Part shown: positions 1 to 64,000 of the stretch, piece by piece | How positions within the stretch are numbered: position 1 is the first letter of the stretch | Layout: every line of letters begins with the position of its first letter | Notes under the pieces: model-generated | Databases searched by the model: none | What the model was told of the DNA's origin: nothing | What the model saw: only the letters and a program-made list of their open reading frames with translations | Program-made: the position numbers and the translations under genes | NCBI GenBank assembly: GCA_963723565.1 | Contig: CAVRRH010000007.1 | Coordinates: forward strand, 236,643-300,642 | DNA: 64,000 nucleotides | Origin: an uncultured Gemmatimonadales bacterium | GTDB taxonomy: Bacteria; Gemmatimonadota; Gemmatimonadetes; Gemmatimonadales; GWC2-71-9 | Direction of reading: 5' to 3'

Positions 1-496
1 AGTAGTTCCCCACCCGGTTGCCGGTATCGCGCTACTGCTGTTTCTGGGACGGCGCTCGGAGGTCGGAGGGGCGCTGGCCCACCTCGGGCTCGAGTTCGTG
101 TCCCATGTCCCCGGCATCGTGGCGGCGATGCTCTTCGTCTCCGCCCCCATCCTGGTGAGCGGGGCGCGCGAAGCCTTTCGGGGCGTCGATCCCCAGCTCG
201 AGCGGGTGGCCCGGACGCTGGGTGACACCGGCTGGGGCGCCTTCCGGCGGGTGACGCTTCCGCTCGCCGGGCGCGGCGTGCTGGCCGGCTCGATCCTGGC
301 CTGGTCCCGCAGCGTTAGCGAATTCGGCTCGATCGTGATCCTCACCTACAACCCGAAGGTTGCCAGCATCTACATCTTCGACCGGTTCACTGCGTTCGGG
401 CTTCAGGCCGCGGTGCCCGCCGCGGTCATACTTCTGCTGGTTGCGCTGACCGTGCTCATCGTAGTTCGGGTACTGCAGCCCGAGGAGCGGCGGTGA
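1..496 (+). CDS. ABC transporter permease, molybdate/tungstate type (ModB/WtpB-like); 5' end outside window
   Basis: The frame is open from nt 2 to TGA 494-496; the listed ORF 98..496 is only the part after an internal GTG. Hydrophobic C-terminal helices and the SVSEFGSIVILTYNP loop resemble this permease family. GTGA stop/start overlap with the downstream ATPase. Confidence 0.7.
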   Translation, partial: VVPHPVAGIALLLFLGRRSEVGGALAHLGLEFVSHVPGIVAAMLFVSAPILVSGAREAFRGVDPQLERVARTLGDTGWGAFRRVTLPLAGRGVLAGSILAWSRSVSEFGSIVILTYNPKVASIYIFDRFTAFGLQAAVPAAVILLLVALTVLIVVRVLQPEERR

Positions 497-1563
497 TCCG
501 GCTGGAGAACCTCCACGTTCGGGTAGGCACTTTCGACCTGCGGGACATCTCCCTCGAGGTACCGACGGGCGGTTACGCCCTGATCATCGGGCCCACTGGA
601 TCGGGCAAAACAACCCTGCTCGAGGCCGTAGCCGGCCACGCCAGACTCAAGACCGGGCGGGTCTTCATGCACGACGACGAGGTGACCGACCTGCCGCCCG
701 AGCGTCGGGGGCTCGGGTTCGTTTACCAGCAGTACCACCTGTTTCCTCATTTGAGCGTGCGGGACAATATCGGATATGGAATCGCAGGGGCACGAGGTAA
801 GCGGGATGGCACCGGTCCGGAGGCTCGGATAGCCGAGCTGGCGGACATGCTCGCGATCGAGCCGCTGCTGGACCGCCCGGTACGTGGACTCAGCGGTGGA
901 GAGCAGCAGCGAGTGGCGCTGGCACGGGCCCTGGCGCCCAAGCCTTCGATTCTTCTGCTCGACGAGCCGTTTGCGGCAGTCGATCCTGCCACGAGACACG
1001 TGCTTCGCCGAGAGTTGCGGGAATTGCACGAGCGGGAGGGGATCACAACGCTTCAGGTGACGCACGACTTCGACGAAGCACTGCGCCTGGGCGATCTGGT
1101 GGCGGTCCTGTCCGAAGGCCGAATAGCGCAGAGCGGTACCCCCGAGGAGGTGTTTCGCTATCCCAACTCGGCTTTCGTCGCGCGTTTCGTTGGCACCGGC
1201 AACGTGATCGCAGGAGTGGTCGACCGAACCGGGCCGGCCCATGGAGCAGGCTCGTTCCGGGGCAGGTTCCGCGGCGGCTCGTTGGTCCTGGATGTGGTGG
1301 CCGAGCGCGAGGGGCCGATCCACGCAGTCGTCCGGCCGGAAGACATCGTCTTGAGCCTTACCCATCACCCGGGTTCGGCTCGCAACCATATGGAGGGCCG
1401 GGTTGTGCGGCTGGAGCGGATCGGCCCGGTCACCCTGGTGCATCTCGACGTGGGACGGCCGCTGATCGCGTCGCTCACGACCCAGTCGGTGGAGGACATG
1501 GCCCTCAGGGCCGGGACACCGGTCATCGTAGCCTTCAAGGCAACCGCAATTCTTCTGGTGTAA
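493..1563 (+). CDS. ABC transporter ATP-binding protein with C-terminal TOBE-like domain (ModC/WtpC-like)
   Basis: Walker A GPTGSGKTT, ABC signature LSGGEQQRVALARAL, Walker B ILLLDEP, H-loop VTHD. The C-terminal ~110 aa (GRVVRLERIGPVTLVHLDVG...) resemble molybdate/tungstate importer ATPases. Confidence 0.8.
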   Translation: MIRLENLHVRVGTFDLRDISLEVPTGGYALIIGPTGSGKTTLLEAVAGHARLKTGRVFMHDDEVTDLPPERRGLGFVYQQYHLFPHLSVRDNIGYGIAGARGKRDGTGPEARIAELADMLAIEPLLDRPVRGLSGGEQQRVALARALAPKPSILLLDEPFAAVDPATRHVLRRELRELHEREGITTLQVTHDFDEALRLGDLVAVLSEGRIAQSGTPEEVFRYPNSAFVARFVGTGNVIAGVVDRTGPAHGAGSFRGRFRGGSLVLDVVAEREGPIHAVVRPEDIVLSLTHHPGSARNHMEGRVVRLERIGPVTLVHLDVGRPLIASLTTQSVEDMALRAGTPVIVAFKATAILLV

Positions 1564-1573
1564 GCTCCATCCT

Positions 1574-2770
1574 ATGCCGGCTCGCATTCTCCACGTCGAT
1601 CTCGATGCCTTCTTCGTCGAGGTGTGCCGCCAACGCCATCCGGAACTGCGTGATATCGAGCTTCTGGTCGTGGGTGGCCGCCGCGACCAGCGTGGCGTAG
1701 TCCAATCGGCATCCTATGGTGCACGGCGGTTCGGGATCCACGCCGGAATGCCGATCGCCGAAGCAGTGCGGCTCTGCCCCCAGGCCACATTCTTTCAAGG
1801 CGCTTTCTCCCACTATCGTAGCGCGTCAATGGAGGTGCGGCGGGTGCTGGACGACTTTTCGCCCACGGTGGTGATGTCCTCGCTGGACGAGGCCTATCTC
1901 GACTTTGGCGGGACCGAGCGGCTTTACCCCACTTCCCTCCTCCCGGTGGCAGAGCAGCTGCGGGACCGGGTGAAGCAGGATACCGGGCTCGATTGCAGTG
2001 TGGGTATCGGGCCCAACCGAATGATTGCCAAGCTAGCATCCGACTGTGCCAAGCCTCGCGGCCTGATGGAGGTTCGGGCCGGCTGGGAAAGGGGTTTTCT
2101 TGCCGGGCTTTCCCTGCGTGCGCTCCCGGGAGTGGGACCCAAGACAGCGGAGCGCTGGGCGGAGCTCGGGCTGGTCGAGGTGCATCAGGTGCAGCAGATG
2201 GAAGAGCGGGCGCTCGAACGGCTCATCGGCCCCGATGCGCGTCCGCTCAAGCTCAGAGCGCACGGCCTGGGTGGAACAACCCTGAGTGCCCACCGGCTGC
2301 CCAAATCCGTGAGCCGGGAGACCACGATCTCGTATGACGTCAGGGATCCGGCGGAGCTGGAACGGATACTCGCCCTGCTCACGGCGCGCGTCGCCGCACA
2401 GCTGCGTGATGAACAGATCCTGACTCGGACGGTGACGATGAAGCTGCGGCATGACGATTTCCGCACCGTCACCCGGCGGCAGACGCTGGAGACCGCCACC
2501 GACCTCGACGCGGAGCTCTATCTCGCAGCCAGGGCGCTCTTCCGCAGTGCGTTCGAGGAGGTGAGACAACGCGACCGGGGTGTGCGGCTCATCGGCATCG
2601 CCGCCACCAACCTGGGAACGGCAGAGGAACCGGATCTCTTCGAGCGTCCCGAGCGGAGCCGATTGCGCCGGCTCACCGAAGCAGTAGACAAGGTCCGAGG
2701 CAAGTTCGGCTTCGACTCGGTCACCTCGGCCACCATACTGGAGCTGCGTCAGCGGCGGCCGAAGCGCTGA
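1574..2770 (+). CDS. dinB: DNA polymerase IV (Y-family translesion polymerase)
   Basis: Intact 398-aa ORF. N-terminus ILHVDLDAFFVEVC and SLDEAYLDF catalytic motifs; HhH-like region GVGPKTAERW. Confidence 0.9.
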   Translation: MPARILHVDLDAFFVEVCRQRHPELRDIELLVVGGRRDQRGVVQSASYGARRFGIHAGMPIAEAVRLCPQATFFQGAFSHYRSASMEVRRVLDDFSPTVVMSSLDEAYLDFGGTERLYPTSLLPVAEQLRDRVKQDTGLDCSVGIGPNRMIAKLASDCAKPRGLMEVRAGWERGFLAGLSLRALPGVGPKTAERWAELGLVEVHQVQQMEERALERLIGPDARPLKLRAHGLGGTTLSAHRLPKSVSRETTISYDVRDPAELERILALLTARVAAQLRDEQILTRTVTMKLRHDDFRTVTRRQTLETATDLDAELYLAARALFRSAFEEVRQRDRGVRLIGIAATNLGTAEEPDLFERPERSRLRRLTEAVDKVRGKFGFDSVTSATILELRQRRPKR

Positions 2771-3469
2771 TCAGGGAACCCGAAGGTCCCGGCCCTCGAA
2801 CCGGAGCCCGATAGTACCGTCAGGCGCCACGACGCTGGGGCCGAGATCCCGGAAGGTCGCAACCCGGCCACCGCTCGCTTTCGCCTGCACCGTGCTGTTC
2901 TGATATAGGCGATAGTATCCCAGGAATACCCGCCGCCCGCCTGGACGCACCGCGCAGCCGCAGTCCAGCGCTCCTTCCAAGCCCGCGTTGATCGTCACCC
3001 GTAGCTGATCCTGGCTCGCATTGGTGATCAGCGGGGCGAAATAGTTTCCGTCCGGCCCCCGTGCCACTGCACTCCGGTGGACGGTCCCCCAGGTGCCCCG
3101 CTGAACCACTGACCCACGCAGCTCTTCTCCCATCGGCCGGCCATCGGCGGAGAGCGGTCGCCTGAGCTCCCAGGTCGCAACCAGGGTCCTTCTCCAAGGC
3201 GCGGGCATCCGTATCGAGGAGCCGGGCGGAACCGGGCGCGGTGCAGTGCCGTCCACTGCGAGGCGCACCGGACCCGCGAGCTGGTTGGTGAACTCGAGTT
3301 GGGGACGGCCTACGAGATACAGCCCGCCTAGCGCGGCGGCGACGAGCAAGAGGAACCACGGCAGAGTACCGCGTGAAGGCCGGCGGCGGCGAGGCTGCAG
3401 GACGCTCGCCTCCGTTTTGGGTTGGGTCACATGAGCTCCGGAACAATGCGCGTGGGTGTGAGCGGTCAC
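2771..3469 (-). CDS. hypothetical membrane-anchored protein
   Basis: 232-aa ORF with one N-terminal hydrophobic helix (LPWFLLLVAAALGGLYLV) after an Arg-rich stretch. No recognisable domain. Start codon uncertain. Confidence 0.4.
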   Translation of the reverse strand: MTAHTHAHCSGAHVTQPKTEASVLQPRRRRPSRGTLPWFLLLVAAALGGLYLVGRPQLEFTNQLAGPVRLAVDGTAPRPVPPGSSIRMPAPWRRTLVATWELRRPLSADGRPMGEELRGSVVQRGTWGTVHRSAVARGPDGNYFAPLITNASQDQLRVTINAGLEGALDCGCAVRPGGRRVFLGYYRLYQNSTVQAKASGGRVATFRDLGPSVVAPDGTIGLRFEGRDLRVP

Positions 3470-3651
3470 CGAGCAAGGTAACAGGACGGCATCAGGGAGC
3501 AGCTAACCTGAGGCGCCGGAAAGGCTTAGCGCCCAGAAATAGCCGTCGCCATAAACATGCACAATCTGCAGAATTATCAGTTTGCCAGCGACGAATGACC
3601 CGCAATCCGGCATAAGTGTCCCTGATTCTCTGCATTTCTTGCAAAATTGTC

Positions 3652-3680
3652 TTGACAGCCTTGGGGCCAGCCCGTATACT
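3652..3680 (+). promoter_or_regulatory. sigma70-type promoter TTGACA-N17-TATACT upstream of glnA
   Basis: TTGACA at 3652-3657, a 17-nt spacer, then TATACT at 3675-3680. It lies in a locally AT-richer intergenic region about 310 nt upstream of the glnA start. Confidence 0.55.
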
Positions 3681-3859
3681 GTTCCGCAGCTAAGGCAGCC
3701 ACGACCGACAGCGTTTCTCGATCAGGCAGGAGTATCCAATGCGTCAGTCCCTCGCTGTTTCCACTGCCCCAGCCGCCATTCCGGCGGCGGTCCAGCGAAA
3801 TCGGCGCATGCCACCGATCGAACCGCCAGGTCCTTGGTCTGAGTAGACCGTGCTCACCC

Positions 3860-3896
3860 GATGCCCCTGCGTTCGATGATCAAGCGCAGGGGCATC
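3860..3896 (+). promoter_or_regulatory. perfect 12-bp hairpin in the glnA leader (possible attenuator or processing signal)
   Basis: GATGCCCCTGCG (3860-3871) and CGCAGGGGCATC (3885-3896) are exact reverse complements with a 13-nt loop. The following GTCTTTAAG is only a weak U tract. Confidence 0.4.
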
Positions 3897-3992
3897 GTCT
3901 TTAAGCGAACCCCGAACCGAAACCCGAGCCCACGAGAACCCCATGGCGACGACCGCCCGGCCCACTGCCTCAACCCGCCGAGTCAACCGGCA

Positions 3993-5409
3993 GTGAAGTG
4001 CAGAAAGTGTTGCGACCTGATCAAGCAAAAGAACATTCAGGTCGTGGACGTGAAGTTCTGCGATCTGCCCGGGACCTGGCAACACTTTTCGATTCCGGCT
4101 TCCACGCTGGACGAGGCCATGGTTCGCGAAGGCCTGGGCTTCGACGGGTCCTCCATCCGCGGCTTCCAGGCAATCAACGAGAGCGACATGCTCCTGATCC
4201 CGGACGTCTCGACCGCGTTCGTGGATCCGGTCCTCTCGGTGCCGACGCTCTCGCTCATCTGCGACGTCTATGATCCGGTGACGCTCGAGCCTTATTCCCG
4301 CGACCCCCGCTTCATCGCATTCAAGGCGGAGGAATACCTGAAGACGAGCGGGATCGCGACAACCTCTTACTGGGGCCCCGAGGCCGAGTTCTTCATTTTC
4401 AACTCCGTGCGTTTCGATCAGAACGCACACGAGGGCTACTATCACATCGATTCGGACGAAGGAATCTGGAACTCCGGCGCGAACGGGGCACCAAACCTGG
4501 GTCACCGGCCGCGCCACAAAGAGGGGTACTTCCCCGTCCCACCTGTGGACCGGCTTCAGGATGTCCGCTCCAAGATCATGCTCGCCATGATCGAGGCCGG
4601 CATACCGGTCGAAGTCCAGCATCACGAGGTCGGTACCGCGGGGCAGGCGGAAATCGACTATCGCTTCGGCACACTGGTGCAGACCGCGGATCGGCTTTTG
4701 ACCTACAAGTACATCGTCAAAAACGTCTGCAACAACCTTGGCCTCACGGCGACGTTTATGCCCAAGCCGCTGTTCGGCGACAACGGCTCGGGGATGCACG
4801 TGCACCAATCGCTTTGGAAAGGTGACAGCAACCTGTTCTTCGACGAGGCAGGATACGGCCTGATTTCGGAGACGGCGCGGCGGTACATCGGCGGATTGAT
4901 CGCCCATTCACCGGCGCTGCTCGCCTTCTGTGCCCCGACCACGAACAGCTATCGGCGACTGGTGCCGGGGTTCGAGGCGCCCATCAACCTCATCTACTCC
5001 CAGCGCAACCGGTCGGCGATCTGTCGAATTCCGGTGTACTCGAGCAGCCCCAAGGCCAAGCGGATCGAATACCGCGCGCCTGACCCGACATGCCAACCCC
5101 TACCTGGCCTTCGCGGCGCTGCTCATGGCCGGGCTGGACGGGATTCGCCGGAAGATCGAGCCCCCGAAGCCGATTGACGCGGACCTCTACGAGCTGCATG
5201 GCGAGGAGAAGCAGAACATCCGGAATACGCCTGGCTCGTTGGGTGAGGTGCTGACCGCGCTGGAGCAGGATCACGACTTCCTGCTCCAGGGTGACGTCTT
5301 CACGCCGGACGTAATCGACACCTGGATCAGCATGAAGCGCTCCAAGGATTTGCCCGCGATAACGCTGCGACCGCATCCGTACGAGTTCTTCCTGTACTAC
5401 GACGCGTGA
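3993..5409 (+). CDS. glnA: glutamine synthetase type I (frameshifted as sequenced)
   Basis: N-terminal KNIQVVDVKFCDLPGTWQHF and the central and C-terminal GS-I sequence are split between ORFs 3861..5177 and 4930..5409. The frames rejoin if one C at 5093/5094 is removed (..DPTC NPYLAFAALLMAGLDGI..). GTG 3993 is the likely start; merged length is about 471 aa. Confidence 0.92.
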
Positions 5410-5410
5410 T

Positions 5411-5479
5411 GGTAGTCGTCAGTCACCAGTCGCAGTCGACTGCTCGACCATGTGACTGATGACTTGCGACTCGCGACTC
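5411..5479. repeat. inverted array of heptamer units (NNNAGTC x4 then GACTNNN x4) filling the glnA-amtB gap
   Basis: Left arm GGTAGTCGTCAGTCACCAGTCGCAGTCG (5411-5438) and right arm GTGACTGATGACTTGCGACTCGCGACTC (5452-5479). AGTC/GACT recur every 6-7 nt in mirror orientation. The array starts 2 nt after the glnA stop. Confidence 0.6.
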
Positions 5480-5508
5480 CGAGCCGTCAACCTATAAGGA
5501 GCAATGCC

Positions 5509-6850
5509 GTGACGATCTTACCCTTGCTGCTCGCCGTGCAGGACGCCGCACCTCCGCCGACCATCGTTCCGGCCGATACGGCCTGGATGCTGATCTCGAC
5601 CGCGCTGGTCCTGCTCATGACCCCCGCGCTCGCCTTCTTTTACGGTGGCCTGGTGCGCAACAAGAACTCGCTCAACACCATGATGATGAGCTTCGTGGCG
5701 CTGGGCGTCGTCGGGATAACCTGGGCCATTGCGGCGTACAGCCTCGCCTTTAGCGAGGGCGGCCCGCTGCTCGGCGGCCTGGCCAACCTCGGACTCAATG
5801 GGGTAGGCACCGAGGCCAAGGGCACCATTCCGCACGTGCTCTTCATGGCCTACCAGGCCACCTTCGCCATCATCACCGCCGCGCTCATCTCGGGCGCCGT
5901 GGTCGAGCGGATGCGGTTCGGGCCTTACGTCGTCTTTATCGCCCTTTGGACCCTGTTTGTCTACGCCCCCGTGGCCCACTGGGTCTGGGGCGGCGGCTGG
6001 CTCATGACTCGCGGCGTGCTCGACTTCGCCGGCGGCACTGTGGTGCACATCAACGCCGGTGTGTCGGCCCTGGTCGCGGCGCTGGTTTTGGGCTCCCGGA
6101 AGGACTACGGGCGCCAGGCGGTGCTGCCGCACAACGTTCCTTTCACTTTGCTGGGCGCGGGATTGCTCTGGTTTGGTTGGTTCGGCTTCAACGGGGGCAG
6201 CGCGCTCGCAGCGAACGAGCTCGCCGGCCTCGCCTTCACCAACACCTTCCTGGCCCCGATGGGAACGCTGGTGGTGTGGACGCTGCTGGACTACTTCCGG
6301 ACCGGTCGGGCCACCGCCGTCGGTGCGGCCACTGGGATCGTGGTCGGGCTGGTGGCTATCACCCCGGCGGCGGGCTTCGTAAGCCCGGCGAGCGCCCTCA
6401 TGCTTGGGCGCCGTGGCGGCATTGCCGAGCTACTTCGTCATCGCGCTCCGCTCCCGCACCCGGATCGACGACTCGCTCGACGTCTTCGCCGGCCACGGGG
6501 TAGGTGGACTCACCGGCGCGCTGCTCACCGGCGTGCTGGCGCAGAAGCTCTGGAACCCAGCAGGCAACGACGGTCTGCTGTACGGCAACCCCGGCCAGCT
6601 CGGGGTCCAGGCGCTCGGCTGCCTCAGCGCGGCTCTCTACGCCGCGATCATGACGTTCGTGATCCTGAAGGTGCTGGCTCTGGTGATGTCGCTCCGCACG
6701 GTGCCCCGCGTCGAGGGCGTCGGCATGGACCTGAGCCAGCACGGCGAGGAAGCCTACGCCAGCGGCGAAGGCTCGATCCTGGTGCATCCCGAGGCGGCGC
6801 TCGTTCCCGAGCCGCTGCCCGCGTTTACTCCACAAGTCGCGTCGAGGTAG
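5509..6850 (+). CDS. amtB: ammonium transporter (Amt family; frameshifted as sequenced)
   Basis: GTG 5509 lies 6 nt after AAGGAG. The Amt signature regions (AFFYGGLVR.., DFAGGTVVHINAG.., FGWFGFNGGSA) are in ORF 5452..6915. The C-terminal part (DDSLDVFAGHGVGGLTGALLTG) is in ORF 6404..6850. The frames rejoin by removing one G at 6406-6408. Confidence 0.9.
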
Positions 6851-6855
6851 TGGAA

Positions 6856-6956
6856 GGGCTATTGGCTATGGGCTGTGGCGCTATGGGCTGCAACGGGGAC
6901 CATGCCCATCCATAGGCGCAGCGGGTCCAAGCGGCGTAGCCCATAGCCCATAGCCC
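6856..6956. repeat. palindrome with tandem-heptamer arms (GGGCTAT-type units) between amtB and glnK
   Basis: Left arm GGGCTATTGGCTATGGGCTGTGGCGCTATGGGCTG (6856-6890); right arm GCGTAGCCCATAGCCCATAGCCC (6934-6956). The arms are near reverse complements. It starts 6 nt after the amtB stop. Confidence 0.7.
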
Positions 6957-6983
6957 TGATCATTTCTTAGGAGATCGAAGATC

Positions 6984-7346
6984 ATGAAACTGATCGTAGC
7001 CATCATCCGCCCCGACCGGCTCAACGAGGTGCTGGAGGCGCTCTACCGCACCGAGGTCCGTGGCCTCACCGTGTCGCGGGTGCTCGGGCACGGCGGCGAG
7101 ACCGAGCGGGTCGAGACCTATCGCGGCACTACAGTCAAGGTCGACCTGCAGGAGAAGGTACGCCTCGAGATCGGCGTCTCCGAGCCGTTCGTGGAGGTGA
7201 CCATCAAGGCGATCCTCGCCAGCGCCCGCACCGGTGAAGTCGGAGACGGCAAGGTCTTCGTCCTCGACGTTGCCCAGGTCTACCGGATTCGGACCGGCGA
7301 GCGGAACGAAGCCGCTGTGACGCCCGCGGTGGCGGTGGGCGCGTAA
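6984..7346 (+). CDS. glnK: nitrogen regulatory protein P-II
   Basis: Intact 120-aa ORF (MKLIVAIIRPDRLNEV..., T-loop region GHGGETERVETYRG, C-terminal GDGKVFV). It lies directly downstream of amtB, as is typical for glnK. Confidence 0.92.
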   Translation: MKLIVAIIRPDRLNEVLEALYRTEVRGLTVSRVLGHGGETERVETYRGTTVKVDLQEKVRLEIGVSEPFVEVTIKAILASARTGEVGDGKVFVLDVAQVYRIRTGERNEAAVTPAVAVGA

Positions 7347-7521
7347 GGGGACGGCGGTAAGCGCGGTACGGTTCGTAGCATTCTCGTCATCCCGAACGTA
7401 GTGAGGGATCTCAAACCTTTCGGGTCTGAGATCCTTCGCTTCGCTCAGGATGACAGCGCACACCCTGCCTCCCGTCTTTCCCGTCCTTCCCTCCTTCCGG
7501 TCCTTCCCGTCCTTCCCGTAC
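7345..7521. repeat. composite repeat: G-rich arm, GTCATCCCGAACG..CGCTCAGGATGAC core palindrome, C/T-rich tandem arm
   Basis: Core halves at 7386-7412 and 7428-7454 are inverted copies. The right arm, 7465-7521, is made of CCGTCCTTCC-like units. Translated, the core gives the SEAKDL and HPERSEGS peptides seen in spurious ORFs 6960..7523 and 7411..8481. Confidence 0.7.
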
Positions 7522-7530
7522 ATTCCACTG

Positions 7531-9212
7531 ATGGCCCAACAAACTCAGGAGCAGCGCCATCACCGAGGGCGTCCAGCGCGCCCCGAATCGCGCGATGCTC
7601 CGCGCCGTCGGCTTCGGCGACGGCGACTTCGGCAAGCCGATCGTCGGCATCGCGAATGCGCACAGCACCATCACGCCGTGCAATGCCGGACTCGACGTGC
7701 TCGCGCGTCGGGCCGAGGCCGCGGTGCGCGAGGCCGGCGGCGCATGCCGCAGATCTTCGGCACGATCACCGTGAGCGACGGCATCTCGATGGGCACCGAG
7801 GGGATGAAGTACTCGCTGGTGTCCCGCGAGGTCATCGCGGACTCCATCGAGACGGCCTGCGGGGCGCAGAGCATGGACGGCGTGCTCGCCGTCGGCGGCT
7901 GCGACAAGAACATGCCCGGTGCCATGATCGCGATCGCGCGGATGAACATCCCGGCGGTCTTCGTCTACGGCGGCACGATCAAGCCGGGCCACTACGACGG
8001 GCGCGACCTCACGGTCGTGAGCGTCTTCGAGGCGGTGGGCCAGCACAGCGCCGGCAAGATCGATGACGGCGGAGCTGCTCGAGGTCGAGCGCAGGGCCTG
8101 CCCCGGGCAGGGCTCGTGCGGCGGCATGTTCACCGCCAACACGATGTCGTCGGTGTTCGAGGCGATGGGGATGAGCCTGCCCGTATCCTCCACCATGGCC
8201 GCCGAGGACGCGGAGAAGGCCGAGAGCGCGGCGCAGTCGGCGCAGGCGCTGGTCGAGGCGATGCGCCGCGGAATCTTGCCGCGCCAGATCCTGACGCGCA
8301 AGGCGTTCGAGAACGGGATCGCGGTGGCCATGGCGCTCGGCGGCTCGACCAATGCGGTGCTGCACCTGCTCGCGATCGCGCACGCCGCGGGCGTGCCGCT
8401 CGAGCTCGACGATTTCGAGACGATTCGCGCCCGCGTGCCGGTGCTCTGCGACCTCAAGCCATCGGGGCGGTACGTCGCCACCGATCTGCACCGCGGCGGG
8501 CGGCGTCCCCCAGGTCATGAAGATGCTGCTGGACGCACGGGCTGCTGCACGGCGACGCGCTCACCGTCACCGGGGAGACCGTCGCGGAGGAGCTGCCGGA
8601 CGTGCCCGCCGAGCCCCGGCCGGATCAGGACGTGATCCGGCCCTGGGAGCGGCCGCTGTATGCCCAGGGCCACCTCGCGATCCTGCGCGGCAACCTGGCG
8701 CCCGAGGGCGCGGTCGCAAAGATCACCGGCGTGAAGAGCCCGGCGATGACCGGCCCGGCCCGCGTCTTCGACTCGGAAGAGAGCCTGCCTCGACGCCATC
8801 CTCGCCGGCCGCATCCGCGCCGGCGACGTCATCGTGATCCGCTACGAGGGGCCGAAGGGCGGGCCGGGCATGCGCGAGATGCTCGCGCCGACCTCGGCGA
8901 TCATCGGCGCCGGACTGGGCGACTCGGTCGGCCTGATCACCGACGGCCGCTTCTCGGGCGGCACCTACGGCATGGTCGTGGGGCACGTTGCGCCCGAGGC
9001 GGCGGTGGGCGGACCGATCGCGCTGGTGCGAGGAGGGCGACCGCATCACGATCGACGCGGAGCGGCGCCTGCTGCAGCTGGACGTCCCGGACGACGGAGC
9101 TGGCCCGGCGGCGCGCCGCGTGGAAAGCCCCGAAGCCCCGCGCTACACCGCGGGCGTGCTTCACAAGTACGCCAAGCTGGTCTCCAGCGCGAGTCTGGGC
9201 GCCGTCACCGAC

Positions 9213-9218
<6 letters not shown>
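7531..9218 (+). CDS. ilvD: dihydroxy-acid dehydratase (about 9 frameshifts as sequenced)
   Basis: Highly conserved IlvD sequence can be followed through all three frames:
- [28 protein letters not shown]
- [30 protein letters not shown]
- [25 protein letters not shown]
- [13 protein letters not shown]
- [15 protein letters not shown]
- [22 protein letters not shown]
- [12 protein letters not shown]
- [24 protein letters not shown]
The first shift is an extra G at 7534, right after the ATG. Confidence 0.9.
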
Positions 9219-10303
<1,085 letters not shown>

Positions 10304-10307
<4 letters not shown>

Positions 10308-10914
10308 GACTTCGCTCCGCTCGGGCAAGGCGGCTGGCGCTCGAAGGCGGCGATGCGGCGGTTCGTCCAGCAGCGTTTGTCCGATCTCATCCAGGCCGCG
10401 CAGCAGCATCTCCCGCCGGTACTCCTCGACCTGAACTGGCCCGGAAGCCTCCGCCATCGCTCACCGCTCGCTGCGTCCAGGTCGATAGTCATTTCGTAGC
10501 CCCGCGTTGCGGCGCAGCGCTCGAAACAGCTCGGCCACCTCTGACCTCGGTCAGGACCACCGGCAGCAACCCGTTCTGGCAACAGTTGGCGTAGAAGATG
10601 TCGGCGAAGGACGGCGCGATGATGGCGCGGAAACCGAAATCCGCGAGCGCCCAGGGCGCGTGCTCGCGGGATGAGCCGCAACCAAAGTTCGCGCCGGTGA
10701 GCAGAATCGTTGCGCCCTGCGACTCGGCTCGATTCAGCTCGAACTCGGGGTTCAGAGTACCGTCGCTTCGATACCGCCAATCGTGGAACAGAAACGCTCC
10801 GAAGCCGGTGCGCTCGATCCGCTTCAGGAACTGCTTCGGAATGATCTGGTCGGTGTCGACGTTGGCTCGTCGAAGCGCGGCGACTCGTCCAGTGTGCGAA
10901 ACAAAGGGCTGCAT
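10304..10914 (-). CDS. leuD: 3-isopropylmalate dehydratase small subunit (about 3 frameshifts as sequenced)
   Basis: [39 protein letters not shown].. is in ORF 10489..10926. The continuation (..[11 protein letters not shown].., ..[21 protein letters not shown].., ..IAAFERQ..) lies in two other frames. Confidence 0.88.
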
Positions 10915-11016
10915 ATGCTCCCTCATTGTTATGCATGCGCGGAGGAGAGCGACGACGAAAGCAACTTTAAGTGGTCGTCTATAACCTTATGTGTTGCTGG
11001 GTGTTACAGAGCACGA

Positions 11017-12490
11017 CTAAGGTACCATCTCAGTATGCATAGCGGTGTCAAACGCTTCAGCCTGAGCTGTTGAGCTGCTCATAAACGCTCGCACGTCTAC
11101 CAGACATCCGGCAATCGCCGCTGCAGCCGCCATCGCAGGACTCATCAAGTGCGTGCGTCCTCCCCTTCCCTGCCGACCCTCGAAGTTCCGGTTCGATGTG
11201 GAGGCGCAGCGCTCACCCGGACCGAGCACATCCTCGTTCATCCCCAGGCACATCGAGCATCCGGGATTGCGCCATTCAAACCCTGCTTCGGTGAAGACGC
11301 GGTCCAATCCTTCGCGCTCAGCTGCAGCCTTGACCTGGCGCGAGCCAGGCACGACCATCGCTCGCACCCCGCTCGCCACTCTTCGTCCTCGCGCGACCTG
11401 AGCGGCCTCGCGCAGGTCCTCGATTCGCGCATTGGTGCATGAGCCGAGAAATACCCGATCTACCTTGAGCCCCTCGAGCGGAGTCCCGGGCCGAAGGTCC
11501 ATGTACTCCAGCGCCCGTCGCCACGAGTGACGGTCGGCCTCCGACTTGGCCTCGTCGGGGTCCGGAACCCATCCTGTAATATCGGTCGTCATTCCAGGGC
11601 TGGTGCCCCAGGTGACCTGAGGCTGCACGGCGCTCGCATCGAGCGTGACGTGTTGGTCGAAGTAGGCGTCCGGGTCGCTCCGTAGCGCGCTCCAGGCACT
11701 CACCGGCACGCTGCCATTCCCTGCCCGCTGGAGCCTCGCGCCGCCCCGCCAGGTAAGCCAGCGTCTTGCCGTCCGGCGCGATCATGCCGGCCCGGGCCCC
11801 AGCCTCAATGGACATGTTGCAGACCGTCATGCGGCCTTCCATCGACATCGCGCGGATGGCCTGGCCGGTGTACTCGATCACGTGTCCCGAGGCGCCCGCG
11901 GTGCCGATCTGGCGAATCAAAGCCAGGATCAGATCCTTGGGCGACACGCCGAGTTGAGGAAGTTCAGAGAAACAAACCTCCATAGTGCGCGGAGGGGTCT
12001 GCACCACACACTGCGTGGCAAGCACGTGCTCGACCTCACTCGTTCCGATACCGAACGCAAGTGCCCCGAACGCCCCGTGGGTCGAGGTGTGGGAGTCGCC
12101 GCAGACGATGGTCATGCCCGGCTGGGTGAGCCCCAGCTCCGGGCCGATCACGTGGACGATTCCCTGCTCGGGCGAATCGAGGTTGAAGAGCCGGATCCCG
12201 AACTCACGGGCGTTCCGTACCAGCGCCGCCACCTGCCGTGCCGACAGCTCGTCCGCGATTGGCAGCCGCCGGTCGCCGGTCGAAACGTTGTGGTCCACGG
12301 TGGCGACGGTGAGCTCGGGGCGACGAACGCGCCGGCCGCTCAAACGCAGCCCCTCGAATGCCTGGGGTGAAGTGACTTCGTGCACCAGGTGCAGGTCCAC
12401 GTAGAGCAGCGCCGGTCCCCCTGGGACCTGGCTGACGACGTGCGCATCCCAGACTTTCTCGAAGAGCGTGCGAGCAGTCATCGTTGCCAT
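11017..12490 (-). CDS. leuC: 3-isopropylmalate dehydratase large subunit (one frameshift near 11710-11740)
   Basis: The N-terminal 260 aa ([19 protein letters not shown].., [26 protein letters not shown]) are in ORF 11318..12652. The C-terminal part (..[12 protein letters not shown].., [18 protein letters not shown]) is in ORF 11017..11709. Confidence 0.9.
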
Positions 12491-12685
12491 AGCCAAGGGG
12501 AGCCGCAGGTGAACGCAAGAACAGATCGGATCGTTCCACTGCCGATAACAGCTTCCCCGTGCCTGGACAGGGGCCTTGGTGTTGTTATTCAACTGCACAC
12601 CTCCGAGTCCAGGCCAGTAAACGGAGACTTTGGTGAACGAGGGGCGATCCATCCTGTTCCTGTGTTCCTTCCGCGGCTTCTTTTC

Positions 12686-13801
12686 TTATCGAGGGAGCGG
12701 GTGAGCTGGGCGGCGCGGGCGCCGCTCCGATTTCGCCTTGCTATCGGCAGTCCTCTCGCTGCCCTGCTGTCCCGCTGTCCCGCTGTCCCGCTTCTTCCCC
12801 TCCTCCGACCACGGCATCATCGCCCGCAGCTCGGCGCCCACTCGCTCGATCTCATGGTCCTTGTCCGCCTGGCGGGCCCGCTCGAAGTTGGGGCGCCCCG
12901 CCCGGTTCTCCTCCAGCCATTCCCGGGCGAACGACCCGTCCTGGATGGCCTCCAGGATCCGCTGCATCTCGGCTCGGGTCTCATCGGTGATGACCCGGGG
13001 ACCCCGCGTGTAGTCACCGTACTCCGCCGTATCGCTGATCGAGTAGCGCATGAAGCCGAGCCCGCCGCGATACATCAGGTCAACGATGAGCTTGAGCTCG
13101 TGCAGACACTCGAAGTAGGCCATCTCCGGCCGGTACCCCGCCTTGGTCAGGGTCTCGAAGCCGGCCTTGACCAGGGCGGTCACACCGCCGCACAGCACCG
13201 CTTGCTCCCCGAAGAGATCGGTCTCGGTCTCCTCCCGGAACGAGGTCTCGATGACACCCGCGCGGGTGCAGCCGATTCCCGAGGCATAAGCGAGCGCGTT
13301 GGCGAGCGCCTGCCCGCTCGCGTCCTGATGCACCGCCACCAGCCCGGGTACGCCCCGGCCGGCCTCGAACTCGCTCCGCACCAGGTGGCCGGGCGACTTC
13401 GGCGCCACCATGGTGACGTCGACTCCCGCGGGGGGCACGATCTCGCCGTAGTGAATGTTGAAGCCGTGGGCGAACATCAGCGTGTTGCCCGGACGGAGGC
13501 CCTGGGCCACGCCTGCCTCGTATATGGCACGGCCATCCTGATCCGGCACCAGCATCATGATGACGTCGGCTTGCTCCGCGGCTTCGGCCACCGGGCGTAC
13601 ATCGAGCCCCGCAGCCTGAGCCCGGTCCCATGACGCGCCCCCGCGGCGCAGACCCACGATCACCTTGGCACCGCTCTCCCGGAGGTTGAGGGCGTGAGCG
13701 TGCCCCTGGCTGCCGTAGCCGATGATGGCAATGGTCCGGCCGGCCAGGAGGCTGGGGTCGGCGTCGGCATTGTAGTACACCCGCACCGGTGCGTTCGTCA
13801 T
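12686..13801 (-). CDS. ilvC: ketol-acid reductoisomerase (class I) with about 38-aa repeat-encoded C-terminal tail
   Basis: Intact ORF with [21 protein letters not shown] Rossmann motif and the KARI core up to ..ELRAMMPW. The last ~38 codons run through the tandem octamer array at 12759-12800. Confidence 0.92.
12759..12800. repeat. single-arm tandem octamer array (CTGTCCCG x3-4) at the 3' end of the ilvC ORF
   Basis: CTGCCCTG CTGTCCCG CTGTCCCG CTGTCCCG CTTCTTCCCC, read directly from the sequence. Confidence 0.7.
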
Positions 13802-14304
13802 GTCACTGTCTCTGATTGAAGGTTGTTCGCCGTGCCGAGCGCGATCGTGCCGCTGCGGGCCACCTCGACCACGTCGAATCGCTCGAGGGCGCGGAGGCAG
13901 GAGAGAACGAAGGCTTCGGACCCGCTGAGCTCGACGATCAGGCCGTCGGTGGAGTCATCCAGCACCGTGGCGTTGTAGAGCTGGACCACATCCAGCAGCT
14001 CGGCGTAGCGATGATGCGGAGCCCGAACCTTCACCAGGGCGAGCTCGCGGGTCACCCCGTCCAGGGTAGGAAACGCGATGGCGGCGCGGACGCCGATCAT
14101 CTTCTGCAGATGCTGCACGGCTCGCTCCGCGGTGGCAATGTCCGACTGCATCATGATAGTCAACCTCGAAAGGCCGGGGGTACCTGTGGGGCCGATGGCC
14201 AGGCTGCGTACGGGCAGATTGCGCCGCCGGATGAGTCCGACCGCGCGGTTCAGAGTGATCAATCGGTCCTCCAGCAGGACCGACACCGCTTGGGCTTCGC
14301 TCAT
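13798..14304 (-). CDS. ilvN: acetolactate synthase small (regulatory) subunit
   Basis: Intact 168-aa ORF with an ACT-domain-like N-terminus ([32 protein letters not shown]). ATGA-type overlaps with ilvB and ilvC. Confidence 0.88.
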
Positions 14305-16020
14305 GCGGGGACCAGGGGCGTTGCCGCGACCCCCTCGATGGGCTCCGAAAGCGACCCACCGGGCGGAATCATGGGAAACACATTTGCCTCCTGTTCGATC
14401 ATGAATTCCACCAGGACCGGGCCAGGCTCGGCCGCGGCCTCGGCGACGGTGCGTTTCAGCTGATCGGTCGACTCGACCCGGTGTCCGGCGATCCCATAGG
14501 CCTCGGCGAGCTTGACGTAGTTCGGACTCCAGATCGGCGTGGCCGAATAGCGCTTACCGTGAAAGAACTGTTGCCACTGCCGCACCATCCCCAGGTACCC
14601 GTTGTTGAAGACCGCCATCTTCACCGGGATTCCCTCCTGCACCATGGTGGCGATCTCTTGCATGTTCATCTGGAATCCTCCGTCGCCCGAGATTGCCCAG
14701 ACCGGCTCACCCGGACGAGCCAGAGCGACGCCCATCGCCGCCGGTACCGCAAAGCCCATCGTTCCCAGTCCGCCGGAAGTGATGTGGCTGTTGGGCCGCT
14801 GATACCGAAACAGCTTGGCGACCCACATCTGATGCTGGCCGACATCGGACACGATGGTGGAGCGGCCGTCACTGGCGTCGCTGATGGCGTCCAGGATTGC
14901 CTGGGGCGAGAGGCCGGCGCGGAAGCTCTCCTCCCGAGGGCGCACAAAACTGGCAATCTCGCGCCGCCACGCGTCGCAGTTGCGGGGCGCTACCGCGGGA
15001 AGCAGGGAGCAGAGCACTTCCCGCGCGTCGCCTATGAGTCCCACGACCGCCGGCACGTTCTTCCCGATTTCCGAGGCATCGAGCTCGACGTGAATGAGCT
15101 TTGCCCCCCGGGCGAAGCCGGCGAGGTTTCCGGTTACCCGGTCGTCAAACCTGAGACCCAGGCCGATGATGAGGTCGGACTGCTGGATGGCCCGGTTGAC
15201 GTGAACCTCGCCATGCATGCCGGGCATTCCCAGGTGGAGCGGGTGCGACTCGGGAAAGGCACTGATGCCGAGCAGGGTGGTGATCACCGGAATGCCGGTG
15301 CGCTCCGCCAGCACCCGGAGCTCGTGATACGCGCCGGAGAGCACCACCCCGTGACCGGCCATGATGAGGGGCCGCTCGGCGGCGGCGATGAGCCGGGCAG
15401 CCTCGGCGAGAGCGGCGGTAAGGCGGTAGGGCGGTAGGGCGGTAGAGCGAGAACCTACCGCCTTTCCGACCTTCCGCCTTTCCGCCTTGCCACTCCGCCT
15501 TCTGATTCTGCACATCCTTGGGAATATCCAGCAGCACCGGTCCGGGTCTCCCTTCCTGGGCAACATGGAAGGCCTCGCGTACCGCGTCCTGAATCTCCTC
15601 GACGTCCTCGATCAGGCGACTGTGCTTGGTGATCGGCTGAGTGATCCCGATGATGTCGGTTTCCTGGAAGGCGTCCCGCCCCATCATCGCGCGGGCTACC
15701 TGGCCGGTGATCGCCACCACCGGCGTGCTGTCCATGTTGGCCGTGGCGAGCCCGGTGACGAGGTTGGTCGCTCCCGGACCCGAGGTGGCCACGCACACGC
15801 CGGCGCGGCCGGACGCGCGGGCGTACCCGTCCGCCGCGTGCGCCGCCGCTTGCTCGTGCCGTACGAGCACGTGCCGGAGCCCCGGGAACTCGGGCAGCGC
15901 GTGGTAGAATGGCATGATGGCGCCACCCGGGTAACCGAAGAGGACGTCGACACCCTCGTCGAGCAGGGCACGGCAGAGGATCTGTGAGCCGGTCAGGATT
16001 CCGTCATGGACGTGCCCCAT
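14301..16020 (-). CDS. ilvB: acetolactate synthase large subunit (one net frameshift inside an intragenic repeat)
   Basis: The N-terminal Pyr domain ([50 protein letters not shown]) is in ORF 15145..16068. The central and PP domains (..[29 protein letters not shown]..) are in ORF 14301..15566. The frames switch within 15414-15502. Confidence 0.9.
15414..15502. repeat. imperfect hairpin of GGCGGTAG-type octamer repeats inside the ilvB coding sequence
   Basis: GGCGGTAAGGCGGTAGGGCGGTAGGGCGGTAG (15414-15445), a 9-nt loop, then CTACCGCCTTTCCGACCTTCCGCCTTTCCGCC... (15455-15502). It is translated as ..[20 protein letters not shown].. in the linker after DIPKDVQ. Confidence 0.75.
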
Positions 16021-16077
16021 GCGCCAGGCGTAAGTCGCCAGTTCGAAGCGGAGGACGGCCCCGATCACGACCCAAGA

Positions 16078-16103
16078 CTGCTGACCGCTGACCGCTCACG
16101 ACT
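16078..16103. repeat. single-arm tandem heptamer array (GCTGACC/GCTCACG) in the leuA-ilvB spacer
   Basis: CTGCTGACCGCTGACCGCTCACGAC. The minus-strand reading GTGAGCGGTCAGCGGTCAGC is related to the GGTGAGC units at 47127. Confidence 0.55.
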
Positions 16104-16111
16104 TTCGACCA

Positions 16112-17668
16112 TCACACCCCCCACAGGTACACCGAGTTCAGCGAGCTCGCCTCCAGCTTGTCGGCGTGCCGCGCCTTGTTCAGAGCGTGCACCAGTGCCC
16201 GCGCGCTGGCCTCCACGATATCGGTCGAAGCGCTGTGTCCGGTCAGCGACTTGCCGTCGATCTTGGCCTGCAGAAAGACCTGGCCTACGCTGTCCCGCCC
16301 TGGAGTGACCGATCGCAGTGAAAGGCTCAGCACCTCGAGGTGCCGCTCCAGGATCTCGCTCACCGCCGCGAACGCCGCCGCTATCGGACCGTCTCCGGTA
16401 CCGCGCGCCGAGCGTTCGCCGGTCCACGGTCCCGTCATCCGGACCTCCGCCGTTGCCGTCACGCTGCCGCAGACGACCCGGAGGTGGGTGAGCTGATACT
16501 CCTCGGGCGCGTCGTGAAAGCTCTCGTGCAGCAGGGCCAGCAGGTCCTCGTCCAGGATCTCGCGCTTGCGCTCGGCGAGCGCGGTGAAGCCCTGGTACAG
16601 GGCGGCCAGCTCCTCCTCGCTGAGCTGATAACCCAGCTCCTGGCAGCGGCGCTCCAGCGCGTGCCGGCCGGAGTGTTTCCCCAGGACGAGCGTCGAGCGC
16701 GGAATGCCGACCATCTCGGGCCGGATGATCTCGTAGGTGAGCCCGTTCTGCAGCATCCCATGCTGGTGGATACCGGCCTCGTGAGCGAACGCGTTGCGTC
16801 CCACAATGGCCTTGTTCGGCTGGGGAAAGACCCCGGTGAGGTAGGAGAGGAGCTGGCTGGTGCGATAGATCTCGCGCGACTCTACCTTGCACTGGAACGC
16901 CACCGCGGCTCCGCGCACCCGGCTCGCCATCACAATCTCCTCGAGGGCCGCGTTCCCGGCGCGCTCGCCGATCCCGTTGACGGTGCACTCGACCTGTGCC
17001 GCTCCGGCCGCGATGGCGGCCAGTGTGTTCGCCACGGCCAGGCCAAGGTCGTCGTGGCAGTGAGCGCTGAGGATCACCCCATCGCTCCCTGGCACCCGTT
17101 GGCGCACGTCCCGGAACATCGCGGCATACTCGGCCGGCATCGCGTAGCCGACGGTATCCGGCAGGTTGATGGTCGTGGCTCCCTCTTCTATAGCGGCTTC
17201 CACCACCCGGCAGAGAAAGTCGGGGTCGGTGCGGCTGGCATCTTCGGCGGAGAACTCCACGTCGTCGGTGTACTGGCGAGCCCGGCGGACCGCATCGCGC
17301 GCCATGGCGAGAACCCCCTCGCGCGTAGTACGCAGCTTTTCCCGGATGTGAAGATCGGAGGTGGAGACGAATACATGGAGCCGGCCGCGGGCCGCTTCGC
17401 TGATCGCCTCGCCGGCCAGCTCGATGTCCCGTTCCAGACAGCGTGCGAGCGCCGCGATGACCGGGCTCCGGACCTCGGTCGCAATGTCTCGCACGCTCCG
17501 GTAGTCGCCCTCGGACGCGGCCGGGAAGCCGGCTTCGATGATGTCGACGCCGAGCGCGTCGAGCTGGCGAGCAAGGCGGAGCTTCTCTTCGGGCGAGAGA
17601 CTGTTGCCGGGCGCCTGCTCACCGTCGCGCAGCGTGGTATCGAAGATCAAGACTTCCGGGATTGCCAT
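16112..17668 (-). CDS. leuA: 2-isopropylmalate synthase
   Basis: Intact 518-aa ORF with [30 protein letters not shown] and a C-terminal LeuA dimerisation/regulatory domain. Confidence 0.93.
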
Positions 17669-17691
17669 ACGTCGCTTTCGGGCTGAAGGGT

Positions 17692-17726
17692 AAAGAAAAG
17701 CGCCGCGAACTCTTGGTCCGCGGCGC
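17692..17726 (-). terminator. intrinsic terminator (attenuator) 24 nt upstream of the leuA start
   Basis: On the minus-strand RNA: GCGCCGCGGA, loop CCAAGAG, UUCGCGGCGC, then UUUUCUUU. This is a 10-bp stem including one G-U pair. The left arm has an alternative perfect 10-bp partner, GUCCGCGGCG, at 17775-17784. Confidence 0.7.
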
Positions 17727-17754
17727 CGGTTGCAATCAGTGGAGACTTACCGTC

Positions 17755-17850
17755 TCATGTTGCTCGTCTAGGCACGCCGCGGACCCCTCGCTCACCGATG
17801 AGGACGGTAAGCAGGACGCTAAGGAGGACGACGACGAGGACGAGCTGCAT
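17755..17850 (-). CDS. putative branched-chain amino acid operon leader peptide (31 aa, MQLVLVVVLLSVLLTVLIGERGVRGVPRRAT)
   Basis: ATG at 17850, TGA at 17757-17755. Fourteen of residues 3-18 are Leu, Val or Ile. The ORF ends 29 nt before the terminator stem, and its codons 22-25 form the antiterminator strand. Confidence 0.6.
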   Translation of the reverse strand: MQLVLVVVLLSVLLTVLIGERGVRGVPRRAT

Positions 17851-17914
17851 GTGCTTGAGCCGTGTATCGAGTGTTGGTGACCAGGCCGGAACTTTATGCT
17901 TCGGCCGGATCATC

Positions 17915-17943
17915 AGGCTACGCCATTACGAAGGCACTGTCAA
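17915..17943 (-). promoter_or_regulatory. sigma70-type promoter TTGACA-N17-TAGCCT for the leader-leuA operon
   Basis: On the minus strand, TTGACA (17943-17938), a 17-nt spacer, then TAGCCT (17920-17915). It lies about 60 nt upstream of the leader ATG. Confidence 0.45.
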
Positions 17944-18005
17944 GAGCAAGCCAAGTACCCGAGGCAACAATTTTGTAACCAGCGACATTGGCGTAGGATT
18001 CCGTC

Positions 18006-18034
18006 TTGACGGATTCACCCCAATGCATAATAAT
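18006..18034 (+). promoter_or_regulatory. sigma70-type promoter TTGACG-N17-AATAAT upstream of the gltB leader
   Basis: TTGACG at 18006-18011, a 17-nt spacer, then AATAAT at 18029-18034. It is in the only AT-rich patch of the leuA-gltB divergent region. Confidence 0.45.
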
Positions 18035-18138
18035 GCGGTATGAATCTGCATCGCGCCCGGGTAACCCTTATCGTGAATCTCAATCTCGTCCGCTCCAGGG
18101 GAGCGCCCGGGTGAGCTTAGCGTCTTCACGTTAACCCC

Positions 18139-18170
18139 GGCCTGCTCCCAAGTGGAGCGGGCCTTTTTTA
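18139..18170 (+). terminator. intrinsic terminator within the gltB leader, 55 nt upstream of the gltB ATG
   Basis: GGCCTGCTCC (18139-18148), loop CAAGT, GGAGCGGGCC (18154-18163), then TTTTTTA. This is a 10-bp stem with one G-U pair. Confidence 0.65.
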
Positions 18171-18224
18171 TGGCCTCGAGTACGGCCTCTCCGGCCGCTG
18201 GGGCACGACAACTCAGGAGACACC

Positions 18225-21200
18225 ATGGCCGCCAATGGGCAGCGGATCCACCCGGCCGGTTCCCGTCAGCACCACCGACGACACGCCGCCACTCGTGCAA
18301 CAACCTCCCTCGATTCCACCCGTGAGCATGATGCGTGCGGCGTAGGCTTCGTAGCCGCGGCATCCGGCGTTCGCAGCCATGAGGTAATCGCCATGGCCGT
18401 CGAGGCGGCGGCCCGTGTGGCGCACCGGGGCGCGGCCTCGACTGACCTGTCAGGCGATGGCGCGGGCCTTCTGACCCAGATCCCTCACCGATTGTTCTAC
18501 CGGGACTCCTACCGGCTGGGACTTCACCTGCAGCCCGGGCTCCCCTTTGGCGTGGGAGCCTTTTTCCTGCCGCCGTCCGGAGAGGCACTGGCTGCCTCGG
18601 TCAAGATGGTCGAGACGGTGCTGGCCGGGGACGGCATTCCGATCCTGGGCTGGCGCGACGTGCCGACGAATCCCGCTGCACTGGGCCCCACCGCGCAGGC
18701 GTCGTGTCCAGTCATCCGGCAGGTCCTGGTGGGCCGGCCGGCGCTCACGACCGACGAGGACGCCTGGGAGCGAGCCCTCTATCTGGCCCGGCGCGAGATG
18801 GAGCGGCGAGCGGAAGAGGCCAGGTTCCCCGGCTTCTACGCCTGCTCGATGTCCTGCCGCACCATCGTGTACAAGGCGTTGCTCACCGGAACCCAGCTCC
18901 CGGCGTTCTTCACCGATTTCCGGTATCCGGAATACGAGAGCGCGATCGCCGTCTTCCACCAGCGCTACTCGACCAACACCCTGCCCAGCTGGCCCCTGGC
19001 ACAGCCGTTCCGCCTCCTGGCCCATAACGGAGAGATCAACACGTTGTGGGGCAACCGGAACGCCATGACGATGCGGCAGCCGATGCTCGCCTCGCCGATA
19101 TGGGGAGAGAAGATCGAGCGGCTCAGGGAAGTCATCTGGCGGGAGGGCAGCGACTCGGCGAGCCTCGACAACGCGATGGAGCTGCTGGTTCGTTCCGGCC
19201 GTGATGTGATACACGCGTCGATGATGACGATCCCACAGGCGTGGGAGAAATACTCCGACCTCGATCCCGGGGTGAAAGCGTTCTACGAGTATCACCAGTG
19301 CATACTGGAACCGTGGGACGGTCCGGCCGCTCTCGCCTTCACCGACGGCGTGCTGGCGGGCGCCGCGGTGGATCGCAACGGGCTCAGGCCCTGCCGGTAC
19401 AAGGTGCGGGCGGACGGCCTGGTGGTGGCCGGCTCCGAGGTTGGCCTGGTGGACCTGGATCCGCGCGAGGTGGTGGAGTGCGGGAAGGTCGGCCCCGGTG
19501 AGGTCCTGGTGGTGGATACCCGTCGAGGAGAAGTGATTCGCAACCTCGACGCAAAGCGGGAGGTGGCGGCTCGCCGCCCGTACGCGCGCTGGGTCGCCCG
19601 CTACATGGCGACCCTGGTTCCCGACCCCGCGAGAGTTCCCCCCACCCACAGCGGCGAATCATTGCTGCGACTGCAGCGGGCGTTCGGCTACGGTGCCGAG
19701 GACTTGCGGATCGTGCTCGAGCCAATGGGCAGCACCGGCGGCGACCCGGTCTGGAGCATGGGTGACGATACTCCGATCCCGCCGCTCTCCGCCGTGCCCC
19801 AGAGTCTCTACGCCTATTTCCGGCAGCGGTTCGCTCAGGTCACGAATCCGCCGATCGATTCACTGCGCGAGTCCATGGTGATGTCGCTCAGGATGCACCT
19901 GGGCCGGCGCGGCTCGCCCTTGCTCGAGCGAGCCTCGTACGCCCGGATGCTGCGGCTGGAGCACCCGATCCTGCTGGCAGAGGAGATGGCGGCCCTTCGG
20001 AATGTCGCCGGGTTCTCGACCGTTACCCTGGATGCCGTATGGAATCCGGCGAAGGGAACCGGCGGACTCAAGTCCGCCCTCACCGCGCTCCGCCGTGCCG
20101 CGGAGCGCGCCGCGCGTCGGGGAGCACACATCCTCATCATCAGCGATCGCGCCGCCACTGACCGCCACGCACCCATCCCCATGCTCCTGGCCATCGGGGC
20201 GGTGCGCCAGCATCTGGTCCACGTCGGCCTGAGGGCCCGGGTGGGCATCGTGGCCGAGGCGGGCGACGCATTCGATATCCACCACTTCGCCACCCTCATC
20301 GGTTACGGTGCGGAGGCGGTGCATCCCTGGCTGGCCCTGGAGAGCGTTGACGAGATTTTCAGCGAGGTAGGGGCGACGCGATGCGTCGCCCGCGGAACCA
20401 GCGTCCCTCCCCGTTGAGGCAAGACATCAGTACCGCACGGCGGCCGAGAAGGGACTGCTCAAGATCCTCTCGAAGATGGGGATCTCCACCCTCTCCTCCT
20501 ACTGCGGTGCCCAGATCTTCGAGGCGCTCGGGCTCGGCAACGAGGTGATCACATCCTGCTTTGCCGGTACCGCCTCGCCACTCGGCGGGATCGGCTTCGA
20601 GGAGCTGGCCGAAGACGTCATGGCAGCGGCATGGGTCGGCGTACCAGGCCGTGGAGGCTGCTTCGCTACCGGATCACGGGCGAGTGCGCTTTCGCAAGGA
20701 GGGCGAGGATCACGGCTGGGCACCCCAGATCGTGATGGCACTGCAGCAGGCAACGGGAAGTGGGAGGAAGGCGGGCGGACGGGCGGAAGGGCGGAGGGCG
20801 GACAGACGGAAGGGACGGTGAGCGGCTATCAAAACTTTCTCGCGAAGAACGGAGCTCGACGTCCGGCGGGGCCGCGTGATCTGCTGGCCGTGAAGCGTGG
20901 TGACCCGATTCCGCTGGAGCAAGTCGAGCCAGCCGAAGACATCCGCCGCCGATTCGTGTCCTCCGCCATGTCCCTCGGCGCTCTCTCGCCGGAGGCGCAT
21001 GCCACGCTGTCCATCGCCATGAACCGGATGGGCGCGCGGTCGAACTCGGGAGAGGGCGGTGAGGATCCCGCGAACTACCACGGGCTCGGCAATGGCGACC
21101 GGGCCGACAATCGGGTGAAGCAGGTGGCATCCGCCCGATTCGGCGTGACCACCGAGTACCTCACTCGGGCGGAGGAGCTGGAGATCAAGATCGTCCAGGG

Positions 21201-22897
21201 CGCCAAGCCAGGTGAGGGCGGACAGCTTCCGGCCCACAAGGTCACCGACCTCATTGCCCGGCTGCGGCATGCCGTGCCCGGGATTCAGCTCATCTCGCCG
21301 CCGCCGCACCACGACATCTATTCGATCGAGGACCTGGCCCAGCTGATCCACGATCTCAAGACCGTCAATCCCCGCGCCCGAGTCGGGGTGAAGCTGGTTT
21401 CCGAAACCGGTGTGGGGACGGTGGCAGCCGGAGTGGCCAAGGCCTACGCCGACTACGTGCTGATCGCGGGGCACAACGGCGGCACCGGCGCATCGCCGCT
21501 CTCATCCATCAAGCACGCGGGCTCGCCCTGGGAGCTGGGACTGGCCGAGGCGCAGGCTACCCTGGTGCGAAACGGGTTGCGCCATCGAATCGAGGTCCGC
21601 ACCGATGGAGGACTGAAGACCGGACGGGACGTTGTCATCGCCGCTCTGCTTGGAGCGGAGAGCTACGGCTTCGGCACCGCGCCGCTGGTGGCCATGGGAT
21701 GCGACATGGCCCGGCAGTGCCACATCAACACCTGCCCGACCGGCATCGCCACCCAGCGCGAGGATCTCCGGGCCAAGTTTCGCGGGACGCCGGAGCAGGT
21801 GATCTCCTATTTCACCTTGATCGCCGAGGAGGTGCGGGGCATTCTGGCGGGTCTCGGTGTCCGCACCCTGGATGAGATTATTGGGCGCAACGATCTCCTC
21901 GAGCGAGTCGAGTGCCCCGACGTGCCGCGGGCGCAGATGCTGGATCTGTCGGTGCTGCTGGCGGGACAGCGGGACGGGCGGACAGAAGGGCAAAACGTAG
22001 CGCTGCGCCGCACAGTGGAGCGCAACGATCGGCCCGGCCTGGTGTCTCTCGACAACGAGATCCTGGCCGATCTGAAGCCGTATCTGGACTGCGCGCTTCC
22101 CTTCTCCGGCAACTACCAGATCCGCAACCACCATCTCACGGTGGGCGCGCGAGTGGCAGGCGCCATCGCGGAGCAACACGGGGATGAAGGCCTACCGCCT
22201 GGATCGGTTCGTCTTCGCTTTACCGGTACCGCGGGCCAGAGCTTCGGGGCGTTCCTCTGCCGCGGCGTGCATCTCGAGCTCGAAGGCGAGGCCAACGATT
22301 ACGTCGGCAAGGGACTGAGCGGAGGCGAGATCACCATCCGGCCGTTCCGCCGTGCCGGCTACGCCGACGTGTCGCACCAGCATCTGATAATCGGCAACAC
22401 CGTTCTCTACGGTGCCACTGCCGGGAAGCTGTTTGCCGCCGGCCAGGCGGGCGATCGCTTCGCGGTCAGAAACTCCGGCGCGGTAGCGGTGATCGAGGGA
22501 GCGGGCAACCACTGTTGCGAGTACATGACCGGCGGGATCGTCGTCGGTGCTCGGCCGTGCCGGCCGAAACTTTGCTGCCGGCATGTCGAATGGGGTGGCA
22601 TACGTCATGGACGAAGCCGGCACGTTCGCCAGCCGGCTGAACGGCGATCATGGTGGAGCTGGAGTGACCTGGATGACGAAGATGTCGAGCTGCTGCGGAA
22701 GCCTGATCCGGGAGCACGAGGAGAAGACGGTGAGCGCCAGGGCACGGAATATCCTGGTGCGGTGGGAGGAATACCTGCCACTGTTCCGAAAGGTCATGCC
22801 GAAGAGTGCGGCGCTCCAAGTCGCCGTCATTAGGGCGGCCTATCTGAGCTCGCCCCCCGCCGAGGCCGAGCTTTGGTTGGCACGCAGAACTGCCTGA
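18225..22897 (+). CDS. gltB: glutamate synthase large subunit (at least 7 frameshifts as sequenced)
   Basis: Conserved GltB blocks can be followed across frames:
- The amidotransferase Cys (HDACGVGFVA) and N-terminal domain, in ORF 18225..20417.
- [24 protein letters not shown] and the FMN domain (MSLGALSPEAH, SNSGEGGEDP, KIVQGAKPGEGGQLP, GHNGGTGASP), in ORF 20476..22833.
- The C-terminal GXGXG domain, ending in ORF 22547..22897.
Resolved shifts are at about 20390, about 20620, within 20755-20818, about 22540, and at 22649, 22665 and 22699. Confidence 0.92.
20755..20818. repeat. single-arm tandem 7-8-mer array (GGGCGGAN units) inside the gltB coding sequence
   Basis: GGGAAGTGGGAGGAAGGCGGGCGGACGGGCGGAAGGGCGGAGGGCGGACAGACGGAAGGGACGG. 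It sits between the conserved ALQQA.GSG and SGYQNFLAKNG..RDLL blocks. The reading frame changes across it. Confidence 0.7.
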
Positions 22898-23057
22898 GCC
22901 CTCAACCGCGCTGGCGGCGTGCCCTAAGCGTTCCGGGTAGGGCACGCGGGCGCATTCTGCAGTCGCAGGCCAAAATACAGGAGTTTCTGGCCCTTCACCT
23001 GTGTGGTCCGGCTCCCCAACTGTAAAGCTTTCAGCCACTTCCCACATACCGAAAATT

Positions 23058-23072
23058 TGGCATATGCATTGC
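23058..23072 (+). promoter_or_regulatory. sigma54 (-24/-12) promoter TGGCAT-N5-TTGC
   Basis: TGGCATATGCATTGC has GG and GC at the canonical spacing. It lies about 60 nt upstream of ATG 23131. Confidence 0.6.
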
Positions 23073-23130
23073 CCTGTGGCCGCTGCACTGCGGCCGGTCG
23101 GTAGATGGCCTCTACTCGTTGAGGACCTGC

Positions 23131-23316
23131 ATGAACTTCGATAGGGTCGAATACGATCATCCGGAGGGCAGACGAATCCTGTCCCAGGAAGAGTGGAGCG
23201 CCCTTGGTCCGGTTGAGCGGGTAACTGCGATCGGCCAGAGTCGAGTCCGGTTCTATCGCAACGGTGTGAGGATCACCGCGAGGGAAGCGGTGAGGCCTCA
23301 GGGAAAGGCCTCGTGA
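23131..23316 (+). CDS. small hypothetical protein (61 aa)
   Basis: ATG 23131 lies 5 nt after GAGGA; TTG 23119 is an alternative start. Sequence MNFDRVEYDHPEGRRILSQEEWSALGPVERVTAIGQSRVRFYRNGVRITAREAV... matches no family I recognise. Confidence 0.45.
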   Translation: MNFDRVEYDHPEGRRILSQEEWSALGPVERVTAIGQSRVRFYRNGVRITAREAVRPQGKAS

Positions 23317-23362
23317 TCAACCGCTCGAGGGTGGCGCAGAACCGACCGAGAACGTTTCCATC

Positions 23363-24025
23363 ATGGAGGCGATCATGGAAGTAGAGAAGGAGTTGGGGCA
23401 GTCGGAGCGTGGGCAACGCCTCTTCGAAGAGCATCTACACGACCATCGCAGCAAGCTCGACCGGCTGTTCTCCGTGCTCCTGCTGGTTCAATGGGTGGCG
23501 GCGGTCGTGGTGGCGCTCGTCTGGTCTCCCATCGGATGGGCGGATAAGCAGCAGGTAGCGAGCGGACATCTCGCCCTGGCAATCCTCGCCGGCGGGATCC
23601 TTGCGCTGGCGCCGCTGATCATGACCCGGCTGATGCCTGGCAGCAGGCTGACGCGTCACGCCATGGCCGCAGCACAAATGATGTTCTCCGCACTCTTCAT
23701 TCATCTGAGTGGGGGCCGGATCGAAACACACTTCCACGTCTTCGGCTCGCTGGCCTGGCTCGCATTTTACCTCGACTGGCAGATCCTCCTCACCGCGACC
23801 ATCACGGTTGCGCTCGACCACGCTGTGCGCGGCATTGTCTTCTCCGAGTCGGTGTACGGCATGGTGCACGCGGGGCATTGGCGCTTCGTGGAGCATGCGC
23901 TCTGGGTGGTGTTCGAGGACATCGTCCTCTTCATAGGCTGCCACACCGGCGTGCGCAGCATGCTGGAAGGGGCCGAGAAACAGGCACAGCTCGAAGCGGT
24001 CACCGAGAGCGAGCAGAACAAATAG
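23363..24025 (+). CDS. hypothetical polytopic membrane protein with His-rich TM motifs
   Basis: 220-aa ORF with about 5 hydrophobic helices. Motifs GGRIETHFHVFGSLAWLAFYLDW, LDHAVRG and HAGHWRFVEHALWVVFED, followed by a short C-terminal coiled tail. Confidence 0.55.
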   Translation: MEAIMEVEKELGQSERGQRLFEEHLHDHRSKLDRLFSVLLLVQWVAAVVVALVWSPIGWADKQQVASGHLALAILAGGILALAPLIMTRLMPGSRLTRHAMAAAQMMFSALFIHLSGGRIETHFHVFGSLAWLAFYLDWQILLTATITVALDHAVRGIVFSESVYGMVHAGHWRFVEHALWVVFEDIVLFIGCHTGVRSMLEGAEKQAQLEAVTESEQNK

Positions 24026-24112
24026 GCGGTACCTGAGCGTAACCCAAGGCGTCGAGGAGGCCAGGCTGCTGGTCCGGCGCAGCGCGTAGGGGTTCCCGAT
24101 GATGCCGCTAGC

Positions 24113-24269
24113 AATCATCGCGAGCGGCCGGAGAGCCTGCCCTGAGCGGCATCGAAGGGCCGCAGGGCGATCCAGTAGTCATTGCGAGCGGTCCGGAGGA
24201 CCGCGCGGCAATCCGGGCCCCTCCGCACGTGGGCCACTGGATTGCTTCGGGCTTCGCCCTCGCAATGAC
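24113..24269. repeat. nested core palindromes (CATTGCGAG..CAATCC / GGATTGC..CTCGCAATGAC unit plus a GCCTGCCCTGAGCG unit)
   Basis: GTCATTGCGAGCGGTCCGGAGGACCGCGCGGCAATCC (24178-24214) is mirrored by GGATTGCTTCGGGCTTCGCCCTCGCAATGAC (24239-24269). It is preceded by ATCATCGCGAGCGG..CCTGCCCTGAGCGGCATCGAAGGGC, which is related to 27561-27593. Confidence 0.7.
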
Positions 24270-24315
24270 TCCGTTCGGCTTCCACACCACTTGACGGATC
24301 CTGCCGAATAGCTAA

Positions 24316-24335
24316 CTTGCTGAACAACAAGCAAG
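24316..24335 (+). promoter_or_regulatory. candidate TetR operator (CTTGCT-N8-AGCAAG)
   Basis: A 6-bp inverted repeat 15 nt upstream of the TetR start. It is short, so the support is weak. Confidence 0.3.
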
Positions 24336-24349
24336 CTGCAAGCCCTTGC

Positions 24350-25029
24350 ATGAGTAAGCATTGGACTCACAAACCCGACCGCACCCGAGACGCCGAACGG
24401 AGCCGAGCCGCAATCTCTCGACGCTGCGGAACGGCTGTTCGCCGAACAAGGGTATGATGCCACCAGCCTGACCCAGGTCGGGGCCGCTGCCGGCGTCTCC
24501 CGCGGCACTCCCGGCTACTTCTTTCGGACCAAAGCCGAGCTGTATCGAGGCTGTGCTGGACCGCTCCCTCGCCGAGGTCCGCGAGGCGGTCCGGATCGGC
24601 CGCGAGCGGGCGCTCGCCAGCAGCGAGAGCCCGGAGACGATCCTCGCCGGCGCGGTCTCCGATTATTTCGACTTCCTCTCGGCCCGTCCCTACTTCATCC
24701 GTCTGATCGAGCGGGAAGCGCTGAGAATGCTCCGCCGCCGAGTCGGCGTGGACCACCTCTCTGCCGGACAGGAAGCGCTGGCCGCGATCAGCGCCGAGCT
24801 CGGCCTCGAGGACGCGCCGTCGGGCGAAGCCGCGCAGCTCCTCCTCAGCATCATCTCGCTCTGCTGGTTCCCTCTGATCCACGCCCGCACCGTCGCTCCG
24901 GCGGTCGGAGTGGGCCTGAGGACCCCGAAGAGCTGGAACGGCGCAAGCGTCACGTCATCTCGCTGGTACTGCACGGTCTCCGCGGCCCAGCCGTCGCCAC
25001 TACCTTCAACCGAGTCCCCCGAGCCATGA
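24350..25029 (+). CDS. TetR/AcrR family transcriptional regulator (at least 3 frameshifts as sequenced)
   Basis: The HTH region RSRAAILDAAERLFAEQGYDATSLTQVGAAAGVSRGTPGYFFRTKAELY is readable after removing single bases near 24416 and 24549. The C-terminal ligand domain is in ORF 24553..25029. ATGA overlap with the downstream dehydrogenase. Confidence 0.8.
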
Positions 25030-26888
25030 CTGATCTTCTCACGCCCCCAGTACAGGGTACGCAGACCCCGCTCGCCACCGAGCAGGAAGCCCGAGAGGTC
25101 GCCGAGGCCGCACGGGAGAAGGAATGGCAGGCGCCCAGCTTCGTGCGGGAGCTGTTCGAGGGCTCGTTCCGGCTCGATCTGGTGCATCCGTATCCCCCAG
25201 CCCGATCCGGCCGACCTGGCCCGCGCCAAGCCGTTCATGGAGAAGCTCGAGCGCTTCATGCGGGAGCGGGTGGACAGCGACAAGATCGACCGCGACGGAA
25301 AGATCCCGCCCGAGGTCGTGAAGGGACTGGGGGAGATCGGCGCCTTCGGCATCAAGATCCCGAGCGAGTACGGCGGTCTCGGTCTGAGCCAGTACAGCTA
25401 CACCCATGCGATCGGACTGGTGACCAGCCAGGACGGCAACCTCACCGCCCTGCTCTCCGCCGCGCAGTCGATCGGCGTTCCGACCCCGCTCAAGCTGTTC
25501 GGCACGCCGGCGCAGAAGAAGAAGTATCTGCCCCGCCTAGCCCAGGGTGCGGTGTCGGCCTTCGCGCTGACCGAGAACCACGTCGGCTCCGACCCGGCGG
25601 CGCTCGAGCACCACCGCCACGCTCTCCGAGGACGGCAAGCACTACATCCTCAACGGCGAGAAGCTCTGGTGCACCAACGGCACCATCGCCGAGCTGATGG
25701 TGGTGATGGCCCGGACCGGGCCCAAGAAGATCACGGCGTTCATCGTGGAGACCAACTGGCCCGGGGTCGAGGTGGTGCAGCGGCTCCACTTCATGGGACT
25801 CAAGGCGCTGGAGAACGGCATCATCCGGTTCACCAACGTGAAGGTGCCGGTGGAGAACGTGCTCTGGGGTGAGGGCAAGGGGCTCAAGCTGGCGCTGATC
25901 ACCCTCAACACGGGGCGCCTCACCCTGCCGGCATCGGCCGTGGCCGGGGCCAAGCGGTCGCTGGAGATCGTGCGGCGCTGGGCGGCCGAGCGGGTCCAGT
26001 GGGGCCAGCCGATCGGCAAGCACGATGCGATCGCCCAGAAGATCGGGCGCATGGCGGCGGACATCTTTGCCATGGAGGCGGTGAGCGACCTCGCCTCGCT
26101 GATGGCCGACCGGGGCAACGCCGACATCCGGCTCGAGGCCGCGATGGCCAAGATGTGGAACACCGAGATCGGCTGGCGGATCGTGGACGACACCCTGCAG
26201 ATCAAGGGCGGCCGCGGCTACGAGACCGCCGACAGCCTCAGGAGCCGAGGAGAACGGCCCGATCCGGTGGAGCGGATGATGCGCGACTATCGCATCAACC
26301 TGATCTTCGAGGGGTCCAGCGAGATCATGCGGCTCTTCATCGCCCGGGAGGCGGTGGACACCCATCTCAAGCTGGCCGGCGACTTGATCGATCCCAAGGC
26401 GCCGATGGGCAAGAAGATCCAGGCGCTGCTCCGCTCGGGCGCGTACTATGCCTTCTGGTATCCCAAGCTCTGGCTCGGCTGGGGCTGGTCTCCGCGGTAT
26501 GGCGAGTTCGGCGCGCTGGCGCAAGCACATGCGGTTCGTGAACCGCTCCTGCCGGCGGCTGGCCCGCACCCTGTTCCACTGCATGATCCGGTTCGGTCCC
26601 AAGCTGGAGAAGCGTCAGGCGGTGCTCGGCCGGCTGGTGGAGATCGGGGCGGAGCTACTGGCCATCACCGCGGCCTGCTCCCGGGCCTATGCCATGGCAA
26701 ACAGGACCCCACGAATCCGCGGGCCGGTGGAGCTGGCGGAGCTGTTCAGCCGGCAGGCCCGTCGCCGGGTGGAGGAGAAGTTTGCGGCGGTGTTCGACAA
26801 CGACGACGTCGCGACCTACCAGGTGGCCCAGCAGGTGCTCAAGGGCGAGCACAGCTGGATGGAAACAGGGATGGTGCGGGCGGAATAG
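25026..26888 (+). CDS. long-form acyl-CoA dehydrogenase (FadE-like, about 620 aa; 3 frameshifts as sequenced)
   Basis: ACAD blocks [50 protein letters not shown] and [15 protein letters not shown], plus a C-terminal helical extension. They are spread over ORFs 25026.., 25237.., 25697.. and 26448..26888. Resolved shifts are in the C run at 25194-25198, near 25610, and near 26520. Confidence 0.85.
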
Positions 26889-26911
26889 AGGGCGTTCGAA
26901 GGGCCGTCCTG

Positions 26912-27064
26912 GGTAATCCCGAGCGGAGCGAGGGACCGGTCCGGCGTACGTTTGCAAGCGAATTCCCGTTTGCCGACGTTAACCCAGCCGATTTCTCGCT
27001 CCGCTCGAAATGACCGCGCGATTGGCTTCCCTACGCTATCCCTACCGCCGTACCGCCGTACCGC
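26912..27064. repeat. core palindrome (GGTAATCCCGAGCGGAGCGAGGGACC ... ATTTCTCGCTCCGCTCGAAATGACC) plus a CCGTACCG tandem arm
   Basis: Inverted halves lie at 26912-26937 and 26991-27015. The tandem array CCCTACGCTATCCCTACCGCCGTACCGCCGTACCGC lies at 27029-27064. Confidence 0.65.
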
Positions 27065-27104
27065 TTATCTTTTAGGTTTCATCTGACCACCACCTGGACC
27101 CAGC

Positions 27105-27494
27105 ATGGCCATCGCAGAAGGCAGGACCATTCCGTTCGTAGGCCCGGAGGCCATCGACGTCGCGGTACTGGAGACCTTCGAGTACGCCGGGCCCGACCAG
27201 GAGATCGTCACCGAGACTCGGGAGTTCAGCGCGGTCTGCCCCTACAGCGGCCTGCCCGACTTCGCGACGCTGACGATCAGGTACGTCCCCTCGGACCGCT
27301 GCGTGGAGCTCAAGAGCCTCAAGTACTACGTCACCAGCTACCGCAACGTAGGGATCTTCCAGGAGCATGCCACCGCTAGGATCGCCGAGGACCTCTTCAA
27401 GCTGCTGGAGCCGCAGATGCTCGAGGTGACCACACTCTACAACGTGCGCGGCGGGTTTGAGACGAAGTGCACGGTGAGACTGCCTAAGGTGTAG
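27105..27494 (+). CDS. queF: NADPH-dependent 7-cyano-7-deazaguanine (preQ0) reductase, unimodular type
   Basis: Intact 129-aa ORF with catalytic Cys context FSAVCPYSGLPDF and QueF motif ELKSLKYYV. Confidence 0.9.
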   Translation: MAIAEGRTIPFVGPEAIDVAVLETFEYAGPDQEIVTETREFSAVCPYSGLPDFATLTIRYVPSDRCVELKSLKYYVTSYRNVGIFQEHATARIAEDLFKLLEPQMLEVTTLYNVRGGFETKCTVRLPKV

Positions 27495-27606
27495 TCAGAG
27501 GGGACGAAGTCCCCGAGGCAATCCAGCGGGCTACCACTGAACCCGCTGGATTGCTTCGGGAGCGGAGCCTGCCCTGAGCGTAGCCGAAGGGCTCCCCCGC
27601 AATGAC
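27494..27606. repeat. nested core palindrome immediately after the queF stop
   Basis: GTCAGAGGGGACGAAGTCCCCGAGGCAATCC, then the hairpin AGCGGG..CCCGCT, then GGATTGCTTCGGGAGCGGAGCCTGCCCTGAGCGTAGCCGAAGGGCTCCCCCGCAATGAC. It shares both sub-units with 24113-24269. Confidence 0.7.
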
Positions 27607-27924
27607 TCGTGCCCTCCTGAACGTCACTCTTCGCCCCGCGCGGCCGCAGTTGTGGGACGGCCCTTCGCGCGTTGCTCGGCGTTGAGTCGAAGCCCCGGAT
27701 CCTCCTCGCACATTGCCCGAATCGGCCCCGTTTGTTCCCCATCGCGCGAGCTCGTGGGGCAGATGCAATTTCTGTCTCGATTCTCCATGTGATTGGGAAT
27801 TAATGGATTGGTCGCGAGACTCGCGGCGGCAATGCCGCCCGAACTCCAATTTCACGATCCTTGCTCGGTTTTCTCTCCCCGCCAGCGAGCTGAAGCCCAG
27901 AATTTTTGCGGAGGTCTGAGGAAT

Positions 27925-28638
27925 ATGAGCAATCCATTTTCCGGGATTCCGGATCCAGAGCTGCCCCGTCCGATCAGAAGGCCCTCCCAGCCGGGGCCGG
28001 TGCAGGAAGCACTGCGGGCAATGCGGGAAACCCTTCGGCCCGCGCTGCCGGCAGCACGGGAAGCGCTCCGGCGAGCGCGGCGGGTAGCCAAGGATGCGCT
28101 TTGGCAAGCGCGCCGGGTAGCGAAGGAAGGGCTTTGGCGAGCGCAGCGGTACGGCGAGGAGCTGTGGCGCCGGGGAAAGCGCAATCCTCGCACCGTCGGC
28201 GTCATCGGTGGGGCCGTCGCTATGACGCTGGTCGGCGCGATCGCCCTTAGCGCCTCCGGTGCTGGGCGATCGCTGTGTCCCCCTACGAGCGAGGGGAAGA
28301 CGCCGCGGTTTGCCCTGCTCATGGACCCGGTGCCCCAGGTTGGAGCAGGATCGGAAGTGGAGATCCACTACGATGTGTGTGGGCTGCCTTCGGGGACGGC
28401 CTACCGCGGTCGAGTTCAGCTCACCCAGCAGCGGCCGGCCGGGAAGAAAAAATCAGCCAAGCCCAAGCCCCTGGTGATCAGCTTCAAGGATCAGGTGGAT
28501 GGAGTGGCTACCCGCCGGCACCAGCAGTTGGATCTCGCGTCGACCAAGCCGGGCGCATACACCCTCGAGCTTACCGTCGCCGATAAGCAAGGGCGGGAGC
28601 GCAAGAGAGTGCAGAAGGTTGTGATTAAGGCTAAGTAA
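27925..28638 (+). CDS. hypothetical single-pass membrane protein
   Basis: Start taken at MSNPFSG (ATG 27925, in frame with ORF 27793..28638). Internal Arg-rich direct repeats (REALRRARRVAKDALWQARRVAKEGLWRAQR), one TM helix (VGVIGGAVAMTLVGAIALSA), and a beta-rich C-terminal domain. Confidence 0.45.
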   Translation: MSNPFSGIPDPELPRPIRRPSQPGPVQEALRAMRETLRPALPAAREALRRARRVAKDALWQARRVAKEGLWRAQRYGEELWRRGKRNPRTVGVIGGAVAMTLVGAIALSASGAGRSLCPPTSEGKTPRFALLMDPVPQVGAGSEVEIHYDVCGLPSGTAYRGRVQLTQQRPAGKKKSAKPKPLVISFKDQVDGVATRRHQQLDLASTKPGAYTLELTVADKQGRERKRVQKVVIKAK

Positions 28639-29410
28639 CCGGTCCGTTAGCCGTCGAATCTGCCTCGCGCAGCATTCGCGCGAACTCATCCAGCTCCGCC
28701 AGTCCCAAGTCCGAGGCGACCCAGTAGGCAAACTCCGGCGTGCTCCAGTGCAGCAGGTGATACCCCTGCCGGGTTGTCGCATCGGGACGACCAGCCGACC
28801 CTCGGCTCGCGGGCCAGAGGAACACGTTGATGAAATGCTGACGCCGCCCGTACACCAGCGCAGCAACTGGCCTGTCACCGATATAATCGAGCCTGCCACC
28901 GATCAGCGGGTAGCCCTTTCCCGCGAAATCGTAAACCGGCGGCGAGAAGTCCAGCTTGCCGTTGAACCACGGCTTGACAGTGTGCTGGTCCGACGAGACC
29001 ACATCGGTGAGATGACCCGGCATGAGCGAGCGGACGTGACTGGCGAGCACCTGTTCGCCGAGCGCCGCTCCCGCCGAGCGAGCGGAGGCGAGCTGCCAGG
29101 TCCCGAGCGCAACGAGCGTCAGTGACGCGGCCAGCGCGAGCGGCAGCCACCCGCGCGGCATCGGGCGACCAGAGGTGGGTACCTGCGCGGATGACTTGAG
29201 TGCCGTGCGTACCCGGTTCCGGAGCTCGTCCGGTGCCCGAAACGCCGGGACCTCGGCCCGGATCGCGGTGCCCAGGGCCAGGCGAGAGTCGCGAAGGTGA
29301 CTACAATCGCGGCACTCTTTGAGATGCGCTTCCAGCTCGCGCGCGTCCTGCGCGGCCAGCTCTCCGTCCAGATAAGCATCCACCTGAAGCTCCAGCTCGC
29401 TATGTGTCAT
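28631..29410 (-). CDS. anti-sigma factor (zf-HC2 type, single TM)
   Basis: N-terminal H-x3-C-x2-C motif (HLKECRDC), a TM helix (WLPLALAASLTLVALGTW), and a 4-nt overlap with the upstream ECF sigma gene. Confidence 0.8.
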   Translation of the reverse strand: MTHSELELQVDAYLDGELAAQDARELEAHLKECRDCSHLRDSRLALGTAIRAEVPAFRAPDELRNRVRTALKSSAQVPTSGRPMPRGWLPLALAASLTLVALGTWQLASARSAGAALGEQVLASHVRSLMPGHLTDVVSSDQHTVKPWFNGKLDFSPPVYDFAGKGYPLIGGRLDYIGDRPVAALVYGRRQHFINVFLWPASRGSAGRPDATTRQGYHLLHWSTPEFAYWVASDLGLAELDEFARMLREADSTANGPVT

Positions 29411-29937
29411 CGTCCCTCCTGATCGGTGACCAGCGCCCGCTGAAGCCGAGAGCGGGCGCGGGAGAGCCGTGACATCACGGTTCCCACGGGCACGCCGGTT
29501 ACCTCCCCGATCTCCTTGTAGGACAATCCCTGGAGCTCGCGTAACACGATCACCTCGCGGAATTCGGCAGGCAGCCGGTCGATCGCCTGGTGCAACGATT
29601 CCCGCGCCGATGCATCGGAAAGCGTCGTGTCCGGATGAACATCCTCCACCGACTCGCTGTGGAGCTGCTCGTCGAACTCGGCGGCGTTCGCCTCCTGGCG
29701 ATACCGGCGCCGCCAGCTGAAGGCGGTATTACGCACGATTGTGAGAAGCCAGGCCCTGCCATCAGTGGCCTCGGCTCCGCGGAAGCCATCGAAGTACTTG
29801 AGCGCCCGCAGATAGGCGTCCTGCACCACGTCCTGCGCATCGTGCTCGTGGCGCGTCAGATAGCGCGCCAACGTATACGCGGCGTCCAGGTGCGGCAGCA
29901 CGATCGCTTCGAATCGGCCGAGGTCGCGTGGCTTCAT
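29407..29937 (-). CDS. ECF (sigma-70 family group IV) RNA polymerase sigma factor
   Basis: Region 2 (DAQDVVQDAYLRALKYFDGF) and region 4 HTH (LSYKEIGEVTGVPVGTVMSRLSRAR). Confidence 0.88.
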   Translation of the reverse strand: MKPRDLGRFEAIVLPHLDAAYTLARYLTRHEHDAQDVVQDAYLRALKYFDGFRGAEATDGRAWLLTIVRNTAFSWRRRYRQEANAAEFDEQLHSESVEDVHPDTTLSDASARESLHQAIDRLPAEFREVIVLRELQGLSYKEIGEVTGVPVGTVMSRLSRARSRLQRALVTDQEGR

Positions 29938-30047
29938 TGCTCTCTAGACTCTGGCAGCGGCGAATTTATTCCAGGGAATATGCGTGGCACCGGGCGGGTA
30001 TCCGACAGTGACAGCAGTGTCTCGTACCCGCACCGGAGAATACCACA

Positions 30048-31145
30048 ATGTTCCGTAACTACCGTATGATCCGCGGCATCGCCGCCGGCCTCGTCGTTCT
30101 GGCTTCGCCCCTCGACGCCCGTCCCAATCCCTCTGGCGAACCGGTCGCAGTCACGGCCAAGCTCTCGGAATGGAAGGTCCAGCTATCGGCGGCGACGGTC
30201 AGTCCGGGCCTGGTCGCATTCAGCGTCACGAACTCAGGGAGCATTCCGCACGCGCTGGAGGTGGAGGGGCAGGGGCTCGAGCAGCAGACGGTTCTGCTCC
30301 AGCCGGGCTCAGGCACCACTCTCACCTTGACGCTCGCGCCCGGAACCTACGAGGTGTACTGCCCGGTAGGAGAGGATTCGCATAAGAAGCTCGGCATGGA
30401 GACCCACTTGAAGGTGGTGAGCGCGAGCGGCTCACGATCTCCCGGTTACGCAGACATCAAGCGGACTCCCGCACCAACTCCGCCGGCGAAAGTACCGGCC
30501 ATTCAGGTGGCGGGTGGCGGTCCGGTGATCCAGATCCTGCCCGGACGGTTTCCCTTCGCCGACAGTGCGGCGCCGATCCTCAAGCAGTTCGGCGGCGAGC
30601 GGGAAGGCCTCGAGTCTCAGGCAGAGAACGGCCCGTACTCAAACAATGTCGCGCCCATCGCCGGCAGCTTCACGCTCACAGCCTGGGACAAGGGCGCCAC
30701 TCGCGATTCGGTCGACGGGCTCGCCAAGTTCACCACCCAGGACCAGGCCCGGTGGAAGCTGGTGCTGGACCGGGTGCAGACCAAGGACGTGCCCCATCAC
30801 CCTCGCTTCGGCGGCGTGATCCTGGGACTCTACTACCACGGAATGACCGGCGTGCACACCCCTCTTGTCCCCACGATTAACAGCGCGGTGGCGCTCTGGG
30901 CCATCGGTCACCTGTACCGGAATGGCACGCTGGTGACGGACAACGCGATGGTGCATGTGATGCAGCTCTCGCGCACTCGCCGACCCGGTGACTTCGCGCT
31001 GGCCTGCTGGGATTGCTCTAAGAACAAGGTCGATGAGCTGCAGCTGCAGGTGCTGCCGGCTCCCGGCGAGCCGAAGTTCGATGCGCCGGGCGGGTTTCTG
31101 TTCGTGAACTGGGAGAAGTCTCGTTCCCGCAAATCGGCAAGCTGA
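30048..31145 (+). CDS. secreted protein with N-terminal cupredoxin-like domain and a C-terminal domain of unknown function
   Basis: Signal-like N-terminus. Type-1-copper-like ligand pattern: His in SIPHALEV, then YCPVGEDSHKKLGM (Cys, His, Met). The remaining ~230 aa are not recognisable. Confidence 0.55.
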   Translation: MFRNYRMIRGIAAGLVVLASPLDARPNPSGEPVAVTAKLSEWKVQLSAATVSPGLVAFSVTNSGSIPHALEVEGQGLEQQTVLLQPGSGTTLTLTLAPGTYEVYCPVGEDSHKKLGMETHLKVVSASGSRSPGYADIKRTPAPTPPAKVPAIQVAGGGPVIQILPGRFPFADSAAPILKQFGGEREGLESQAENGPYSNNVAPIAGSFTLTAWDKGATRDSVDGLAKFTTQDQARWKLVLDRVQTKDVPHHPRFGGVILGLYYHGMTGVHTPLVPTINSAVALWAIGHLYRNGTLVTDNAMVHVMQLSRTRRPGDFALACWDCSKNKVDELQLQVLPAPGEPKFDAPGGFLFVNWEKSRSRKSAS

Positions 31146-31170
31146 ACCTGGGCCCTCGGAAACGCGAGAA

Positions 31171-31327
31171 GGGGGGAAGGCGGTACGGCGGGAAGGCGGT
31201 ACGGCGGCCAAGCACTAACAGACCTCATCCCGAGTGCAACGAGATGAGGAATGCTTCTAAACCGCTCTTTTCCACCTATCCTGCCGCCGCTCCCTCTACC
31301 CCCCTACCGCCTTACCGCCCTGTCGCC
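31171..31327. repeat. palindrome with GGAAGGCGGTACGGCG-type arms and a central CCTCATCCCGAG..GATGAGG hairpin
   Basis: Left arm 31171-31207, central hairpin 31223-31249, right arm 31284-31327 (..CCCCTACCGCCTTACCGCCC..). The stop codon of the minus-strand DinB-family gene lies inside the right arm. Confidence 0.7.
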
Positions 31328-31772
31328 TGCCCCTAAGCGCCAATCTGATTTGCCCCAGATGATGCTCATTATGAGAGGCGACCTTGTCGAATTCATCCTT
31401 CAGCGTCCGTACCCCCGTCACACTGTGCACGAACTCGAGATGACCTTTCTGTTCGTAGTACCTGCCGGCGTAGTAGATGATGGCGCTGCGAACCGATTCG
31501 TAGACCCGCCGGGAGATGTCGAGCGGCACCTGGGAATAGTCGAGGCCCTTGGCCCAGGCATCCTGGTCATATACCCACAGCACCTGACGAGGTTCGCTGA
31601 GAACTCGGCGGATGCGATCGAAGAGAACCGTCTCGCTATCGGAGAGGTGGTGGAGGACAAATCTGACGGACCACTTGCCCGGGCCGTATGTGCGCATGAG
31701 ATCGCGCTGGTCGAGCGAGAAGTACCGCAGCGTCTCGTCTCTGGTCGTTTCGAGCTCTCGGATCAGTTGCAT
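31296..31772 (-). CDS. DinB-family (DinB_2-like four-helix bundle) protein
   Basis: Start taken at MQLIRELETTRDETL (aa 79 of ORF 31296..32006). His-containing motifs VLHHLSDSE and SHNEHHLGQI. The last ~10 codons are repeat-arm sequence. Confidence 0.6.
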   Translation of the reverse strand: MQLIRELETTRDETLRYFSLDQRDLMRTYGPGKWSVRFVLHHLSDSETVLFDRIRRVLSEPRQVLWVYDQDAWAKGLDYSQVPLDISRRVYESVRSAIIYYAGRYYEQKGHLEFVHSVTGVRTLKDEFDKVASHNEHHLGQIRLALRGRRQGGKAVGG

Positions 31773-31882
31773 GCTGGGTCCTCGCGGCGAGGAGGAGCGG
31801 TCACCAGGTTGTGTGACAACCCGAATCGAAAGTATGTCTGGGTAGCCACTTGTGAAGACAGGAGCTTTCTCTGGGGTGTTCC

Positions 31883-32590
31883 TCATGGCCGAGGCGGCGA
31901 GCCGAGTCTGAGACTCATGGTTGGTCGCAGGGTCCAGATCTCGACCGTGGTCTTCGCGATCAAGCGGCTCACGCCGTCGGGGAGCTCCTGTCCACTCCTT
32001 TCCCAAAGGACCGCCGACAGGCTCCCATGCGGCCGCAGCCGGACGTAACGTGGCGAAGGTCCACCGCCAATCAACCGATACCAGAGGGTCTCCGCCTGCA
32101 GTTTCGATTGGACCGCGCCGAGGGCCGACTCGAAGGCCCTGGCCGCTCCGGGCACCAGGTCTACCATCGTGAACTCGAGGCGAGCGGCCGGCTCCGGCTC
32201 ACCCGTCCCCCCGCCCCGCGAGAGATCGGGCAGGTACTCGTACAGCCCGTTGGTCACCCACTCGATGTAGGGTGCCACGTTGAGCACGTTGTCCCGCTCG
32301 TCCTCCGCTGGGGTCACGGCGCTATCCAAGCTCGCGGCCGAATGCCCAAACGTCGCGTAGACGAACCACCGGTATCGATCGCCGGCCCAGATGCTCCAGC
32401 CATACCATACCCAGGGATCCCTGGCCTGCTGGTGCCACGCGAGGTGCCGGATATACCCAGCCTCGAAGTCGACAATCTTCCCGTCATGCGGACGCAAGAC
32501 CGCGATGCGGGCGTACGGACCCCGGCCGGTTTGAGCGCCGAGGAGCGTGGGAAGCAGGAAGCCCATGAGCCCCAGCCAAGGATGCTTCAT
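31883..32590 (-). CDS. hypothetical secreted protein
   Basis: 235-aa ORF with an N-terminal signal-like segment (MKHPWLGLMGFLLPTLLGAQT). No recognisable domain. Confidence 0.45.
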   Translation of the reverse strand: MKHPWLGLMGFLLPTLLGAQTGRGPYARIAVLRPHDGKIVDFEAGYIRHLAWHQQARDPWVWYGWSIWAGDRYRWFVYATFGHSAASLDSAVTPAEDERDNVLNVAPYIEWVTNGLYEYLPDLSRGGGTGEPEPAARLEFTMVDLVPGAARAFESALGAVQSKLQAETLWYRLIGGGPSPRYVRLRPHGSLSAVLWERSGQELPDGVSRLIAKTTVEIWTLRPTMSLRLGSPPRP

Positions 32591-32719
32591 GACCGGATCC
32601 TCGCGAGTGGAAATTGACCCCGCCAGTATATCGCGGCGCCACCGGAGGAAACGGACGAATTACCACCCTTTTCGGCCAACCGGTTGAGTCAGCCCCGGTC
32701 TAGCGCGCATGTTTCTTCC

Positions 32720-33760
32720 ATGCGCAAACCTCGCCCCGTCGTGGTGCTGGTGGTTCCGCCGATCGAGGAGCTGGACCTCGTCGGTCCGGTGCAGGTGCTG
32801 AGTACCGCGAGCCGCCTGATGGGCCGGGGCGGAACGCCATACGAGATCCGCATCGTCTCGACGACTCGCGACCGGGTGATCGCCGGCGAAAGTGGGTTGT
32901 CCATCGTCGCCCAAGGACACTACCAGGACCTCGAGGGCGAGATCGATTCATTGCTCGTCGTGAGCGGTGTGAAGACGCGGAACCGGCGCGACGACGAGCT
33001 TGCCGCGTGGTTGCGAGGCACCGTGCCGGCGTGCCGGCGGGTGGGGGCGGTCTGCATCTCGGCGTTCATTCTTGCGCGGGCCGGCGTGTTGACGAATCAG
33101 CGCGCGACGGTCCACTGGAAGTACGCCCACGAGCTGGCGTACCGGTATCCGCGGCTCTCGGTGGATCCGAACCCGATCTGGGTTCAGGCAGGAAAGATCT
33201 ACACGTCGAGCGGCTTTTCGGCCGGCATCGACCTCGCGCTGGCCTGGGTGGCCGAGGACTGTGGGAGTGCGACCGCCGTCGAGGCCGCCCGAGAGCTGGT
33301 GCTGTTCCTGCGCCGGCCGGCCGGCCAGACCCAGCTCAGCGTCACGCTCGCCGCGCAGGCGAGCGAGATGCAACCGATTCAGGAGCTCCAGGTGTGGATC
33401 GCGGACAATCTCAGCCGGCGCGATCTGTCCACAGCCGCACTCGCCGACCGGGTGTCGATGAGCGTGCGCAATTTTGGACGGGTGTTCACCGCCGACGTCG
33501 GCACCACGCCGGCGAAGTACGTGCTCCACCTGCGGGTAGAGGCCGCCCGCCGGCTGCTCCAGTCGTCGTCGCACGATCTCCGGCGCATCGCGACGGCCGT
33601 CGGGTTCGGCAGCGTGGACGGCATGCGCCGGGCGTTCGTTCGCGTCCTCGGCAAATCACCGCGCGAAATGCGGGCTCCTAAGGCAAAGAGGTCCTCACGC
33701 GCTTTGGGAGAGCGTCATCTGCCGACGAGGGAGCTTCTACACGGGTGCGCCGATGACTAA
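32720..33760 (+). CDS. GlxA-family transcriptional regulator (DJ-1/PfpI-like domain plus AraC HTH)
   Basis: The N-terminal domain (VVVLVVPPIEELDLVGP..VCISAFILARAG) is followed by an AraC-type HTH (LADRVSMSVRNFGRVF..IATAVGFGSVDGMRRAF). Confidence 0.8.
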   Translation: MRKPRPVVVLVVPPIEELDLVGPVQVLSTASRLMGRGGTPYEIRIVSTTRDRVIAGESGLSIVAQGHYQDLEGEIDSLLVVSGVKTRNRRDDELAAWLRGTVPACRRVGAVCISAFILARAGVLTNQRATVHWKYAHELAYRYPRLSVDPNPIWVQAGKIYTSSGFSAGIDLALAWVAEDCGSATAVEAARELVLFLRRPAGQTQLSVTLAAQASEMQPIQELQVWIADNLSRRDLSTAALADRVSMSVRNFGRVFTADVGTTPAKYVLHLRVEAARRLLQSSSHDLRRIATAVGFGSVDGMRRAFVRVLGKSPREMRAPKAKRSSRALGERHLPTRELLHGCADD

Positions 33761-33799
33761 GGCCCTGAGCGGTGGAACGTCACCTGGATCCTCGCCCTT

Positions 33800-34828
33800 G
33801 TGGGGACCTGCACCTCTGGCAGTTTGGGGCGCAACCCAGAGTACCGTCAGGGTTGGGCGCCAGGACCTGCGCTCCCCGAGCGGATTCAGGAAATCCACGC
33901 GGCTGTTCTCCATGGCCGTCCTTATGTCGCAGGTGGCTTCCATGCCGGCAGTGCCGTCAGCGCCGCCGTCTACCGATTGGACGCGGCCTCCGGTCGATGG
34001 GAGCAGGCCGCCAGATTGCCTGAGTCACGCCACCACATGCCCCTCGCCGCCGTGGGCGACTCGCTCTACGCGATCGGTGGGCTGGGACCGGCCGGGATGA
34101 CCGCCGCGGCGACGCTATGGCTCTACGACGAGCGGAACGATCGCTGGCTGAACCGTACTCCGCTGCCTGAGCCACGGGGCGCGAGCGCGGCCGGAGTGAT
34201 CGACGGACGCATCTTCGTGGTCGGTGGATTCGGATCGGGCGGCCGCCTGCTCGATTCGATTGCGATCTACGACCCGTCAACGAATCGCTGGCGGCACGGG
34301 GCGCCGATCCTGACCCCGAGAGATCACCTTGCTGCAGCTGTCATCGATGGAAAGGTGTACGCCGTCGGTGGCCGACCGTTGGATCCAGATAGAAACTTCA
34401 ATGTTCTCGAGGCATACGATCCCTCGACCGACACCTGGACCGAGCGCACCCCAATGCCGACAGCCCGGGGCGGACTTGCGGCCGTGGCCCTTCAGAATCG
34501 GATCTACACCTACGGCGGAGAAACCACGCGGAAGGTCTTCGCGGAGCATGAGGTCTACGACGTCACCACAGATGCCTGGAGCTCTGCACCGCCGCTTCCT
34601 ACGCCGCGACATGGTCTCGCCGCGGCGATTCTCGGCAACCGGATCTATGTCATCGGGGGCGGGCCACGCGCGGGACTAGCGCAGACCAAAGTGGTCGAGG
34701 TCTACGCACCTCCTCACGCTACCGCCGTACCGCTAATCCGGGCGATGGCCTCGACGGCACCGGCACCACCGGGCTCTTCGGCCCTCGCGGCAGCAGCTCT
34801 GGTAGATTCGCCAGCTCGTAGGCGGTGA
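33800..34828 (+). CDS. Kelch-repeat beta-propeller protein (termini uncertain)
   Basis: Five to six Kelch-like repeats (..YVAGG.., ..LYAIGG.., ..IFVVGG.., ..VYAVGG.., ..IYTYGG.., ..IYVIGG..). No signal peptide is in frame. The 3' end overlaps the convergent M28 gene and runs through a CTACCGCCGTACCGC repeat. Confidence 0.6.
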   Translation: MGTCTSGSLGRNPEYRQGWAPGPALPERIQEIHAAVLHGRPYVAGGFHAGSAVSAAVYRLDAASGRWEQAARLPESRHHMPLAAVGDSLYAIGGLGPAGMTAAATLWLYDERNDRWLNRTPLPEPRGASAAGVIDGRIFVVGGFGSGGRLLDSIAIYDPSTNRWRHGAPILTPRDHLAAAVIDGKVYAVGGRPLDPDRNFNVLEAYDPSTDTWTERTPMPTARGGLAAVALQNRIYTYGGETTRKVFAEHEVYDVTTDAWSSAPPLPTPRHGLAAAILGNRIYVIGGGPRAGLAQTKVVEVYAPPHATAVPLIRAMASTAPAPPGSSALAAAALVDSPARRR

Positions 34829-36245
34829 CCGCCATGACCGCCGTCGCCTGCTTCAGGTCGCCTGCCACCGCCTTGTCGTAGGTGTCGCTCTGTGAGTGGT
34901 GGGTGTGGTTGTACCCCCGGCTCAGCTGATCGAAGTTGAATCCGGGCACACCATAGGGCAGGAACGACAGATGGTCGGTGCCCGTCTTGCTCGCGTCCCG
35001 CACACTGTCGGCATCGAGCGGGGCAACCGGTACCAGCAGCTCTCTCCAGAGTCCCTCGAGGTCCTTTCGTCCTTGCAGTGCCTGGCCGGTGATGGCGCCG
35101 GTGCCGTTGTCCAGCACCAGCACCGCCTGGATACTGTCGGCCGTGGCGGCATGCGCCTCCGCGTACGCCCGCGAGCCCAGCAATCCCTGCTCTTCACCGC
35201 TGAACAAGACGAACCGGATCGTTCGCTTCGGCTTGAGGCCGGACTGCGCGATGGCGCGAGCAGCCTCAAGCACGACCATCGATCCGGTTCCATTGTCGGT
35301 GACTCCGGTGCCAAGATCCCAGCTGTCGAGGTGGGCGCCCAGGATGACCGTCTGTCCCGGTAGCTCGGTACCACGGATCTCCGCCACCGTATTCCACTGC
35401 TGTATCGGCTTCTTGCCCAGGCGATTTTCCACTCGACCCTCCAGCCGAGGCGTCGTGCCGGCAGCCATCAGGCGAGCCAGCAGGGCGTAGTCCTCGTTGG
35501 AGATCACCAGATTGGGCAGCGGCGACACCCGGTTGGGTGAGCCGCTCATGGTCATGAGCCCATGCTCCTTCGAGCCATCCAGCAGGGTGCCGAGCGCGCC
35601 CGCCGCTGTCAGGATGTAAGGCAGATCCACGGTGAATTGCCGCCGCGCGGCAACCGCCGCCGCGGAGGTGTCCGCCGTAGCCAGCGAGCGCAGCCGGAGC
35701 TTCTCTTTGAGACGCACAGAATCCACGTCCGTCATCGCTGGCCCATCCGGATTCCAGACCGGATAGGGCGCCCGCGGCAGCACCCAGGCCCCTTTCACCT
35801 TGTCCCGATAGACGGCCAGGCTTTCAGGAGTGGTGAGATCGGCAAGAACCACCGGACCGGCCAATGTCTTCCCGCCGGTCCCCTGGGTCCACGCCCAACT
35901 GTGGGCGTCGATAGCCCGCGAGAACGGCGCCGTCAGACGCAGTAAGGCCGACCCCCGCTCCCAAGGCACTCCGAAAGCATAGGGCTCCAGTGTGGCGCTC
36001 AAACCGTAGGCCCTGAACCGCTCGGCGGTCCAGTCGTTGGCACGCCGCATGGCGGGGGACCCCGACAGCCGGGGACCGATGACATCGCTGAGATGTTGGA
36101 GGTTCTGCATCACCTCCGAGCGGTTCAGCGCCTGCTCGATCAGCACGCCGGCTCCCGAGGTATCGACCCGGGACTGGGCGGCGAGTGGAGCTGTGCCGGT
36201 CAAAGCGAGCAGGCAGAGGAACGTCTTCTGGGGTTTCGTGGTCAC
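34719..36245 (-). CDS. M28-family aminopeptidase with PA domain, secreted
   Basis: GTG 36245 lies 5 nt after GAGGGG. Signal peptide FLCLLALTGTAPLAAQS. Zinc-site blocks ILGAHLDSWDLGTGVTDNGTG and FSGEEQGLLGS. Confidence 0.8.
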   Translation of the reverse strand: MTTKPQKTFLCLLALTGTAPLAAQSRVDTSGAGVLIEQALNRSEVMQNLQHLSDVIGPRLSGSPAMRRANDWTAERFRAYGLSATLEPYAFGVPWERGSALLRLTAPFSRAIDAHSWAWTQGTGGKTLAGPVVLADLTTPESLAVYRDKVKGAWVLPRAPYPVWNPDGPAMTDVDSVRLKEKLRLRSLATADTSAAAVAARRQFTVDLPYILTAAGALGTLLDGSKEHGLMTMSGSPNRVSPLPNLVISNEDYALLARLMAAGTTPRLEGRVENRLGKKPIQQWNTVAEIRGTELPGQTVILGAHLDSWDLGTGVTDNGTGSMVVLEAARAIAQSGLKPKRTIRFVLFSGEEQGLLGSRAYAEAHAATADSIQAVLVLDNGTGAITGQALQGRKDLEGLWRELLVPVAPLDADSVRDASKTGTDHLSFLPYGVPGFNFDQLSRGYNHTHHSQSDTYDKAVAGDLKQATAVMAVTAYELANLPELLPRGPKSPVVPVPSRPSPGLAVRR

Positions 36246-36313
36246 TGTTTCCCCTCTATGTTGCGGGCTGGAGCCGAGACTCAGGACTTCCATTCTCGTC
36301 GAGGACTCAGCGT

Positions 36314-37639
36314 TTGCCCAAGGACAGCATTACCGTCACCGACAATCGGACCGGCAAGACCTACGAGCTGCCCATCACCGACGGCACCATCCGAGCCATC
36401 GATCTGCGCCAGATCAAGGTTGCCGATGACGATTTCGGCGTGATGACCTACGACCCGGCGTTCATGAATACCGCCGCGTGCCGGAGCGCCATCACCTTCA
36501 TCGACGGCGATCAGGGTATCCTGCGCTATCGCGGCTATCCGATCGAGCAGCTGGCCGAGAAGGCCTCATTTCTCGAGGTGGCCTACCTCCTCTGTGAGGG
36601 CGAGCTGCCGAAACGGCTGCAGCTGACCAAGTGGGAAGAAGAGATCAAGTTCCACACCTACGTTCATACCAATATTACCAAGTTTCTGGAGGGGTTCCGG
36701 TACGACGCCCACCCGATGGGAATGCTGCTGGGGGCCGTGGGGGCGCTTTCCACCTTCTACCCTGATGCGAAGAACATCCACGACCCGGCCAACCGCTATC
36801 TCCAACGGGTTCGCTTGCTGGCCAAGCTGCCGACCATCGCGGCGTTCGCGTTCCGCCACTCCCGTGGACTGCCGTACGAGTTCCCCCGGAACGATCTGGA
36901 CTACATCGGCAACTTCGTCAACATGACGTTCAGCATCGGCGGGCTTCATCAGCCCAACAAGGTGCTGCAGCGCGCACTCGAGATCCTCCTCATCCTGCAC
37001 GCCGACCATGAGCAAAACTGCTCCACCAATGCCGTGCGGGCGGTCGGCTCCTCCCACGTGGACCCCTTCTCCGCAATCAGCGCCGGCATTGCCGCCCTAT
37101 ACGGCCCGTTGCACGGAGGAGCCAACGAGGCCGTGCTTCAGATGCTGGACGAGATCGGCGACAAGAAGAACATCTCGTCGTTCATCGAGAAGGTTAAGGG
37201 CGGATCAGACCGGCTGATGGGCTTCGGCCATCGGGTCTACAAGTCGTACGACCCCCGCGCCAAGCTGATCAAGAAGGTGGCCTATGACGTCTTCGAGCAG
37301 ACCGGGCTCAACCCCAAGCTGGAGATGGCGCTCGAGCTGGAGCGGATCGCGCTCGAGGACGAGTACTTCATCAAGCGGAAGCTCTACCCCAACGTCGACT
37401 TCTATTCGGGCCTGATCTATCAGGCAATGGGATACCCGACGGACTATTTCACGGTCCTGTTTGCCATCGGGCGTACGCCGGGGTGGCTGGCCCAGTGGGA
37501 GGAGATGCTGCTCGACAAGGATCAGAAGATCGCCCGGCCGCGGCAGGTGTATATCGGGTCGGAACAGCGCGACTTCGTCCCCCTGGAGAAACGGGGCGAT
37601 CGCAGGAAAGTCGAGCGGGAGAGAGTTAGTAAGAGGTGA
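36314..37639 (+). CDS. gltA: citrate synthase (type II)
   Basis: TTG 36314 lies 8 nt after GAGGA; the longest ORF starts at 36185. Conserved GILRYRGYPIEQL, LILHADHEQNCST and GFGHRVYK motifs. The stop codon lies inside the repeat arm. Confidence 0.9.
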   Translation: MPKDSITVTDNRTGKTYELPITDGTIRAIDLRQIKVADDDFGVMTYDPAFMNTAACRSAITFIDGDQGILRYRGYPIEQLAEKASFLEVAYLLCEGELPKRLQLTKWEEEIKFHTYVHTNITKFLEGFRYDAHPMGMLLGAVGALSTFYPDAKNIHDPANRYLQRVRLLAKLPTIAAFAFRHSRGLPYEFPRNDLDYIGNFVNMTFSIGGLHQPNKVLQRALEILLILHADHEQNCSTNAVRAVGSSHVDPFSAISAGIAALYGPLHGGANEAVLQMLDEIGDKKNISSFIEKVKGGSDRLMGFGHRVYKSYDPRAKLIKKVAYDVFEQTGLNPKLEMALELERIALEDEYFIKRKLYPNVDFYSGLIYQAMGYPTDYFTVLFAIGRTPGWLAQWEEMLLDKDQKIARPRQVYIGSEQRDFVPLEKRGDRRKVERERVSKR

Positions 37640-37808
37640 GAGATGAGAAGTGAGAAGTGAGAAGTGAGAAGTTTAATGTGAAGCCTTGATTGTCACCCCG
37701 AGCGGACGCGAGGGGGCCTGAGCTGTGTAGAGCTTCGGCCCCTTCGCTGCGCTCAGGGTGACACGCCCTCTCACTTCTCACTTCTCACTTCTCACTTCTC
37801 ACTTCTTA
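37621..37808. repeat. exemplar composite palindrome: (GTGAGAA)n arm, GTCACCCCGAGCG..CGCTCAGGGTGAC core, (TTCTCAC)n arm
   Basis: The left arm, 37621-37671, has 7 heptads; the inner 3-4 are exact AGTGAGA. Core halves are at 37692-37718 and 37737-37762. The right arm, 37768-37808, has TCACTTC x5. It occupies the whole gap between the convergent gltA and speA genes, and both stop codons fall in the arms. Confidence 0.85.
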
Positions 37809-39674
37809 CGTTGTCGTCTCCGCCGGAACATCCCCCTCTAGGTACGTATACCCCTCCAGGCCTGCCACGAAATCGGCGATGAAGCTGTTCGCGTCCTGAC
37901 GGGTAAGCTCCTTCGCGTTGCTGACCTTTCGGCGGAACGCCGTCAGGAGGTCGGCGGCGTGGAACTGGACGTAATTGAGCACCTCCGTCACGGTATCGCC
38001 GTGGACGAGATCGGTGATCTCGTAGCCCTGTTCGGTCAGCCGCACGTGCACGGCGTTGGTGTCGCCGAACAGGTTGTGCAGGTCGCCCAGGATCTCCTGG
38101 TAGGCACCGGTGAGGAAGATGCCGAGGATGTACGGCTCGTCTTCCACCAGGGGATGAAGCTCGAGTGACGGCTTGCCCTTCCGGCCCCCGGTGAAACGGT
38201 CGATCACCCCATCCGAATCGCAGGTGACGTCCTGAAGCGTGCCCCGCCGGGTAGGTGCCTCGTTGAGGCGATGGATCGGCATGATGGGGAAGAGCTGATC
38301 GATGGCCCAATGGTCCGGGAGCGACTGAAAGACCGAAAAGTTGCAGAAGTAGCGGTCCACCAGCTGCGCCTCGATATGATTTACGATCTCGGGGAAACCC
38401 GCTTTGTCTTCCTTGATAGCCTGGGAGAGCGCACCCAGCGTCACCAGGTAGAGCTGATCGGCGTCGGCCTTGTCCCGGAGGGAGAAGACGCCGCTGGCGA
38501 AATACTCTTGGGCCCGTTCCTTGGCAAAGATCGCGTCGTGGAAGACCTCTTCGATCCGGTCCTGGGTGAGCCCCTCCAGGTTCTCCGACATCTCGACCAG
38601 CAGCGGGTGAGGCTCTTCCCGTAGTTTCGGGGGCACCGGCTCGACCTGGGACTCCACGTCGATCACGTTGATGAGCAGCAGCGCGTGATGCGCCGTGATC
38701 GCCCGCCCCGATTCCGAGATGATATGCGGCATCGGCAGTTCCTCGGTCCGGCACACGGAGCCCAGGGTGTAGACGATGTCGCTGGCGTATTCGCGCATCG
38801 AGTAGTTGACGCTGGCAGGGCGGGTCGAGCGGGACCCTTCGTAGTCCACCCCCAGCCCTCCTCCCACGTCCACATGGGTGATGTCGAAGCCCATGTTCCG
38901 GAGCTCGACATAGTAGCGTCCGATCTCCTCCAGCGCAGCCTTCACGTGACGGATATCGGTGATCTGGCTGCCCAGATGGAAGTGGACCAGCTTGAGGATG
39001 TCCTTCCGATCGAGGCGATCCAGCCGATCCAGCAGTTTCATCAGCTCGACGGCGCCGAGACCGAACTTCGATCGTTCACCTCCGCTCTTGGCCCAGCGTC
39101 CCGAGCCCTCGGTGGCGAGCTTAATCCGCACCCCGGCGGTCGGACGGACACCCATTTCATCCGCCACCTTGAGCAACACCTCCAGCTCGGTGAGCTGCTC
39201 GAGGACGATCATCACCTGGTGCCCAAGCTTCTGGCCCATCAGAGCCAGACGCATGAACTCTTCGTCCTTGTAGCCGTTACAGACGATCAGATGATTGCTG
39301 GCCTCGCTCAGGCCGAGCACCGCCTGGAGCTCGGGTTTGCTCCCGACCTCGAGCCCCACGCCGTGGGGCGCTCCGAACTCGACAATCTCCTGGATCACGT
39401 GCCGCTGCTGGTTCACCTTGACCGGATACACGGTGGTGTAGCTGCCCTGGTAACCGAACTCCTTGATGGCGTTGCCGAACTCGGTTGCGAGCGCCTGAAT
39501 CCTGGACTGCAGGATGTCCGAGAAACGAAGCAGAAGCGGCAGCCCGACCCCCTGGGCGTTCAGGTCCATGGCCAGACGGTAGAGATCGAGCCCGCGCTTG
39601 CGGTTGGCATCGGGGTGCACAGTTACGTGCCCCTCGGCGTTGACGCGAAAATAACCCAGGCCCCAGCCGCTCAT
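37806..39674 (-). CDS. speA: biosynthetic arginine decarboxylase
   Basis: 622-aa ORF with WGLGYFRVNAEGHVTV, YPVKVNQQRHV and a PLP-fold barrel. The frame stays open about 70 nt upstream of ATG 39674 (..WTTKDAEKLYN), preceded by AAGGAG, so the true start may be a non-ATG codon further 5'. Confidence 0.9.
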   Translation of the reverse strand: MSGWGLGYFRVNAEGHVTVHPDANRKRGLDLYRLAMDLNAQGVGLPLLLRFSDILQSRIQALATEFGNAIKEFGYQGSYTTVYPVKVNQQRHVIQEIVEFGAPHGVGLEVGSKPELQAVLGLSEASNHLIVCNGYKDEEFMRLALMGQKLGHQVMIVLEQLTELEVLLKVADEMGVRPTAGVRIKLATEGSGRWAKSGGERSKFGLGAVELMKLLDRLDRLDRKDILKLVHFHLGSQITDIRHVKAALEEIGRYYVELRNMGFDITHVDVGGGLGVDYEGSRSTRPASVNYSMREYASDIVYTLGSVCRTEELPMPHIISESGRAITAHHALLLINVIDVESQVEPVPPKLREEPHPLLVEMSENLEGLTQDRIEEVFHDAIFAKERAQEYFASGVFSLRDKADADQLYLVTLGALSQAIKEDKAGFPEIVNHIEAQLVDRYFCNFSVFQSLPDHWAIDQLFPIMPIHRLNEAPTRRGTLQDVTCDSDGVIDRFTGGRKGKPSLELHPLVEDEPYILGIFLTGAYQEILGDLHNLFGDTNAVHVRLTEQGYEITDLVHGDTVTEVLNYVQFHAADLLTAFRRKVSNAKELTRQDANSFIADFVAGLEGYTYLEGDVPAETTT

Positions 39675-39918
39675 GTTGTACAGCTTCTCGGCGTCTTTGG
39701 TGGTCCAGGCCGGAGGGGCGACGATGGTGGTGATGGCGCGGCTCCTTAAGGGTTCGTGAGGAAGGGCATTGTAATGTGGTAGGGGGGCCCACCGGGAGTG
39801 GCACCTGCGCTACAGCGCTGAAGACCTCCGACCTCCCCTGCCCCGGACGCCGCCGCCTAACCCGTTGTGCGCTGGCTGTTTCACATTTTCTGCACTCCCG
39901 CTCCCGGTTGCCTGCCAT

Positions 39919-39934
39919 CGGCACAAAGTTCGCA
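39919..39934 (+). promoter_or_regulatory. candidate sigma54 promoter CGGCAC-N5-TCGCA
   Basis: GG and GC are at canonical spacing, with two mismatches in flanking positions. It lies about 75 nt upstream of ATG 40007. Confidence 0.35.
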
Positions 39935-40006
39935 CTTCCGCTGCCCGCAGCCCTGTCCATTACAGCCTGCCGGCAGCACCGCTCGTCCGTAATCAGGAGA
40001 GGTACA

Positions 40007-40690
40007 ATGACTGCACCCAGTCTGATGACTAGCCGTCGGTTTCCCGCAGCCACCAGGCTGCGTTTGCAGCTCGTCTTTGCCCGGGCGTCAGAAGCACTCG
40101 CCGAGACCTATCAACTCCAGGCAGCGGAGTTCGTGAGGCGGCTCAAGCCCCGGCTCTCGGTCGATGAGGCGCTGCAGCGGTACTTCCATGAGGTCGGTGT
40201 GCCGGCTGCGCTCGAGGTAACGGTACGCGCCCGCGCGTTGATCTCTCTTTCCGGTTTGATCGAAAGTGCCCCCAGACAGGAAACGCGTGCCGTGGGATGG
40301 ACCGCCCTGCGACCGGATCTACTTTTGGTCTCACTCCGGCGGCGGGTGCAGCACATCGAGGAGACCAATCTCGAGTGTCGCCTCGCCGCCTCGATTTCCG
40401 ACGAGGCGGTGGCAACCACCCACGTTCGCATGGCGCTGGAGACGGCGCAGGCGCTGGCTGACGAGGTCACGCCGGACGAGGCCATCATGCACTACGTCCG
40501 CACCTTCAATCTCACGTCCATCGATGCCCAGGTGATCTTCCGGAGCGCCATGGCGCACTGGGCCGAGCTTCATCCACTGCCTGGCGAGGCCCACGCGGCG
40601 GCACGGCCAGCCAATCCGGCGCCGAGCCTCAGCAGGCCGTCGCGGGAGCTGCAGCCTCGCACCGAGTTCGGATTGCGAGTGCTCGTGTAG
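40007..40690 (+). CDS. hypothetical protein (227 aa, helical, no TM)
   Basis: ATG 40007 follows AGGAGAGG. No recognisable domain. Confidence 0.45.
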   Translation: MTAPSLMTSRRFPAATRLRLQLVFARASEALAETYQLQAAEFVRRLKPRLSVDEALQRYFHEVGVPAALEVTVRARALISLSGLIESAPRQETRAVGWTALRPDLLLVSLRRRVQHIEETNLECRLAASISDEAVATTHVRMALETAQALADEVTPDEAIMHYVRTFNLTSIDAQVIFRSAMAHWAELHPLPGEAHAAARPANPAPSLSRPSRELQPRTEFGLRVLV

Positions 40691-40768
40691 CCAGGCCGCC
40701 TCCCGCCTTCCCTCCACCGGTATATGTTACGGCGGGGAAGGTTTGGACCAGTGAGAGGCGGTGGCGTG

Positions 40769-41875
40769 ATGAAATGGGTTTACACGATCGGACGGATAGC
40801 GGGCACCGAGATCAAGGTGCACCTGACGTTCGTGCTGTTCCTCGGCTGGTGGGCGTTGTTGGGGTACCGGGAGGGTGGGCCCAGCGGGGCGTTCGCGGCC
40901 GCCCTGCTACTGCTCGCCCTCTTTGCATGCATTCTCCTTCATGAATTCGGGCACATCCTCATGGCGCGCCGCTTCGGCGTGCGCACGCCCGACGTCATCC
41001 TGCTCCCCATCGGCGGCGTCGCCCGCCTCGAGCGCATCCCGGATGAGCCGAGGCAGGAGCTCCTGATCGCGCTGGCCGGGCCCGCGGTCACGGCCGGGCT
41101 TGCACTGATCTTCTATCTCATCCTCCGGCTTACCGGCGGGGACGCAGAAGTGAGTCAGCTGAATCCGCTGGCCCCCTTCCTGACGCAGCTACTGGTGACC
41201 AACGTCTGGCTGCTGCTGTTCAACATGATTCCCGCGTTTCCGATGGACGGGGGCCGGGTACTGCGCGCCCTGCTCGCGAGTCGGTTGGGGCTGGTGCGGG
41301 GAACCCGGGTTGCCGCCTCCCTTGGACAAGGGCTTGCCCTGGCGGGTGGCTTCTACGGCATCACGGTCGGGAATCCGTTCCTGATCCTGATCGCCTTCTT
41401 CGTGTTTCTCGGCGCCACTGCGGAAGCCGAGGCGGTCGAGACCCGGGTCGCGGGTGACGGTCTGCAGGTATCCCAGATGATGGTCACCGACTTCCGCACG
41501 ATTCCGGTCTATGCGACGCTGGCTGATGCAGTCGACCTGCTCCTCAGCGGCGAACAGCGCGAATTTCCGGTGGTGGACAACAGCGGCCGGATCGAAGGGA
41601 TTCTGACGCGCGATAACCTGATCCGGGGGCTCTCCAAGCTCGGTCCAGGAGCGCCGGTGTCCGAAGCGATGACCCCCGGCGTGCCGGTCGTCCTACCGAC
41701 TCTCGGTTTCCGGGACGCACTCGAGCGCCTACGGTCCAGCCGGCTCCCGGCGCTGCCGGTCGTAGATCCGACCGGTGCCCTCGTAGGCCTTCTCAGCGCG
41801 GACAACATTACCGACCTGCTCATGGTCCAGCGCGCGCGGCCTGACGGCCGCGATGCCCTCCGCACCAGGAGCTAA
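40769..41875 (+). CDS. M50-family (site-2 protease-like) metalloprotease with C-terminal CBS pair
   Basis: HEFGH zinc motif in a TM helix, a second TM motif NMIPAFPMDGGRV, then two CBS-like modules. Confidence 0.85.
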   Translation: MKWVYTIGRIAGTEIKVHLTFVLFLGWWALLGYREGGPSGAFAAALLLLALFACILLHEFGHILMARRFGVRTPDVILLPIGGVARLERIPDEPRQELLIALAGPAVTAGLALIFYLILRLTGGDAEVSQLNPLAPFLTQLLVTNVWLLLFNMIPAFPMDGGRVLRALLASRLGLVRGTRVAASLGQGLALAGGFYGITVGNPFLILIAFFVFLGATAEAEAVETRVAGDGLQVSQMMVTDFRTIPVYATLADAVDLLLSGEQREFPVVDNSGRIEGILTRDNLIRGLSKLGPGAPVSEAMTPGVPVVLPTLGFRDALERLRSSRLPALPVVDPTGALVGLLSADNITDLLMVQRARPDGRDALRTRS

Positions 41876-43791
41876 CGCGAGCGGGTGTTATTGGTGCGGT
41901 CGATGTCGGGCAGCACGCTCCGGGGATCCACTACCACGCGTCGAACCGGCTTGCCTCCACGCACCCGGTAGCCAAACCGGGCACCCTGATTCCACATCTC
42001 GACCGGCAGGCGAATCCGCTCGGTTGAGCCATCCGCGTAGCCGACGTCCATCTCCAGGGGCAACGTCATCGTGCCGCGATTGGCCAGGAAGATCTTCTCC
42101 CCGCCATCGGCTGTGCCGACCGAGTCCACGGCCTGATCCAGCCGTGCGGTGGTGAAGACCCAGTCGCGCCAGAACCAATCGAGGTCCATACCCGACGCGT
42201 CCCGCATCAAGCGGAAGAAGTCGGCCGGCGTCGGATGCTTGTAGGCCCAGGCCTTCATATACTCGCGGAAGGCGTGATCGAACCGATCCTTCCCCAGTAC
42301 TTCGTAGCGCAGCGTTTGCATCATCAGTGCCGGCTTCTGATATCCGGTCCAGAAGAGATCCTTGACCTCGACCGGCCGGGCGATGAGCGGCTGCTCCTGG
42401 CCGGGTATTGCGTGATCCCGATAGAGGTGAAGCGGGTGCACCTCGATCGAGTCGCCGTAGGCGGTCCCCGTGAAATAGCGGGCCGCACCGGCCAGGTCGA
42501 TGAAGGTGTTGAACCCTTCGTCCATCCAGGGATAGAGCCGCTCGTTCGATCCGACGATCATCGGCGTCCACTGGTGGCCGAGCTCGTGCGCCAGCACCCA
42601 TTGGCGCTCCTCACGGCTGGGGGCGCGGGGGTCGAAGGTGAGCATCGGGTACTCCATGCCTTCGATCGGGCCCTCGACGCTGGTGATGTGAGGGTAGGGA
42701 TAGGGGTACCACTGCTCGCTGAAGTACTGGAGCGCCTCTCGCACCATCCGGTTGGCTTCCTCCCACTCCGGGGCAGATGGGCGGTACAGCGTGTGGACCA
42801 GGATTCCCCGGTACCCGCTCGCGTCCCAGCGAAGCTCGGGACCGGCCGCAAACGCGAAATCCCGCACGCTGTCGGCAGTGAATCGCCAGGTGAGCTGCCC
42901 GCTGGATGCGGGGCGGGTACGGTCGGCCTGCCCCGCCTCCGATGCGGTGATCACGGCTACCGGGTCCGCCGATCCCGCGGCCCGCGCCAACCGGCCGCGC
43001 TGAGTCGGCGTGAGCACCAGCTCCGGGTTCCGCAGCCTTCCGGTCGCGGCCACGATGTAGCCCGCCGGCAGCGTAAGACTCACGTCGAAGCTGCCGTACT
43101 CGAGATAGAACTCGCCCGCCCCGATATAGGGCTCGTGATTCCAGCCCCGGACATCGTCGTACACCGCCACCCGGGGATACCACTGTGCGATCTGGTAGAG
43201 TGACCCATCGCGTCCCATGCGGCCGGCGCCGTAGTCCGGCACGGTAAAGTGCCAGGCCAGCTCGATATCCAAGGCCCCCCCGGAAGGCAATGCTCGGGGC
43301 AGATCGATCCGCATCGTGGTCCCGTAGACCGTGGGGCGCAGCGTCCGGCCGGTGATGGTCACCCGGTCCAACGTCAGGCCGCCATCAAACCCCTTGCAGG
43401 AGAAGTCGAAGGTGGATCCGAGAAATACCAGGGGTGGCTGATCCAGCTGTTCGGTTATGCCGGCACGACTGCAGATGTTCTGCTCCACAAACATCCACAG
43501 GTAGCGAAGAGCGTCGGGTGAGTTGTTGGTATAGTGGATCGTCTCCCGTCCGCGGATCTGGCGGGTGGCAGTGTCGAGGGTGGCCGCAATCCGATAATCC
43601 GCCCGCTGTTGCCAGTAGCCGCGGCCGGGCCGCCCCGATGCCGAGCGGTAGGGGTTGGGAGACGGAAGCGGCAGCGGGGTGAACGGCGAAGTACTTCCGC
43701 TGGACGGGGTCTGGCTGGGAACTGCTTGCGCGGGCAAGGGACCGGTGGAGACGGCATGAAGAACCAGCAAGCCGGTGATCAGTCGGGCCAT
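41872..43791 (-). CDS. M1-family (aminopeptidase N-like) metallopeptidase, secreted
   Basis: Signal peptide MARLITGLLVLHAV. HELGHQW zinc motif with a downstream WMDEGFNTF glutamate block. Confidence 0.8.
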   Translation of the reverse strand: MARLITGLLVLHAVSTGPLPAQAVPSQTPSSGSTSPFTPLPLPSPNPYRSASGRPGRGYWQQRADYRIAATLDTATRQIRGRETIHYTNNSPDALRYLWMFVEQNICSRAGITEQLDQPPLVFLGSTFDFSCKGFDGGLTLDRVTITGRTLRPTVYGTTMRIDLPRALPSGGALDIELAWHFTVPDYGAGRMGRDGSLYQIAQWYPRVAVYDDVRGWNHEPYIGAGEFYLEYGSFDVSLTLPAGYIVAATGRLRNPELVLTPTQRGRLARAAGSADPVAVITASEAGQADRTRPASSGQLTWRFTADSVRDFAFAAGPELRWDASGYRGILVHTLYRPSAPEWEEANRMVREALQYFSEQWYPYPYPHITSVEGPIEGMEYPMLTFDPRAPSREERQWVLAHELGHQWTPMIVGSNERLYPWMDEGFNTFIDLAGAARYFTGTAYGDSIEVHPLHLYRDHAIPGQEQPLIARPVEVKDLFWTGYQKPALMMQTLRYEVLGKDRFDHAFREYMKAWAYKHPTPADFFRLMRDASGMDLDWFWRDWVFTTARLDQAVDSVGTADGGEKIFLANRGTMTLPLEMDVGYADGSTERIRLPVEMWNQGARFGYRVRGGKPVRRVVVDPRSVLPDIDRTNNTRSR

Positions 43792-43929
43792 TCGACGCTC
43801 CAAGTGGATGGCAGTTCGGGGAGAACATACCGCGGGCAATCAAGGTGGCAACCTCGCGGGGGGACTAGCGGATTTCGTGCCGAGGCCGCATTCTTGGCGC
43901 GCTTCCGTCCACCTCTCACAGGAGTTCGC

Positions 43930-44806
43930 ATGTTTTCGCTACGACCCTTGTCAAGCATCGTGCTAGTTACCGCCTGTACCCTCGCCGGCTGCAAGGCCGA
44001 CCGCCCTTCAACCGATACCCAGGCCTCCTCTGCAACAACAGCCGATGCTCCGAGCGACGCTTCGGCGATCGTCACGGTTACGGCGAACGATTTTTCCTTT
44101 GACGCCCCTGCCCAGGTCCCAGCCGGAGCCGTCACGATCCAGTTGGAGAATCACGGCAAGGAGCTTCACCAGGGACAACTGATCAAGCTGGAAGACGGAA
44201 AAACGGTCCAGGACCTCGCCGCGGCGATGAAGACCCATGGCCCGCCACCCTCCTGGATGAAGTTCGTGGGGGGTCCAAACGGCATCGCGCCGGGGCAGCA
44301 GTCGAACTCCACCTCGGTGCTGGCACCAGGCCAGTATGCCTACATCTGCTTCATTCCCAGCCCGGACGGCGTCGCCCATGCGGCCAAGGGAATGGTCCGG
44401 CCTTTCGAGGTTACCGCTGCCCCTTCAGGTGCCGCGAATACCCTGCCGGAGACTGACGTCACCATCAAGCTGGTGGACTTCGACTTCCAATCCTCCAAGC
44501 CGCTTACGGCGGGTAAGCAGAGGATCATGGTCGAGAACGCGGGACCGCAGGCCCACGAGATCGTCCTGGTCAAGCTCGCTCCGGGCAAGACGATCGAGGA
44601 CTTTGCAACCTGGGCCAAGAGCATGAAGGGCCCACCCCCCGCCGAGCCCATGGGCGGTGTGGGGGTGCTCGACAAGGGAATGCGCGGCACCTTTACCGCG
44701 GATCTCACCGCGGGAGACTACGGCCTCATTTGTTTCGTCCCGGATGCGAAGGACGGCAAGATGCACCTGGAGCACGGGATGATGAAGGAGCATCAAGGTG
44801 AGCTGA
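43930..44806 (+). CDS. lipoprotein with two cupredoxin-like repeats (3' frameshift as sequenced)
   Basis: AGGAG lies 5 nt before ATG 43930. Lipobox LAGC. There are two similar halves, each with a Cys..His..Met pattern (YICFIPSPDGVAHAAKGM and LICFVPDAKDGKMHLEHGM). Removing C 44791 gives ..MMKEIKVS-stop at 44806. Confidence 0.6.
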
Positions 44807-45317
44807 GGCAGGCTTCCTTTTCGAAAGTCCTCCGGCGAGCACTCGAAACCATTCTCGTGCCCAGAGGCCCGCGCCCCGAGTGCGGGCCTCGTTTTGCGCC
44901 CGCCTGAATCGCTCCGCATACTTGATGTTAGGCGGCACAGTGTAAAGCACGGCCCAGCCGCCGCGAACCATGGCCTCATTCACCAGGGTGGGCCCTGCCC
45001 AGACGTAGGCCAGCAGCCGGCCATAGCGGTCGGTGAGCGCGACGATCATACTCCAGCGTTACTCCGGAGCCGCGCGGAAGGAGGCGGAGAAGCGCGTGTT
45101 GAGCCTCGCTCCCGAATGGGCGCTGGTCCCGTTCAGGACTGTCGATGCCGATTAGGCGCACTCTTCGTCCGTCTGAGCAGCGAAACGAGTCGCCATCGGC
45201 GACCTGGCGCACCAGGCAGCGCGCCTCCTGTTGTACCGGCTGCTGTGCACCAGCGCACGCGAGGGGAGTAGCCGCGAGAGCAAGACGCAGCACAATGGAA
45301 GTGGCGCCGTTCGGCAT
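44793..45317 (-). CDS. thermonuclease (SNase-like) family secreted nuclease (about 3 frameshifts as sequenced)
   Basis: VADGDSFRCSDGRRVRLIGIDSPE is in ORF 44976..45401. DRYGRLLAYVWAG..VNEAMVRGGWA..AQNEARTRGAGLW is in ORF 44726..45049. The 3' end is approximate. Confidence 0.7.
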
Positions 45318-45373
45318 GGGTCTCCTGGACCGGCTTGGGGTTGCGAACATGCATTGCAGCCCGCTACTGAGTA

Positions 45374-45474
45374 ACACGAAAACACGAAAGGGCGAAAGCA
45401 CGAAAACAGCAAAACGCTAAAGGAGGGAACCACAAAAACGAATAGCTTTCGAAATGCTGTTGCTTTTTTCTGTG
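45374..45474. repeat. A-rich octamer array (ACACGAAA units) with a partial inverted partner
   Basis: ACACGAAAACACGAAAGGGCGAAAGCACGAAAACAGCAAAACGC (45374-45417) and GCTGTTGCTTTTTTCTGTG (45456-45474). The unit resembles the CACGGAAAAG units of the 56684 element. Confidence 0.55.
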
Positions 45475-45492
45475 ACCTGAGGCCTCACGTCA

Positions 45493-46443
45493 ATGGCAGC
45501 TTTCTCCCCGAGTAACCCTGGATTGCATGTGGCGGTGAGCGGCGCCAGCGGCTTGATCGGCGGCGCCCTGGTCCGGCATTTGACCACGAAGGGACACCGG
45601 GCGCGCCCGCTCGTGCGGCGGGCGCCAGGGCCGGGCGAGATCGGCTGGGATCCAGCCGCCGGCCGCCTCGACCCGAGCGATCTGGAGGGCCTAGACGCCG
45701 TCGTGCACCTCGCCGGCGAGAACGTGGGCGTGCGCTGGACTAGAGCCCGCAAGGCGCGCATCCGCGACAGCCGGATTCAAGGGACCCGCGTCCTGAGCGA
45801 GGCTCTCGCCCGCACCCGCCGGCGCCCCGCAGTGCTGGTCTCTGCTTCCGCCATTGGCATCTACGGCGATCGAGGCGACGAGATCCTCACCGAGAGCAGT
45901 GCACTCGGGCCGCGGGAGGATTTCCTGGCCGCCGTCGGACAGGAATGGGAGAACGCCGCGGCCCCGGCTCGGACTGCCGGAATTCGAGTCGTGCACCCGA
46001 GGTTCGGCGTGGTGCTCAGTCCAGCCGGGGGCGCCTTGGGGAAGATGCTGCTGCCGTTCCGGTTAGGGCTCGGCGGGCTGCTGGGGGACGGATCGCAGTG
46101 GATGAGCTGGATCTCGATCGACGATGTGGTGGGCGCTCTCCTGCACCTGGTGCTGAACGAGACACTGTCCGGTCCGGTGAACGTTACCGCCCCCGAGCCG
46201 CTTCGGAATCGAGATTTCACCCGAACCCTCGGCCGGGTGCTCTCCCGTCCGACCTTGCTTCCAGTTCCCTCCGCAGCTCTCCGCCTGGTCTTGGGAGAGA
46301 TGGCCGACTCCACACTGCTCGCCAGCACACGGGTGCTGCCTGGCCGTCTGCTGGAGTCCGGGTATCGCTTCACTCATCCCGACCTCGAGACCGCCTTGCG
46401 CCATGTGCTCCGGCAGGATCGTGGAGCTATTTTTCCCCTATGA
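45493..46443 (+). CDS. TIGR01777/YfcH-like epimerase-family protein (SDR fold plus DUF1731)
   Basis: Intact 316-aa ORF with [12 protein letters not shown] Rossmann motif and the C-terminal ..[23 protein letters not shown] block. Confidence 0.8.
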
Positions 46444-47147
46444 GCGGACCAAAGGCTGTGGTTCTTCTGAGCGGCGGGATAGACTCGACAACGGTCGCGG
46501 CGATTGCACTCAGCCGGGACTTCGACGTACACGCGCTCACCTTCCGCTACGGGCAGCGACACAAGGCCGAGGTCGAGGCGGCCCGGCGGGTGGCCGAGCG
46601 GCTCGGAATTCGCCGGCACGTGGTCCTGGATATCGACCTGCGGGCCTTCGGTGGCTCTGCCCTCACCGGCGACGTAGATGTGCCCAAGGACACGCCCATC
46701 GATGAGATCGGGGACCGAATTCCGTCAACGTATGTCCCGGCACGCAATACGATCTTTCTGGCATTCGCAGTAGCCTGGTCCGAGGTGCTCGGTGCATCCG
46801 ACATCTTCCTCGGTGCCAATGCCCTGGATTACAGCGGGTACCCCGATTGCCGTCCGGAGTACATCCAGTCATTTCAGACGATGGCCAACCTGGCCACCCG
46901 CGCGGGGGTGGAGGGCGGCCAGAGACTCACGATTCATACCCCACTCATCGCTCTCTCCAAGCGCGAGATCATCGAGCAGGGCTTGCGGCTCGGCGTGGAC
47001 TTTGGAATCACCCGGACGTGCTACGACCCGTCCCCGGAAGGAGCGGCGTGCGGGAGGTGCGAGGCCTGCCTGCTTCGCCTAAAGGGGTTCAGGGAAGCAG
47101 GGATGGAAGATCCAGCGCCGTATCAAACGGTGAGCGGTAAGCGGTGA
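46440..47147 (+). CDS. queC: 7-cyano-7-deazaguanine synthase
   Basis: ATGA overlap with the upstream gene. [14 protein letters not shown]-loop and a C-terminal Cys cluster [17 protein letters not shown]. The last 6 codons and the stop are repeat-arm sequence. Confidence 0.92.
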
Positions 47148-47266
47148 GCGGTAAGCGGGAGAACAAGGTGCATATGCTCCTCTTCATCCACTTTGCGGTC
47201 GTGGGCTCGGGCTGCGGAAGCAGAATGGTGAGCCCCCGCTCACCGCTCACCGCTTACCGCTCACGC
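47127..47266. repeat. palindrome with (GGTGAGC/GGTAAGC)x4 arms between queC and queE
   Basis: Left arm ACGGTGAGCGGTAAGCGGTGAGCGGTAAGCGGG (47127-47159); right arm CCCGCTCACCGCTCACCGCTTACCGCTCACGC (47235-47266). There is one mismatch over the inner 3 units and a 75-nt spacer. Confidence 0.85.
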
Positions 47267-47271
47267 TTTAT

Positions 47272-47907
47272 ATGACTTACGCGGTCAAGGAAATCTTCTA
47301 CACCCTCCAGGGGGAAGGCGCCAACACCGGGCGCGCCGCGGTCTTCTGCCGCTTCGCTGGCTGTAACCTGTGGACCGGCCGCGAGCGTGACCGAGCCGAG
47401 GCCATCTGCCAGTTCTGCGACACCGATTTCGTGGGAACCGACGGTCCTGGTGGCGGTAGCTTCCCCACCCCGGAGGCGCTGGCGGCGGCGGTTTCGGCCG
47501 CGTGGCCCGAAAGCGAGTCCGGGAAGCGATTCGTTGTCTGCACCGGGGGAGAACCGCTGCTCCAGCTCGATGCCCCGCTACTGGCAGCGCTACACGACGC
47601 CGGGTTCGAAGTCGCCATCGAGACCAACGGTACTCTCCCGCTGGTCGAGGGCATCGACTGGGTGTGCGTGAGCCCCAAAGCCGACTCGAAGCTGGTGGTC
47701 GGGACCGGTGACGAGATCAAGCTGGTGTTTCCTCAGGCAGAGGCCGAGCCTGAGCGGTTCGAGCGACTTGACTTCCAGCATTTCTTCCTTCAGCCGATGG
47801 ATGGGCCGAACCGACAGGCTAACACTGAGGCCGCCCTGCGCTATTGCCTCGCGCATCCACGCTGGCGGCTGAGCCTGCAGACGCATAAGCTTCTCGGAAT
47901 TCCGTGA
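47272..47907 (+). CDS. queE: 7-carboxy-7-deazaguanine synthase (radical SAM)
   Basis: Intact 211-aa ORF with TLQGEG and the CRFAGCNLWTG..C..C radical-SAM cluster region. Confidence 0.92.
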   Translation: MTYAVKEIFYTLQGEGANTGRAAVFCRFAGCNLWTGRERDRAEAICQFCDTDFVGTDGPGGGSFPTPEALAAAVSAAWPESESGKRFVVCTGGEPLLQLDAPLLAALHDAGFEVAIETNGTLPLVEGIDWVCVSPKADSKLVVGTGDEIKLVFPQAEAEPERFERLDFQHFFLQPMDGPNRQANTEAALRYCLAHPRWRLSLQTHKLLGIP

Positions 47908-48049
47908 GCGGGAAAGCGGGGAAGCAGGGAAGCGGGGAAGGATGCGTTGGTGCGTCACGCGCCGCCGCCGTACCAGCTCTCTTATCATCCCCTACCTTTT
48001 AAGGGCAGACTTCCCTGCCCTGCTTCCCCGCTTCCCCGCTTCCCCGCTG
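47906..48049. repeat. palindrome with (GGGGAAGC)x4 arms between queE and the HD-domain gene
   Basis: Left arm GAGCGGGAAAGCGGGGAAGCAGGGAAGCGGGGAAGG (47906-47941); right arm CTTCCCTGCCCTGCTTCCCCGCTTCCCCGCTTCCCCGCTG (48010-48049). It begins within the queE stop codon and ends 5 nt before the next ATG. Confidence 0.85.
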
Positions 48050-48054
48050 AGATC

Positions 48055-48672
48055 ATGCACGCCTACTCCGATCGCATCAGTCACGCGTTCGCCTTTGCCG
48101 CGAAGTACTATGGCGCGGTGGCCCCGGCCGGCTCGGGCATGGACTACCTGGCCCACCCAGCCAACGTCGCGGTCATTCTGGCCAGGTACGGCTGTGATCA
48201 GATCACCATCGTGAGCGGAATCCTGCACCATGTGCTGGAGGAAGCCGTGCCGGACAAGCGGCCGGTGCTCGAGCGCAAAATCGCCGACAAGTTCGGATCG
48301 GTAGCGCTCGCCGTGGCCAAGGACGCCCTGGAGCCCAAGTTCGACCGCCGGGGCGGTGAGCGCGCCTGGCAGGCACGCAAGCAGGAGTATCTGGGCCAAC
48401 TGGCCATTGCCGAACCCCGGGCGCTCGACATCTGCGTGGCGGACGAGATTCACGCCTGCGGCTCCACGGTGACCGCCCTGCGCCGGCTCGGGGTGGAATA
48501 TCTGCGAACGGTGTCTCGAGCCGGCTCGCATCAGACTATCTGGTGGTACCGCTCCATGCTCGAGATCCTGGCGACCCGTTCCGACTGGCCTCAGCGAGAG
48601 ATGATGACCGAACTGCGACTGATGAGCGCGGACCTCGTCCGCAGCCTGCGCGAGAGAGAAGAGGATCTGTGA
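48055..48672 (+). CDS. HD-superfamily protein (SpoT/Mesh1-like fold, degenerate HD motif)
   Basis: Start at MHAYSDRISHAF. Has HPANVAVILA and ILHHVLEE where RelA/SpoT hydrolases have HP..VA and LHDv.ED. Confidence 0.55.
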   Translation: MHAYSDRISHAFAFAAKYYGAVAPAGSGMDYLAHPANVAVILARYGCDQITIVSGILHHVLEEAVPDKRPVLERKIADKFGSVALAVAKDALEPKFDRRGGERAWQARKQEYLGQLAIAEPRALDICVADEIHACGSTVTALRRLGVEYLRTVSRAGSHQTIWWYRSMLEILATRSDWPQREMMTELRLMSADLVRSLREREEDL

Positions 48673-50183
48673 TCCGAATTGCCGCGGTAGCGCTACTGCT
48701 ATGCCTTGCCGCTTGTCTGGGCAGCGCGCCGCCGCCCATTCCACTTAACCCGGTCCGATTTCTGCTCATCAACGATGTCTATTTGGCGGACACCCTCGGG
48801 GACGGCCGGGGTGGCCTGGCTCGGGTAGCAACGGTTCGCAACCGTTTGGCCGATCATGGACCGGTCGTCTTCGTGCTTGCGGGCGATTTCCTCAGCCCGA
48901 GCATGCTGACCAAGTATTACGGTGGCCGGCAGATGGTCGAGTCGCTGAACGCGGCCAAGCTCGACTACGCCACGTTCGGCAACCATGAATTCGACCTCGA
49001 GCTCGACACGCTGGTGGCGAGAATCGAGGGGTCGAAGTTCAAATGGATCTCCAGTAACTGCACCCTGGCGAACGGGACGCCGCTGCCGAAGGTGCTGCCC
49101 TGGGATACCCTGCGCATTTCCGGTCACAAGGTGGGCCTGTTCGGCCTCACACTGCAGGGCAACTATCCCCGCACGGTTCGTTGCGCCAATCCCGATACAG
49201 CCGCGCAGCGCGCGGTAGAGATGCTGAGTGCGCAAGGCGCCGAGCTCATCGTCGGCATCACCCACCAGAGCATCCAGGCCGATCGGGAGCTGCTCGCTCG
49301 GGAGCCCCGGATCGATCTGCTCCTGGGTGGGCACGAGCATGAGGCCCAAGACTCGACCGTGTCGGGCCGACACGTGGTCAAAGCCGACGCCAACGCCGTG
49401 TCCGCCCAGTTCGTGACGTTGTGGGGAGGAAAAGGGAGCTGGCGGCAAGCGGCGGGGTTGGTGCCGATCAACGCAGCGCTGCCGCCGGATACAGCCGTGG
49501 CCCGGAGAGTGGCGGAGTGGAATGACAGCCTGCAGAAGCAGCTCGGGCCCAAGCACATCGTTGGAACAACAACGATGCCTCTCGATCCATCCACCAGCCT
49601 CTCCCGAAGGCGTGAGTCGACGGTGGGGGACCTGGTGAGTGATGCGATGCGGTCCGGCACCGGGGCGGATATTGCCCTGCTCAACTCCGGCACATTGCGG
49701 CTGGACCACGTGATCCAGCCTGGGCCAATCTCCAACCACCAGCTGGAGGCAATCTTTCCCTTCGCCGATCAGACCAGGGTAGTCACCTTCCCGCTGACGG
49801 GAGCCGGACTGCGCCGAATACTCGAGCACGGCGTGTCGAGCGGGGTCCTTGGTACCGGAGGGTTCCTCCAGGTTTCGGGTCTGTCATTCACATTCGACCC
49901 GTCAAAGCCCTCGGGTCGCCGGCTGGTTGGGGATATTCGGCGTGCTTCCGGAAGCGCGCTTGCGCCCGGAGACTCGGTCCGAGTGGCTTTTGGAGTGTAT
50001 TCGGCGTGTGAAGGGGGTGACGGCTATTCGGTTCCGGAGGCCCAATCGGCCTGCGCCAGCCGACAGTCGGCCCCCAGAGCGGTCGATCTATTGATCCAAT
50101 ACATCGCGGATTCGCTGAAAGGCCGGATTGAGGCGCCGAAGAACTCGCGGGTGATGCAGGCCGGAAACGCAAATCCCGGCTGA
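48669..50183 (+). CDS. 5'-nucleotidase / metallophosphoesterase lipoprotein (UshA-like)
   Basis: GTG 48669 overlaps the upstream stop (GTGA). Lipobox LLCLAAC. Calcineurin-like blocks (LLINDVY, AGDFLSPS, GNHEFD, GGHEHE) and a C-terminal 5'-nucleotidase domain. Confidence 0.8.
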   Translation: MIRIAAVALLLCLAACLGSAPPPIPLNPVRFLLINDVYLADTLGDGRGGLARVATVRNRLADHGPVVFVLAGDFLSPSMLTKYYGGRQMVESLNAAKLDYATFGNHEFDLELDTLVARIEGSKFKWISSNCTLANGTPLPKVLPWDTLRISGHKVGLFGLTLQGNYPRTVRCANPDTAAQRAVEMLSAQGAELIVGITHQSIQADRELLAREPRIDLLLGGHEHEAQDSTVSGRHVVKADANAVSAQFVTLWGGKGSWRQAAGLVPINAALPPDTAVARRVAEWNDSLQKQLGPKHIVGTTTMPLDPSTSLSRRRESTVGDLVSDAMRSGTGADIALLNSGTLRLDHVIQPGPISNHQLEAIFPFADQTRVVTFPLTGAGLRRILEHGVSSGVLGTGGFLQVSGLSFTFDPSKPSGRRLVGDIRRASGSALAPGDSVRVAFGVYSACEGGDGYSVPEAQSACASRQSAPRAVDLLIQYIADSLKGRIEAPKNSRVMQAGNANPG

Positions 50184-50364
50184 GCTGGTTGCTCGCCGGG
50201 ACCGAGTAGCCTTAGCAGTTTTAGTCACCCAGGCTGCAAAGCCGAAATCCCTGGGGCCCCGAAGGGCTATGTCCATGTGCAACTGGCGTGAATATACCTA
50301 ATCAGGTGGATCAGCACAACCTCTCGCCGCTCCCCTCGGCCACCCCGTTCTTGTATTATAGGAC

Positions 50365-51699
50365 ATGGGTTTAACCCCTGCCCCATCCTTAGCCACACTA
50401 CCTAGTGCCTTTGCAGCCGCTTGCCGGCTCTCCCGTACCGACGGAGAGTTGTTCGAGCGCTGCCGGGTTGCTCTGGTCCGCCGCTTTCAGAGTGAGCGGA
50501 TCTGGTTCAGCCTGGTTTCTTCGGCGGAGTCGATCCCCCGGGTAGGCCCGGCAGAGGGATTCGAGACCGCGGTCGAGGTGGCCCGGCTGGCAAGCGGGGA
50601 GACCGAGGTGGTCATCCACGTCGATCCCCTGGTGGCAACGGAGATGCGCGCCGTTGCGATGTCTCTGGCCCTGGGCCTCAGTGTCGTCGTCGAGCTCCGC
50701 AGCATCCTCCTCGAGCGCCAGGCTGCTCTGGACGATGCGGTGTTCCAACTCAGAGCCCTGCGCCAGGTCGCCCGACTCCTCTCTTCGGTTCACTCCACCG
50801 AGGAGACCGAGCAGCTGATTCTCGATTTCATGGCGGAGGTCTTCTTCGCCTGGTGGGCCTGCCTGTACCGCCCCGAAGGTGACGTCTATGCTCCTAGCGT
50901 CTTCCGTTCGCTGAACGACCGGCTGCGACCGGCGCCGATCGAGCGCTCAGCACTGGATCAGGCGCTTCCGCCGGGAAGCGCCGCCACTGGGGCGGACGAT
51001 GTGGGTTTGGCGGAGCTGGTGGGCCCCGGGGCCGAGCTGGTGGTGCCGCTGGACGCCGGCGCTGAACGGATGGCGGTACTGGTGCTCGGCTCGCGGATCA
51101 GCGACAAGCTCTACGGGCGAGCGGAGTCCGAGCTGGCCGGCACGCTCTCCTTTGCCGCGGCCATCGCCCTCAAGAACTCCGAGCTGGTGGAGCAGCTTCA
51201 CAGCGCGGCGACGACGGATGAGCTCACCGGGCTCTGCAACCGTCGCGCGCTGGAGGAGCGTCTCGCCGCCGAGATCTCCCGTAGCCTGCGCCATCAGCTG
51301 CACACCAGCGTTCTCCTGCTCGACCTCGACCGCTTCAAGGTGGTCAACGACACCATGGGCCACGCCGCTGGAGATCGGCTGCTGGTTCAAGTCGGCCAGG
51401 TCCTGCGGAAGCAGTGCCGCGCCCTGGATGTGGTGGGTCGTCTCGGAGGGGACGAGTTTCTGGTAATCCTTCCGATGACCAAGCCGGCCGAAGCCAGGGT
51501 TTTCGTGGCTCGGGTCCAGGCTAGCCTTCGGGAGATAGAGAAGACGCACCCGGAATTCGGGGCCTGCACCTTGAGTATGGGAATCGCCGAGTCGCCGCAC
51601 CACGGGACGACGGTCAGCAGCGTTTTGGCCGCGGCGGACAACGCGCTGTACCGTGCCAAGCGTGGCGGCAGGAACACGGTCGAGGTTGCGGAGAGCTAG
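50365..51699 (+). CDS. diguanylate cyclase (GAF-like N-terminal region plus GGDEF domain)
   Basis: DELTGLCNRRAL, DLDRFKVVND and an active-site GGDEF with an RALD I-site motif five residues upstream. Confidence 0.88.
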   Translation: MGLTPAPSLATLPSAFAAACRLSRTDGELFERCRVALVRRFQSERIWFSLVSSAESIPRVGPAEGFETAVEVARLASGETEVVIHVDPLVATEMRAVAMSLALGLSVVVELRSILLERQAALDDAVFQLRALRQVARLLSSVHSTEETEQLILDFMAEVFFAWWACLYRPEGDVYAPSVFRSLNDRLRPAPIERSALDQALPPGSAATGADDVGLAELVGPGAELVVPLDAGAERMAVLVLGSRISDKLYGRAESELAGTLSFAAAIALKNSELVEQLHSAATTDELTGLCNRRALEERLAAEISRSLRHQLHTSVLLLDLDRFKVVNDTMGHAAGDRLLVQVGQVLRKQCRALDVVGRLGGDEFLVILPMTKPAEARVFVARVQASLREIEKTHPEFGACTLSMGIAESPHHGTTVSSVLAAADNALYRAKRGGRNTVEVAES

Positions 51700-51705
51700 C
51701 CATTC

Positions 51706-52254
51706 ATGTCTGAGTCTGAATTCACTCTGCTGGGCGACGCGGTCTGGCTGGACTTCGTCAATACAGCCCGGGGTCGGGTCCCCTCACCGCCGGATCTTCT
51801 CCCGAACGCCGTGGCCGTTGGCCGCTGGGCCCAAGCCCAGAGTCTGGACTGGGTAGACGGCAACGGCATTTCGCTGGATGAGATTCTGAGGTTCCGGGGG
51901 TGCCTGACCGCTCTTGCCGAGGCGCTGCATTCGGATTTACAGCCTCCCGCGGGCTCAATAACCGCGATAAACGAGCAGCTCTACCGCAACGGCGGATCTC
52001 ACCAGCTGACCCGCGTGAGCGGTGAGTGGCAGCTTCGATTCGCCCCTGCCCGGCCGCCCACCCTGCTGGAGGCCATTGCCCAGTCCGCAGCAGCCGGGCT
52101 AGCGGATCCGCTGCTGTTCGTCAGGCGTTGCGCCGGCGAGAGCTGCTCCCTCTTTTTCACCGACAACTCCCCCAATCAGGACCGGCACTGGTGCAACGCG
52201 GCCGTGTGCGGCCGGCCGGTGAAGGTGGAGCGGCGGCGCGGGTTGCTGCGCTGA
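51706..52254 (+). CDS. CGNR zinc-finger (ABATE-domain) protein
   Basis: C-terminal C..C..(FTDNSPNQDRHWC)..CG motif typical of zf-CGNR; here it is CGRP rather than CGNR. Confidence 0.7.
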   Translation: MSESEFTLLGDAVWLDFVNTARGRVPSPPDLLPNAVAVGRWAQAQSLDWVDGNGISLDEILRFRGCLTALAEALHSDLQPPAGSITAINEQLYRNGGSHQLTRVSGEWQLRFAPARPPTLLEAIAQSAAAGLADPLLFVRRCAGESCSLFFTDNSPNQDRHWCNAAVCGRPVKVERRRGLLR

Positions 52255-54005
52255 CGACCCTCGAGCCCGACCGCTATTTCGAGCGCACGAGCGAGTCGCT
52301 CGGCGCCCGCTATCGGCTCGAGCGGACGGTGGCGGTATCTCCGGAGCGGGTGCTCTTCGAGGCGCAGGATGTGATTCTGAAGCGCCGAGTCAACTTGCGA
52401 GTGAACTTCTACTCCGACCAGCCGACCAGGACCTGGTTCGTACGCGAAGCTGAGGCGCTTGGTCGACTCGACCACCCGTCGATCAGGCATGTCTACGATG
52501 CCGGGGTCATCGGTGAGCTGGCCTACCGGGTTGGCAATTGGATCGACGGCGAGGGGTTGCAGGGCGCCCTCCAACGCGGCCCTCGCCCGATTCCGATGGT
52601 CCACACCTTGGCACGGGACCTCCTCAGCGCTCTGGAGCATGCCCACACCCAGGGCATCATCCTTCGCCGCGTCGTACCAGCCTCGGTCCTGCTCAGCTCG
52701 TCCGGCAGGGCCATGGTGACGGACGTGCGCTTCTGCAGCTACATGCTGCCTGCTGTCCCTCCGGGCACCATCCCGCTCGGGCTGGCCTTCATGGCGCCGG
52801 AGGTACGGGATGGCGCACCGGGAGACGCCACCAGCGACGTCTACACCGCAGGGGCCTTGCTCTACGTGGCCATTACGGGGCAGGACCCGCCACTGGATCC
52901 CCGAAAGGTCCGTCGTCCCACCGAGCTCAGGCCGGCCTGCCCTCGGACGATCGAGCGGATTGTGCTCCGCGCTATGCAGCCGGCGCAGGACGACCGATAT
53001 CTCACCGCAGTCGAGATGCTGGAGGACTTCGCCAGCGACGCGGGCACCTTCGAGACTGCGGCAGTGGCGGTCGGTCAGGGACCAGTGGCAGACGCGGAGG
53101 ACAAGGCTCGATGGGAAAAGCGGCTCCGCCGGGCCCTGGGCGACGACTACGAGCTGCTCTCGCTACTAGGCACCGGAGGGTTCGGGCGGGTGTATAGGGT
53201 GCGGGACCTGCAGCTCGAGCGTCAGGTGGCCCTCAAGGTGCTCCAGCCTCTCCTGACCCGGGATCCTGAGGTGGTTGAGCGGTTTCGCCGGGAGGCACAG
53301 CTGGCAGCCGGGCTACGGCACCCGAACATCGTCAACATCTACGACATCGGAGGACGGTCGGGACTGATCTGGTACACGATGGAGCTGATCGATGGGCCCA
53401 GCCTGGCCCAGCTGGTAGAGCGCGACGGCCCGCTTCCGCTGGATAAGACCCTCCGGCTCCTTCGCGAGGCGCTCTCTGCCCTGGCCCACGCCCACGGGTC
53501 GGGGCTGGTGCACCGCGACATCAAGCCCGAGAACATGCTGATAGATCGGGCGGGCAGCGTGCAGATCACCGACTTCGGCCTGGCGCTGGCACTCCGGGGG
53601 AAGTTCGGCGGAGCCACCAGCCAGAGCGGGACCCCCCAATTTGCCAGTCCCGAACAGCTCCTCGGCGAACGGGTGGACCAGCGCTCGGACCTCTACAGCC
53701 TGGCCGCGGTAGCCTACTTTGCCCTCCTCGGGACGCCACCATTTCCCGGCCTCACGGTGGAGCAGGTGCTCGCCAAACAGACCACCAACCAGTTCCCCAC
53801 TTCGAGGGGACGCAGGGACGACGTGAGCGAGGCCCTGGAACAGGTGCTCGACCGGGCGCTGAGCGCAGACGTATCGGAACGGTACCCCTCTGCGGCCGAG
53901 TTCCTCCAGGCGCTGAACCACGCGGTCGGTGCTCCGGCCAAGGAACCAGTGGCCGATTGGGCCCGCGCCGCGGCGCGCTGGTTCCGCGGCTCCCCCCTTG
54001 ACTAA
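52206..54005 (+). CDS. tandem pseudokinase / Ser-Thr protein kinase
   Basis: The second domain is canonical ([39 protein letters not shown]). The first domain has the kinase fold but lacks the G-loop, HRD (LRRVVPASV) and DFG (TDVRF). The start is uncertain: GTG 52206 or CTG 52251 overlapping the upstream stop. Confidence 0.8.
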
Positions 54006-54208
54006 ACGCGGGCGCCATACAGATTTGTCCCCGCGATAGGGCCCCCAAGTTGAAGTCTGATCGACCGCATCAGTGGCAATCAGAGACCCGGGTGGATCGC
54101 CCAGCGGGTCTTTTCATTTTTTATGACGCGGGACAGGCCTGCGCTCATAAAAACTCGGCCTCCGGACCTTCCGGAGCCGACGGAGTCAAACAAACAGGAG
54201 TAGGCGCA

Positions 54209-54421
54209 ATGGCTCGCACCATCGGCACGGTGAAATGGTTCAACGACGCGAAGGGTTTCGGTTTCATCACCCCGGAAAACGGGGACAAGGACTGTTTTGT
54301 CCACCACACCGCCATCAAGGCAGAGGGCTTTCGCAGCCTCGCCGAGGGCGACCGGGTTGAGTTCGACATCGTGCAGGGTGCAAAAGGCCCCGCCGCCGAG
54401 AACGTCACCAAGGTCAAGTAG
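54209..54421 (+). CDS. cspA: cold-shock protein (CspA family)
   Basis: [36 protein letters not shown] with RNP1/RNP2 motifs. CAGGAG lies 8 nt upstream. Confidence 0.93.
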
Positions 54422-54460
54422 GCTCGCAACACGTTGCGGGCCTACGGTCTAGAAACAAGA

Positions 54461-54490
54461 GGGCCGCTCAGCAGAGCGGCCCTTTTGTTA
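54461..54490 (+). terminator. intrinsic terminator after cspA
   Basis: GGGCCGCTC (54461-54469), loop AGCA, GAGCGGCCC (54474-54482), then TTTTGTTA. Confidence 0.75.
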
Positions 54491-54557
54491 TGGAGAGAAC
54501 CTTCGTTATTGAGAGATCCCTCGCTGCGCTCGGGATGGCCTCACGCTTCGCGTGAGG

Positions 54558-54776
54558 TCACTTGTGCCTATAGATAACCCGCCCCCTGGTAAGATCATAC
54601 GGGGACAGCACCACGCTCACGCGGTCGCCTTCCAGGACCCGGATCTTGAACTTGCTCATCTTTCCAGCCGCGTAGGCCAGAATCTCGTGACCGTTCTCCA
54701 GCATCACCCTGTAGTTGCGATCGGGTAGCACTTCGGTCACCACCCCTTCCATCTCAATGCCCTCTTCTTTGGCCAT
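54558..54776 (-). CDS. infA: translation initiation factor IF-1
   Basis: [53 protein letters not shown].. (S1-like fold). Start taken at ATG 54776. Confidence 0.93.
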
Positions 54777-54868
54777 CCAGTCTCTCCACAAGGGGGGGCC
54801 AGAGGTTCGGCGGAGCCTCCGGGATGCAACAGGCGGTGGAATCTTGCGGCTCCCGCGCCTGGAAGCAA

Positions 54869-56662
54869 CTACGAACGGTTAGGGACGCGACCCCTTTCGG
54901 GAGATTGGAGGCCGTCCCCTGAGGGGAGCTTGGCCCGGACCCGGCCGATCTCACTTTCGACCAGCTGAACCAGCTCTCCGATCACATCGGCATCGAAGGT
55001 CAACCGCGCTCCGGCGGCGCGGTAAATCTCGGGCAGGGTGCGCACGGCGCCGAGCGCGAGAGCGTCGCGGTAGCGGGCAACGGCTCGCTTGGGGTCATCC
55101 AGGCTGTTGCGCCAGATCTGGAGCGCACCGATCTGCGCGATGCCATACTCGATGTAATAGAAGGGGTACAGGAAGATGTGCAGCTGACGATACCACCGGG
55201 CTACCCTCTCCTGTTCCAAGCCGCTCCAATCTACTCCGCGCTCGAACCGGCTCCGCAGCCGAAGCCATTCGGCGTCACGCGCGTCGGCATCGCTACCCTG
55301 CCCACTGGTGTAGATCCAGGTCTGGAACGCGTCCACCGACGCGATGTGCACTAGACTGAGCAACACGTCTTCCAGATGCTCCAGCCAGGCACTATCAGCG
55401 TCCTCGGAGGCGAAATAACCTACCGGCTGGGTGAGATGAGGCGCGGCGAGCAGCTCCATGGACATCGACGCCAGCTCGGCCGCCTCCGAGCCGGGATGGC
55501 GCTGCCAGATCAAGGGTTGCTCATGGGAGGCGAAGGCGTGGAACGCATGTCCGCCCTCGTGCAGCAGGGTCATGACGTCGTCCACCAGGCCGACGGCGTT
55601 CATGAAGATGAAAGGCCGACCCTGGAAGTGCAGCGTCTCGCAGTATCCGCCCGGCGCCTTGCCCTTCCTGCTTTCGAGATCGAGCAGGCCCTCGTCGATC
55701 ATGGTCTGGAATTCCCGGCCGAGCGAGGGGTCCACCCTTTCAAAGACCCGCTGGGCCGTTCCGACGAATTCGGTGGCATTTGCGAACGGCCGCAACGTCT
55801 TGGGTCGGTAGGGATCGACCGCGAGGTCCCACGGGCGCAGCACCTCCAGTCCCAGCCGTCGGCGGCGGGACTCGAGCACCCGCTCGACGGCGGGAGCTAC
55901 CGTCCGCTCGACCGCCTCGTGGAAGCGCTCGCAATCCGCGGGGGTGTAATCGAAGCGGAACTTTGCCGGAAAGATGTAGTCCCGGAAATTGGCAAAGCCG
56001 GCGTTCCGCGCCGCCCGCATCCTGAGCTGGTACATCTTGTCGAAGAGAGCGCTCAACTCATGGCGACGATCCAAATAGGGGCGGGTCGAGGCGCGGAACG
56101 CCCGCTCCCGGACCGCCCGGTCCGAGCTTTTGAGGAAGGGCTGGAGCTGAGGAAGCGGCCGCTCCACGCCGTCCCACTCCACGGTGATCGAACCGATGAT
56201 CCGCTGGTAGCGCGCGCTGTGCTCCTCCAGCTCCGCGAAAATCGGAACGTTCTCGTCCCGGAAGATCTCGATCTGGGTGCGGAACCGGGCCAGGGTGGTG
56301 CTGAGGTTCGGGGTAGAGTAGCCCGACTCCACCAGGCGGCGGGCGAGCTCCACGCTCCGCTCCTCCATCTTAGGCAGCACCTCGGTGGAGAACCGCAGAT
56401 GATCGGCTTCCTTGTCAGGGTCTGCGGTGTCGATGGTGTAGGCGATCATGGCCCGAGCGGCAGCCTCGGTGACCAGCTCTTCCAGCGTTGACCATGCCAG
56501 GAGCCACGCTTCGATACTCGATGGCTCGAGCGCGCGAGCGGCCAGCTCATCGAAGTAGGGGGCAACGTCGTCCCAGGTCGCCTTGGCAAATGCGGAGGGA
56601 GATGCGGGCAAAACGGATACTGTCACGATCACTCCTGTTGGTGAATCACCTATCGGACCCAA
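54869..56662 (-). CDS. pepF: M3B-family oligoendopeptidase (PepF-like)
   Basis: 597-aa ORF with HEGGHAFH zinc motif and a PepF-like helical architecture. Confidence 0.82.
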
Positions 56663-56683
56663 ACAAGATACTCAAAGCCCTGA

Positions 56684-56913
56684 CCACGGATGAACACGGA
56701 AAAGCACGGATCACTCCGCTGTGTCGAGACCTTCCTTATCCTCACCAATCCAAGGCAATCTGTTTGACACCACACCCACGGGGTTCATGTGAGGACAAGG
56801 AGAATGTCGAATTCGCCAGGTGTGCCGTTGCACAAGTATGAACTGCACCCGGTGACGCGAACGGAGCGCCTCGATTCCCGGAACAATCCGTGCTTTTCCG
56901 TGTTCATCCGTGG
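56684..56913. repeat. 230-bp MITE-like element with perfect 28-bp terminal inverted repeats
   Basis: CCACGGATGAACACGGAAAAGCACGGAT (56684-56711) is the exact reverse complement of ATCCGTGCTTTTCCGTGTTCATCCGTGG (56886-56913). Each TIR is itself three CACGGA units at 10-nt spacing. No obvious target-site duplication. Confidence 0.7.
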
Positions 56914-56965
56914 CAAGTTTTTCCAGGTTCCGAGGCTCGCGATCCCGAGCGGCGGGAGAGCCCGT

Positions 56966-58885
56966 TCACGAGCTAGTCTCGCTCCGTCCCTGCCGGTGAT
57001 ACAGATACGCCAACAGCAGGAAGACCAGCCCCAGAATGAAAACAGAGCCCACCCGGTAGAGCGCATCGAGGGAAGAAAGGTCGAACATGAGGACCTTGAC
57101 CACAGCGAGCCCCGCGACGGCCAGGCCGGCGATCCGCGCCGGCTTCAGGGATCGGCGGAAGCCGACCCCAACCAGGGCAGCCGCGAATATCAGCCACCAG
57201 GCGCTGACGGCCAATCCCGCGGCGAGGCTCGCCTCCTGCGAGGACAGCGTCTTCAGTTCGAAGTAGCGCCCAATCTCCCCGGTGACGCCGAACAGCACCA
57301 TGGCGCCTCCCAGGGCCCAGAGGGCGCCTCGAACCAGGGGGGCGGTGCCCGTGCCGGCTACCGACCTCCAGAGCCCTGCGGCGAGCACCACCATTACAGC
57401 CGCCGTTCCCCACAAGGCCAGTGGCCACGACCCCACGAACGCCACATCGGCGGCTGAACGCTGTAGTAACGCGGCGGTAAGCAGCTGGTCCAACGACGCC
57501 CAGAGCGTCGCCAAGGCGTACCAGCGGCCGTCGTCACGCTTCAGCACATGGTCGAGCGCCGCCCAGAGCAGTGTGAGGGCGAGCAATGCCCATACCCTTT
57601 CCACCCCATCCCAGTGCTGCCACGCCGCCATGCCGAGCGCAGCTGCGCCTACCAATGCGAACACCGACCTCGGCCGGTAATAGCCGGCAAACAGGTAAGG
57701 AATCGCGATGATGAGGGCCGGCAGTCCGGGCCTCTGGTCGAACCAGACCGGTGCGAGATGGTGAACAGCCCATCCCAGGAGGACCGGGGTGAGGAAAAAG
57801 TAGAACGCTTCGCCTATCGACCAGCCGGGAACCCCGGCTGCAGGTGACAGGTGCAGCGGCAGGATCTGGGTTGCACGCATCGCATACCACCAGACCGGAG
57901 CGGCCAGCAGGAGCCCCCCGACAAGGATGGCCCACGGATGAGTGAGGTGGTCGCTCGCCGCGGCAAGGAACGCCCAGCCTCCTCCGAAGGACAGGAACCT
58001 GGTCTCCCACCAACGTTCCCGCAGGCCGACATGGATCCCAATCGTCCCACCGACGACCCCGTAGAGCAGAAGGCCCCACGGGGGGCCGCGCTCGGCGGCA
58101 CCAGTATACGCGACACCGAAGTAGCTCAGCGCTACGACGAACATGGTGAGCCGCCAGCGTCTTCGTGCGGCCACCAGGCCCATCCCGGCAGCCATCGAAG
58201 CGAGATAGAGCAGGAGCAATCCGGCGTTGGCCTGATCGCGACCCAGGAGGAGCGGCGCGAAGAACGCGCCCAGGGCGGCGGTGGTTCCCAGGGCTTCGAC
58301 GTTGATGGCGTACGCGATCATCGCCAGCGCAACGGAGACCAGTGCGAGCCCGACAAGGCCGGTTGTCGGAGGCAGCACCCCGTACAACCGTGCGGCGGCC
58401 CAGACACTGAGGTAGATGATCGCGGCCCCACAGCCGACCAGAGCGGCGCCGTACGTCCGGTAGCGTGGCTGGAGCCGCCAGCCCACGGCTCCCACCGCGA
58501 TCCCGCTCAAGGCACCTCCGATGCACCGCATGATGGGTGAGATCCAGTCGCGATCGAACGAGAGACGGAGCAGATAGCCCGCCGCCAGAATCAGCGCGAC
58601 CACCCCCACGGCCAGAAGCACTCGCTGGCCGATCCACTGCTCGGAAGACAGTGCGGAAGCGGGGAGGCGGGGAAGCGGGGAGGCTCGTGTGGGAGAAGGG
58701 GTAGAGTTGGCCTTGGTAGTCTGGGTTTCTGTCACCGCAGGCCGCTTCCCCGCTTCCCCACCTATCCGCGTACCCGCCTCCTTCCCCGCTTCCCCGCCTC
58801 CCTGCTTCCCCGCGAGCGCCCCCAGCAGCGCCTCAAGCCGGGCCACCCGCGCCTCCAGGCGCTCGATTCGGTCTCCCTCGTTCAT
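56966..58885 (-). CDS. DUF2339-like polytopic membrane protein
   Basis: N-terminal coiled segment (DRIERLEARVARLEALL), a low-complexity linker, then about 18 hydrophobic helices. Confidence 0.6.
   Translation of the reverse strand: MNEGDRIERLEARVARLEALLGALAGKQGGGEAGKEAGTRIGGEAGKRPAVTETQTTKANSTPSPTRASPLPRLPASALSSEQWIGQRVLLAVGVVALILAAGYLLRLSFDRDWISPIMRCIGGALSGIAVGAVGWRLQPRYRTYGAALVGCGAAIIYLSVWAAARLYGVLPPTTGLVGLALVSVALAMIAYAINVEALGTTAALGAFFAPLLLGRDQANAGLLLLYLASMAAGMGLVAARRRWRLTMFVVALSYFGVAYTGAAERGPPWGLLLYGVVGGTIGIHVGLRERWWETRFLSFGGGWAFLAAASDHLTHPWAILVGGLLLAAPVWWYAMRATQILPLHLSPAAGVPGWSIGEAFYFFLTPVLLGWAVHHLAPVWFDQRPGLPALIIAIPYLFAGYYRPRSVFALVGAAALGMAAWQHWDGVERVWALLALTLLWAALDHVLKRDDGRWYALATLWASLDQLLTAALLQRSAADVAFVGSWPLALWGTAAVMVVLAAGLWRSVAGTGTAPLVRGALWALGGAMVLFGVTGEIGRYFELKTLSSQEASLAAGLAVSAWWLIFAAALVGVGFRRSLKPARIAGLAVAGLAVVKVLMFDLSSLDALYRVGSVFILGLVFLLLAYLYHRQGRSETSS
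58653..58813. repeat. GGGGAAGC/GGGGAGGC-armed palindrome translated in frame inside the DUF2339-like gene
   Basis: Left arm GCGGAAGCGGGGAGGCGGGGAAGCGGGGAGG (58653-58683). Right-arm pieces CCGCTTCCCCGCTTCCCC (58742-58759) and CCTCCTTCCCCGCTTCCCCGCCTCCCTGCTTCCCCGC (58777-58813). It encodes ..AGKQGGGEAGKEAGTRIGGEAGKRPAVTETQ..SPLPRLPAS.. Confidence 0.75.
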
Positions 58886-60114
58886 CAGGCTCCCGCTCCT
58901 TCCGCCGCGCGCTTGGCGGTTCTGGGGTGCACCTCGACCTGGAACGCCATGATGCCGACCAGCGCTACGAACCCGCCTGCCACATAAAACGGCCAGCCGT
59001 GGCCAAGCCGCTGAAACAGCGTGGTTGCCAGCAAGGGTGCGCCCACCCGGGCCAGTCCCGCAAACGTCTGCGCGACGCCCATCGTGGTCCCCAGCTCCCC
59101 CGGCTCCGTTTGCCGGGACATGAGCGAGGTTGTCGCCGGAAACAGAAGAGCCGTCCCGATCGGCACCAACGGTATGACGAGTGCGAGTGTCCAGAGATCG
59201 CGAGGAAGCGGGTACAGCGCAAGACCGAGCACCAGGAGACCGGTCCCGAGCCGCATCGCCCAGATCTCGCCGATACGGTCGACGATCGGCCCGAGCAGCA
59301 CGCTCCGCATCACGAAGGAGAGCATCCCGACGTACAGGAAGACGTAGCCGATATTGGTCTCATCGAGACCAAACTCGGCTCCCAGGTACAGCGCCAGGAT
59401 CGAGGTCATGGAGGAGAACGCGATCATGCCGACTCCGTAAATCCAGAGCAGCCGGCCGATCGGCGAAGTCGGATGCCGCAGCGCCATCCATGCTGGATGC
59501 CATATCGGCCTCCTGACGCCAGCGACCGCCGGCCTGGATCCCTTTCGCGATTCCGGCAGCCATTTCCAGGTAAAGATGACGTTGATGAGGCAGAGCGCGG
59601 CGGCAATGATCCCCGGAGCCGCCTGTCCGAAGTGCGCCGCGGATGAACCGATCGCGGGACCGACCATCACGCCCGCCGAGGTTGCCGCGGAGAGCCAGCC
59701 GAGGGCGCGCGCCCGATCCCCGGGAGCGACGGTGTCGGCCACATACGCCTGCGCCACTCCGGTCGTGCCCCCGCCCGCGCCCTGCACCACGCGGGAGAGG
59801 AAGAGCAGCCACACGCTGTCGGCCAGCCCGAACACCAGATAAGCCAGGGCCGACGCGCTCAAGCCGATCAGGAGCGCCGGCCGGCGGCCATAACGGTCGG
59901 AGACTCGTCCCCAGAGCGGCGCCGCCACCAGCTGGGCGACGGAGTACGAGGCGATAAGTTGCCCGACGATCTCGGGCGTCGCATTCAGCTTGAGGGCGTA
60001 GAAGGGGAGCAGCGGGAGCACGATCATGAAGCCGATCATGTCCACAAAGTTGACCCCGATGAGCACCGCGAGGCGGCGGAACTGGCTGGGAGAGCCAAGC
60101 GCCGAGTCGGTCAT
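58885..60114 (-). CDS. MFS transporter (DHA1-like)
   Basis: 409 aa from ATG 60114 (MTDSALGS..), 12 predicted helices, and the GRVSDRYGRRP motif between TM2 and TM3. ATGA overlap with the upstream permease. Confidence 0.8.
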   Translation of the reverse strand: MTDSALGSPSQFRRLAVLIGVNFVDMIGFMIVLPLLPFYALKLNATPEIVGQLIASYSVAQLVAAPLWGRVSDRYGRRPALLIGLSASALAYLVFGLADSVWLLFLSRVVQGAGGGTTGVAQAYVADTVAPGDRARALGWLSAATSAGVMVGPAIGSSAAHFGQAAPGIIAAALCLINVIFTWKWLPESRKGSRPAVAGVRRPIWHPAWMALRHPTSPIGRLLWIYGVGMIAFSSMTSILALYLGAEFGLDETNIGYVFLYVGMLSFVMRSVLLGPIVDRIGEIWAMRLGTGLLVLGLALYPLPRDLWTLALVIPLVPIGTALLFPATTSLMSRQTEPGELGTTMGVAQTFAGLARVGAPLLATTLFQRLGHGWPFYVAGGFVALVGIMAFQVEVHPRTAKRAAEGAGA

Positions 60115-61772
60115 CCGCCGCTGCTTCCCTGATCGGCGCCCAGGGCGAACACCGCGGCGCTCACGGCCATCAGCACCACCCCGTATGCCGCGGCGACGCC
60201 CACGTCGGACTGCCGCAGGCTGGACAGGATCTCGAGCGAGATGGGACGGGTGTCGTAGGTGTACAGCATGATGGAAGTAACGAAGTCGCCGAACGCGGTT
60301 ACGAAGGCCAGGCTCGCGCCGGCCACGATCGCCGGCCGCAGCAGCGGCAGGGTAACCCGCCGAAGCGTGCGCCAGCGTCCCGCTCCGAGGGTGGCGGCCG
60401 CCTCGTCGAGGGAGGGATCCAGCGAGCGGAAGCCGGCGATGATTGCCCGGCTGGTGATCGGTAAGTTCCTGACGAGGTATGCCAACGGAAGGATCCAGAG
60501 GGTCCCAATCAGAACGAAGCGTCCCGCCAGCGGAGCCCGGAGGCTGAAGGTGGTGGCCAGGGCAATGGCGAAGACGGTTCCCGGCACTGCCCACGGCAGG
60601 GCCAGCAGCGCTTCGATCGCGCCCCGCCCGCGTACCCGCCGGCGCACTGTCAGGACCCCGGCCGCAATGGCGATCCCCACTGCCGCCGCGGTCGATGCGA
60701 TCGCGAGCCACAAGCTGTTGAGCAGCGGCCGAGCCCGGACGGGGTCCTCCACCAGGGTCAGATAGTTCCGCCAGGTATACGCCGGAGGCAGCGGCTCGGT
60801 GGTCCAGGTACCGAGCGGAACGAACGACACCAGGAGAAGTGTCAGGTGGGGCAACAGAAGTAGCACGGCGAACCCCCAGCCGAGCAGGCCGAGAGCCAAC
60901 CTGACATCCCGGCCCTGAACCCGCACTCGCATGGGAGCCATTCCCTTGCGCCCGCCGGCGGCGTTGTCGAACACCCGGGAGCCACGGAGCAGCCACAGGG
61001 CGACCAGCGCCACCAGCGTGAGCGAGACGGTTTCGATCATGGCGAGCTCGTTGTCGCCATTGAGCCGGGTCGCCACGATCTGGGTGGTCATGACCCGGAA
61101 CCCGCCACCGAAGATGTAAGGCGCGCTGAACGAGGCGAGCGACGTCATGAACGTCAGGAGCGCCGCGCCGCCGAGCGCGGGGTAGAGGAGCGGCAGAACC
61201 ACACGGCGCAACGTGCGCCACCGTCCCGCGCCCAGGCTGGCCGCGGCCTCGAGCACCGAGGCATCGAGCGATGCGAGTCCCGCACGGGTGAACAGATAGA
61301 AGTACACGTACATCGAGTAGGCGTGGACCAGGAGAATTGCGCCGGCGCCCTCGAGCGCCCAGGGCGACTGGTCCAGACCGAGCAGTCGTTGAATCAGGAG
61401 GGAGACGAACCCGCTTTCGCCGTAGAGAAAAAGGAACGCGATGACCCCGACGAGCGGTGGGAGAACGGCCGGCAGCGCCACCAGCCAGCCCAGGATTCGC
61501 CGCCCGGGGAAGTCGTAGCGTCCGAACAGGAATGCCAGCGGGATTCCGATCAGCGCCGCGAGGACCACGCTCGCGAGCGAGATCCACAGGCTCCCCCAGA
61601 GGGCCCGCCCCTCGTTTCGATGCTGGAGGAATAGCCGGACAAAATCGAGGGTCCAGCCTTGCGGTCCCCGGAACCCCTCGATGAGGACGAGGACGAGTGG
61701 ATAGACGATGAGCCACGTGAGCAAGAGGAGGAGTGCCGCTCCCAGCAGATCGACCCGCCTGCCGCGCGTCAC
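60111..61772 (-). CDS. ABC transporter permease, duplicated (FbpB/ThiP-like, iron(III)/thiamine type)
   Basis: 553-aa ORF with two tandem permease halves, each carrying an EAA-like loop (LEAAASLGAGRWRTLRRVVLP and DEAAATLGAGRWRTLRRVTLP). Confidence 0.82.
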   Translation of the reverse strand: MTRGRRVDLLGAALLLLLTWLIVYPLVLVLIEGFRGPQGWTLDFVRLFLQHRNEGRALWGSLWISLASVVLAALIGIPLAFLFGRYDFPGRRILGWLVALPAVLPPLVGVIAFLFLYGESGFVSLLIQRLLGLDQSPWALEGAGAILLVHAYSMYVYFYLFTRAGLASLDASVLEAAASLGAGRWRTLRRVVLPLLYPALGGAALLTFMTSLASFSAPYIFGGGFRVMTTQIVATRLNGDNELAMIETVSLTLVALVALWLLRGSRVFDNAAGGRKGMAPMRVRVQGRDVRLALGLLGWGFAVLLLLPHLTLLLVSFVPLGTWTTEPLPPAYTWRNYLTLVEDPVRARPLLNSLWLAIASTAAAVGIAIAAGVLTVRRRVRGRGAIEALLALPWAVPGTVFAIALATTFSLRAPLAGRFVLIGTLWILPLAYLVRNLPITSRAIIAGFRSLDPSLDEAAATLGAGRWRTLRRVTLPLLRPAIVAGASLAFVTAFGDFVTSIMLYTYDTRPISLEILSSLRQSDVGVAAAYGVVLMAVSAAVFALGADQGSSGG

Positions 61773-62833
61773 TCGACCGCTCGGGGAAAGAGGTGGATTC
61801 CGCCGCCCGCGCGCCGGCTGGGCATGATGCCCACCCGCTCGCCCGCCCTGACGGACCGGGGCGGCCCGATCACCTCGAGCGACGCTCCACCCTCAGTGAC
61901 GACCGTAAAGAGACTGGCGGGGCCGGTGAAGCGACGCTCGGTGACAGTCCCGATGAGGGCACCGGGCGTAAGCGGCATGAGCCGGAGGGCCTCAGGACGC
62001 ACCACCATGAGCGCGGGCCCACGAGGCGCTTCGCTCAGGTCGGTGAGGTCCCACTCGACGCCTTCAACCACCACCAGCAACCCTCGCTCGCCGGGCCCGA
62101 GCACGACGATTCCGATGCTGCTCGACCGGCCGACGAACTCAGCGACGAATTCGTTCGCCGGCGACGCGTACAAATCCTCGGGCGTGCCAACCTGCTCCAG
62201 GCGCCCTCCGCGAAGCACGGCTACCCGGTCGCCCAGATCGAAGGCCTCGTCCTGCTCATGGGTCACCAGCACCGTGGTGATTCCAACCCGCCGTATCAAC
62301 TCCCGGATCTCACGCCGGGTACGTTCACGTAACGAGGGGTCGAGATTCGACAGCGGTTCGTCGAGAAGGAGCACCCGGGGCTCCGGGGCCAGCGCCCGCG
62401 CCAGCGCCACTCGTTGCTGCTGCCCTCCAGAGAGCTGGCTGATGCGGCGGCGCTCGTACCCCACCAGGTCCACCAGCGTGAGCGCGCGGGCTACCCGCCG
62501 CTGGAGCTCTTCCCCACTCACCCCGAGCGACTCCAGCCCGAAAGCAATGTTTTCACCCACGTCCAGGTGGGGAAAGAGAGCGTAGTGCTGGAAGACCATG
62601 CCGAACCGCCGGGCCACCGGGTCTACTCCGGTCACGTCTTCGCCTTCGACCAGAACGCGCCCCTGATCCGGCTCCTCGAAGCCGGCCAGCAGCCGAAGCG
62701 TCGTGGTTTTCCCGCTTCCGCTCGGCCCCAGCAGGGCGAGCATCTCCCCCCGCTCGATGGAGAGCGAGAGCCCGTCAACAGCCACGGTGCCGTCGAAGCG
62801 TTTGGTGAGGGAGTCGAGGTGGAGGAAGGTCAC
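61769..62833 (-). CDS. ABC transporter ATP-binding protein (FbpC/PotA-like)
   Basis: GTG start. GPSGSGKTT, LSGGQQQRVALARAL, LLLDEP, and a C-terminal TOBE-like domain. Confidence 0.88.
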   Translation of the reverse strand: MTFLHLDSLTKRFDGTVAVDGLSLSIERGEMLALLGPSGSGKTTTLRLLAGFEEPDQGRVLVEGEDVTGVDPVARRFGMVFQHYALFPHLDVGENIAFGLESLGVSGEELQRRVARALTLVDLVGYERRRISQLSGGQQQRVALARALAPEPRVLLLDEPLSNLDPSLRERTRREIRELIRRVGITTVLVTHEQDEAFDLGDRVAVLRGGRLEQVGTPEDLYASPANEFVAEFVGRSSSIGIVVLGPGERGLLVVVEGVEWDLTDLSEAPRGPALMVVRPEALRLMPLTPGALIGTVTERRFTGPASLFTVVTEGGASLEVIGPPRSVRAGERVGIMPSRRAGGGIHLFPRAVE

Positions 62834-62845
62834 GGAGTGATAAGA

Positions 62846-62974
62846 CTATGGCTATTGGCTATTGGCTTACGCTGTGTTGGTTCTGCATTCTCCTCATCCT
62901 GAGCGCAGCGAAGGACCTCCTCTGGTGGCCTCCGAATCTGGTGGCGATTTCCGATCTCAAGTGAGCCAATGGCC
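62846..62974. repeat. composite repeat: CTATTGG tandem arm, single CCTCATCCTGAGCGCAGCGAAGGACCTCC core, short GAGCCAATGGCC arm
   Basis: CTATGGCTATTGGCTATTGGCT (62846-62867), core at 62892-62920, GTGAGCCAATGGCC (62961-62974). It fills the gap between the binding-protein and ATPase genes. Confidence 0.65.
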
Positions 62975-62975
62975 T

Positions 62976-64000
62976 TCATTCTTTTCCCGTCCCCCGTACA
63001 TGCTGGTCCCAGTAGCGCATCCACTCCGGTCCCCTAGTGGAGAGTAGACCCCAATCCATGTCGCTGACGACCATCTCCCGCTCCACCTCGGCCACCCAAT
63101 AGGGAACCGAATCGGCGGGGAGGTCACCGCGTGCCGGCAAGCGGAAGACCTCGCGCGCGGCCAGCAGCTGGGCTTCCTTGCTGCCCACGAAGTCGATAAA
63201 GGCTCGCGCCGCTTCGGGGTGTCGGCTGCCCCGCACCAGTCCAATGGCATCGTCGATGACCACGGTGCCGCTTCGGGGAAAAACGTAGCCCAGCGGCATC
63301 CCCTTTGCCGCGCTGATGAGGATATCCTGAAGGTCCCAGAGGCTCACCAATCCTTCCTGCCGGGCCAGCTTCTCGTACAGCAGGGCTGGGTTGATCGTGT
63401 AAGTCTTGGTCTGCCCGTCGAGGCGGCGAAGCCAGGCCATTCCGGAAGCGGTATCGCCGGTCTGGCGCAGACTGCGGACGAGGATCAGACCCCAGATGGC
63501 GCGCATCGTTCCGCTGGCCATGGGGTCGCGGATGATCACCTTGTTCTTCCAGCGGGGCTCCAGGATCTCGTCCCAGTCTCGAGGGGCCTCGGCCCGTGAC
63601 ACCGCCCGGCTGTTGAAGGCTATGACCGCCGGAGTCCGGTACACCGGGAAGTAGAGGTCGTTGGGCCCGATGCCTCGTTCGCTCACATGCTCGGCCCACG
63701 CGGGACGGTAGGGTGCCAGCAGCGAGTCCCGGATTCCGCGGTCGAAGATCGGGGCTGGTCCACCGAACCACACATCGGCCTGCGGGTTGACCCGCTCGAA
63801 GCGTACCCGATCGAGGATTTCCTGCGAACCCATGTCCAGCCAGCGCACGTCGATGTCGGGTCGCCGCTGTTCGAAAGCCCGCTCCAGCAGGGTCAGCTGA
63901 TCGCGACCATGTGGAGAGTAGAGTACAATGGGCGTTCGATCGTCGGGTGAACAGGCGGGAAGGACGGAAAGAGCGGGAAGGACGGGAAGGAAAGCAAGAC
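62976..64000 (-). CDS. ABC transporter periplasmic substrate-binding lipoprotein (iron(III)/thiamine type); 5' end outside window
   Basis: ORF 62976..63848 extends in frame to the window edge (..LAFLPVLPALSVLPAC SPDDRTPIVLYSPHGRDQLTLLERAFEQRRPDIDVRWLDMG..). The lipobox Cys codon is at 63953-63951. The signal-peptide codons coincide with a GGGAAGGAC tandem array. Confidence 0.8.
   Translation of the reverse strand, partial: LAFLPVLPALSVLPACSPDDRTPIVLYSPHGRDQLTLLERAFEQRRPDIDVRWLDMGSQEILDRVRFERVNPQADVWFGGPAPIFDRGIRDSLLAPYRPAWAEHVSERGIGPNDLYFPVYRTPAVIAFNSRAVSRAEAPRDWDEILEPRWKNKVIIRDPMASGTMRAIWGLILVRSLRQTGDTASGMAWLRRLDGQTKTYTINPALLYEKLARQEGLVSLWDLQDILISAAKGMPLGYVFPRSGTVVIDDAIGLVRGSRHPEAARAFIDFVGSKEAQLLAAREVFRLPARGDLPADSVPYWVAEVEREMVVSDMDWGLLSTRGPEWMRYWDQHVRGTGKE

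Follow-up and report, generated by a model that had tools for sequence, protein, structure and literature searches.

The closest known case to the repeats described here is that of the paired GGGAATC arrays of Xanthomonas, for which a G-quadruplex/i-motif or protein-binding (iteron) role was proposed and whose placement and polarity rules run parallel to those found in this study (PMC4692102). REP/BIME elements are probably similar to the present arrays in effect. Among bacterial repeats, hairpins with short-tandem-repeat arms appear to be a type that has been little described. We analyzed a 64,000-nucleotide stretch of DNA (the window) from a soil bacterium of the order Gemmatimonadales, in which the original prediction had listed numerous short arrays with complementary arms. 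The arrays are real: Tandem Repeats Finder returned a match at essentially every listed position, and the list had overlooked one two-armed element, at 12502-12677. With a period of 6-12 and at least 2.8 copies, 26 arrays remained after merging, versus a mean of 1.6 (maximum 5) in 50 dinucleotide-preserving shuffles; strict two-armed pairs numbered 7, versus none in each shuffle. By eye, approximately 19 elements were counted in the window, and long hairpins occur about once per 3 kb. Complementarity of the arms was borne out at 6855/6930, 15414/15454, 31173/31299, 37629/37769, 47125/47235, 47907/48014, 56684/56879 and 58643/58744.

A typical element has a G/purine-rich tandem arm (units of 7-10 nt) at the 5' side, a centre of 5-175 nt and a complementary C/T-rich arm at the 3' side. 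The two-armed loci form long hairpins whose stems measure 25-40 bp; fold z values are between -4 and -15 for most. The modal copy number is near four, as in the Xanthomonas report (PMC4692102), and several G-rich arms (47907, 58655, 20755) contain at least four G3 tracts. Both features would fit G-quadruplex/i-motif elements or iteron-like arrays of protein-binding sites, as proposed for GGGAATC; however, G-tetrads are impossible for GTGAGAA, GGTGAGC, NNNAGTC, CACGGATGAA and GGCTATT, and 8-10 unrelated unit families are beyond any single binding protein, which makes this explanation highly improbable. G-quadruplex motifs were ruled out because many units lack the capacity for G-tetrads. The elements are not attC sites or MITE copies either.

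Several elements lie between positions 5411 and 20814. Element A (5411-5479, z -5.2), with arms (NNNAGTC)n and (GACTNNN)n, starts 1 nt past the glnA TGA and extends to 29 nt ahead of the amtB GTG, leaving a gap that contains AAGGAG; orthologous two-armed arrays of a GAGTC family are present in relatives L164, L167 and L168. Element B (6855-6957, z -6.5), with arms (GGGCTAT)n and (ATAGCCC)n, extends from 4 nt past the amtB TAG to 26 nt ahead of the glnB ATG; the same family occupies this site in L164, L167 and L170, and L166 and L168 have no spacer there. Element C (7347-7521, z -5.7) lies immediately 3' of the glnB TAA, with its far end 11 nt ahead of the ilvD ATG at 7531. Its G-rich arm (7347-7372) and its (CCGTCCTTC)n arm (7463-7521) enclose a nested inverted doublet of a dispersed GTCAYCCYGAGCG...CGAAGGRTC motif (7386-7454). 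Between the minus-strand genes ilvC and leuC, the overlooked element O (12502-12677) has a two-armed fold with degenerate units resembling CACGGATGAA/CACAGGAA at 12645-12677 and 12502-12533; it shares its family with element L, and orthologous two-armed elements were found in L162, L164 and L165. The leuA-ilvB spacer (16030-16100, minus strand) is a weak case, with a short sense-strand G-rich array (GAGCGGTCAGCGGTCAGC) of 3 copies at 16076-16096 (listed at 16078) and a degenerate partner arm; clear two-armed RCGGTRA arrays occupy this site in L163, L164, L165, L167 and L170.

Further along, element F (26880-27066, z -4.1) lies upstream of queF. Its G-rich arm is degenerate, a GTCAYCC motif forms an inverted doublet at 26909-27015, and the other arm, (CCGTACCG)n, spans 27029-27064. 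Two elements separate convergent genes. Element G (31164-31333, z -4.2) has a (GGAAGGCGGTACGGCG)n arm and its complement, with one GTCAYCC-like motif in the centre, and its 3' arm forms the last codons of a minus-strand DinB-family gene. Element H (37628-37809, z -15.4), between gltA and speA, has (GTGAGAA)6 and (TTCTCAC)5 arms that contain both stop codons; a GTCACCC...GGGTGAC doublet is nested in its centre. A weak case at 34718-34740 (minus strand), about 2 copies of CGGTACGG immediately 3' of an M28 peptidase stop codon, fell below the Tandem Repeats Finder threshold. Element I (45373-45470, z -1.6) is atypical: its (AACACGAA)n array is A-rich, the T-rich partner is weak, and it probably lies in a divergent spacer; the unit is conserved in L001. 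Element J (47125-47269, z -8.7), between queC and queE, consists of (GGTGAGC GGTAAGC)2 and its complement; the queC TGA (47145-47147) is within the first arm, and the second ends 2 nt ahead of the queE ATG. Element K (47907-48048, z -7.9), with (AGCGGGGA)4 and (CCCCGCTT)4, opens on the final base of the queE TGA and stops 6 nt short of the ATG of an HD-domain gene. On the minus-strand side, element L (56684-56913, z -9.4), in the spacer between the DUF2339 and M3 peptidase genes, has a 160-nt centre and arms in which unlike 10-mers (CACGGATGAA CACGGAAAAG CACGGATCAC) are arranged in mirrored order; the outermost GTAAGA units of element H are likewise unlike units in mirrored order. Element N (62846-62975, z -2.8), between the minus-strand genes for a solute-binding protein and an ABC ATPase, has a (GGCTATT)n arm whose partner is degenerate, plus one GTCATCCTGAGCG motif. 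At the edge of the window (63955-63991), a (GGGAAGGAC)4 arm matched by Tandem Repeats Finder is C-rich on the sense strand; depending on the true start codon, it either coincides with the start of a minus-strand binding-protein gene or lies a little upstream. Any partner of this arm would fall past base 64000.

For intergenic elements, the predicted run from stop to start codon was upheld when these codons were checked, but placement is not purely intergenic: five arrays are coding, namely in ilvB (15414-15488), the ilvC tail (12757-12792), gltB (20755-20814), the DUF2339 gene (58643-58813) and the last codons of queC (47125-47159). The original prediction did not mention translated arrays. 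Hairpins also occur inside essential enzyme genes, and relatives keep such coding arrays in frame at the same sites. Element E (minus strand, z -6.9), two-armed with (GGCGGTAG)n / (CCGCCTTT)n, supplies the linker between domains of acetolactate synthase IlvB; an array-like hypervariable linker was found in more than 120 homologues, with the DNA inspected in six relatives. The one-armed G-rich (GGGCGGAN)n array in gltB (plus strand, matched by Tandem Repeats Finder) falls within a surface-loop insertion of GltB, the glutamate synthase, and in-frame 9-mer arrays are present at the same point in L164, L166 and L167. Element M (minus strand, z -7.0), with GCGGGGAA/GCGGGGAG arms, encodes residues 24-81 of the DUF2339 membrane protein, between an N-terminal coiled coil and the Pfam match, which begins at residue 86. 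Element D (12693-12795, minus strand, z -2.4) has a degenerate partner arm and consists, on the sense strand, of a (CGGGACAG)n array followed by a C-rich segment encoding a conserved 12-letter C-terminus; KARI_C stops at IlvC residue 331 of 371. This tail is encoded by arrays in L162 and L164-L167, and in L168 it is present with no array evident.

Array sites follow stop codons, separate cistrons or convergent genes, or encode flexible protein linkers, and conserved promoter and leader spacers are free of arrays. These observations show that arrays occupy transcribed, otherwise unconstrained DNA. G+C-rich hairpins downstream of genes, including those between convergent genes, might be lineage-specific intrinsic (Rho-independent) terminators that lack a U-tract. 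This is very unlikely, given that no sense-strand T-run follows the 3' arm in elements A, C, G, H, J, K and O, that a canonical hairpin with T-run is in use after cspA (54454-54489) and conserved in four relatives, and that conserved operons (glnA-amtB-glnB, leuA-ilvBNC-leuCDB, queC-queE) or genes enclose most of the elements. Canonical terminators were ruled out by the missing T-runs.

The G/purine-rich arm is 5' at each two-armed locus of the window, as predicted, and this polarity extends to 32 of the 37 two-armed arrays in all DNA compared, including every Gemmatimonadales one; the exceptions are four Acidobacteria CTAGCTN arrays and one TCTTTGCG array. One-armed arrays follow transcription in the same way, with the sense strand G-rich after stops or within genes and C-rich before starts. 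Such polarity might most simply come from selection on the transcript. In a hypothetical Rho-based account, a C-rich, G-poor arm that came first and unpaired would form a Rho terminator loading site, which a G-rich-first order avoids. It is conceivable that the arrays are selected RNA elements, acting in translational coupling of adjacent cistrons, protection of upstream mRNA against 3' exonucleases, RNase III cleavage or shielding of C-rich RNA from Rho, and that selection rather than templated copying maintains complementarity. Stems that reach from the stop codon to 2-29 nt before the next start, exclusion from divergent and promoter spacers, polarity set by transcription and conserved presence at a site would all fit. 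However, some related genomes lack elements at the same junctions, such roles are unlikely for hairpins inside the ilvB and DUF2339 coding sequences, and genome-specific variants that unrelated loci have in common are not accounted for by selection alone. In addition, sense-strand G.U pairs were not in excess (57 vs 50), so selection at the RNA level is not demonstrated. On balance, we regard this selected-RNA explanation as doubtful.

Units had been described as mostly locus-specific. This was contradicted by the window itself, in which GCGGGGAA occurs at two loci (47907, 58655), GGCGGTAN at five (7347, 15414, 27043, 31179, 34718), and GGGAAGGAC (7470, 63956), GGCTATN (6856, 62849) and a CACGGATGAA-like unit (56684, 12502) at two each. 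Across the Gemmatimonadales DNA covered (about 300 kb, short of one whole genome), units form roughly 8-10 families common to different loci and genomes. A GCGGGG[A/C]A family has one variant per genome at all its loci (five genomes, 13 loci), and the likeness of the two arms of a locus exceeds that of same-family arms from different loci by a small margin only. Together, recurring families, genome-specific variants and this weak excess of within-locus likeness suggest that information also passes between loci. Genome-wide family concordance could be explained equally well by a trans-acting enzyme or transposition.

Foldback or REPIN-like mobile elements that are non-autonomous, inserted or replaced by a transposase that is encoded elsewhere in the genome and recognizes family-specific arms, would account for a few families recurring at non-orthologous sites within and between genomes. 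For example, GGCTATN is upstream of amtB in L166 and downstream in the window, L164 and L167, and GGGTCTAGA is found at leuA-ilvB in L162 and after cspA in L093. Genome-specific variants at every locus of a family, element-less relatives with tight or overlapping junctions (the queC/queE ATGA overlap of L002; L028, L084) and the REP-like dispersed motif nested in some centres also fit such elements. On the other hand, centres of same-family elements are unrelated, target-site duplications are not evident, arm length and unit number differ per locus, one-armed arrays exist, and neither a transposase nor a RAYT gene is encoded in the 64-kb window. Moreover, elements stay at the same site even between genomes with just 70-90% identity in the flanking proteins, and at glnB-ilvD different arm families surround an orthologous centre that is retained. 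Mobility is thus an unlikely explanation.

Comparison of orthologous sites across Gemmatimonadales genomes bore out the proposal that pairing is kept by coordinated change of both arms; what did not stand was its opposition to spread of a sequence. The spacer between queE and the HD-domain gene has a two-armed array in eleven genomes (ten relatives carry arrays orthologous to element K), with GCGGGGAA, GCGGGGCA or GACGGGAAG as the unit and the matching complement in the 3' arm every time. At glnB-ilvD, four unit families were found among six genomes, in both arms every time; five relatives share the architecture of element C with different arm families. The halves of IlvB linkers are associated as well: in 126 distinct sequences, the C-terminal (C-rich arm) class can be predicted from the N-terminal (G-rich arm) class. 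Such joint differences between genomes support concerted change, and they show that site occupancy outlasts unit sequence. Genome-specific variants and family replacement at fixed sites imply that copying between loci also occurs.

The arrays, which we call foldback microsatellites, are one class of chromosomal repeat resident at fixed sites in Gemmatimonadales. We put the probability at roughly one half that they are inherited vertically and maintained by slippage and templated copying, with function as a proposal. Replication slippage would cause copy-number drift, and loops of at least 4 nt would escape mismatch repair, which is less efficient on loops longer than 3 nt (PMC4060949); copy number at queC-queE varies from 3 to 9 units across relatives. 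Non-reciprocal templated copying, through template switching within a strand at the hairpin or through short-patch conversion, might homogenize the units, mostly from arm to arm within a locus and sometimes among loci of one family, which would keep arms complementary and let one family overwrite another at a site. In the transcript, the stem would place a stop codon beside the following start codon, probably with a REP/BIME-like effect on mRNA 3'-end stability or coupling of neighboring cistrons. Across 12,958 nt spanning several arrays, two samples of one strain were separated by a single SNP and no indels, so turnover is slow, unlike that of microsatellites on short time scales; no slippage or conversion event was directly observed.

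Many core genes of the window contain frameshifts, which probably reflect a noisy long-read assembly and could raise concern that the arrays are assembly or sequencing artefacts. The chance of this is negligible, since the same architecture occurs at the same sites in independent JGI, ENA and NCBI assemblies, including contigs with intact genes, and contigs of four other samples match L170 with 0-1 mismatch, gap-free over the overlaps. Look-alike arrays were also detected in Acidobacteriota and Saprospiraceae.

The window contains a real, abundant and structured class of repeats, which can be described as paired inverted microsatellites with REP-like placement. Tandem Repeats Finder called arrays at nearly all positions where the original prediction had listed them from the sequence alone. 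When calls with a period of 6-12 and at least 2.8 copies were merged, 26 arrays were present in the window, compared to a mean of 1.6 and a maximum of 5 in dinucleotide shuffles (n=50). Strict two-armed pairs, in which a G/purine-rich tandem array and its reverse complement surround a centre, occurred seven times in the window and in none of the 50 shuffles. Inverted repeats were searched by windowed local alignment; a blastn self-search overlooks known cases. The arms were 74-96% complementary over 25-42 nt, and folded loci showed long stems (z of -4 to -15), with the exception of three degenerate or atypical loci (12690, 45374 and 62846). By eye, approximately 19 elements were counted per 64 kb, and the element at 12502-12677 is additional to those originally listed.

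In a typical element, a G/purine-rich arm built from 3-6 units, each 7-10 nt long, is separated from its reverse-complement arm by a centre of 5 to ~175 nt. Unit variants were often mirrored from arm to arm, as seen for three unlike 10-mers in the element at 56684 and for the outermost GTAAGA units at 37628. All-against-all comparison of the centres showed that they are unrelated across loci except for a nested REP-like GTCAYCC motif; even the elements at 47907 and 58643, and those at 6855 and 62846, have their arms in common but not their centres. This motif, GTCAYCCYGAGCG.AGCGAAGGRTC, was present as one or two inverted copies inside five element centres and lay between arms at five of its six sites in the window (7386-7454, 26909-27015, 31225-31255, 37693-37761, 54515-54545 on the minus strand, and 62894-62920). 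It was also found, often as an inverted doublet, in other fetched DNA (L001, L007, L081, L083, L161, L164, L166 and L167). The motif matched no Rfam family, and a literature search with one literal instance, CCTGAGCGAAGCGAAGG, returned no paper. The window's elements had no Rfam match above gathering thresholds; matches at permissive E-values were to eukaryotic microRNA-precursor models on long hairpins and were judged spurious. A search for tRNA and tmRNA found none.

Placement relative to genes was determined by checking gene ends codon by codon. The upstream stop codon lies 0-8 nt from the 5' arm in the elements at 5411, 6855, 7347, 12502, 47907 and 62846, and inside an arm in those at 31164, 37628 and 47125. 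From the end of the 3' arm to the next start codon, the distance is 2-29 nt, with the longer gaps holding a Shine-Dalgarno sequence. Elements were observed in conserved operons, between neighbours transcribed in the same direction (glnA-amtB-glnB-ilvD, leuA-ilvB-ilvN-ilvC-leuC and queC-queE-HD), and also in the spacers of convergent genes. The spacers that bear promoters or leaders (leuA|gltB, upstream of a GGDEF gene, and the cspA leader) are array-free and well conserved in relatives; an A-rich array at 45373 was one atypical exception to array-free divergent spacers. Thus, the stop-to-start placement originally proposed describes the intergenic elements well, but it missed arrays within the coding sequences of ilvB, ilvC, gltB and a DUF2339 gene.

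We also considered whether the hairpins are intrinsic terminators. No U-tract directly follows them: a sense-strand T-run was sought after the elements at 5411, 7347, 12502, 31164, 37628, 47125 and 47907, and none was found. The lineage does use a canonical hairpin with a T-run after cspA (54454-54489), so the elements are not its ordinary terminators. T-rich runs were present on the plus strand, antisense to minus-strand operons, after the elements at 12502 (12678-12685), 56684 (56914-56925) and 62846 (62976-62987), and these might halt antisense transcription. The cspA-like gene itself (54209-54421, in the region 54100-54490) has a conserved long 5' leader, which scored 60.6 bits against the Rfam cspA thermoregulator (gathering score 78).

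One array inside a gene is the element at 15414, which encodes the linker joining the N-terminal domain of IlvB to the middle one. Outside this linker, more than 120 Gemmatimonadales IlvB homologs are 81-92% identical, and all of them contain a hypervariable segment of 34-51 residues that resembles a translated array. Its first half is rich in G/R/D/E/T (e.g., GGRADGRTGG) and its second half in P/S/R/A (e.g., ARPPVRPS). At the DNA level, six relatives had a G-rich tandem arm followed by a pairing C-rich arm, and one had the G-rich arm only. Across 126 distinct linkers, the second half fell in the class predicted from the first in 13/14, 13/16, 27/36 and 40/41 cases; these counts are descriptive rather than a formal test, because class assignment was visual and the sequences are related by phylogeny. 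Since the halves are reverse complements in DNA, no protein-level cause of this covariation is apparent. The linker family varied even inside clusters of at least 90% identity. In addition, the C-terminal tail of IlvC was array-coded (clearly so in four of the six relatives compared, and either degenerate or missing in two), a GltB loop contained in-frame 9-mer arrays in three relatives, and the N-terminal linker of the DUF2339 protein also carried an array-coded segment.

Comparison of orthologous sites supported the proposed concerted change: the site persists while the unit turns over, and both arms change together. Between queE and the HD gene, eleven genomes had two-armed elements with the unit GCGGGGAA, GCGGGGCA or GACGGGAAG, and the 3' arm matched every time; in a more distant group, the site was a junction of 14 nt or held a short, plain hairpin. 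The queC-queE spacer of relatives contained GGTRAGC, GGTACGGC, GAGGTRA, GTCGCAG (9 copies) or the REP-like motif alone, or the genes overlapped. Between glnB and ilvD, boundaries and a REP-like centre were common to six genomes, with four arm families (GGGACGG, GCGGGGNA, GCGGGTAG and GGCGGTAC). Two samples of one strain (L170 and L171) differed by 1 SNP and 0 indels over 12,958 nt including several arrays, and in L172 (96% identity) the leuA-ilvB array had one substitution and an unchanged length. The arrays are therefore not hypermutable, and the constant copy number among these three sequences is not what would be expected of the simple sequence repeats of contingency loci that mediate phase variation.

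Arrays in the window fall into approximately 8-10 unit families, several of which were present at two to five loci each. Identical families also occurred at non-orthologous sites elsewhere: GGCTATN was found on either side of amtB, and GGGTCTAGA lay between leuA and ilvB in one genome and downstream of cspA in another. The GCGGGG[A/C]A family (13 loci) had a single variant at all loci in every genome with at least two loci, namely A in the window and the L002/L164 genome and C in L003, L083 and L166, and this concordance held even at sites carrying the other variant in another genome. Arms of the same family at different loci were nearly as similar to each other as the two arms of one locus, so some information passes between loci. 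Such transfer could involve conversion, transposition or a common template.

The purine-rich arm was 5' in all two-armed loci of the window, in agreement with the G-first polarity that had been noted from the sequence, and in 32 of 37 such loci over all fetched DNA (one-sided binomial ~4e-6 by our own arithmetic, for loci that are not independent). All five exceptions were from Acidobacteria, four of the CTAGCTN type and one with TCTTTGCG. On the sense strand, one-armed arrays were G-rich after stops and within genes, and C-rich ahead of starts; a matching placement rule was reported for Xanthomonas (PMC4692102). Two-armed tandem hairpins were also seen outside Gemmatimonadota, in Acidobacteriota (L010, L025, L029 and L047), Saprospiraceae (L075) and Roseateles (L079), with units including AGGGATG, AAGTGAT, AGTCTGA, GACGGTT and CTAGCTN, the last having the opposite polarity. 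Some of these hairpins were accompanied by T-runs and may be terminators in those organisms.

The closest known system is that of Xanthomonas campestris and X. axonopodis, in which paired 'convergent' heptamer arrays of (GGGAATC)n were described by Rehm et al. 2015 (PMC4692102). Those genomes contain 70-75 loci each, with a modal unit number of about four and a G-rich array closely followed by its complement; the arrays are mostly intergenic, average 28 nt past the 3' end of the upstream ORF, are scarce between divergent genes, and differ in length and sequence among related species at the same gene pairs (PMC4692102). The elements of the window are similar in being close inverted tandem pairs with the G-rich array first, in adjoining the upstream ORF at its 3' end and in being rare between divergent genes. 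However, Xanthomonas has one genome-wide unit, interpreted as a G-quadruplex motif (PMC4692102), whereas the 64 kb examined here contain at least 8-10 families, with units of 7-10 nt, many of which cannot form G4; G3 tracts, present in GGGAATC, are missing from the GTGAGAA, GGTGAGC, AGTC-type and CACGGATGAA units. Here, in contrast to Xanthomonas, families are replaced at fixed sites and arrays reside in frame within essential genes, and arm covariation, which we analyzed, is absent from that paper's analysis (PMC4692102). What appears to be new is the coexistence of many unit families, with replacement of one by another at fixed sites, the genome-specific variants across loci and the in-frame residence within essential genes.

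REP, BIME and REPIN sequences with RAYT transposases are known from E. coli and Pseudomonas (PMC2817692, PMC3116915, PMC3733652). The present elements share several traits with them, including abundant hairpin repeats after stops or between cistrons and none at promoters, genome-specific 'master' variants and long vertical persistence. A role in mRNA stability, as for the E. coli sequences, would be plausible. However, a REP is an imperfect palindrome of 20-40 nt with a GTAG/CGTC tag and near-identical copies, whereas the arms here are tandem 7-10-mers that are not self-complementary on their own, each centre is unique, and the elements divide into several families. GTAG occurs within GGCGGTAG units and CGTC within CCGTCC units, and neither occurs in the GCGGGGAA, GTGAGAA, GGTGAGC and GGCTATT families. 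As palindromic unit, tag and near-identical copies all failed, a REP/REPIN identity was rejected; no RAYT (Y1 transposase) was found among the window ORFs scanned against Pfam. A MITE identity was rejected as well, since elements of the same family have no shared internal sequence. A candidate target-site duplication, TGAG/TGAG, flanks the element at 47907; it varies among orthologs (TAAG/TGAG or TGAG/TGAC) and can be explained by stem extension. Integron attC sites were rejected because the element ends have no GTTRRRY core and the flanks are core operons syntenic across relatives, and CRISPR arrays because the units are contiguous, 7-10 nt long and in inverted arms rather than direct repeats of 24-48 nt with unique spacers.

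Cyanobacterial STRR heptamers and the TAACTGA repeats of Beggiatoaceae are intergenic tandem heptamers near start codons, with SD-poor spacers noted nearby and some repeats inside ORFs (MacGregor 2015, PMC4679880). They form direct arrays with one unit per genome, and only one indirect repeat was found in 170 sets (PMC4679880). On this count they are not hairpins. Drosophila foldback (FB) transposons have long inverted arms of short tandem sub-repeats, variable arm lengths and variable or unrelated centres; they differ in being eukaryotic, in their kilobase size and in having target duplications and mobility that depends on a transposase, and we know of no bacterial counterpart. Rickettsia palindromic elements (RPE) are hairpin repeats translated in frame as an extra peptide in conserved proteins, but they are copies, at dispersed sites, of a consensus of 100-150 nt and not tandem arms evolving in place. 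Intrastrand triplexes (PMC4666352) were dropped because the arms are purine-rich yet not homopurine and the third segment is missing, and the idea that the arms mimic SD or anti-SD sequences because most unit families do not resemble an SD. No account of such elements in Gemmatimonadota or Acidobacteriota was found in the incomplete literature collection searched, including by literal unit strings.

With regard to mechanism and function, we infer that replication slippage may alter copy number, and that templated non-reciprocal copying may homogenize the arms of a locus and occasionally those of different loci. Elements would persist only where the transcribed hairpin does no harm. The G-first polarity could result from selection against exposed C-rich RNA, on which Rho would be able to load. 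The stem would also juxtapose the stop codon and the following start codon, so that cistron coupling could survive an insertion of 100-230 nt. Sense-strand G.U excess, used as a test for RNA-level selection, gave no signal (57 vs 50).

An improbable alternative is that an undescribed templated process, as opposed to passive slippage, writes the arms. In this scheme, family-specific repeats of 7-10 nt would be added or copied symmetrically on both 3' ends at a hairpin or break by an enzyme encoded in the genome, which might use a nucleic-acid template. Such symmetric writing would by itself account for the G-rich arm being 5' on either strand, for the unit shared by the two arms, for genome-specific variants at all loci and for family replacement around an unchanged centre. 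If true, it would represent a new kind of bacterial repeat-generating system that also diversifies linkers of essential enzymes. The description of the elements would have wider implications if it applies to the whole genome. About 4-5% of the window (~3 kb of 64 kb) and most operon spacers would then belong to a single class of self-complementary repeats, unnamed and not covered by any Rfam model. Dozens of independent loci per genome, with unit family as read-out, would provide a natural system for how inverted repeats stay complementary, and the IlvB linker, whose halves would covary only through the reverse complementarity of their codons, would indicate that DNA-level hairpin maintenance can dictate protein sequence. 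The strict G-first rule would be simple and testable, and may report on Rho-dependent termination or translational coupling in a phylum, Gemmatimonadota, with almost no genetics.

The elements also produce spurious ORF extensions and low-complexity 'domains', and are likely hot spots of long-read assembly error. The window has a G+C content of 65%, its QueE shares 89% identity with the QueE of a Gemmatimonadales MAG, and its gene order matches several others over 10-20 kb. Many core genes are frameshifted and split over at least two frames: glnA, amtB, ilvD, leuC, ilvB, gltB and an acyl-CoA dehydrogenase gene, in regions 3861-5409, 5509-6850, 7531-9210, ~11000-12481, 14301-16007, 18225-22833 and 25026-27013. 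In the syntenic relatives L164, L166 and L167 none of these genes is broken, and genes are similarly fragmented in L169, a long-read relative from ENA, so the frameshifts are probably indel errors of long-read assembly.

Additional features were observed in the window. The 557 nt divergent spacer between leuA and gltB contains, upstream of leuA, a short minus-strand ORF (17755-17850) encoding MQLVLVVVLLSVLLTVLIGERGVRGVPRRAT, which is kept in L164 and L166 and looks like the Leu/Val/Ile-rich leader peptide of an ilv-leu attenuator; Tandem Repeats Finder calls at 17801-17844 are codons of this ORF and do not belong to the elements. The intergenic region 50183-50449, which precedes a GAF-GGDEF gene, shows very strong conservation across five relatives, for example in the blocks CAAATCCCGGCTGAGC...GCCTTAGCAGTTTT...CACCCAGGCTGCAAAGCC.AAATCCCTGGGGCCCCGAAGGGCTATG and TATTATAGG.CATGGGTTTAACCCCT; it had no Rfam match and may correspond to an RNA or regulatory region that lacks annotation. 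At 28059-28149, an ORF without a Pfam match (27793-28638) contains a repeat unlike the elements, with a 33 nt tandem unit (2.8 copies, 81% matches). Two strong plain, non-tandem hairpins occurred at 3859-3897 (CGATGCCCCTGCG...CGCAGGGGCATCG, at or just within the start of the glnA ORF) and, after queF, at 27512-27560 (CCCGAGGCAATCCAGCGGG...CCCGCTGGATTGCTTCGGG, resembling the GAAGCAATCC motif of L081 and L161). Finally, the array-free leuC-leuD spacer (10900-11030, ~110 nt) is unusually A+T-rich within an operon of 65% G+C, and is partly conserved (…GCATGCATAACAAT…) in L164 (14985-15110) and L167 (14823-14930).

Follow-up and report, generated by a model that had tools for sequence, protein, structure and literature searches.

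Repeat hairpins are normally viewed as intergenic furniture or as mobile insertions. The Rickettsia palindromic elements (RPEs) fall into families of ∼150 bp in which both the sequence and the peptide it encodes are conserved, and each lengthens the host protein by a segment (PMC10969869). The GGGAATC heptamer arrays of Xanthomonas occur as convergent pairs in intergenic DNA, with the same unit throughout the genome (Rehm et al. 2015, PMC4692102); long SSRs of 5-11 nt are a more general class (Mrazek 2007, cited in PMC4692102 and PMC4679880). REP and BIME elements are abundant GC-rich extragenic hairpins found at gene ends and operon junctions, for which roles as terminators or mRNA stabilisers have been proposed (PMC3733652, PMC12306157).

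Here we analyse a repeat hairpin in ilvB, which encodes the large subunit of acetolactate synthase (AHAS), in a 64,000-nt stretch of DNA from an uncultured Gemmatimonadales bacterium (the window). In this case the hairpin constitutes the interdomain connector of an essential enzyme, and does so across the order. It differs from the Xanthomonas pairs and from long SSRs in unit diversity, in its 8-nt period and in its location within an ORF. The likeness to RPEs lies in the presence of a hairpin-forming repeat in the ORFs of unrelated metabolic genes, translated in frame where the fold tolerates it (PMC10969869); unlike an RPE, however, the ilvB hairpin has no family consensus, its tandem 8-mer arms are particular to the site and the species, its net contribution is ∼6 aa and it is inherited in place. 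Structurally, the closest systems are the Xanthomonas convergent heptamer-array pairs, together with the long SSRs of 5-11 nt. The Xanthomonas pairs share with the elements described here two convergent arrays of the 7-nt class that are G-rich, capable of forming a stem-loop, abundant and position-conserved between related species (PMC4692102), whereas in Gemmatimonadales the unit changes from almost any one element to the next, arrays in ORFs have period 8 and several copies are translated. REPs are extragenic and have a genome-wide consensus, and the ilvB hairpin is without the REP-like core that is present in the window.

Cyanobacterial STRR heptamers, said to have been described by Vioque in 1997, reportedly lie within the gene for RNase P RNA, at a tolerant helix or linker, and vary between strains. 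They too are tandem short repeats in a functional gene, but their host is an RNA gene and their units are heptamers, whereas ilvB is an ORF. Borg tandem repeats are said to be direct repeats that respect the reading frame. Those located in ORFs evolve fast and create low-complexity, intrinsically disordered regions (PMC9879509). The ilvB arrays, in contrast, are inverted, base-pairing pairs, and their 8-nt unit uses all three frames, i.e. the peptide has an 8-aa periodicity. A literature search for this class in Gemmatimonadota, or for octamer hairpin arrays, returned analogues only, which is not proof of absence.

The ilvB gene and its frameshift

Genes in the window were called by searching Pfam with stop-to-stop ORFs, the GC3 frame plot being too noisy for use. 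The conserved start ATG of ilvB lies at 16007-16005 on the minus strand; ORF 15145-16068 holds the N-terminal frame and ORF 14301-15566 the C-terminal frame, and the two overlap only across the repeat. The merged protein matched solved AHAS structures in the PDB along its full length (residues 9-564), among them Arabidopsis AHAS (E = 1e-139) and E. coli AHAS I (2e-131), its orthologues have all three ThDP-enzyme domains (PF02776, PF00205 and PF02775), and judged by its sequence it is a biosynthetic AHAS large subunit (IlvB/IlvI/IlvG). We compared it with 80 species-level loci of related Gemmatimonadales from GTDB genomes and with the 120 database proteins nearest to it. Its best matches, all acetolactate synthase large subunits of Gemmatimonadales, are intact, 83-94% identical and, when aligned, nearly invariant outside the linker; they are 560-592 aa long, the exceptions being one N-terminally shortened protein (546 aa) and one extended call (609 aa).

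The preliminary description placed a single frameshift of the gene inside the repeat. As reference for indels we used the closest intact relative, a 44.6-kb syntenic contig (L081), which carries P0121, has all genes intact and is 90% identical to the window at the nucleotide level. Alignment to this contig located one extra base of the window in the 9-nt loop of the hairpin (∼15448). The frameshift is not the only one, since a second ilvB indel was found at codon 5, where the deletion makes the conserved ATG ACG GAA TCC start run into TGA. The linker of the window is 175 nt long (1 mod 3), and removal of one base gives 174 nt, i.e. 58 aa, in agreement with the linkers of the nearest relatives, P0121, P0124, L001 and L005 (174 nt). 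The linker peptides of P0121 and P0124 are almost identical to that of the window. Relative to L081 there are also about 40 single-base indels, mostly extra bases, in neighbouring core genes (Table 1). Independent evidence that the assembly is prone to indels comes from glnA, amtB, leuC, gltB (twice) and an acyl-CoA dehydrogenase, in each of which a Pfam domain is divided over two neighbouring frames. Because so many like indels occur in these core genes, we read the ilvB frameshift as an assembly error and not as a split gene; most likely, it is an assembly indel in the loop and not a property of the repeat.

Structure of the hairpin in the window

TRF detected two arrays of period 8 within ilvB, one at 15414-15449 (4.5 copies, 92% matches, consensus GGCGGTAG) and one at 15458-15488 (3.9 copies, consensus CCGCCTTT), and an inverted-repeat search returned arms of 32 nt at 15414-15445 and 15455-15486 that are 84% complementary and separated by 9 nt. 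The octamer array, 9-nt loop and inverse arm previously reported at 15414-15502 are thus present, as is their placement in the connector that follows the Pyr (TPP_enzyme_N) domain. The repeat does not directly adjoin the DIPKDVQ block, as had been thought, since six codons (NQKAEW) intervene. The coding (minus) strand folds with -61 kcal/mol (z = -4.6), and none of 200 shuffled sequences folded as well. The window contains 15 occurrences of 16-mers of the GGCGGTAG type, where 1.1 would be expected.

Table 1. Features of the ilvB locus, further repeat elements in the window, and indels in neighbouring genes
Feature	Position	Strand	Remarks
ilvB, acetolactate synthase large subunit	14301..16007	minus	broken as assembled by two 1-nt indels
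3' (C-rich) arm on mRNA, (CTACCGCC)x3 then CTTACCGCC	15414..15445	minus	translated
9-nt loop	15446..15454	minus	window GGTAGGTTCTCGCTCTACC, intact relative GGTAGGTCCTT-CTCTACC
5' (G-rich) arm on mRNA, GGCGGAGTGGCAAGGCGGAAAGGCGGAAGGTCGGAAAGGCGGTAG	15455..15502	minus	translated; 8-nt period from TRF 15458-15488
Second ilvB indel, one base missing from TCC CTG at codon 5 (∼15997)	15994..16000	minus	alignment to L081
Heptamer array in leuA-ilvB spacer, GTCAGCG x3 on mRNA strand	16076..16096	minus	TRF; second position-conserved site
Octamer array (GGGACAGC)n, translated as IlvC C-terminal tail	12757..12792	minus	TRF and translation
Hairpin filling amtB-glnK spacer	6856-6956		
Array in gltB linker, inside ORF	20772-20814		
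Hairpin between convergent gltA and speA	37628-37806		
Hairpin translated in N-terminal linker of DUF2339 membrane protein	58630-58830		-120.6 kcal/mol
ilvD			8 indels relative to L081
leuB			11 indels relative to L081
leuD			5 indels relative to L081
gltB			9 indels relative to L081, 5 of one base
leuC			1 indel relative to L081
amtB			1 indel relative to L081
glnA			1 indel relative to L081

The two arms are not perfect complements. The strict complement of the 3'-arm unit CTACCGCC in the 5' arm is GGCGGTAG, which contains TAG, and three successive units of GGCGGTAG in this arm would suffice to place a TAG in each of the frames. Presumably to avoid these stops, the window has GGCGGAAA/G as its 5' unit instead, at the price of one A-A mismatch per unit.

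An Rfam scan of the whole window gave 0 matches at the gathering threshold, the elements were not called as intrinsic terminators in a consensus terminator scan, and no flanking direct repeat was seen in the sequence around the ilvB hairpin. Branched-chain codons, whose enrichment would point to attenuation, were not enriched. A G-quadruplex was considered as a general explanation and rejected, as it fits units such as GGGGCAGC and GGGCGGTA, but not AGTGAGA or GTGAACA.

The repeat is translated as the connector between two domains

Both flanking frames of ilvB are free of stops through the repeat, as the preliminary description had it, while the third frame contains one stop. Among the orthologues the linker is in frame and stop-free in all 80 GTDB loci, where about one third would be expected by chance, and all 80 linker lengths are multiples of three. 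From this conservation of frame and stop-freeness we conclude that the repeat is translated conventionally, i.e. the ribosome reads straight through the hairpin. The stretch between DIPKDVQ and EAARLIA is hypervariable in the 120 closest proteins and reads as a translation of octamer repeats, e.g. GGRADGRTGG...PPYRRTAAL, AEWRGGRADGRTGG..PPYRRTAAL, GSWAGGQQGSKSTPA..APPPRCPA and GTGERGNEGTGERGNEGTGERG. The 3'-arm peptide of the window is also read in frame in four of the related proteins (P0089, P0066, P0121 and P0005).

It had been proposed that the hairpin forms a lineage-specific insert of about 20-25 residues. Alignment of the orthologues gave a much smaller difference, in that the span from DIPKDVQ to RPLIMAG measured 61.5 +/- 5.2 aa in loci with a tandem hairpin and 55.8 +/- 3.0 aa in those without (80 loci), i.e. 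only ∼6 aa more. In a HMMER alignment with Arabidopsis AHAS the linker of the window likewise exceeded its counterpart by just 6 positions. The 5' boundary of the hairpin is fixed right after a conserved Trp codon, and its end immediately precedes the helix with which the central domain begins. Because it spans this whole distance, the hairpin constitutes the connector and is not an addition to it; between the Pyr (alpha) and central (beta) domains of AHAS it coincides exactly with that part of the connector which is unconstrained.

These comparisons of sequence indicate that selection keeps the frame, the absence of stops and the rough length of the linker, while its amino-acid sequence is free. 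Of the 61 linker arrays, 5 contain stop trinucleotides, compared with 14 of 36 arrays in the leuA-ilvB spacer (p = 4e-4). The product is of low complexity, rich first in Gly, Arg, Ala and Lys and then in Pro, Tyr, Arg, Thr and Ala, and disorder is predicted for it: when a close homologue (P0001) was modelled with AF2, residues 175-194 were coil with a pLDDT below 50, in what is a shallow model with a mean pLDDT of 68 and other low-confidence loops.

Turnover of the repeat across Gemmatimonadales

Maintenance of the hairpin is not universal across the 80 species. A clear tandem hairpin is present in the linker of only about 25-30 of them, and elsewhere one or both arms are degenerate. On the IlvB tree the tandem-8 hairpins turn up throughout, deep branches included, with degenerate or one-armed versions in between. 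The period is 8 in 57 of 61 ilvB-linker arrays, the other ilvB repeats having period 9, and the units vary by species (e.g. GGCGGACG/CCGCCGTA, GGGGCAGC/GCTGCCCC, GGCGGACC/GGTCCGCC, CGGTCGGA, GATGGACC and CAGGTGTC). When the 5' unit was compared with the reverse complement of the 3' unit, there were 1.72 mismatches per 8 positions within species and 2.52 between species (permutation p = 0.0005), so the two arms change together. The element is old and has been inherited at this site: throughout the order it keeps its position and its period of 8 nt while the unit turns over.

A wider class of tandem 7-8-mer hairpins

We analysed tandem repeats over 610 kb, comprising the window and the orthologue loci. 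Their periods peaked at 8 (101 arrays) and 7 (64 arrays), neither of which is a multiple of 3, and 126 distinct canonical units were counted among 233 arrays. The 610 kb contained 42 inverted array pairs, mostly with periods of 7 or 8 nt (one pair was of 9 nt and two were of 10 nt), and the G-rich arm was 5' in 38 of them (binomial p = 6e-8). About 15 such tandem 7-8-mer hairpins lie in the window (examples in Table 1).

Two further sites in the same operon show this combination of fixed position and changing unit. Among 36 arrays found in the leuA-ilvB spacer of the various species, 32 have period 7, with a different unit each time. At the 3' end of ilvC the position is again conserved while the unit turns over, and in many species the whole hairpin encodes the IlvC tail, the stop codon being located either in the loop or directly behind the 3' arm. 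Units of the ilvB linker and the ilvC tail from one genome did not resemble each other more than those from different genomes (p = 0.63), a result which argues against a trans-acting template or ectopic conversion as the source of the units.

Explanations for the ilvB hairpin

The reading that we favour, with a probability of roughly 0.7, is that the ilvB hairpin is one resident copy of a Gemmatimonadales-wide class, whose members occur on either strand and consist of a G-rich 5' arm and an inverted second array, both built of 7-8-nt units, and that it is a tolerated, translated and self-maintaining passenger in the unconstrained linker, the frameshift being artefactual. In such a scheme replication slippage would gain, lose and homogenise units within each arm, and the complementarity of the arms might be kept by intrastrand template switching (quasipalindrome correction), by selection on the stem, or by both. 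A plausible seed inverted repeat would be the ancestral W-x-G-G codons (GGCGG, Gly-Gly after the Trp) together with the P-P codons before the helix (CCGCC); Arabidopsis AHAS also has KPP at this Pro-Pro position. That the hairpin is a passenger, and not a device needed by the enzyme, is the most likely case, although we infer this and do not present it as a result, because co-variation of the arms would equally be expected if an RNA or DNA stem were under selection. Such a selected nucleic-acid element within the ORF, i.e. an mRNA decay or processing stem, a ribosome pause at the domain boundary, or a terminator acting on stalled translation, with the peptide as a by-product, is the main rival to the passenger reading, and the present data do not separate the two. 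We regard it as the less probable of them by a wide measure. It would account for the co-variation of the arms across species (p = 0.0005), for the strong fold, for the sister elements at operon landmarks (the leuA-ilvB spacer and the ilvC 3' end), which are position-conserved despite unit turnover, and for the G-first polarity of 38 in 42 pairs, which neutrality does not explain. Against this, one or both arms have been lost in many lineages with the gene unchanged, complementarity is often just 80-85% with a systematic mismatch in each unit, the window has no match in Rfam, the codon content gives no hint of attenuation, and template switching would be able to maintain the arms without selection. 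The corresponding claim for the whole class, namely that Gemmatimonadales have a hitherto undescribed class of selected stems which are conserved in position while turning over in sequence, with 7-nt units in spacers, 8-nt units in ORFs and the G-rich arm 5', is doubtful to a slightly greater degree. If it were true, the copies in ilvB, ilvC, gltB and the DUF2339 gene would be dual-coded, specifying both an RNA or DNA structure and a disordered protein linker, and the stems could have a role in operon mRNA processing, in stability or in transcription-translation coupling.

The remaining explanations differ from the passenger reading in what they require of the locus. The likeness to RPEs raised in the preliminary description would make the hairpin a mobile palindromic element, RPE- or MITE-like, that had inserted in frame into ilvB. 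The part of this comparison that survives is a palindrome inside an ORF that is translated in frame, in 80 of 80 orthologues, and the recurrence of GGCGGTAG-type units at 5-6 sites in the window, as well as a separate REP-like core repeated 5 times there, could be taken to favour mobility. However, no consensus is shared by the 126 distinct units of the 233 arrays, the copies encode no conserved peptide, there is no empty site to set against a filled one (orthologues with and without the hairpin differ by ∼6 aa), the period is site-specific and inherited, and no flanking direct repeat is visible; we therefore consider insertion of a mobile element very improbable. Equally hard to sustain is a real frameshift, with ilvB as a pseudogene or as a phase-variable (contingency) gene switched by octamer copy number. 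Each 8-nt unit gained or lost in an ORF does alter the frame, and at 175 nt (1 mod 3) the copy in the window does not keep the frame, but the shift is caused by a single loop base and not by one unit, it is accompanied by a second, compensating indel at codon 5, and ∼40 comparable single-base indels affect core genes that are intact in the syntenic contig. No out-of-frame (OFF) allele was seen in any of the 80 species. The same conservation bears on translational bypass or recoding, in which ribosomes would hop over the hairpin or shift within it, a behaviour known from T4 gene 60 and the mitochondrial byp elements. A stable stem-loop in an ORF, with both flanking frames open across it, speaks for such a mechanism; a skipped segment, however, needs neither frame nor stop-freeness, yet all 80 orthologues keep both, with lengths in multiples of three, and because of this constraint on frame we take bypass to be effectively excluded.

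If the passenger reading is right, the ilvB linker would be a natural example of a protein segment that evolves by the dynamics of a DNA or RNA repeat and is filtered for frame and stop codons only. What is conserved at this site is the nucleotide architecture, i.e. position, 8-nt period and pairing of the arms, and not the sequence or the encoded peptide. The presence of three syntenic sites in one operon makes this a tractable system in which stem selection can be set against self-maintenance by template switching. Elements of this kind also trouble assembly and annotation, and for frameshifts that fall within them the general quality of the assembly should be weighed before a biological reading is adopted.

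The REP-like core, a separate sequence from the tandem hairpins, is present in five copies in the window and is absent from the ilvB hairpin. Matches to this core inside ilvB of some of the loci proved to be codons for the peptide GVILS and not repeats.

Single-base indels and the ilvB reading frame

Alignment of the window with the intact syntenic contig of a relative (L081) revealed ~40 single-base indels between positions 4000 and 23000, the majority of them extra bases, which disrupted glnA, amtB, leuC, gltB, ilvD, leuB and leuD; an acyl-CoA dehydrogenase gene (25030-27010) was likewise split. This pattern looks like that of an unpolished long-read assembly. Besides the extra base in the loop of its linker hairpin, ilvB carries a second indel: TCC CTG is one base short at codon 5, and the conserved start ATG (16007-16005) therefore reads into TGA. 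Taken together, the codon-5 deletion and the extra loop base leave the C-terminal part in frame with the conserved start.

In one species (L046, GZL_HY_2_bin.118; 3493-3570) the whole ilvB linker and the next helix are absent, leaving the protein ~30 aa shorter. A collapse in the assembly could explain this, as could a deletion mediated by the hairpin.

Coordinates of repeat elements and indels (window positions unless a locus from another genome is named)
Feature	Position	Strand	Remarks
Second ilvB indel	15994-16000	-	
IlvC tail octamer hairpin	12686-12800; loci L001-L045, around 6200-6340	- (window)	
DUF2339 membrane protein hairpin	58630-58830	-	-120.6 kcal/mol; arrays GGAAGCGG/CCGCTTCC
gltB octamer arrays	20372-20420; 20772-20814	+	Linker after central domain
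REP-like core copies	7434-7454(+); 26913-26933(-); 37742-37762(+); 54519-54539(+); 62893-62913(-)		
Inverted 10-mer arrays	56681-56912; L007 5817-5983; L008 about 4700		TGAACACGGA / ATCCGTGCTC
Heptamer-array hairpin, leuA-ilvB spacer	16076-16096; loci around 2840-2996		Many species
Indel sites against L081 (examples)	5091; 6406; 11697; 20625; 22543-22702; 7740-9136; 9279-10031; 10359-10542		

Translated hairpins in other genes

Tandem-repeat hairpins are also translated in other ORFs. In many species an octamer hairpin encodes the C-terminal tail of IlvC beyond MMPWSEEGK, the tail ending in ..RRPAAPLPR*; in other species the ilvC stop codon is inside the hairpin loop. The ilvC ORF seems to have partly absorbed a 3'-end hairpin. 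The strong hairpin within the DUF2339 ORF follows a coiled-coil-like segment at the N terminus and precedes the first transmembrane helix; it is translated as ..AGKQGGGEAGKEAG..SPLPRLPASAL... At the position of the window's gltB frameshift, L081 gltB has an additional 47 nt of GGAAGCGG-type array.

Organization and conservation of the arrays

Across all paired elements of the window and loci the G-rich arm was 5' in 38/42 inverted pairs, on either strand. Separate from the tandem-repeat hairpins is a REP-like palindromic core, CTTCGCTNCGCTCAGGRTGAC, with 5 copies in the window where 0 were expected. The tandem-repeat hairpins at 7340-7540 and 37628-37806 contain this core within their loops and so are composites of array, core and array. 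The inverted 10-mer arrays share one unit between different genomes and different loci. Their sequence is conserved, whereas that of the 7-8-mer elements is not.

The leuA-ilvB spacer arrays had a period of 7 in 32 of 36 cases, with units that differed throughout (GTGAACA, GTGAGCG, GGCTATC, AAGAGAG and others). Stop trinucleotides, chiefly TGA, are present in many of these heptamers, and 14 of the 36 arrays have a stop trinucleotide on the sense strand. The leuA-gltB gap holds two back-to-back classical terminator-like hairpins with T-runs (17699-17727 (-) and 18139-18163 (+)), which are of another kind than the tandem-repeat hairpins.

Follow-up and report, generated by a model that had tools for sequence, protein, structure and literature searches.

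The fused leuA-ilvBNC-leuCDB operon of this uncultured Gemmatimonadales bacterium is preceded, on the minus strand of the window (the whole 64,000-nt stretch of DNA that was analysed), by a leader that is real and conserved and very probably acts as a Leu/Val-sensing leader-peptide attenuator. As to how it works, we consider it likely that this is a ribosome-mediated transcription attenuator, which would control the operon by charged tRNA-Leu and, in this clade, also by tRNA-Val and tRNA-Ile. An earlier note on the same DNA had read the region as a case of classical attenuation, and this reading is supported by the occurrence of the layout in 56 of 56 relatives, by the covariation of the terminator, by an antiterminator pairing kept at 91% and by insertions and deletions in the mini-ORF that mostly come in multiples of three.

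The leader mini-ORF (17755-17850, minus strand) consists of 31 codons and a TGA, with the ATG at 17850 and the stop codon at 17757-17755, and encodes the peptide MQLVLVVVLLSVLLTVLIGERGVRGVPRRAT. Its regulatory codon run, codons 3-18 (17797-17844, minus strand), contains seven Leu, six Val and one Ile codon (14 of 16 codons), exactly as the earlier note had described it. The mini-ORF is thus enriched in codons for the end-product amino acids of the operon, as the leader ORFs of attenuators are. Among the 465 ORFs of 20-60 aa found in the six frames of the window, it reaches 11 Leu/Val/Ile in its best 12 residues, with all others at 7 or fewer. A longer version of 52 codons, beginning at an ATG at 17913, was rejected, since its ATG lies 1 nt past the -10 hexamer and the added codons lack conservation. 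No clear Shine-Dalgarno sequence was found for the mini-ORF in the window or in most relatives (duplex of -1.7 kcal/mol in the window; family median of -3.4 versus -2.4 at random sites), therefore its translation rests on comparative evidence.

Upstream of the mini-ORF, the minus strand carries a -35 hexamer TTGACA (17938-17943) and, after a 17-nt spacer, a -10 hexamer TAGCCT (17915-17920), so that the promoter TTGACA-N17-TAGCCT proposed before is present. It is also conserved: the -35 hexamer is exact or one-off at the same relative position in nearly all of the 56 relatives, and a TTGACA-N16-18-TAnnnT promoter 5' of the mini-ORF is kept in nearly all of them. TAGCCT agrees with TATAAT at three of six positions and is therefore a weak -10 element, which explains why a generic promoter scan did not return this promoter. 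Placed from the position of the -10 hexamer, transcription from this sigma-70-type promoter would start at about 17908. The predicted 5' UTR (17851-17908, minus strand) contains a small hairpin and a conserved motif, GCAUAAAGUU, at 17899-17890. Neither of the two closest relatives (L060 and L061) has this segment of approximately 59 nt; in both, the -10 hexamer ends 7 nt before the ATG of the mini-ORF. A distance of 5-14 nt between the -10 hexamer and the ATG is seen in about one-third of the loci, these two included, and the mini-ORFs of such loci would consequently be leaderless or nearly leaderless.

The leader ORF is separated from leuA by an intrinsic terminator, the sole minus-strand terminator-like site found in 17000-18600. 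Its stem joins 17727-17716 to 17710-17699 by 12 pairs, including two G-U pairs, around the loop CAAGA, with a hairpin energy of about -23 kcal/mol (-23.2, z = -4.5; -22.6 in the comparison of domains given below). The 5' arm, region 3 (17715-17727, minus strand), has a core, GCCGCG, that is invariant in the 56 sequences, and is also used in the antiterminator; the 3' arm, region 4 (17699-17710, minus strand), is followed by the U-run UUUCUUU (17692-17698, minus strand), and each of the 56 relatives likewise has a T-rich tail after the stem. The GC-rich terminator and tail described in the earlier note are thus present, with two corrections in position: the gap to the leuA ATG at 17668 is 23 nt and not 24, and the 5' arm CGCCGCGGAC, which is indeed complementary to region 2, lies at 17725-17716 and not at 17728-17719.

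Region 2 (GGUCCGCGGCGU, 17774-17785, minus strand) is the 5' strand of the antiterminator and forms a 12-bp helix with 17726-17715, with a duplex energy of -28.6 kcal/mol. This helix uses the 5' arm of the terminator and excludes the terminator. The perfect complementarity of that arm to codons of the mini-ORF, claimed beforehand, was confirmed; the complementary decamer GUCCGCGGCG is found at 17784-17775 as reported, where it runs from codon 23 to the first base of codon 26 and does not cover codons 22-25. The duplex of regions 2 and 3 (-23.9 kcal/mol) is better than all 100 shuffles, and GCCGCGGAC occurs in the window only in region 3 and, as its complement, in region 2.

A further element, absent from the earlier note, was found in the MFE fold of the full leader. 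Region 1 (17821-17845, minus strand) comprises the 5' portion of the codon run. It pairs with region 2 and flanking bases and would act as an anti-antiterminator; the helices of this 1:2 element join 17845-17839 to 17768-17762, 17833-17828 to 17780-17775, and 17826-17821 to 17789-17784. At the apex of the 1:2 domain and inside the mini-ORF is a hairpin that we call P (17790-17812, minus strand), in which 17812-17805 pairs with 17797-17790 at -12.8 kcal/mol. A small hairpin over the stop codon (17742-17756, minus strand; GAGAC GGUAA GUCUC) is seen in the alignment in the subclade of the window. The evidence for an anti-antiterminator comes from the MFE fold of the leader, from the folding of the nascent RNA and from the covariation of hairpin P.

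The energies of the three domains in the window are -38.0 kcal/mol for 1:2, -37.0 kcal/mol for 2:3 and -22.6 kcal/mol for the terminator, and the fold of the full leader is modestly better than that of shuffles (z = -2.9). When the RNA including region 4 is folded at equilibrium, the terminator wins in most loci despite a mask for the stalled ribosome, and P(terminator) falls below 0.2 at any stall in only 21 of 56 loci, which means that the switch would have to be kinetic, as it is in the textbook systems. Folding was accordingly repeated on nascent RNA that ends short of region 3 or of region 4, in place of the complete leader. Before region 3 is made, the probability that region 2 pairs with the codon tract exceeds 0.5 in 45 of 54 loci; when the stalled-ribosome mask is in place and region 4 is not yet made, the median P(2:3) is 0.86.

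The comparison with relatives was based on a scan for LeuA with one genome per species, which gave 61 Gemmatimonadales/Gemmatimonadota loci of 58-96% identity, followed by Nitrospirota and other outgroups; the relatives examined for the leader are the 56 of these loci that have 200 nt or more of DNA before leuA. Across the order, the sequence elements, their mutual complementarity and their fixed spacing are conserved. The search for a Leu/Val-rich mini-ORF before leuA in related genomes, which had been suggested as a check, returned one in 56 of 56 loci, together with the pairing and the terminator; it has 28-39 codons and the same position in every locus. Its start lies 163-213 nt and its stop 75-111 nt upstream of leuA, with L059, the most divergent locus, as the only exception. 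The best 12-residue count of Leu/Val/Ile is 8-12 in the 56 loci and at least 9 in the 55 other than L059. Between the mini-ORF and leuA, a hairpin with a U-run is present in 56 of 56 loci and, apart from two loci, ends 21-51 nt before leuA (77 nt in L059). Region 2 falls at codons ~22-27, approximately 10 nt, and in most loci 6-16 nt, past the last regulatory codon. No comparable mini-ORF was found upstream of leuA in Nitrospirota and other outgroups, and a gammaproteobacterial locus that shows its own Leu-run leader served as a positive control of the scan.

Residues 2-20 of the leaders are composed of 45% Leu, 17.5% Val, 4.3% Ala and 2.5% Phe. Three leaders have no Val (L042, L046 and L047) and ten have no Ile; judged by its codons, Leu is the predicted universal regulatory residue of the family, with Val and Ile dispensable in the leaders of some relatives. 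Rare codons are commoner in the leaders than in leuA, with 26% versus 3% for CTT and 51% versus 8% for ATT.

Run on the 56-sequence alignment, RNAalifold returned only seven invariant pairs of the terminator; the helices were therefore defined by hand and their pairs counted. Terminator positions are paired in 93.3% of cells, versus 37-48% when one strand is slid, and the terminator covaries (24 double-change cells versus 4.1 in shuffles, 0/500), as does hairpin P (48 double-change cells versus 20.7, 0/500). The antiterminator is paired in 90.7% of cells, versus 32-45% when slid, and its covariation was not above that of shuffles in this alignment (131/500), because the strands of regions 2, 3 and 4 are almost invariant. 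Near-invariance is to be expected of a strand that, like region 3, must pair with two partners. In its one frequent change, A instead of G at column 188 in eight sequences, region 4 has U in all eight and region 2 has U in seven. The antiterminator is kept by sequence conservation, and a protein-binding site could also explain conservation of this kind.

This last point leads to another explanation, i.e., a conserved terminator/antiterminator switch that is set by a protein or other factor acting on CCGCGG in the RNA (or DNA), with the Leu/Val frame as a by-product of a pyrimidine-rich strand that pairs with the G-rich region 2. The almost invariant regions 2, 3 and 4 have the palindromic core CCGCGG in common, and such a switch would account both for antiterminator covariation no higher than in shuffles and for a mini-ORF that lacks a clear Shine-Dalgarno sequence. 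There are also look-alike leaders in Streptomyces coelicolor that are codon-insensitive, and a protein-binding element, LEU, has been proposed for actinobacterial leuA (PMC1262725). Nevertheless, we regard this explanation as unlikely. A strand with two partners should vary little, and its only frequent change is correlated across all three regions. The ATG of the mini-ORF is almost invariant in the 56-sequence alignment, the Leu/Val frame is open in all loci, as against 24-25 of 56 loci for each of the other frames, and Leu alone makes up 45% of residues 2-20. The distance from the ATG to region 2 varies from 59 to 87 nt, and one phase is shared by 44 of 56 loci in six different lengths, all multiples of three; insertions and deletions within the mini-ORF are mostly multiples of three and the exceptions in phase group by clade. 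In contrast, the adjacent non-coding spacer between regions 2 and 3 has no phase preference (22:19:15). The idea that region 2 stands in one fixed reading frame in all relatives was rejected (43:10:3, with exceptions that fall by clade); the informative signal is that of length changes in multiples of three within clades.

The mini-ORF might instead be a gene in its own right, with a terminator of its own, that encodes a small hydrophobic membrane peptide and stands before leuA only incidentally, or the peptide might have an extra function. The segment LVLVVVLLSVLLTVLI with the charged residues behind it resembles a transmembrane helix that ends in a short polar tail, and trans-acting leader peptides are known, as in the case of peTrpL (PMC7298713). 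This would sit poorly with the peptide sequence, whose conservation is poor outside the stretches in which the RNA pairs, and with the terminator, whose 5' arm can pair with codons of the ORF itself in every relative and whose position 23 nt before leuA leaves neither space nor signal for leuA to have its own promoter. A content of 45% Leu, 17.5% Val, 4.3% Ala and 2.5% Phe is also unlike that of the usual membrane helices in GC-rich bacteria, and altogether a gene of this type seems highly improbable. As for the idea that the ORF, the hairpin and the complementary decamer came together by chance, GC-rich genomes are rich in open frames and stable hairpins, and the z value of the leader fold is only -2.9. 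Yet the ORF is unique among the 465 small ORFs of the window, the layout recurs in 56 of 56 relatives down to 58% LeuA identity and not in the outgroups, and the terminator covaries; by this comparison chance is already refuted by conservation, and we give it practically no credence.

Returning to the ribosome-mediated attenuator, we infer where transcription starts, that the mini-ORF is translated, which kinetics apply and that the supply of amino acids is sensed. The first RNA made from the promoter would carry the 31-codon mini-ORF. With no ribosome stalled on the Leu/Val run, either with charged tRNA in ample supply or without translation, region 1 would pair with region 2, with hairpin P on top; region 3, left free, would pair with region 4 once this is made, and the polymerase would terminate at the U-run at 17692-17698. 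A ribosome stalled at roughly codons 3-14 would occupy region 1 and leave region 2 single-stranded when region 3 emerges, so that the 12-bp GC-rich 2:3 antiterminator could form and the polymerase would continue into leuA. Stalls at codons 16-18, the last of the run, would themselves come near region 2, so that stalling should be effective at codons early or midway in the run. A ribosome that translates through would pass region 2 and stop 15 nt beyond it, and 1:2 could re-form behind it. The earlier note had instead proposed that a ribosome at the stop codon covers region 2; its footprint, however, would reach only to about 17772, which abuts region 2 and falls approximately 3 nt short of it. 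As region 2 and the stop codon are moreover between 6 and 30 nt apart, depending on the relative, re-formation of 1:2 would be the more general route to termination.

The operon downstream (9161-17668, minus strand) has the order leuA-ilvB-ilvN-ilvC-leuC-leuD-leuB. NCBIfam assigns 2-isopropylmalate synthase, the large (in two pieces) and small subunits of acetolactate synthase, and ketol-acid reductoisomerase, followed by the large subunit of 3-isopropylmalate dehydratase (two pieces) and 3-isopropylmalate dehydrogenase (two pieces); with leuD recognized by its translation, the seven-gene BCAA operon of the earlier note is confirmed. The synteny leuA-ilvB-ilvN-ilvC-leuC is kept in relatives wherever there is enough sequence. 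Inside the operon, no promoter-like sites were found, and terminator-like sites occurred at chance level only. Frame shifts interrupt each of ilvB, leuC, leuD and leuB in the window. This points to indel errors in the assembly, and with so many frame breaks the single-base accuracy of the leader is not guaranteed. A repeat insertion in ilvB was considered and rejected in favour of a frame shift, the two IlvB pieces being spaced as in relatives.

The arrangement is familiar from enterobacteria. Their leu leader (leuL) has a Leu-codon peptide before leuA, mutually exclusive 1:2, 2:3 and 3:4 hairpins, and a terminator before the first structural gene; in E. coli the peptide has 28 residues with four consecutive Leu codons. 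The Gemmatimonadales leader is like leuL (Rfam Leu_leader) in its Leu-codon peptide, its exclusive hairpins and its terminator before leuA, and differs from it in that 14 of 16 codons are Leu/Val/Ile, that the operon adds ilvBNC, and that there is no similarity in sequence or to the covariance model. The leaders of enterobacterial ilvBN (ivbL) and ilvGMEDA (ilvL) have approximately 32 residues with mixed Val/Leu/Ile runs, by which several BCAAs are sensed together. In composition and size these are closest to the leader of the window (seven Leu, six Val and one Ile in 31 codons), although they belong to other operons in another phylum without detectable homology, and distant Gemmatimonadales leaders are essentially Leu-only. 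No Rfam leader family matched at gathering score in the window or in nine related loci, and at E up to 10 over 17600-18300 the only matches were to sRNA and miRNA families that are unrelated, at chance level; the T-box covariance model gave no match either at gathering score or at E up to 10.

Outside enterobacteria, BCAA-codon-rich uORFs with terminators have been described before ilvB in Actinobacteria, in Corynebacterium (ilvB-II), in several phyla (ilvB-OMG) and in Leptospira; they came from comparative genomics, and ilvB-II was also genetically tested (PMC1262725, PMC10272879). These leaders precede ilvB, whereas the Gemmatimonadales leader precedes leuA of a fused leuA-ilvBNC-leuCDB operon. 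For the look-alike leaders of ilvB and leuA in Streptomyces coelicolor, codon mutations did not give the results of classical attenuators (PMC1262725). In Staphylococcus aureus, a Leu-rich leader peptide controls a long combined ilv-leu operon (PMC5794164); this Firmicute system has another gene order, is also under the control of CodY, and has no sequence relation to the leader described here. Mycobacteria have attenuators with leaderless polycysteine short ORFs that sense Cys (bioRxiv 10.1101/834739). The latter resemble the third or so of relatives with a near-leaderless mini-ORF, while the window itself has a 5' UTR of approximately 58 nt, and the codons of the Gemmatimonadales leader are Leu/Val instead of Cys.

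The gene gltB, which diverges from leuA in the same intergenic region, has a conserved promoter of its own and a mini-ORF/terminator leader. Its mini-ORF of 21-27 codons begins 5-8 nt after the -10 hexamer and has Asn AAU and Leu codons at the critical position; a terminator lies approximately 60 nt before the gltB ATG with a near-copy of it upstream, and the alternative pairing is kept in 96.5% of cells. We can only tentatively, and with some doubt, propose that both divergent promoters drive leader-peptide attenuators (of leuA-ilvBNC-leuCDB and of gltB), that in many relatives both mini-ORFs begin at the transcription start, and that leaderless leader peptides are a general device of Gemmatimonadales. 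A leader-peptide attenuator for glutamate synthase was not found described in the literature, and the gltB leader may be a more interesting lead than the leuA leader.

Gemmatimonadota are a widespread soil phylum for which, to our knowledge, almost no gene regulation has been described, and a full-text search of the literature returned nothing on leader peptides, attenuation or riboswitches in Gemmatimonadetes or Gemmatimonas. As the mechanism is that of textbooks, the gain is one of coverage and not of concept. A conserved, alignable RNA element with 56 examples that is missing from Rfam would improve genome annotation, and the leader family offers a clean natural case of a strand, region 3, that is constrained by two partners. 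For the phylum itself, in which no such system was found described, the leader would extend classical BCAA attenuation to Gemmatimonadota, and if the tentative reading of the divergent leader is true, nitrogen assimilation through glutamate synthase (gltB) would also be under leader-peptide attenuation.

Divergent from the leuA leader, gltB, which encodes the glutamate synthase large subunit on the plus strand, carries an attenuator-like leader of its own at 18006-18225. A promoter, TTGACG-N17-AATAAT (18006-18034), is followed 5 nt past its -10 hexamer by the ATG (18040) of a 24-codon mini-ORF, MNLHRARVTLIVNLNLVRSRGAPG, whose stop codon lies at 18112-18114. Hairpin A (about 18091-18105) resembles the leader terminator (18139-18163); the latter is followed by U6 and stands about 60 nt upstream of the gltB ATG. 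Among relatives, 23 of 26 share the mini-ORF and 27 of 29 the terminator; the pairing between the 3' arm of hairpin A and the 5' arm of the terminator is retained in 96.5% of cells, with no covariation in that pairing. An AAT (Asn) codon is found 2-4 codons upstream of hairpin A in 18 of 24 sequences, and a search of the leader against Rfam gave no match.

On the minus strand, the leuA leader has a segment of about 59 nt (17851-17914) between its -10 hexamer and the mini-ORF ATG. The conserved motif GCAUAAAGUU (17899-17890), which the window shares with several close relatives, lies within this segment, and the segment is cleanly missing in L060 and L061, the loci of the two closest relatives, so that there the mini-ORF ATG comes 7 nt after the -10, in a leaderless-like arrangement. 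The window also has an in-frame ATG at 17913, 1 nt past the -10, which opens a 52-codon ORF; this longer ORF is not conserved.

Other features were seen near leuA in other loci. L061, the closest full-length relative, has a tandem repeat of CCGCCCCT (about 7 copies, about 3700-3780) directly upstream of the leuA-leader -35, a repeat absent from the window. In a gammaproteobacterial MAG (L079), leuA is preceded at about 3760-3920 by a Leu-run leader ORF of its own (…LLLSLLLVLLLP), which no Rfam family matches at the gathering threshold. One Gemmatimonadetes MAG (L027) carries a tRNA-Sec gene (1375-1464) some 2.5 kb before leuA.

Dispersed elements made of several copies of 7-8-nt tandem repeats, such as GCGGGGAA or GTGAGAA, occur at 37628-37809, 47125-47269, 47907-48048, 56684-56913 and 58643-58813, with further sites at 7474-7526, 12755-12792, 20759-20793, 21961-21992 and 63956-64000. 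They have inverted arms separated by 60-160 nt, and some single arms lie inside genes or at gene ends. These elements account for the Gly/Lys/Glu/Arg-rich stretches of several spurious ORFs.

Many window genes, namely amtB, ilvD, leuB, leuD, leuC, ilvB and gltB, are broken by frame shifts (5452-6915, 7450-10050, 9161-12652, 14301-16068 and 20417-20476). The pieces match successive parts of the family profiles, and the spacing between them agrees with that in intact relatives. Rather than insertions, the breaks seem to be assembly indel errors, or else recent pseudogenes.

Follow-up and report, generated by a model that had tools for sequence, protein, structure and literature searches.

A probable leader-peptide transcription attenuator in front of the glutamate synthase gene gltB in a family of Gemmatimonadales

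Glutamate synthase carries out a central step of nitrogen assimilation. It is known to be controlled by regulatory proteins and, in certain lineages, by riboswitches. In the 64-kb window (the whole stretch of DNA analysed here), which comes from the genome of a soil bacterium of the Gemmatimonadales, the gene gltB for the large chain of this enzyme is preceded by a promoter, a short open reading frame (ORF) and an intrinsic terminator, all on the plus strand. Through comparison of the sequence among relatives, we came to the view that this leader probably attenuates transcription of the glutamate synthase gene by a ribosome-mediated (leader-peptide) mechanism. The type of mechanism is known; the target gene, the phylum and the candidate control codon would be new.

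The promoter is of the sigma-70 type (18006..18034, plus strand) and is composed of a -35 element TTGACG at 18006-11, a 17-nt spacer and a -10 element AATAAT at 18029-34. It scored 10 out of 12 in a consensus scan and was the sole promoter-like site found by that scan between 17000 and 19000, a region for which 50 shuffles gave a mean of 0.2 sites. TTGAC and ATAATAAT were invariant or almost so in 20 aligned sequences of the genus. A conserved AT-rich box, GCATAATAATGC (18025-36, plus strand), forms part of the promoter. Its pattern GYATWWNWATRC has just two copies in the 3.6-Mb genome, and the second sits at the leader of a cysH-like gene, which leaves the idea of a nitrogen operator unsupported; the box more likely belongs to the promoter or to the context of a leaderless start.

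The ATG at 18040 begins 5 nt past the -10 hexamer, so the leader mRNA is probably leaderless. Transcription would start at, or 1-2 bases from, this ATG, and the ORF (18040..18114, plus strand; 24 codons and TGA, MNLHRARVTLIVNLNLVRSRGAPG, with the stop codon at 18112-14) would be translated as a leaderless message. The terminator follows at 18139..18169, with arms GGCCTGCTCC and GGAGCGGGCC (18154-63), the loop CAAGT and six T residues at 18164-69. In the consensus scan its stem had 10 pairs, eight of them G-C. It was one of two terminator-like sites between 17000 and 19000 (shuffle mean 0.9), the other belonging to the leuA leader on the minus strand. An earlier note on this DNA had described the promoter, a possible near-leaderless ORF of 24 codons and a strong terminator (18139-18163 and a T run) ending 55 nt before the gltB ATG, and all three were found where it had placed them.

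The gene gltB (18225..22833, plus strand) has a Shine-Dalgarno sequence AGGAG at 18215-19 and its start codon ATG at 18225-27; AGGAG and CCATGGCC were invariant in the 20 sequences of the genus. The predicted protein contained the Pfam domains GATase_2, Glu_syn_central, Glu_synthase and GXGXG. Here the gene is split in two ORFs (18225-20417 and 20476-22833). In relatives it is a single open frame of 1500-1650 aa, and asnS and gatB are likewise fragmented in the source genome (G000) and in no other; an indel in the assembly is thus the probable cause of the split. The upstream neighbour leuA, assigned to 2-isopropylmalate synthase by Pfam, lies on the minus strand; therefore the plus-strand terminator does not end an upstream gene.

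No match at the gathering score, whether to the glutamine riboswitch or to any other family, was found in Rfam 15 for the whole window, in agreement with the earlier remark that the leader fits no known riboswitch class. When E values up to 10 were allowed for 17600-18400, eight weak matches driven by the terminator appeared and none of them was a riboswitch; the best was rli42, whose 21.5 bits fall short of the gathering score of 80.

By DNA search, the 241-nt leader was matched in 21 of the 24 other genomes of the same genus and was essentially absent from two sister families. Being conserved to this extent in the genus, its features exceed what chance would give. We built a covariance model, R1, from the core of the 20-sequence genus alignment. 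The source genome contained one strong R1 copy (100.6 bits) and two weak matches (21.8 and 21.3 bits); the weak ones were not beside gltB, one of them preceding a gene for a sigma-54-type regulator, and were treated as driven by the terminator. Across the family, R1 matched 55 of 151 genomes, belonging to 33 of 78 genera. When 151 genomes were sampled from the whole phylum, R1 matches were essentially confined to the source family (28/71), with weak ones in two other families (2/31 and 3/13). A loose pattern scan of named genomes gave 119 stretches, of which 80 loci were fetched; three had a strong R1 match and all three were Gemmatimonadales, one had a weak match that was disregarded (L073, 14.5 bits), and the rest were from unrelated GC-rich genomes. 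The family and phylum tallies include three unpublished genomes (G174, G054 and G216), on which no claim rests alone, and the conservation counts refer to related, hence not independent, genomes.

The element follows gltB. A protein search found gltB in just 48 of the 151 family genomes, and in 42 of these an R1 match lies directly upstream; 30 of the 42 (the source genome included) were established by tblastn of fetched loci and 12 by comparing match coordinates. All 29 R1 loci fetched from other genomes had gltB immediately downstream in the same orientation (tblastn). Among the six gltB genomes lacking an upstream match (G062, G101, G109, G070, G189 and G163), gltB is at a contig edge in G070 and G189, and the R1 match of G163 is on another contig. 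Twelve family genomes gave weak R1 matches and no gltB with the query used. Of five high-quality R1-negative genomes, four had no gltB with that query; the fifth, G211, had a diverged leader with an ORF (MVLLPLNNPHTPSPGSGGAR) and a terminator.

This linkage bears on whether the leader could be an independent small gene, for an sRNA or a micropeptide, that merely adjoins gltB while gltB is served by its own downstream promoter. A promoter, about 130 nt and a strong terminator would indeed give a discrete small RNA. Such a gene would have to keep its place and orientation before gltB in every fetched locus and track the patchy presence of gltB in the family. The 55 nt from the terminator to the gltB ATG contained no promoter-like site in the consensus scan, and this gap is about 20-30 nt in several other genera. 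Also against it, the C-terminus of the peptide lies in different frames between genera, as shown below, and a contig from an RNA library bridges the terminator into gltB. This contig is 207 nt long, comes from a metatranscriptome, corresponds to 18073-18279 with zero mismatches, and is a weak hint that gltB is co-transcribed with its leader, as DNA in the library is possible. The public runs consist of contigs, in which RNA starts and ends are unreadable. No contig of four RNA libraries covered 17905-18068, which carries no weight. Taken together, we regard an independent small gene as very improbable.

The leader ORF is kept throughout the family. All 52 aligned leaders have an ORF of 21-33 codons, beginning with ATG in 46 and GTG in six, and ending with TGA in 15, TAA in 12 and TAG in 25. 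In most leaders the start codon is 5-8 nt past the -10 element; in one group of genera the 5' end is instead longer and includes a sequence resembling a Shine-Dalgarno site. Indels in the ORF at the genus level are multiples of three, and the phase from the start codon to the first RNA segment (segment 1, below) is kept in 50 of the 52 leaders; the other two frames are open across the same span in just 11 and 27 of the 52. The ORF is probably translated. Its stop codon is always 4-11 nt inside the 5' strand of a conserved helix (P2, below). Two types of C-terminus, GAxG-stop and GSDRAA-stop, arise from one RNA motif read in two frames and differ between genera, so what is conserved is the position where the ORF ends and not the peptide. 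A functional micropeptide is therefore disfavoured, and a role for the ribosome through its position is favoured.

The leader RNA contains four segments that can pair in alternative ways (all on the plus strand). Segment 1 (CGCTCC, 18091-96) and segment 2 (GGAGCG, 18100-05) form a hairpin, 1:2, with the loop AGG (18091..18105), inside the ORF. In the antiterminator, 2:3 (18099..18149), positions 18099-18105 pair with 18143-18149 and enclose helix P2 (18107-11 with 18136-40), in which a variable inner hairpin is found (18120-23 with 18128-31). The terminator is the 3:4 pairing. The duplicated segments that had been listed before, including CTGCTCC (18142-48) and the 18154-63 arm, are all present. 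The statement that the ORF ends over segments 1 and 2 has to be corrected: the frame stays open across both segments, and its stop codon comes 7 nt after segment 2, in the 5' strand of P2. The pairings are mutually exclusive, since 1:2 and 2:3 share segment 2, and 2:3 and the terminator share segment 3. Because segment 1 nearly duplicates segment 3, and segment 2 nearly duplicates segment 4, segments 1 and 4 could pair as well; the RNAalifold consensus of the genus alignment consisted of 2:3, P2 and a 1:4 helix.

The leader folded with -54.7 kcal/mol (z = -2.64), and 3 of 200 shuffles were as good. The earlier note had proposed to align the upstream regions of gltB from relatives and had suggested that segment 2 could pair with either segment 1 or segment 3. 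The hairpins are conserved among the 52 leaders, and both pairings of segment 2 are kept: cells of the 1:2 helix are paired in 88.1% (90.8% in the 20 genus sequences) and those of the 2:3 antiterminator in 95.5%. The family alignment was fitted to the structure of 1:2, P2 and 3:4, so the value for 2:3 comes from an alignment not fitted to it. In the same 52 sequences P2 was paired in 98.1% and the 3:4 terminator in 97.6%, the latter with compensatory changes at six of eight pairs. Slid controls, with one strand moved by 1-3 columns, were 30-63% paired. The pair 18099-18149, which belongs to 2:3, falls at loop positions of the 1:2 and 3:4 hairpins. It showed compensatory changes in the genus alignment (GC 15, AU 2, UG 1, other 2). 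The inner hairpin had compensatory changes at three of four pairs in the 20 genus sequences. The 1:2, 2:3 and 3:4 pairings are all kept across at least 17 genera, and together with the ORF kept in every leader they support the attenuator interpretation first put forward in the earlier note.

How could these pairings govern gltB? A ribosome running freely would reach the stop codon at 18112-14, where it would cover the first two segments together with the 5' strand of P2. This would leave segment 3 free for segment 4, the terminator would form, and RNA polymerase would halt at the T-tract. With no ribosome at all, segment 4 would pair with segment 3 or with the near-identical segment 1, and in both cases a helix would lie against the T-tract. 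A ribosome stalled a few codons before segment 1 would mask segment 1 only. The antiterminator stacked on P2 would then form before segment 4 is made, leaving segment 4 without a partner and allowing read-through into gltB.

Predicted energies for the source genome were consistent with parts of this scheme. They were -8.9 kcal/mol for 1:2, -21.2 for 3:4 and -22.4 for 2:3 with P2. For a nascent RNA ending at 18153, when the polymerase would be on the T-tract, the minimum-energy fold was 2:3 with P2. When a ribosome masked the RNA as far as about 13 nt beyond the stop codon, with the whole leader present, only 3:4 formed. Without a ribosome, the full leader took an extended fold of 1:4 and 2:3, again placing a helix against the T-tract. 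When segment 1 was masked and segment 4 present, the equilibrium minimum was the terminator state, at -33 to -34.1 kcal/mol, where -34.1 is the best whole masked fold and the above -22.4 is the score of the 2:3 and P2 pairs on their own. Two points thus stand against the scheme at equilibrium: masking segment 1 does not make the antiterminator the more stable state, and in the absence of a ribosome the nascent RNA favoured 2:3 over 1:2. The switch would therefore have to work kinetically, with the antiterminator as a trap. The antiterminator of the trp leader acts as such a kinetic trap.

The stability of 2:3 with P2 in the nascent RNA would also suit a different switch, in which a ligand or an RNA-binding protein chooses between this fold and the terminator and the ORF is accessory or only couples translation. 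The motifs GGAGCG-N-CCGGG and CCCGG-CCCGCTCC, nearly invariant family-wide, may be counted in its favour. Furthermore, cis-regulatory RNAs without an ORF, namely the glutamine riboswitch and the candidate gltD motif, have been described or proposed upstream of glutamate synthase genes (PMC8632094). We nevertheless consider this switch improbable. The interior of P2 is free to vary in sequence and length (about 13-50 nt), and the conserved bases lie almost wholly within helices; conserved bulges or loops, as expected for a binding pocket, are lacking. The retention of the ORF and of its stop position in all leaders, the phase kept in all but two, and the lack of an Rfam family match speak against it as well.

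If a stalled ribosome sets the attenuator, the codon at which it stalls becomes the next question. The likeliest stall site would be an Asn codon, AAT at 18082..18084 (plus strand), three codons (9 nt) before segment 1. A ribosome with a codon in its A site covers about 12 nt further downstream, and from this AAT it would thus reach into segment 1. Two further Asn codons are in the leader ORF, at 18076-78 and 18043-45. Codon -3, counted from segment 1, is Asn in 37 of the 50 in-frame leaders, as the rare AAT in 35 and AAC in two. By group, it is Asn in 21 of 23 leaders of the genus and in 15 of 24 in-frame leaders of 16 other genera, these 15 coming from nine of the 16. More Asn codons often stand just before it, at -5 in 14 and at -7 in eight of the 50 leaders, and Asn runs such as NLNNLN, NLNLNL and NARNANPVAN occur in several genera. 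Overall, 95 of the 1172 residues in the leader peptides (8.1%) are Asn, compared with 2.1% in the long ORFs of the source genome, a fourfold enrichment. The ratio of AAT to AAC is 35:2 at -3, 25:15 at other upstream positions and 1:15 at codon 2, compared with a background of 24:76 in the source genome. From these codon patterns, we tentatively propose that the attenuator is read out at Asn codons, such that scarce charged Asn-tRNA would lead to more read-through.

The same architecture could have a read-out that is not specific for Asn and reflects general translation capacity or the coupling of ribosome and RNA polymerase, responding to starvation of any kind or to slow ribosomes, with AAT being a generic slow codon or an RNA constraint. 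The Asn count per leader is mostly 1-3, three of the 52 leaders contain none and ten contain none within six codons before segment 1. A pure amino-acid signal would not require AAT over AAC at -3, and the near-fixation of AAT there could be a constraint on RNA sequence rather than on the codon. Other positions are conserved too, with Leu at -4 in 29 and Val or Ala at -1 in 42 of the 50 leaders. Against this stand the fourfold enrichment and recurrence of Asn, the bias to AAT at the other upstream Asn codons while codon 2 is AAC, and the use of cognate amino acids in two other leaders of the genome, described below. We therefore judge a non-specific read-out to be rather unlikely, and continue with Asn as the candidate signal.

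What might Asn report? The leaders are depleted of, and not enriched in, codons for Glu (0.4%), Gln (1.1%) and Asp (1.4%), so the leader does not sense the product or substrate of the enzyme itself, unlike textbook attenuators. The genus has AsnRS, GatB and several asparagine synthetases of the AsnB type. It was considered whether Asn codons report glutamine because AsnRS is missing and Asn-tRNA is made by transamidation, and this was rejected: asnS was above the cut-off in four of four high-quality genomes of the genus, and in the source genome it is fragmented. With AsnRS and AsnB present, Asn depends on glutamine through AsnB and not through tRNA transamidation. Since Asn needs glutamine for its amide group (AsnB) and glutamate for its amino group (via aspartate), it could gauge assimilated nitrogen. 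No Asn-rich leader was seen ahead of asnB or asnS in the source genome.

Putting these points together, we might speculate that in this family transcription of glutamate synthase is set by the decoding speed of one or a few rare Asn (AAU) codons in a leaderless leader, with Asn as a nitrogen gauge, either replacing or acting beside protein regulators of the NtrC, GlnR or TnrA type. Owing to the near-duplicate segments, termination would occur with no ribosome or a fast one, and read-through only with a ribosome parked before segment 1. This full reading is possible, though we hold it with more reserve than the read-out at Asn codons as such.

Two other leaders of the same genome are relevant here. 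The leuA leader (17699..17851, minus strand), divergent from the gltB leader and already recognized in the earlier note as a first attenuator-like leader, contains a Leu/Val-rich ORF (MQLVLVVVLLSVLLTVLIGERGVRGVPRRAT, 17851-17756) and a terminator (17727-17699) ahead of leuA (17668-16112). The cysH leader contains a leaderless Cys/Met-rich ORF (MNASRPLHLSATTVGLNACGAPCACMCMCACMGNLPRDTF), followed by a terminator and the cysH-like gene. Both have the order of promoter, short ORF, terminator and gene that is seen at gltB, and the cysH leader also has the promoter box and the leaderless ATGAAC start in common with it. They differ in that their peptides are rich in cognate amino acids (Leu/Val and Cys/Met, respectively), and in that their RNA segments are dissimilar and were missed by R1. 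That cognate-rich leader peptides are in use in the same genome lends credence to an attenuator at gltB. Together, the three leaders suggest that this lineage commonly regulates genes through leaderless sensory short ORFs. A crude genome-wide scan for a terminator, a short ORF and a gene gave 73 candidates, among which only the gltB and leuA leaders were convincing; the cysH leader was not among them, and the scan is of little weight in either direction.

Classical leader-peptide transcription attenuators control the trp, leu, his, thr and ilv amino-acid operons of E. coli, and the leu leader uses rare codons at the control position. Like these, the gltB leader has a short ORF, a 1:2 hairpin inside or after it, and, shortly before the structural gene, a 3:4 intrinsic terminator that cannot coexist with the 2:3 antiterminator; the position of the ribosome would decide the fold, and a non-preferred codon is at the candidate control position. 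Unlike them, it is mostly leaderless and usually has 1-3 candidate control codons, and the amino acid these specify, Asn, is not a product or a substrate of glutamate synthase. Also different are the extra helix P2 nested in the antiterminator, the near-duplicate segments permitting 1:4, the target glutamate synthase and the host, Gemmatimonadales.

If the attenuator is confirmed, a soil phylum that is common but little studied would be seen to link its nitrogen assimilation directly to translation, and another amino acid would join those sensed by attenuation. It would also provide a compact, family-wide and testable example, open to separate mutation of its start codon, its AAT codon and each of its four segments.

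Leaderless short ORFs with polycysteine are known in mycobacteria, where stalling of the ribosome is reported to reshape the mRNA and turn on downstream genes, the stalled ribosome unmasking a sequestered ribosome-binding site, which is control of translation (Canestrari et al., bioRxiv 10.1101/834739). They resemble the gltB leader in having a leaderless short ORF as first cistron and stalling at the codons of one amino acid, and differ in that the gltB leader controls an intrinsic terminator with a T-tract and is enriched in Asn, not Cys. The cysH leader is closer to them than the gltB leader is. The glutamine riboswitch and the candidate gltD motif of Negativicutes are known or proposed cis-regulatory RNAs ahead of glutamate synthase genes and, like the gltB leader, are structured 5' leaders; they have no leader ORF, are thought to bind ligands and occur in a different phylum (PMC8632094). 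In the open-access full-text literature we found no description of a leader-peptide attenuator of glutamate synthase, of Asn control codons, or of an attenuator in Gemmatimonadota.

Between the terminator and the ribosome-binding site of gltB there is a small hairpin, CGGCC-UCUCC-GGCCG (18183..18197, plus strand). The stretch around it folds no better than shuffles (z = -0.09), and the hairpin is missing from many other genera. Within the genus, 19 of the 20 sequences keep it almost unchanged; the variants include a compensatory one (CAGCC/GGCTG) and some with G-U pairs. The bases of the loop are complementary to the GGAGA in the Shine-Dalgarno region.

Further leaders with short ORFs and terminators were found in the source genome, among them one beside the gltB leader and one on another contig. 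The latter, located on contig C11 at about 167413 (minus strand, outside the window), contains a leaderless Cys/Met-rich short ORF, MNASRPLHLSATTVGLNACGAPCACMCMCACMGNLPRDTF. Upstream of this ORF is TTGACA-N17 followed by the box GCATAAATATGC, the second genomic copy of the AT-rich promoter element of the gltB leader, and on its 3′ side a terminator precedes cysH-like and sulfite-reductase-like genes. The arrangement looks like a cysteine attenuator. The idea is similar to that of the mycobacterial polycysteine short ORFs, but the leader found here differs from them in having a terminator.

The leuA leader (17699-17851, minus strand) is composed of a Leu/Val-rich short ORF, MQLVLVVVLLSVLLTVLIGERGVRGVPRRAT, and a terminator at 17727-17699, with leuA downstream (17668-16112, minus), which makes it a probable attenuator for branched-chain amino acids. 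TTGACA, the complement of 17938-43, is the likely -35 element of this leader; the corresponding TGTCAAG was seen again ahead of the gltB promoter in many genomes of the genus. A weak match in the source genome to R1, the covariance model built from the gltB leader core, pointed to one more short ORF (L022, C7:789633-789737). This ORF, MAPRPLNPCCNCGTRRC, contains Cys and has a Shine-Dalgarno sequence; together with a terminator it precedes a gene encoding a GAF plus sigma-54-activator-type regulator.

Between the gltB leader core and the gene, a small hairpin (CGGCC-UCUCC-GGCCG, 18183-18197) is nearly invariant in the genus, and its loop is complementary to the gltB Shine-Dalgarno region. One compensatory variant was found, and many other genera do not have this hairpin.

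With the query used here, gltB was patchily distributed, being detected in 48 of the 151 genomes of the family. A search for the glutamate synthase small subunit (TIGR01317, E up to 1e-20) gave no match in the source genome or in four near-complete genomes of the genus, and none is present downstream of gltB (22834-27000). The enzyme may be of the single-chain, possibly ferredoxin-dependent type.

In the window gltB is separated into two ORFs by a break at 20417-20476, whereas relatives contain a single frame of 1500-1650 aa. Two other genes, asnS (C8:176028-177299) and gatB (C8:64120-65537), are broken into 3-5 frame pieces, and this fragmentation is confined to the source genome. Indel errors in the assembly are the probable cause, and would also explain its completeness of 73%.
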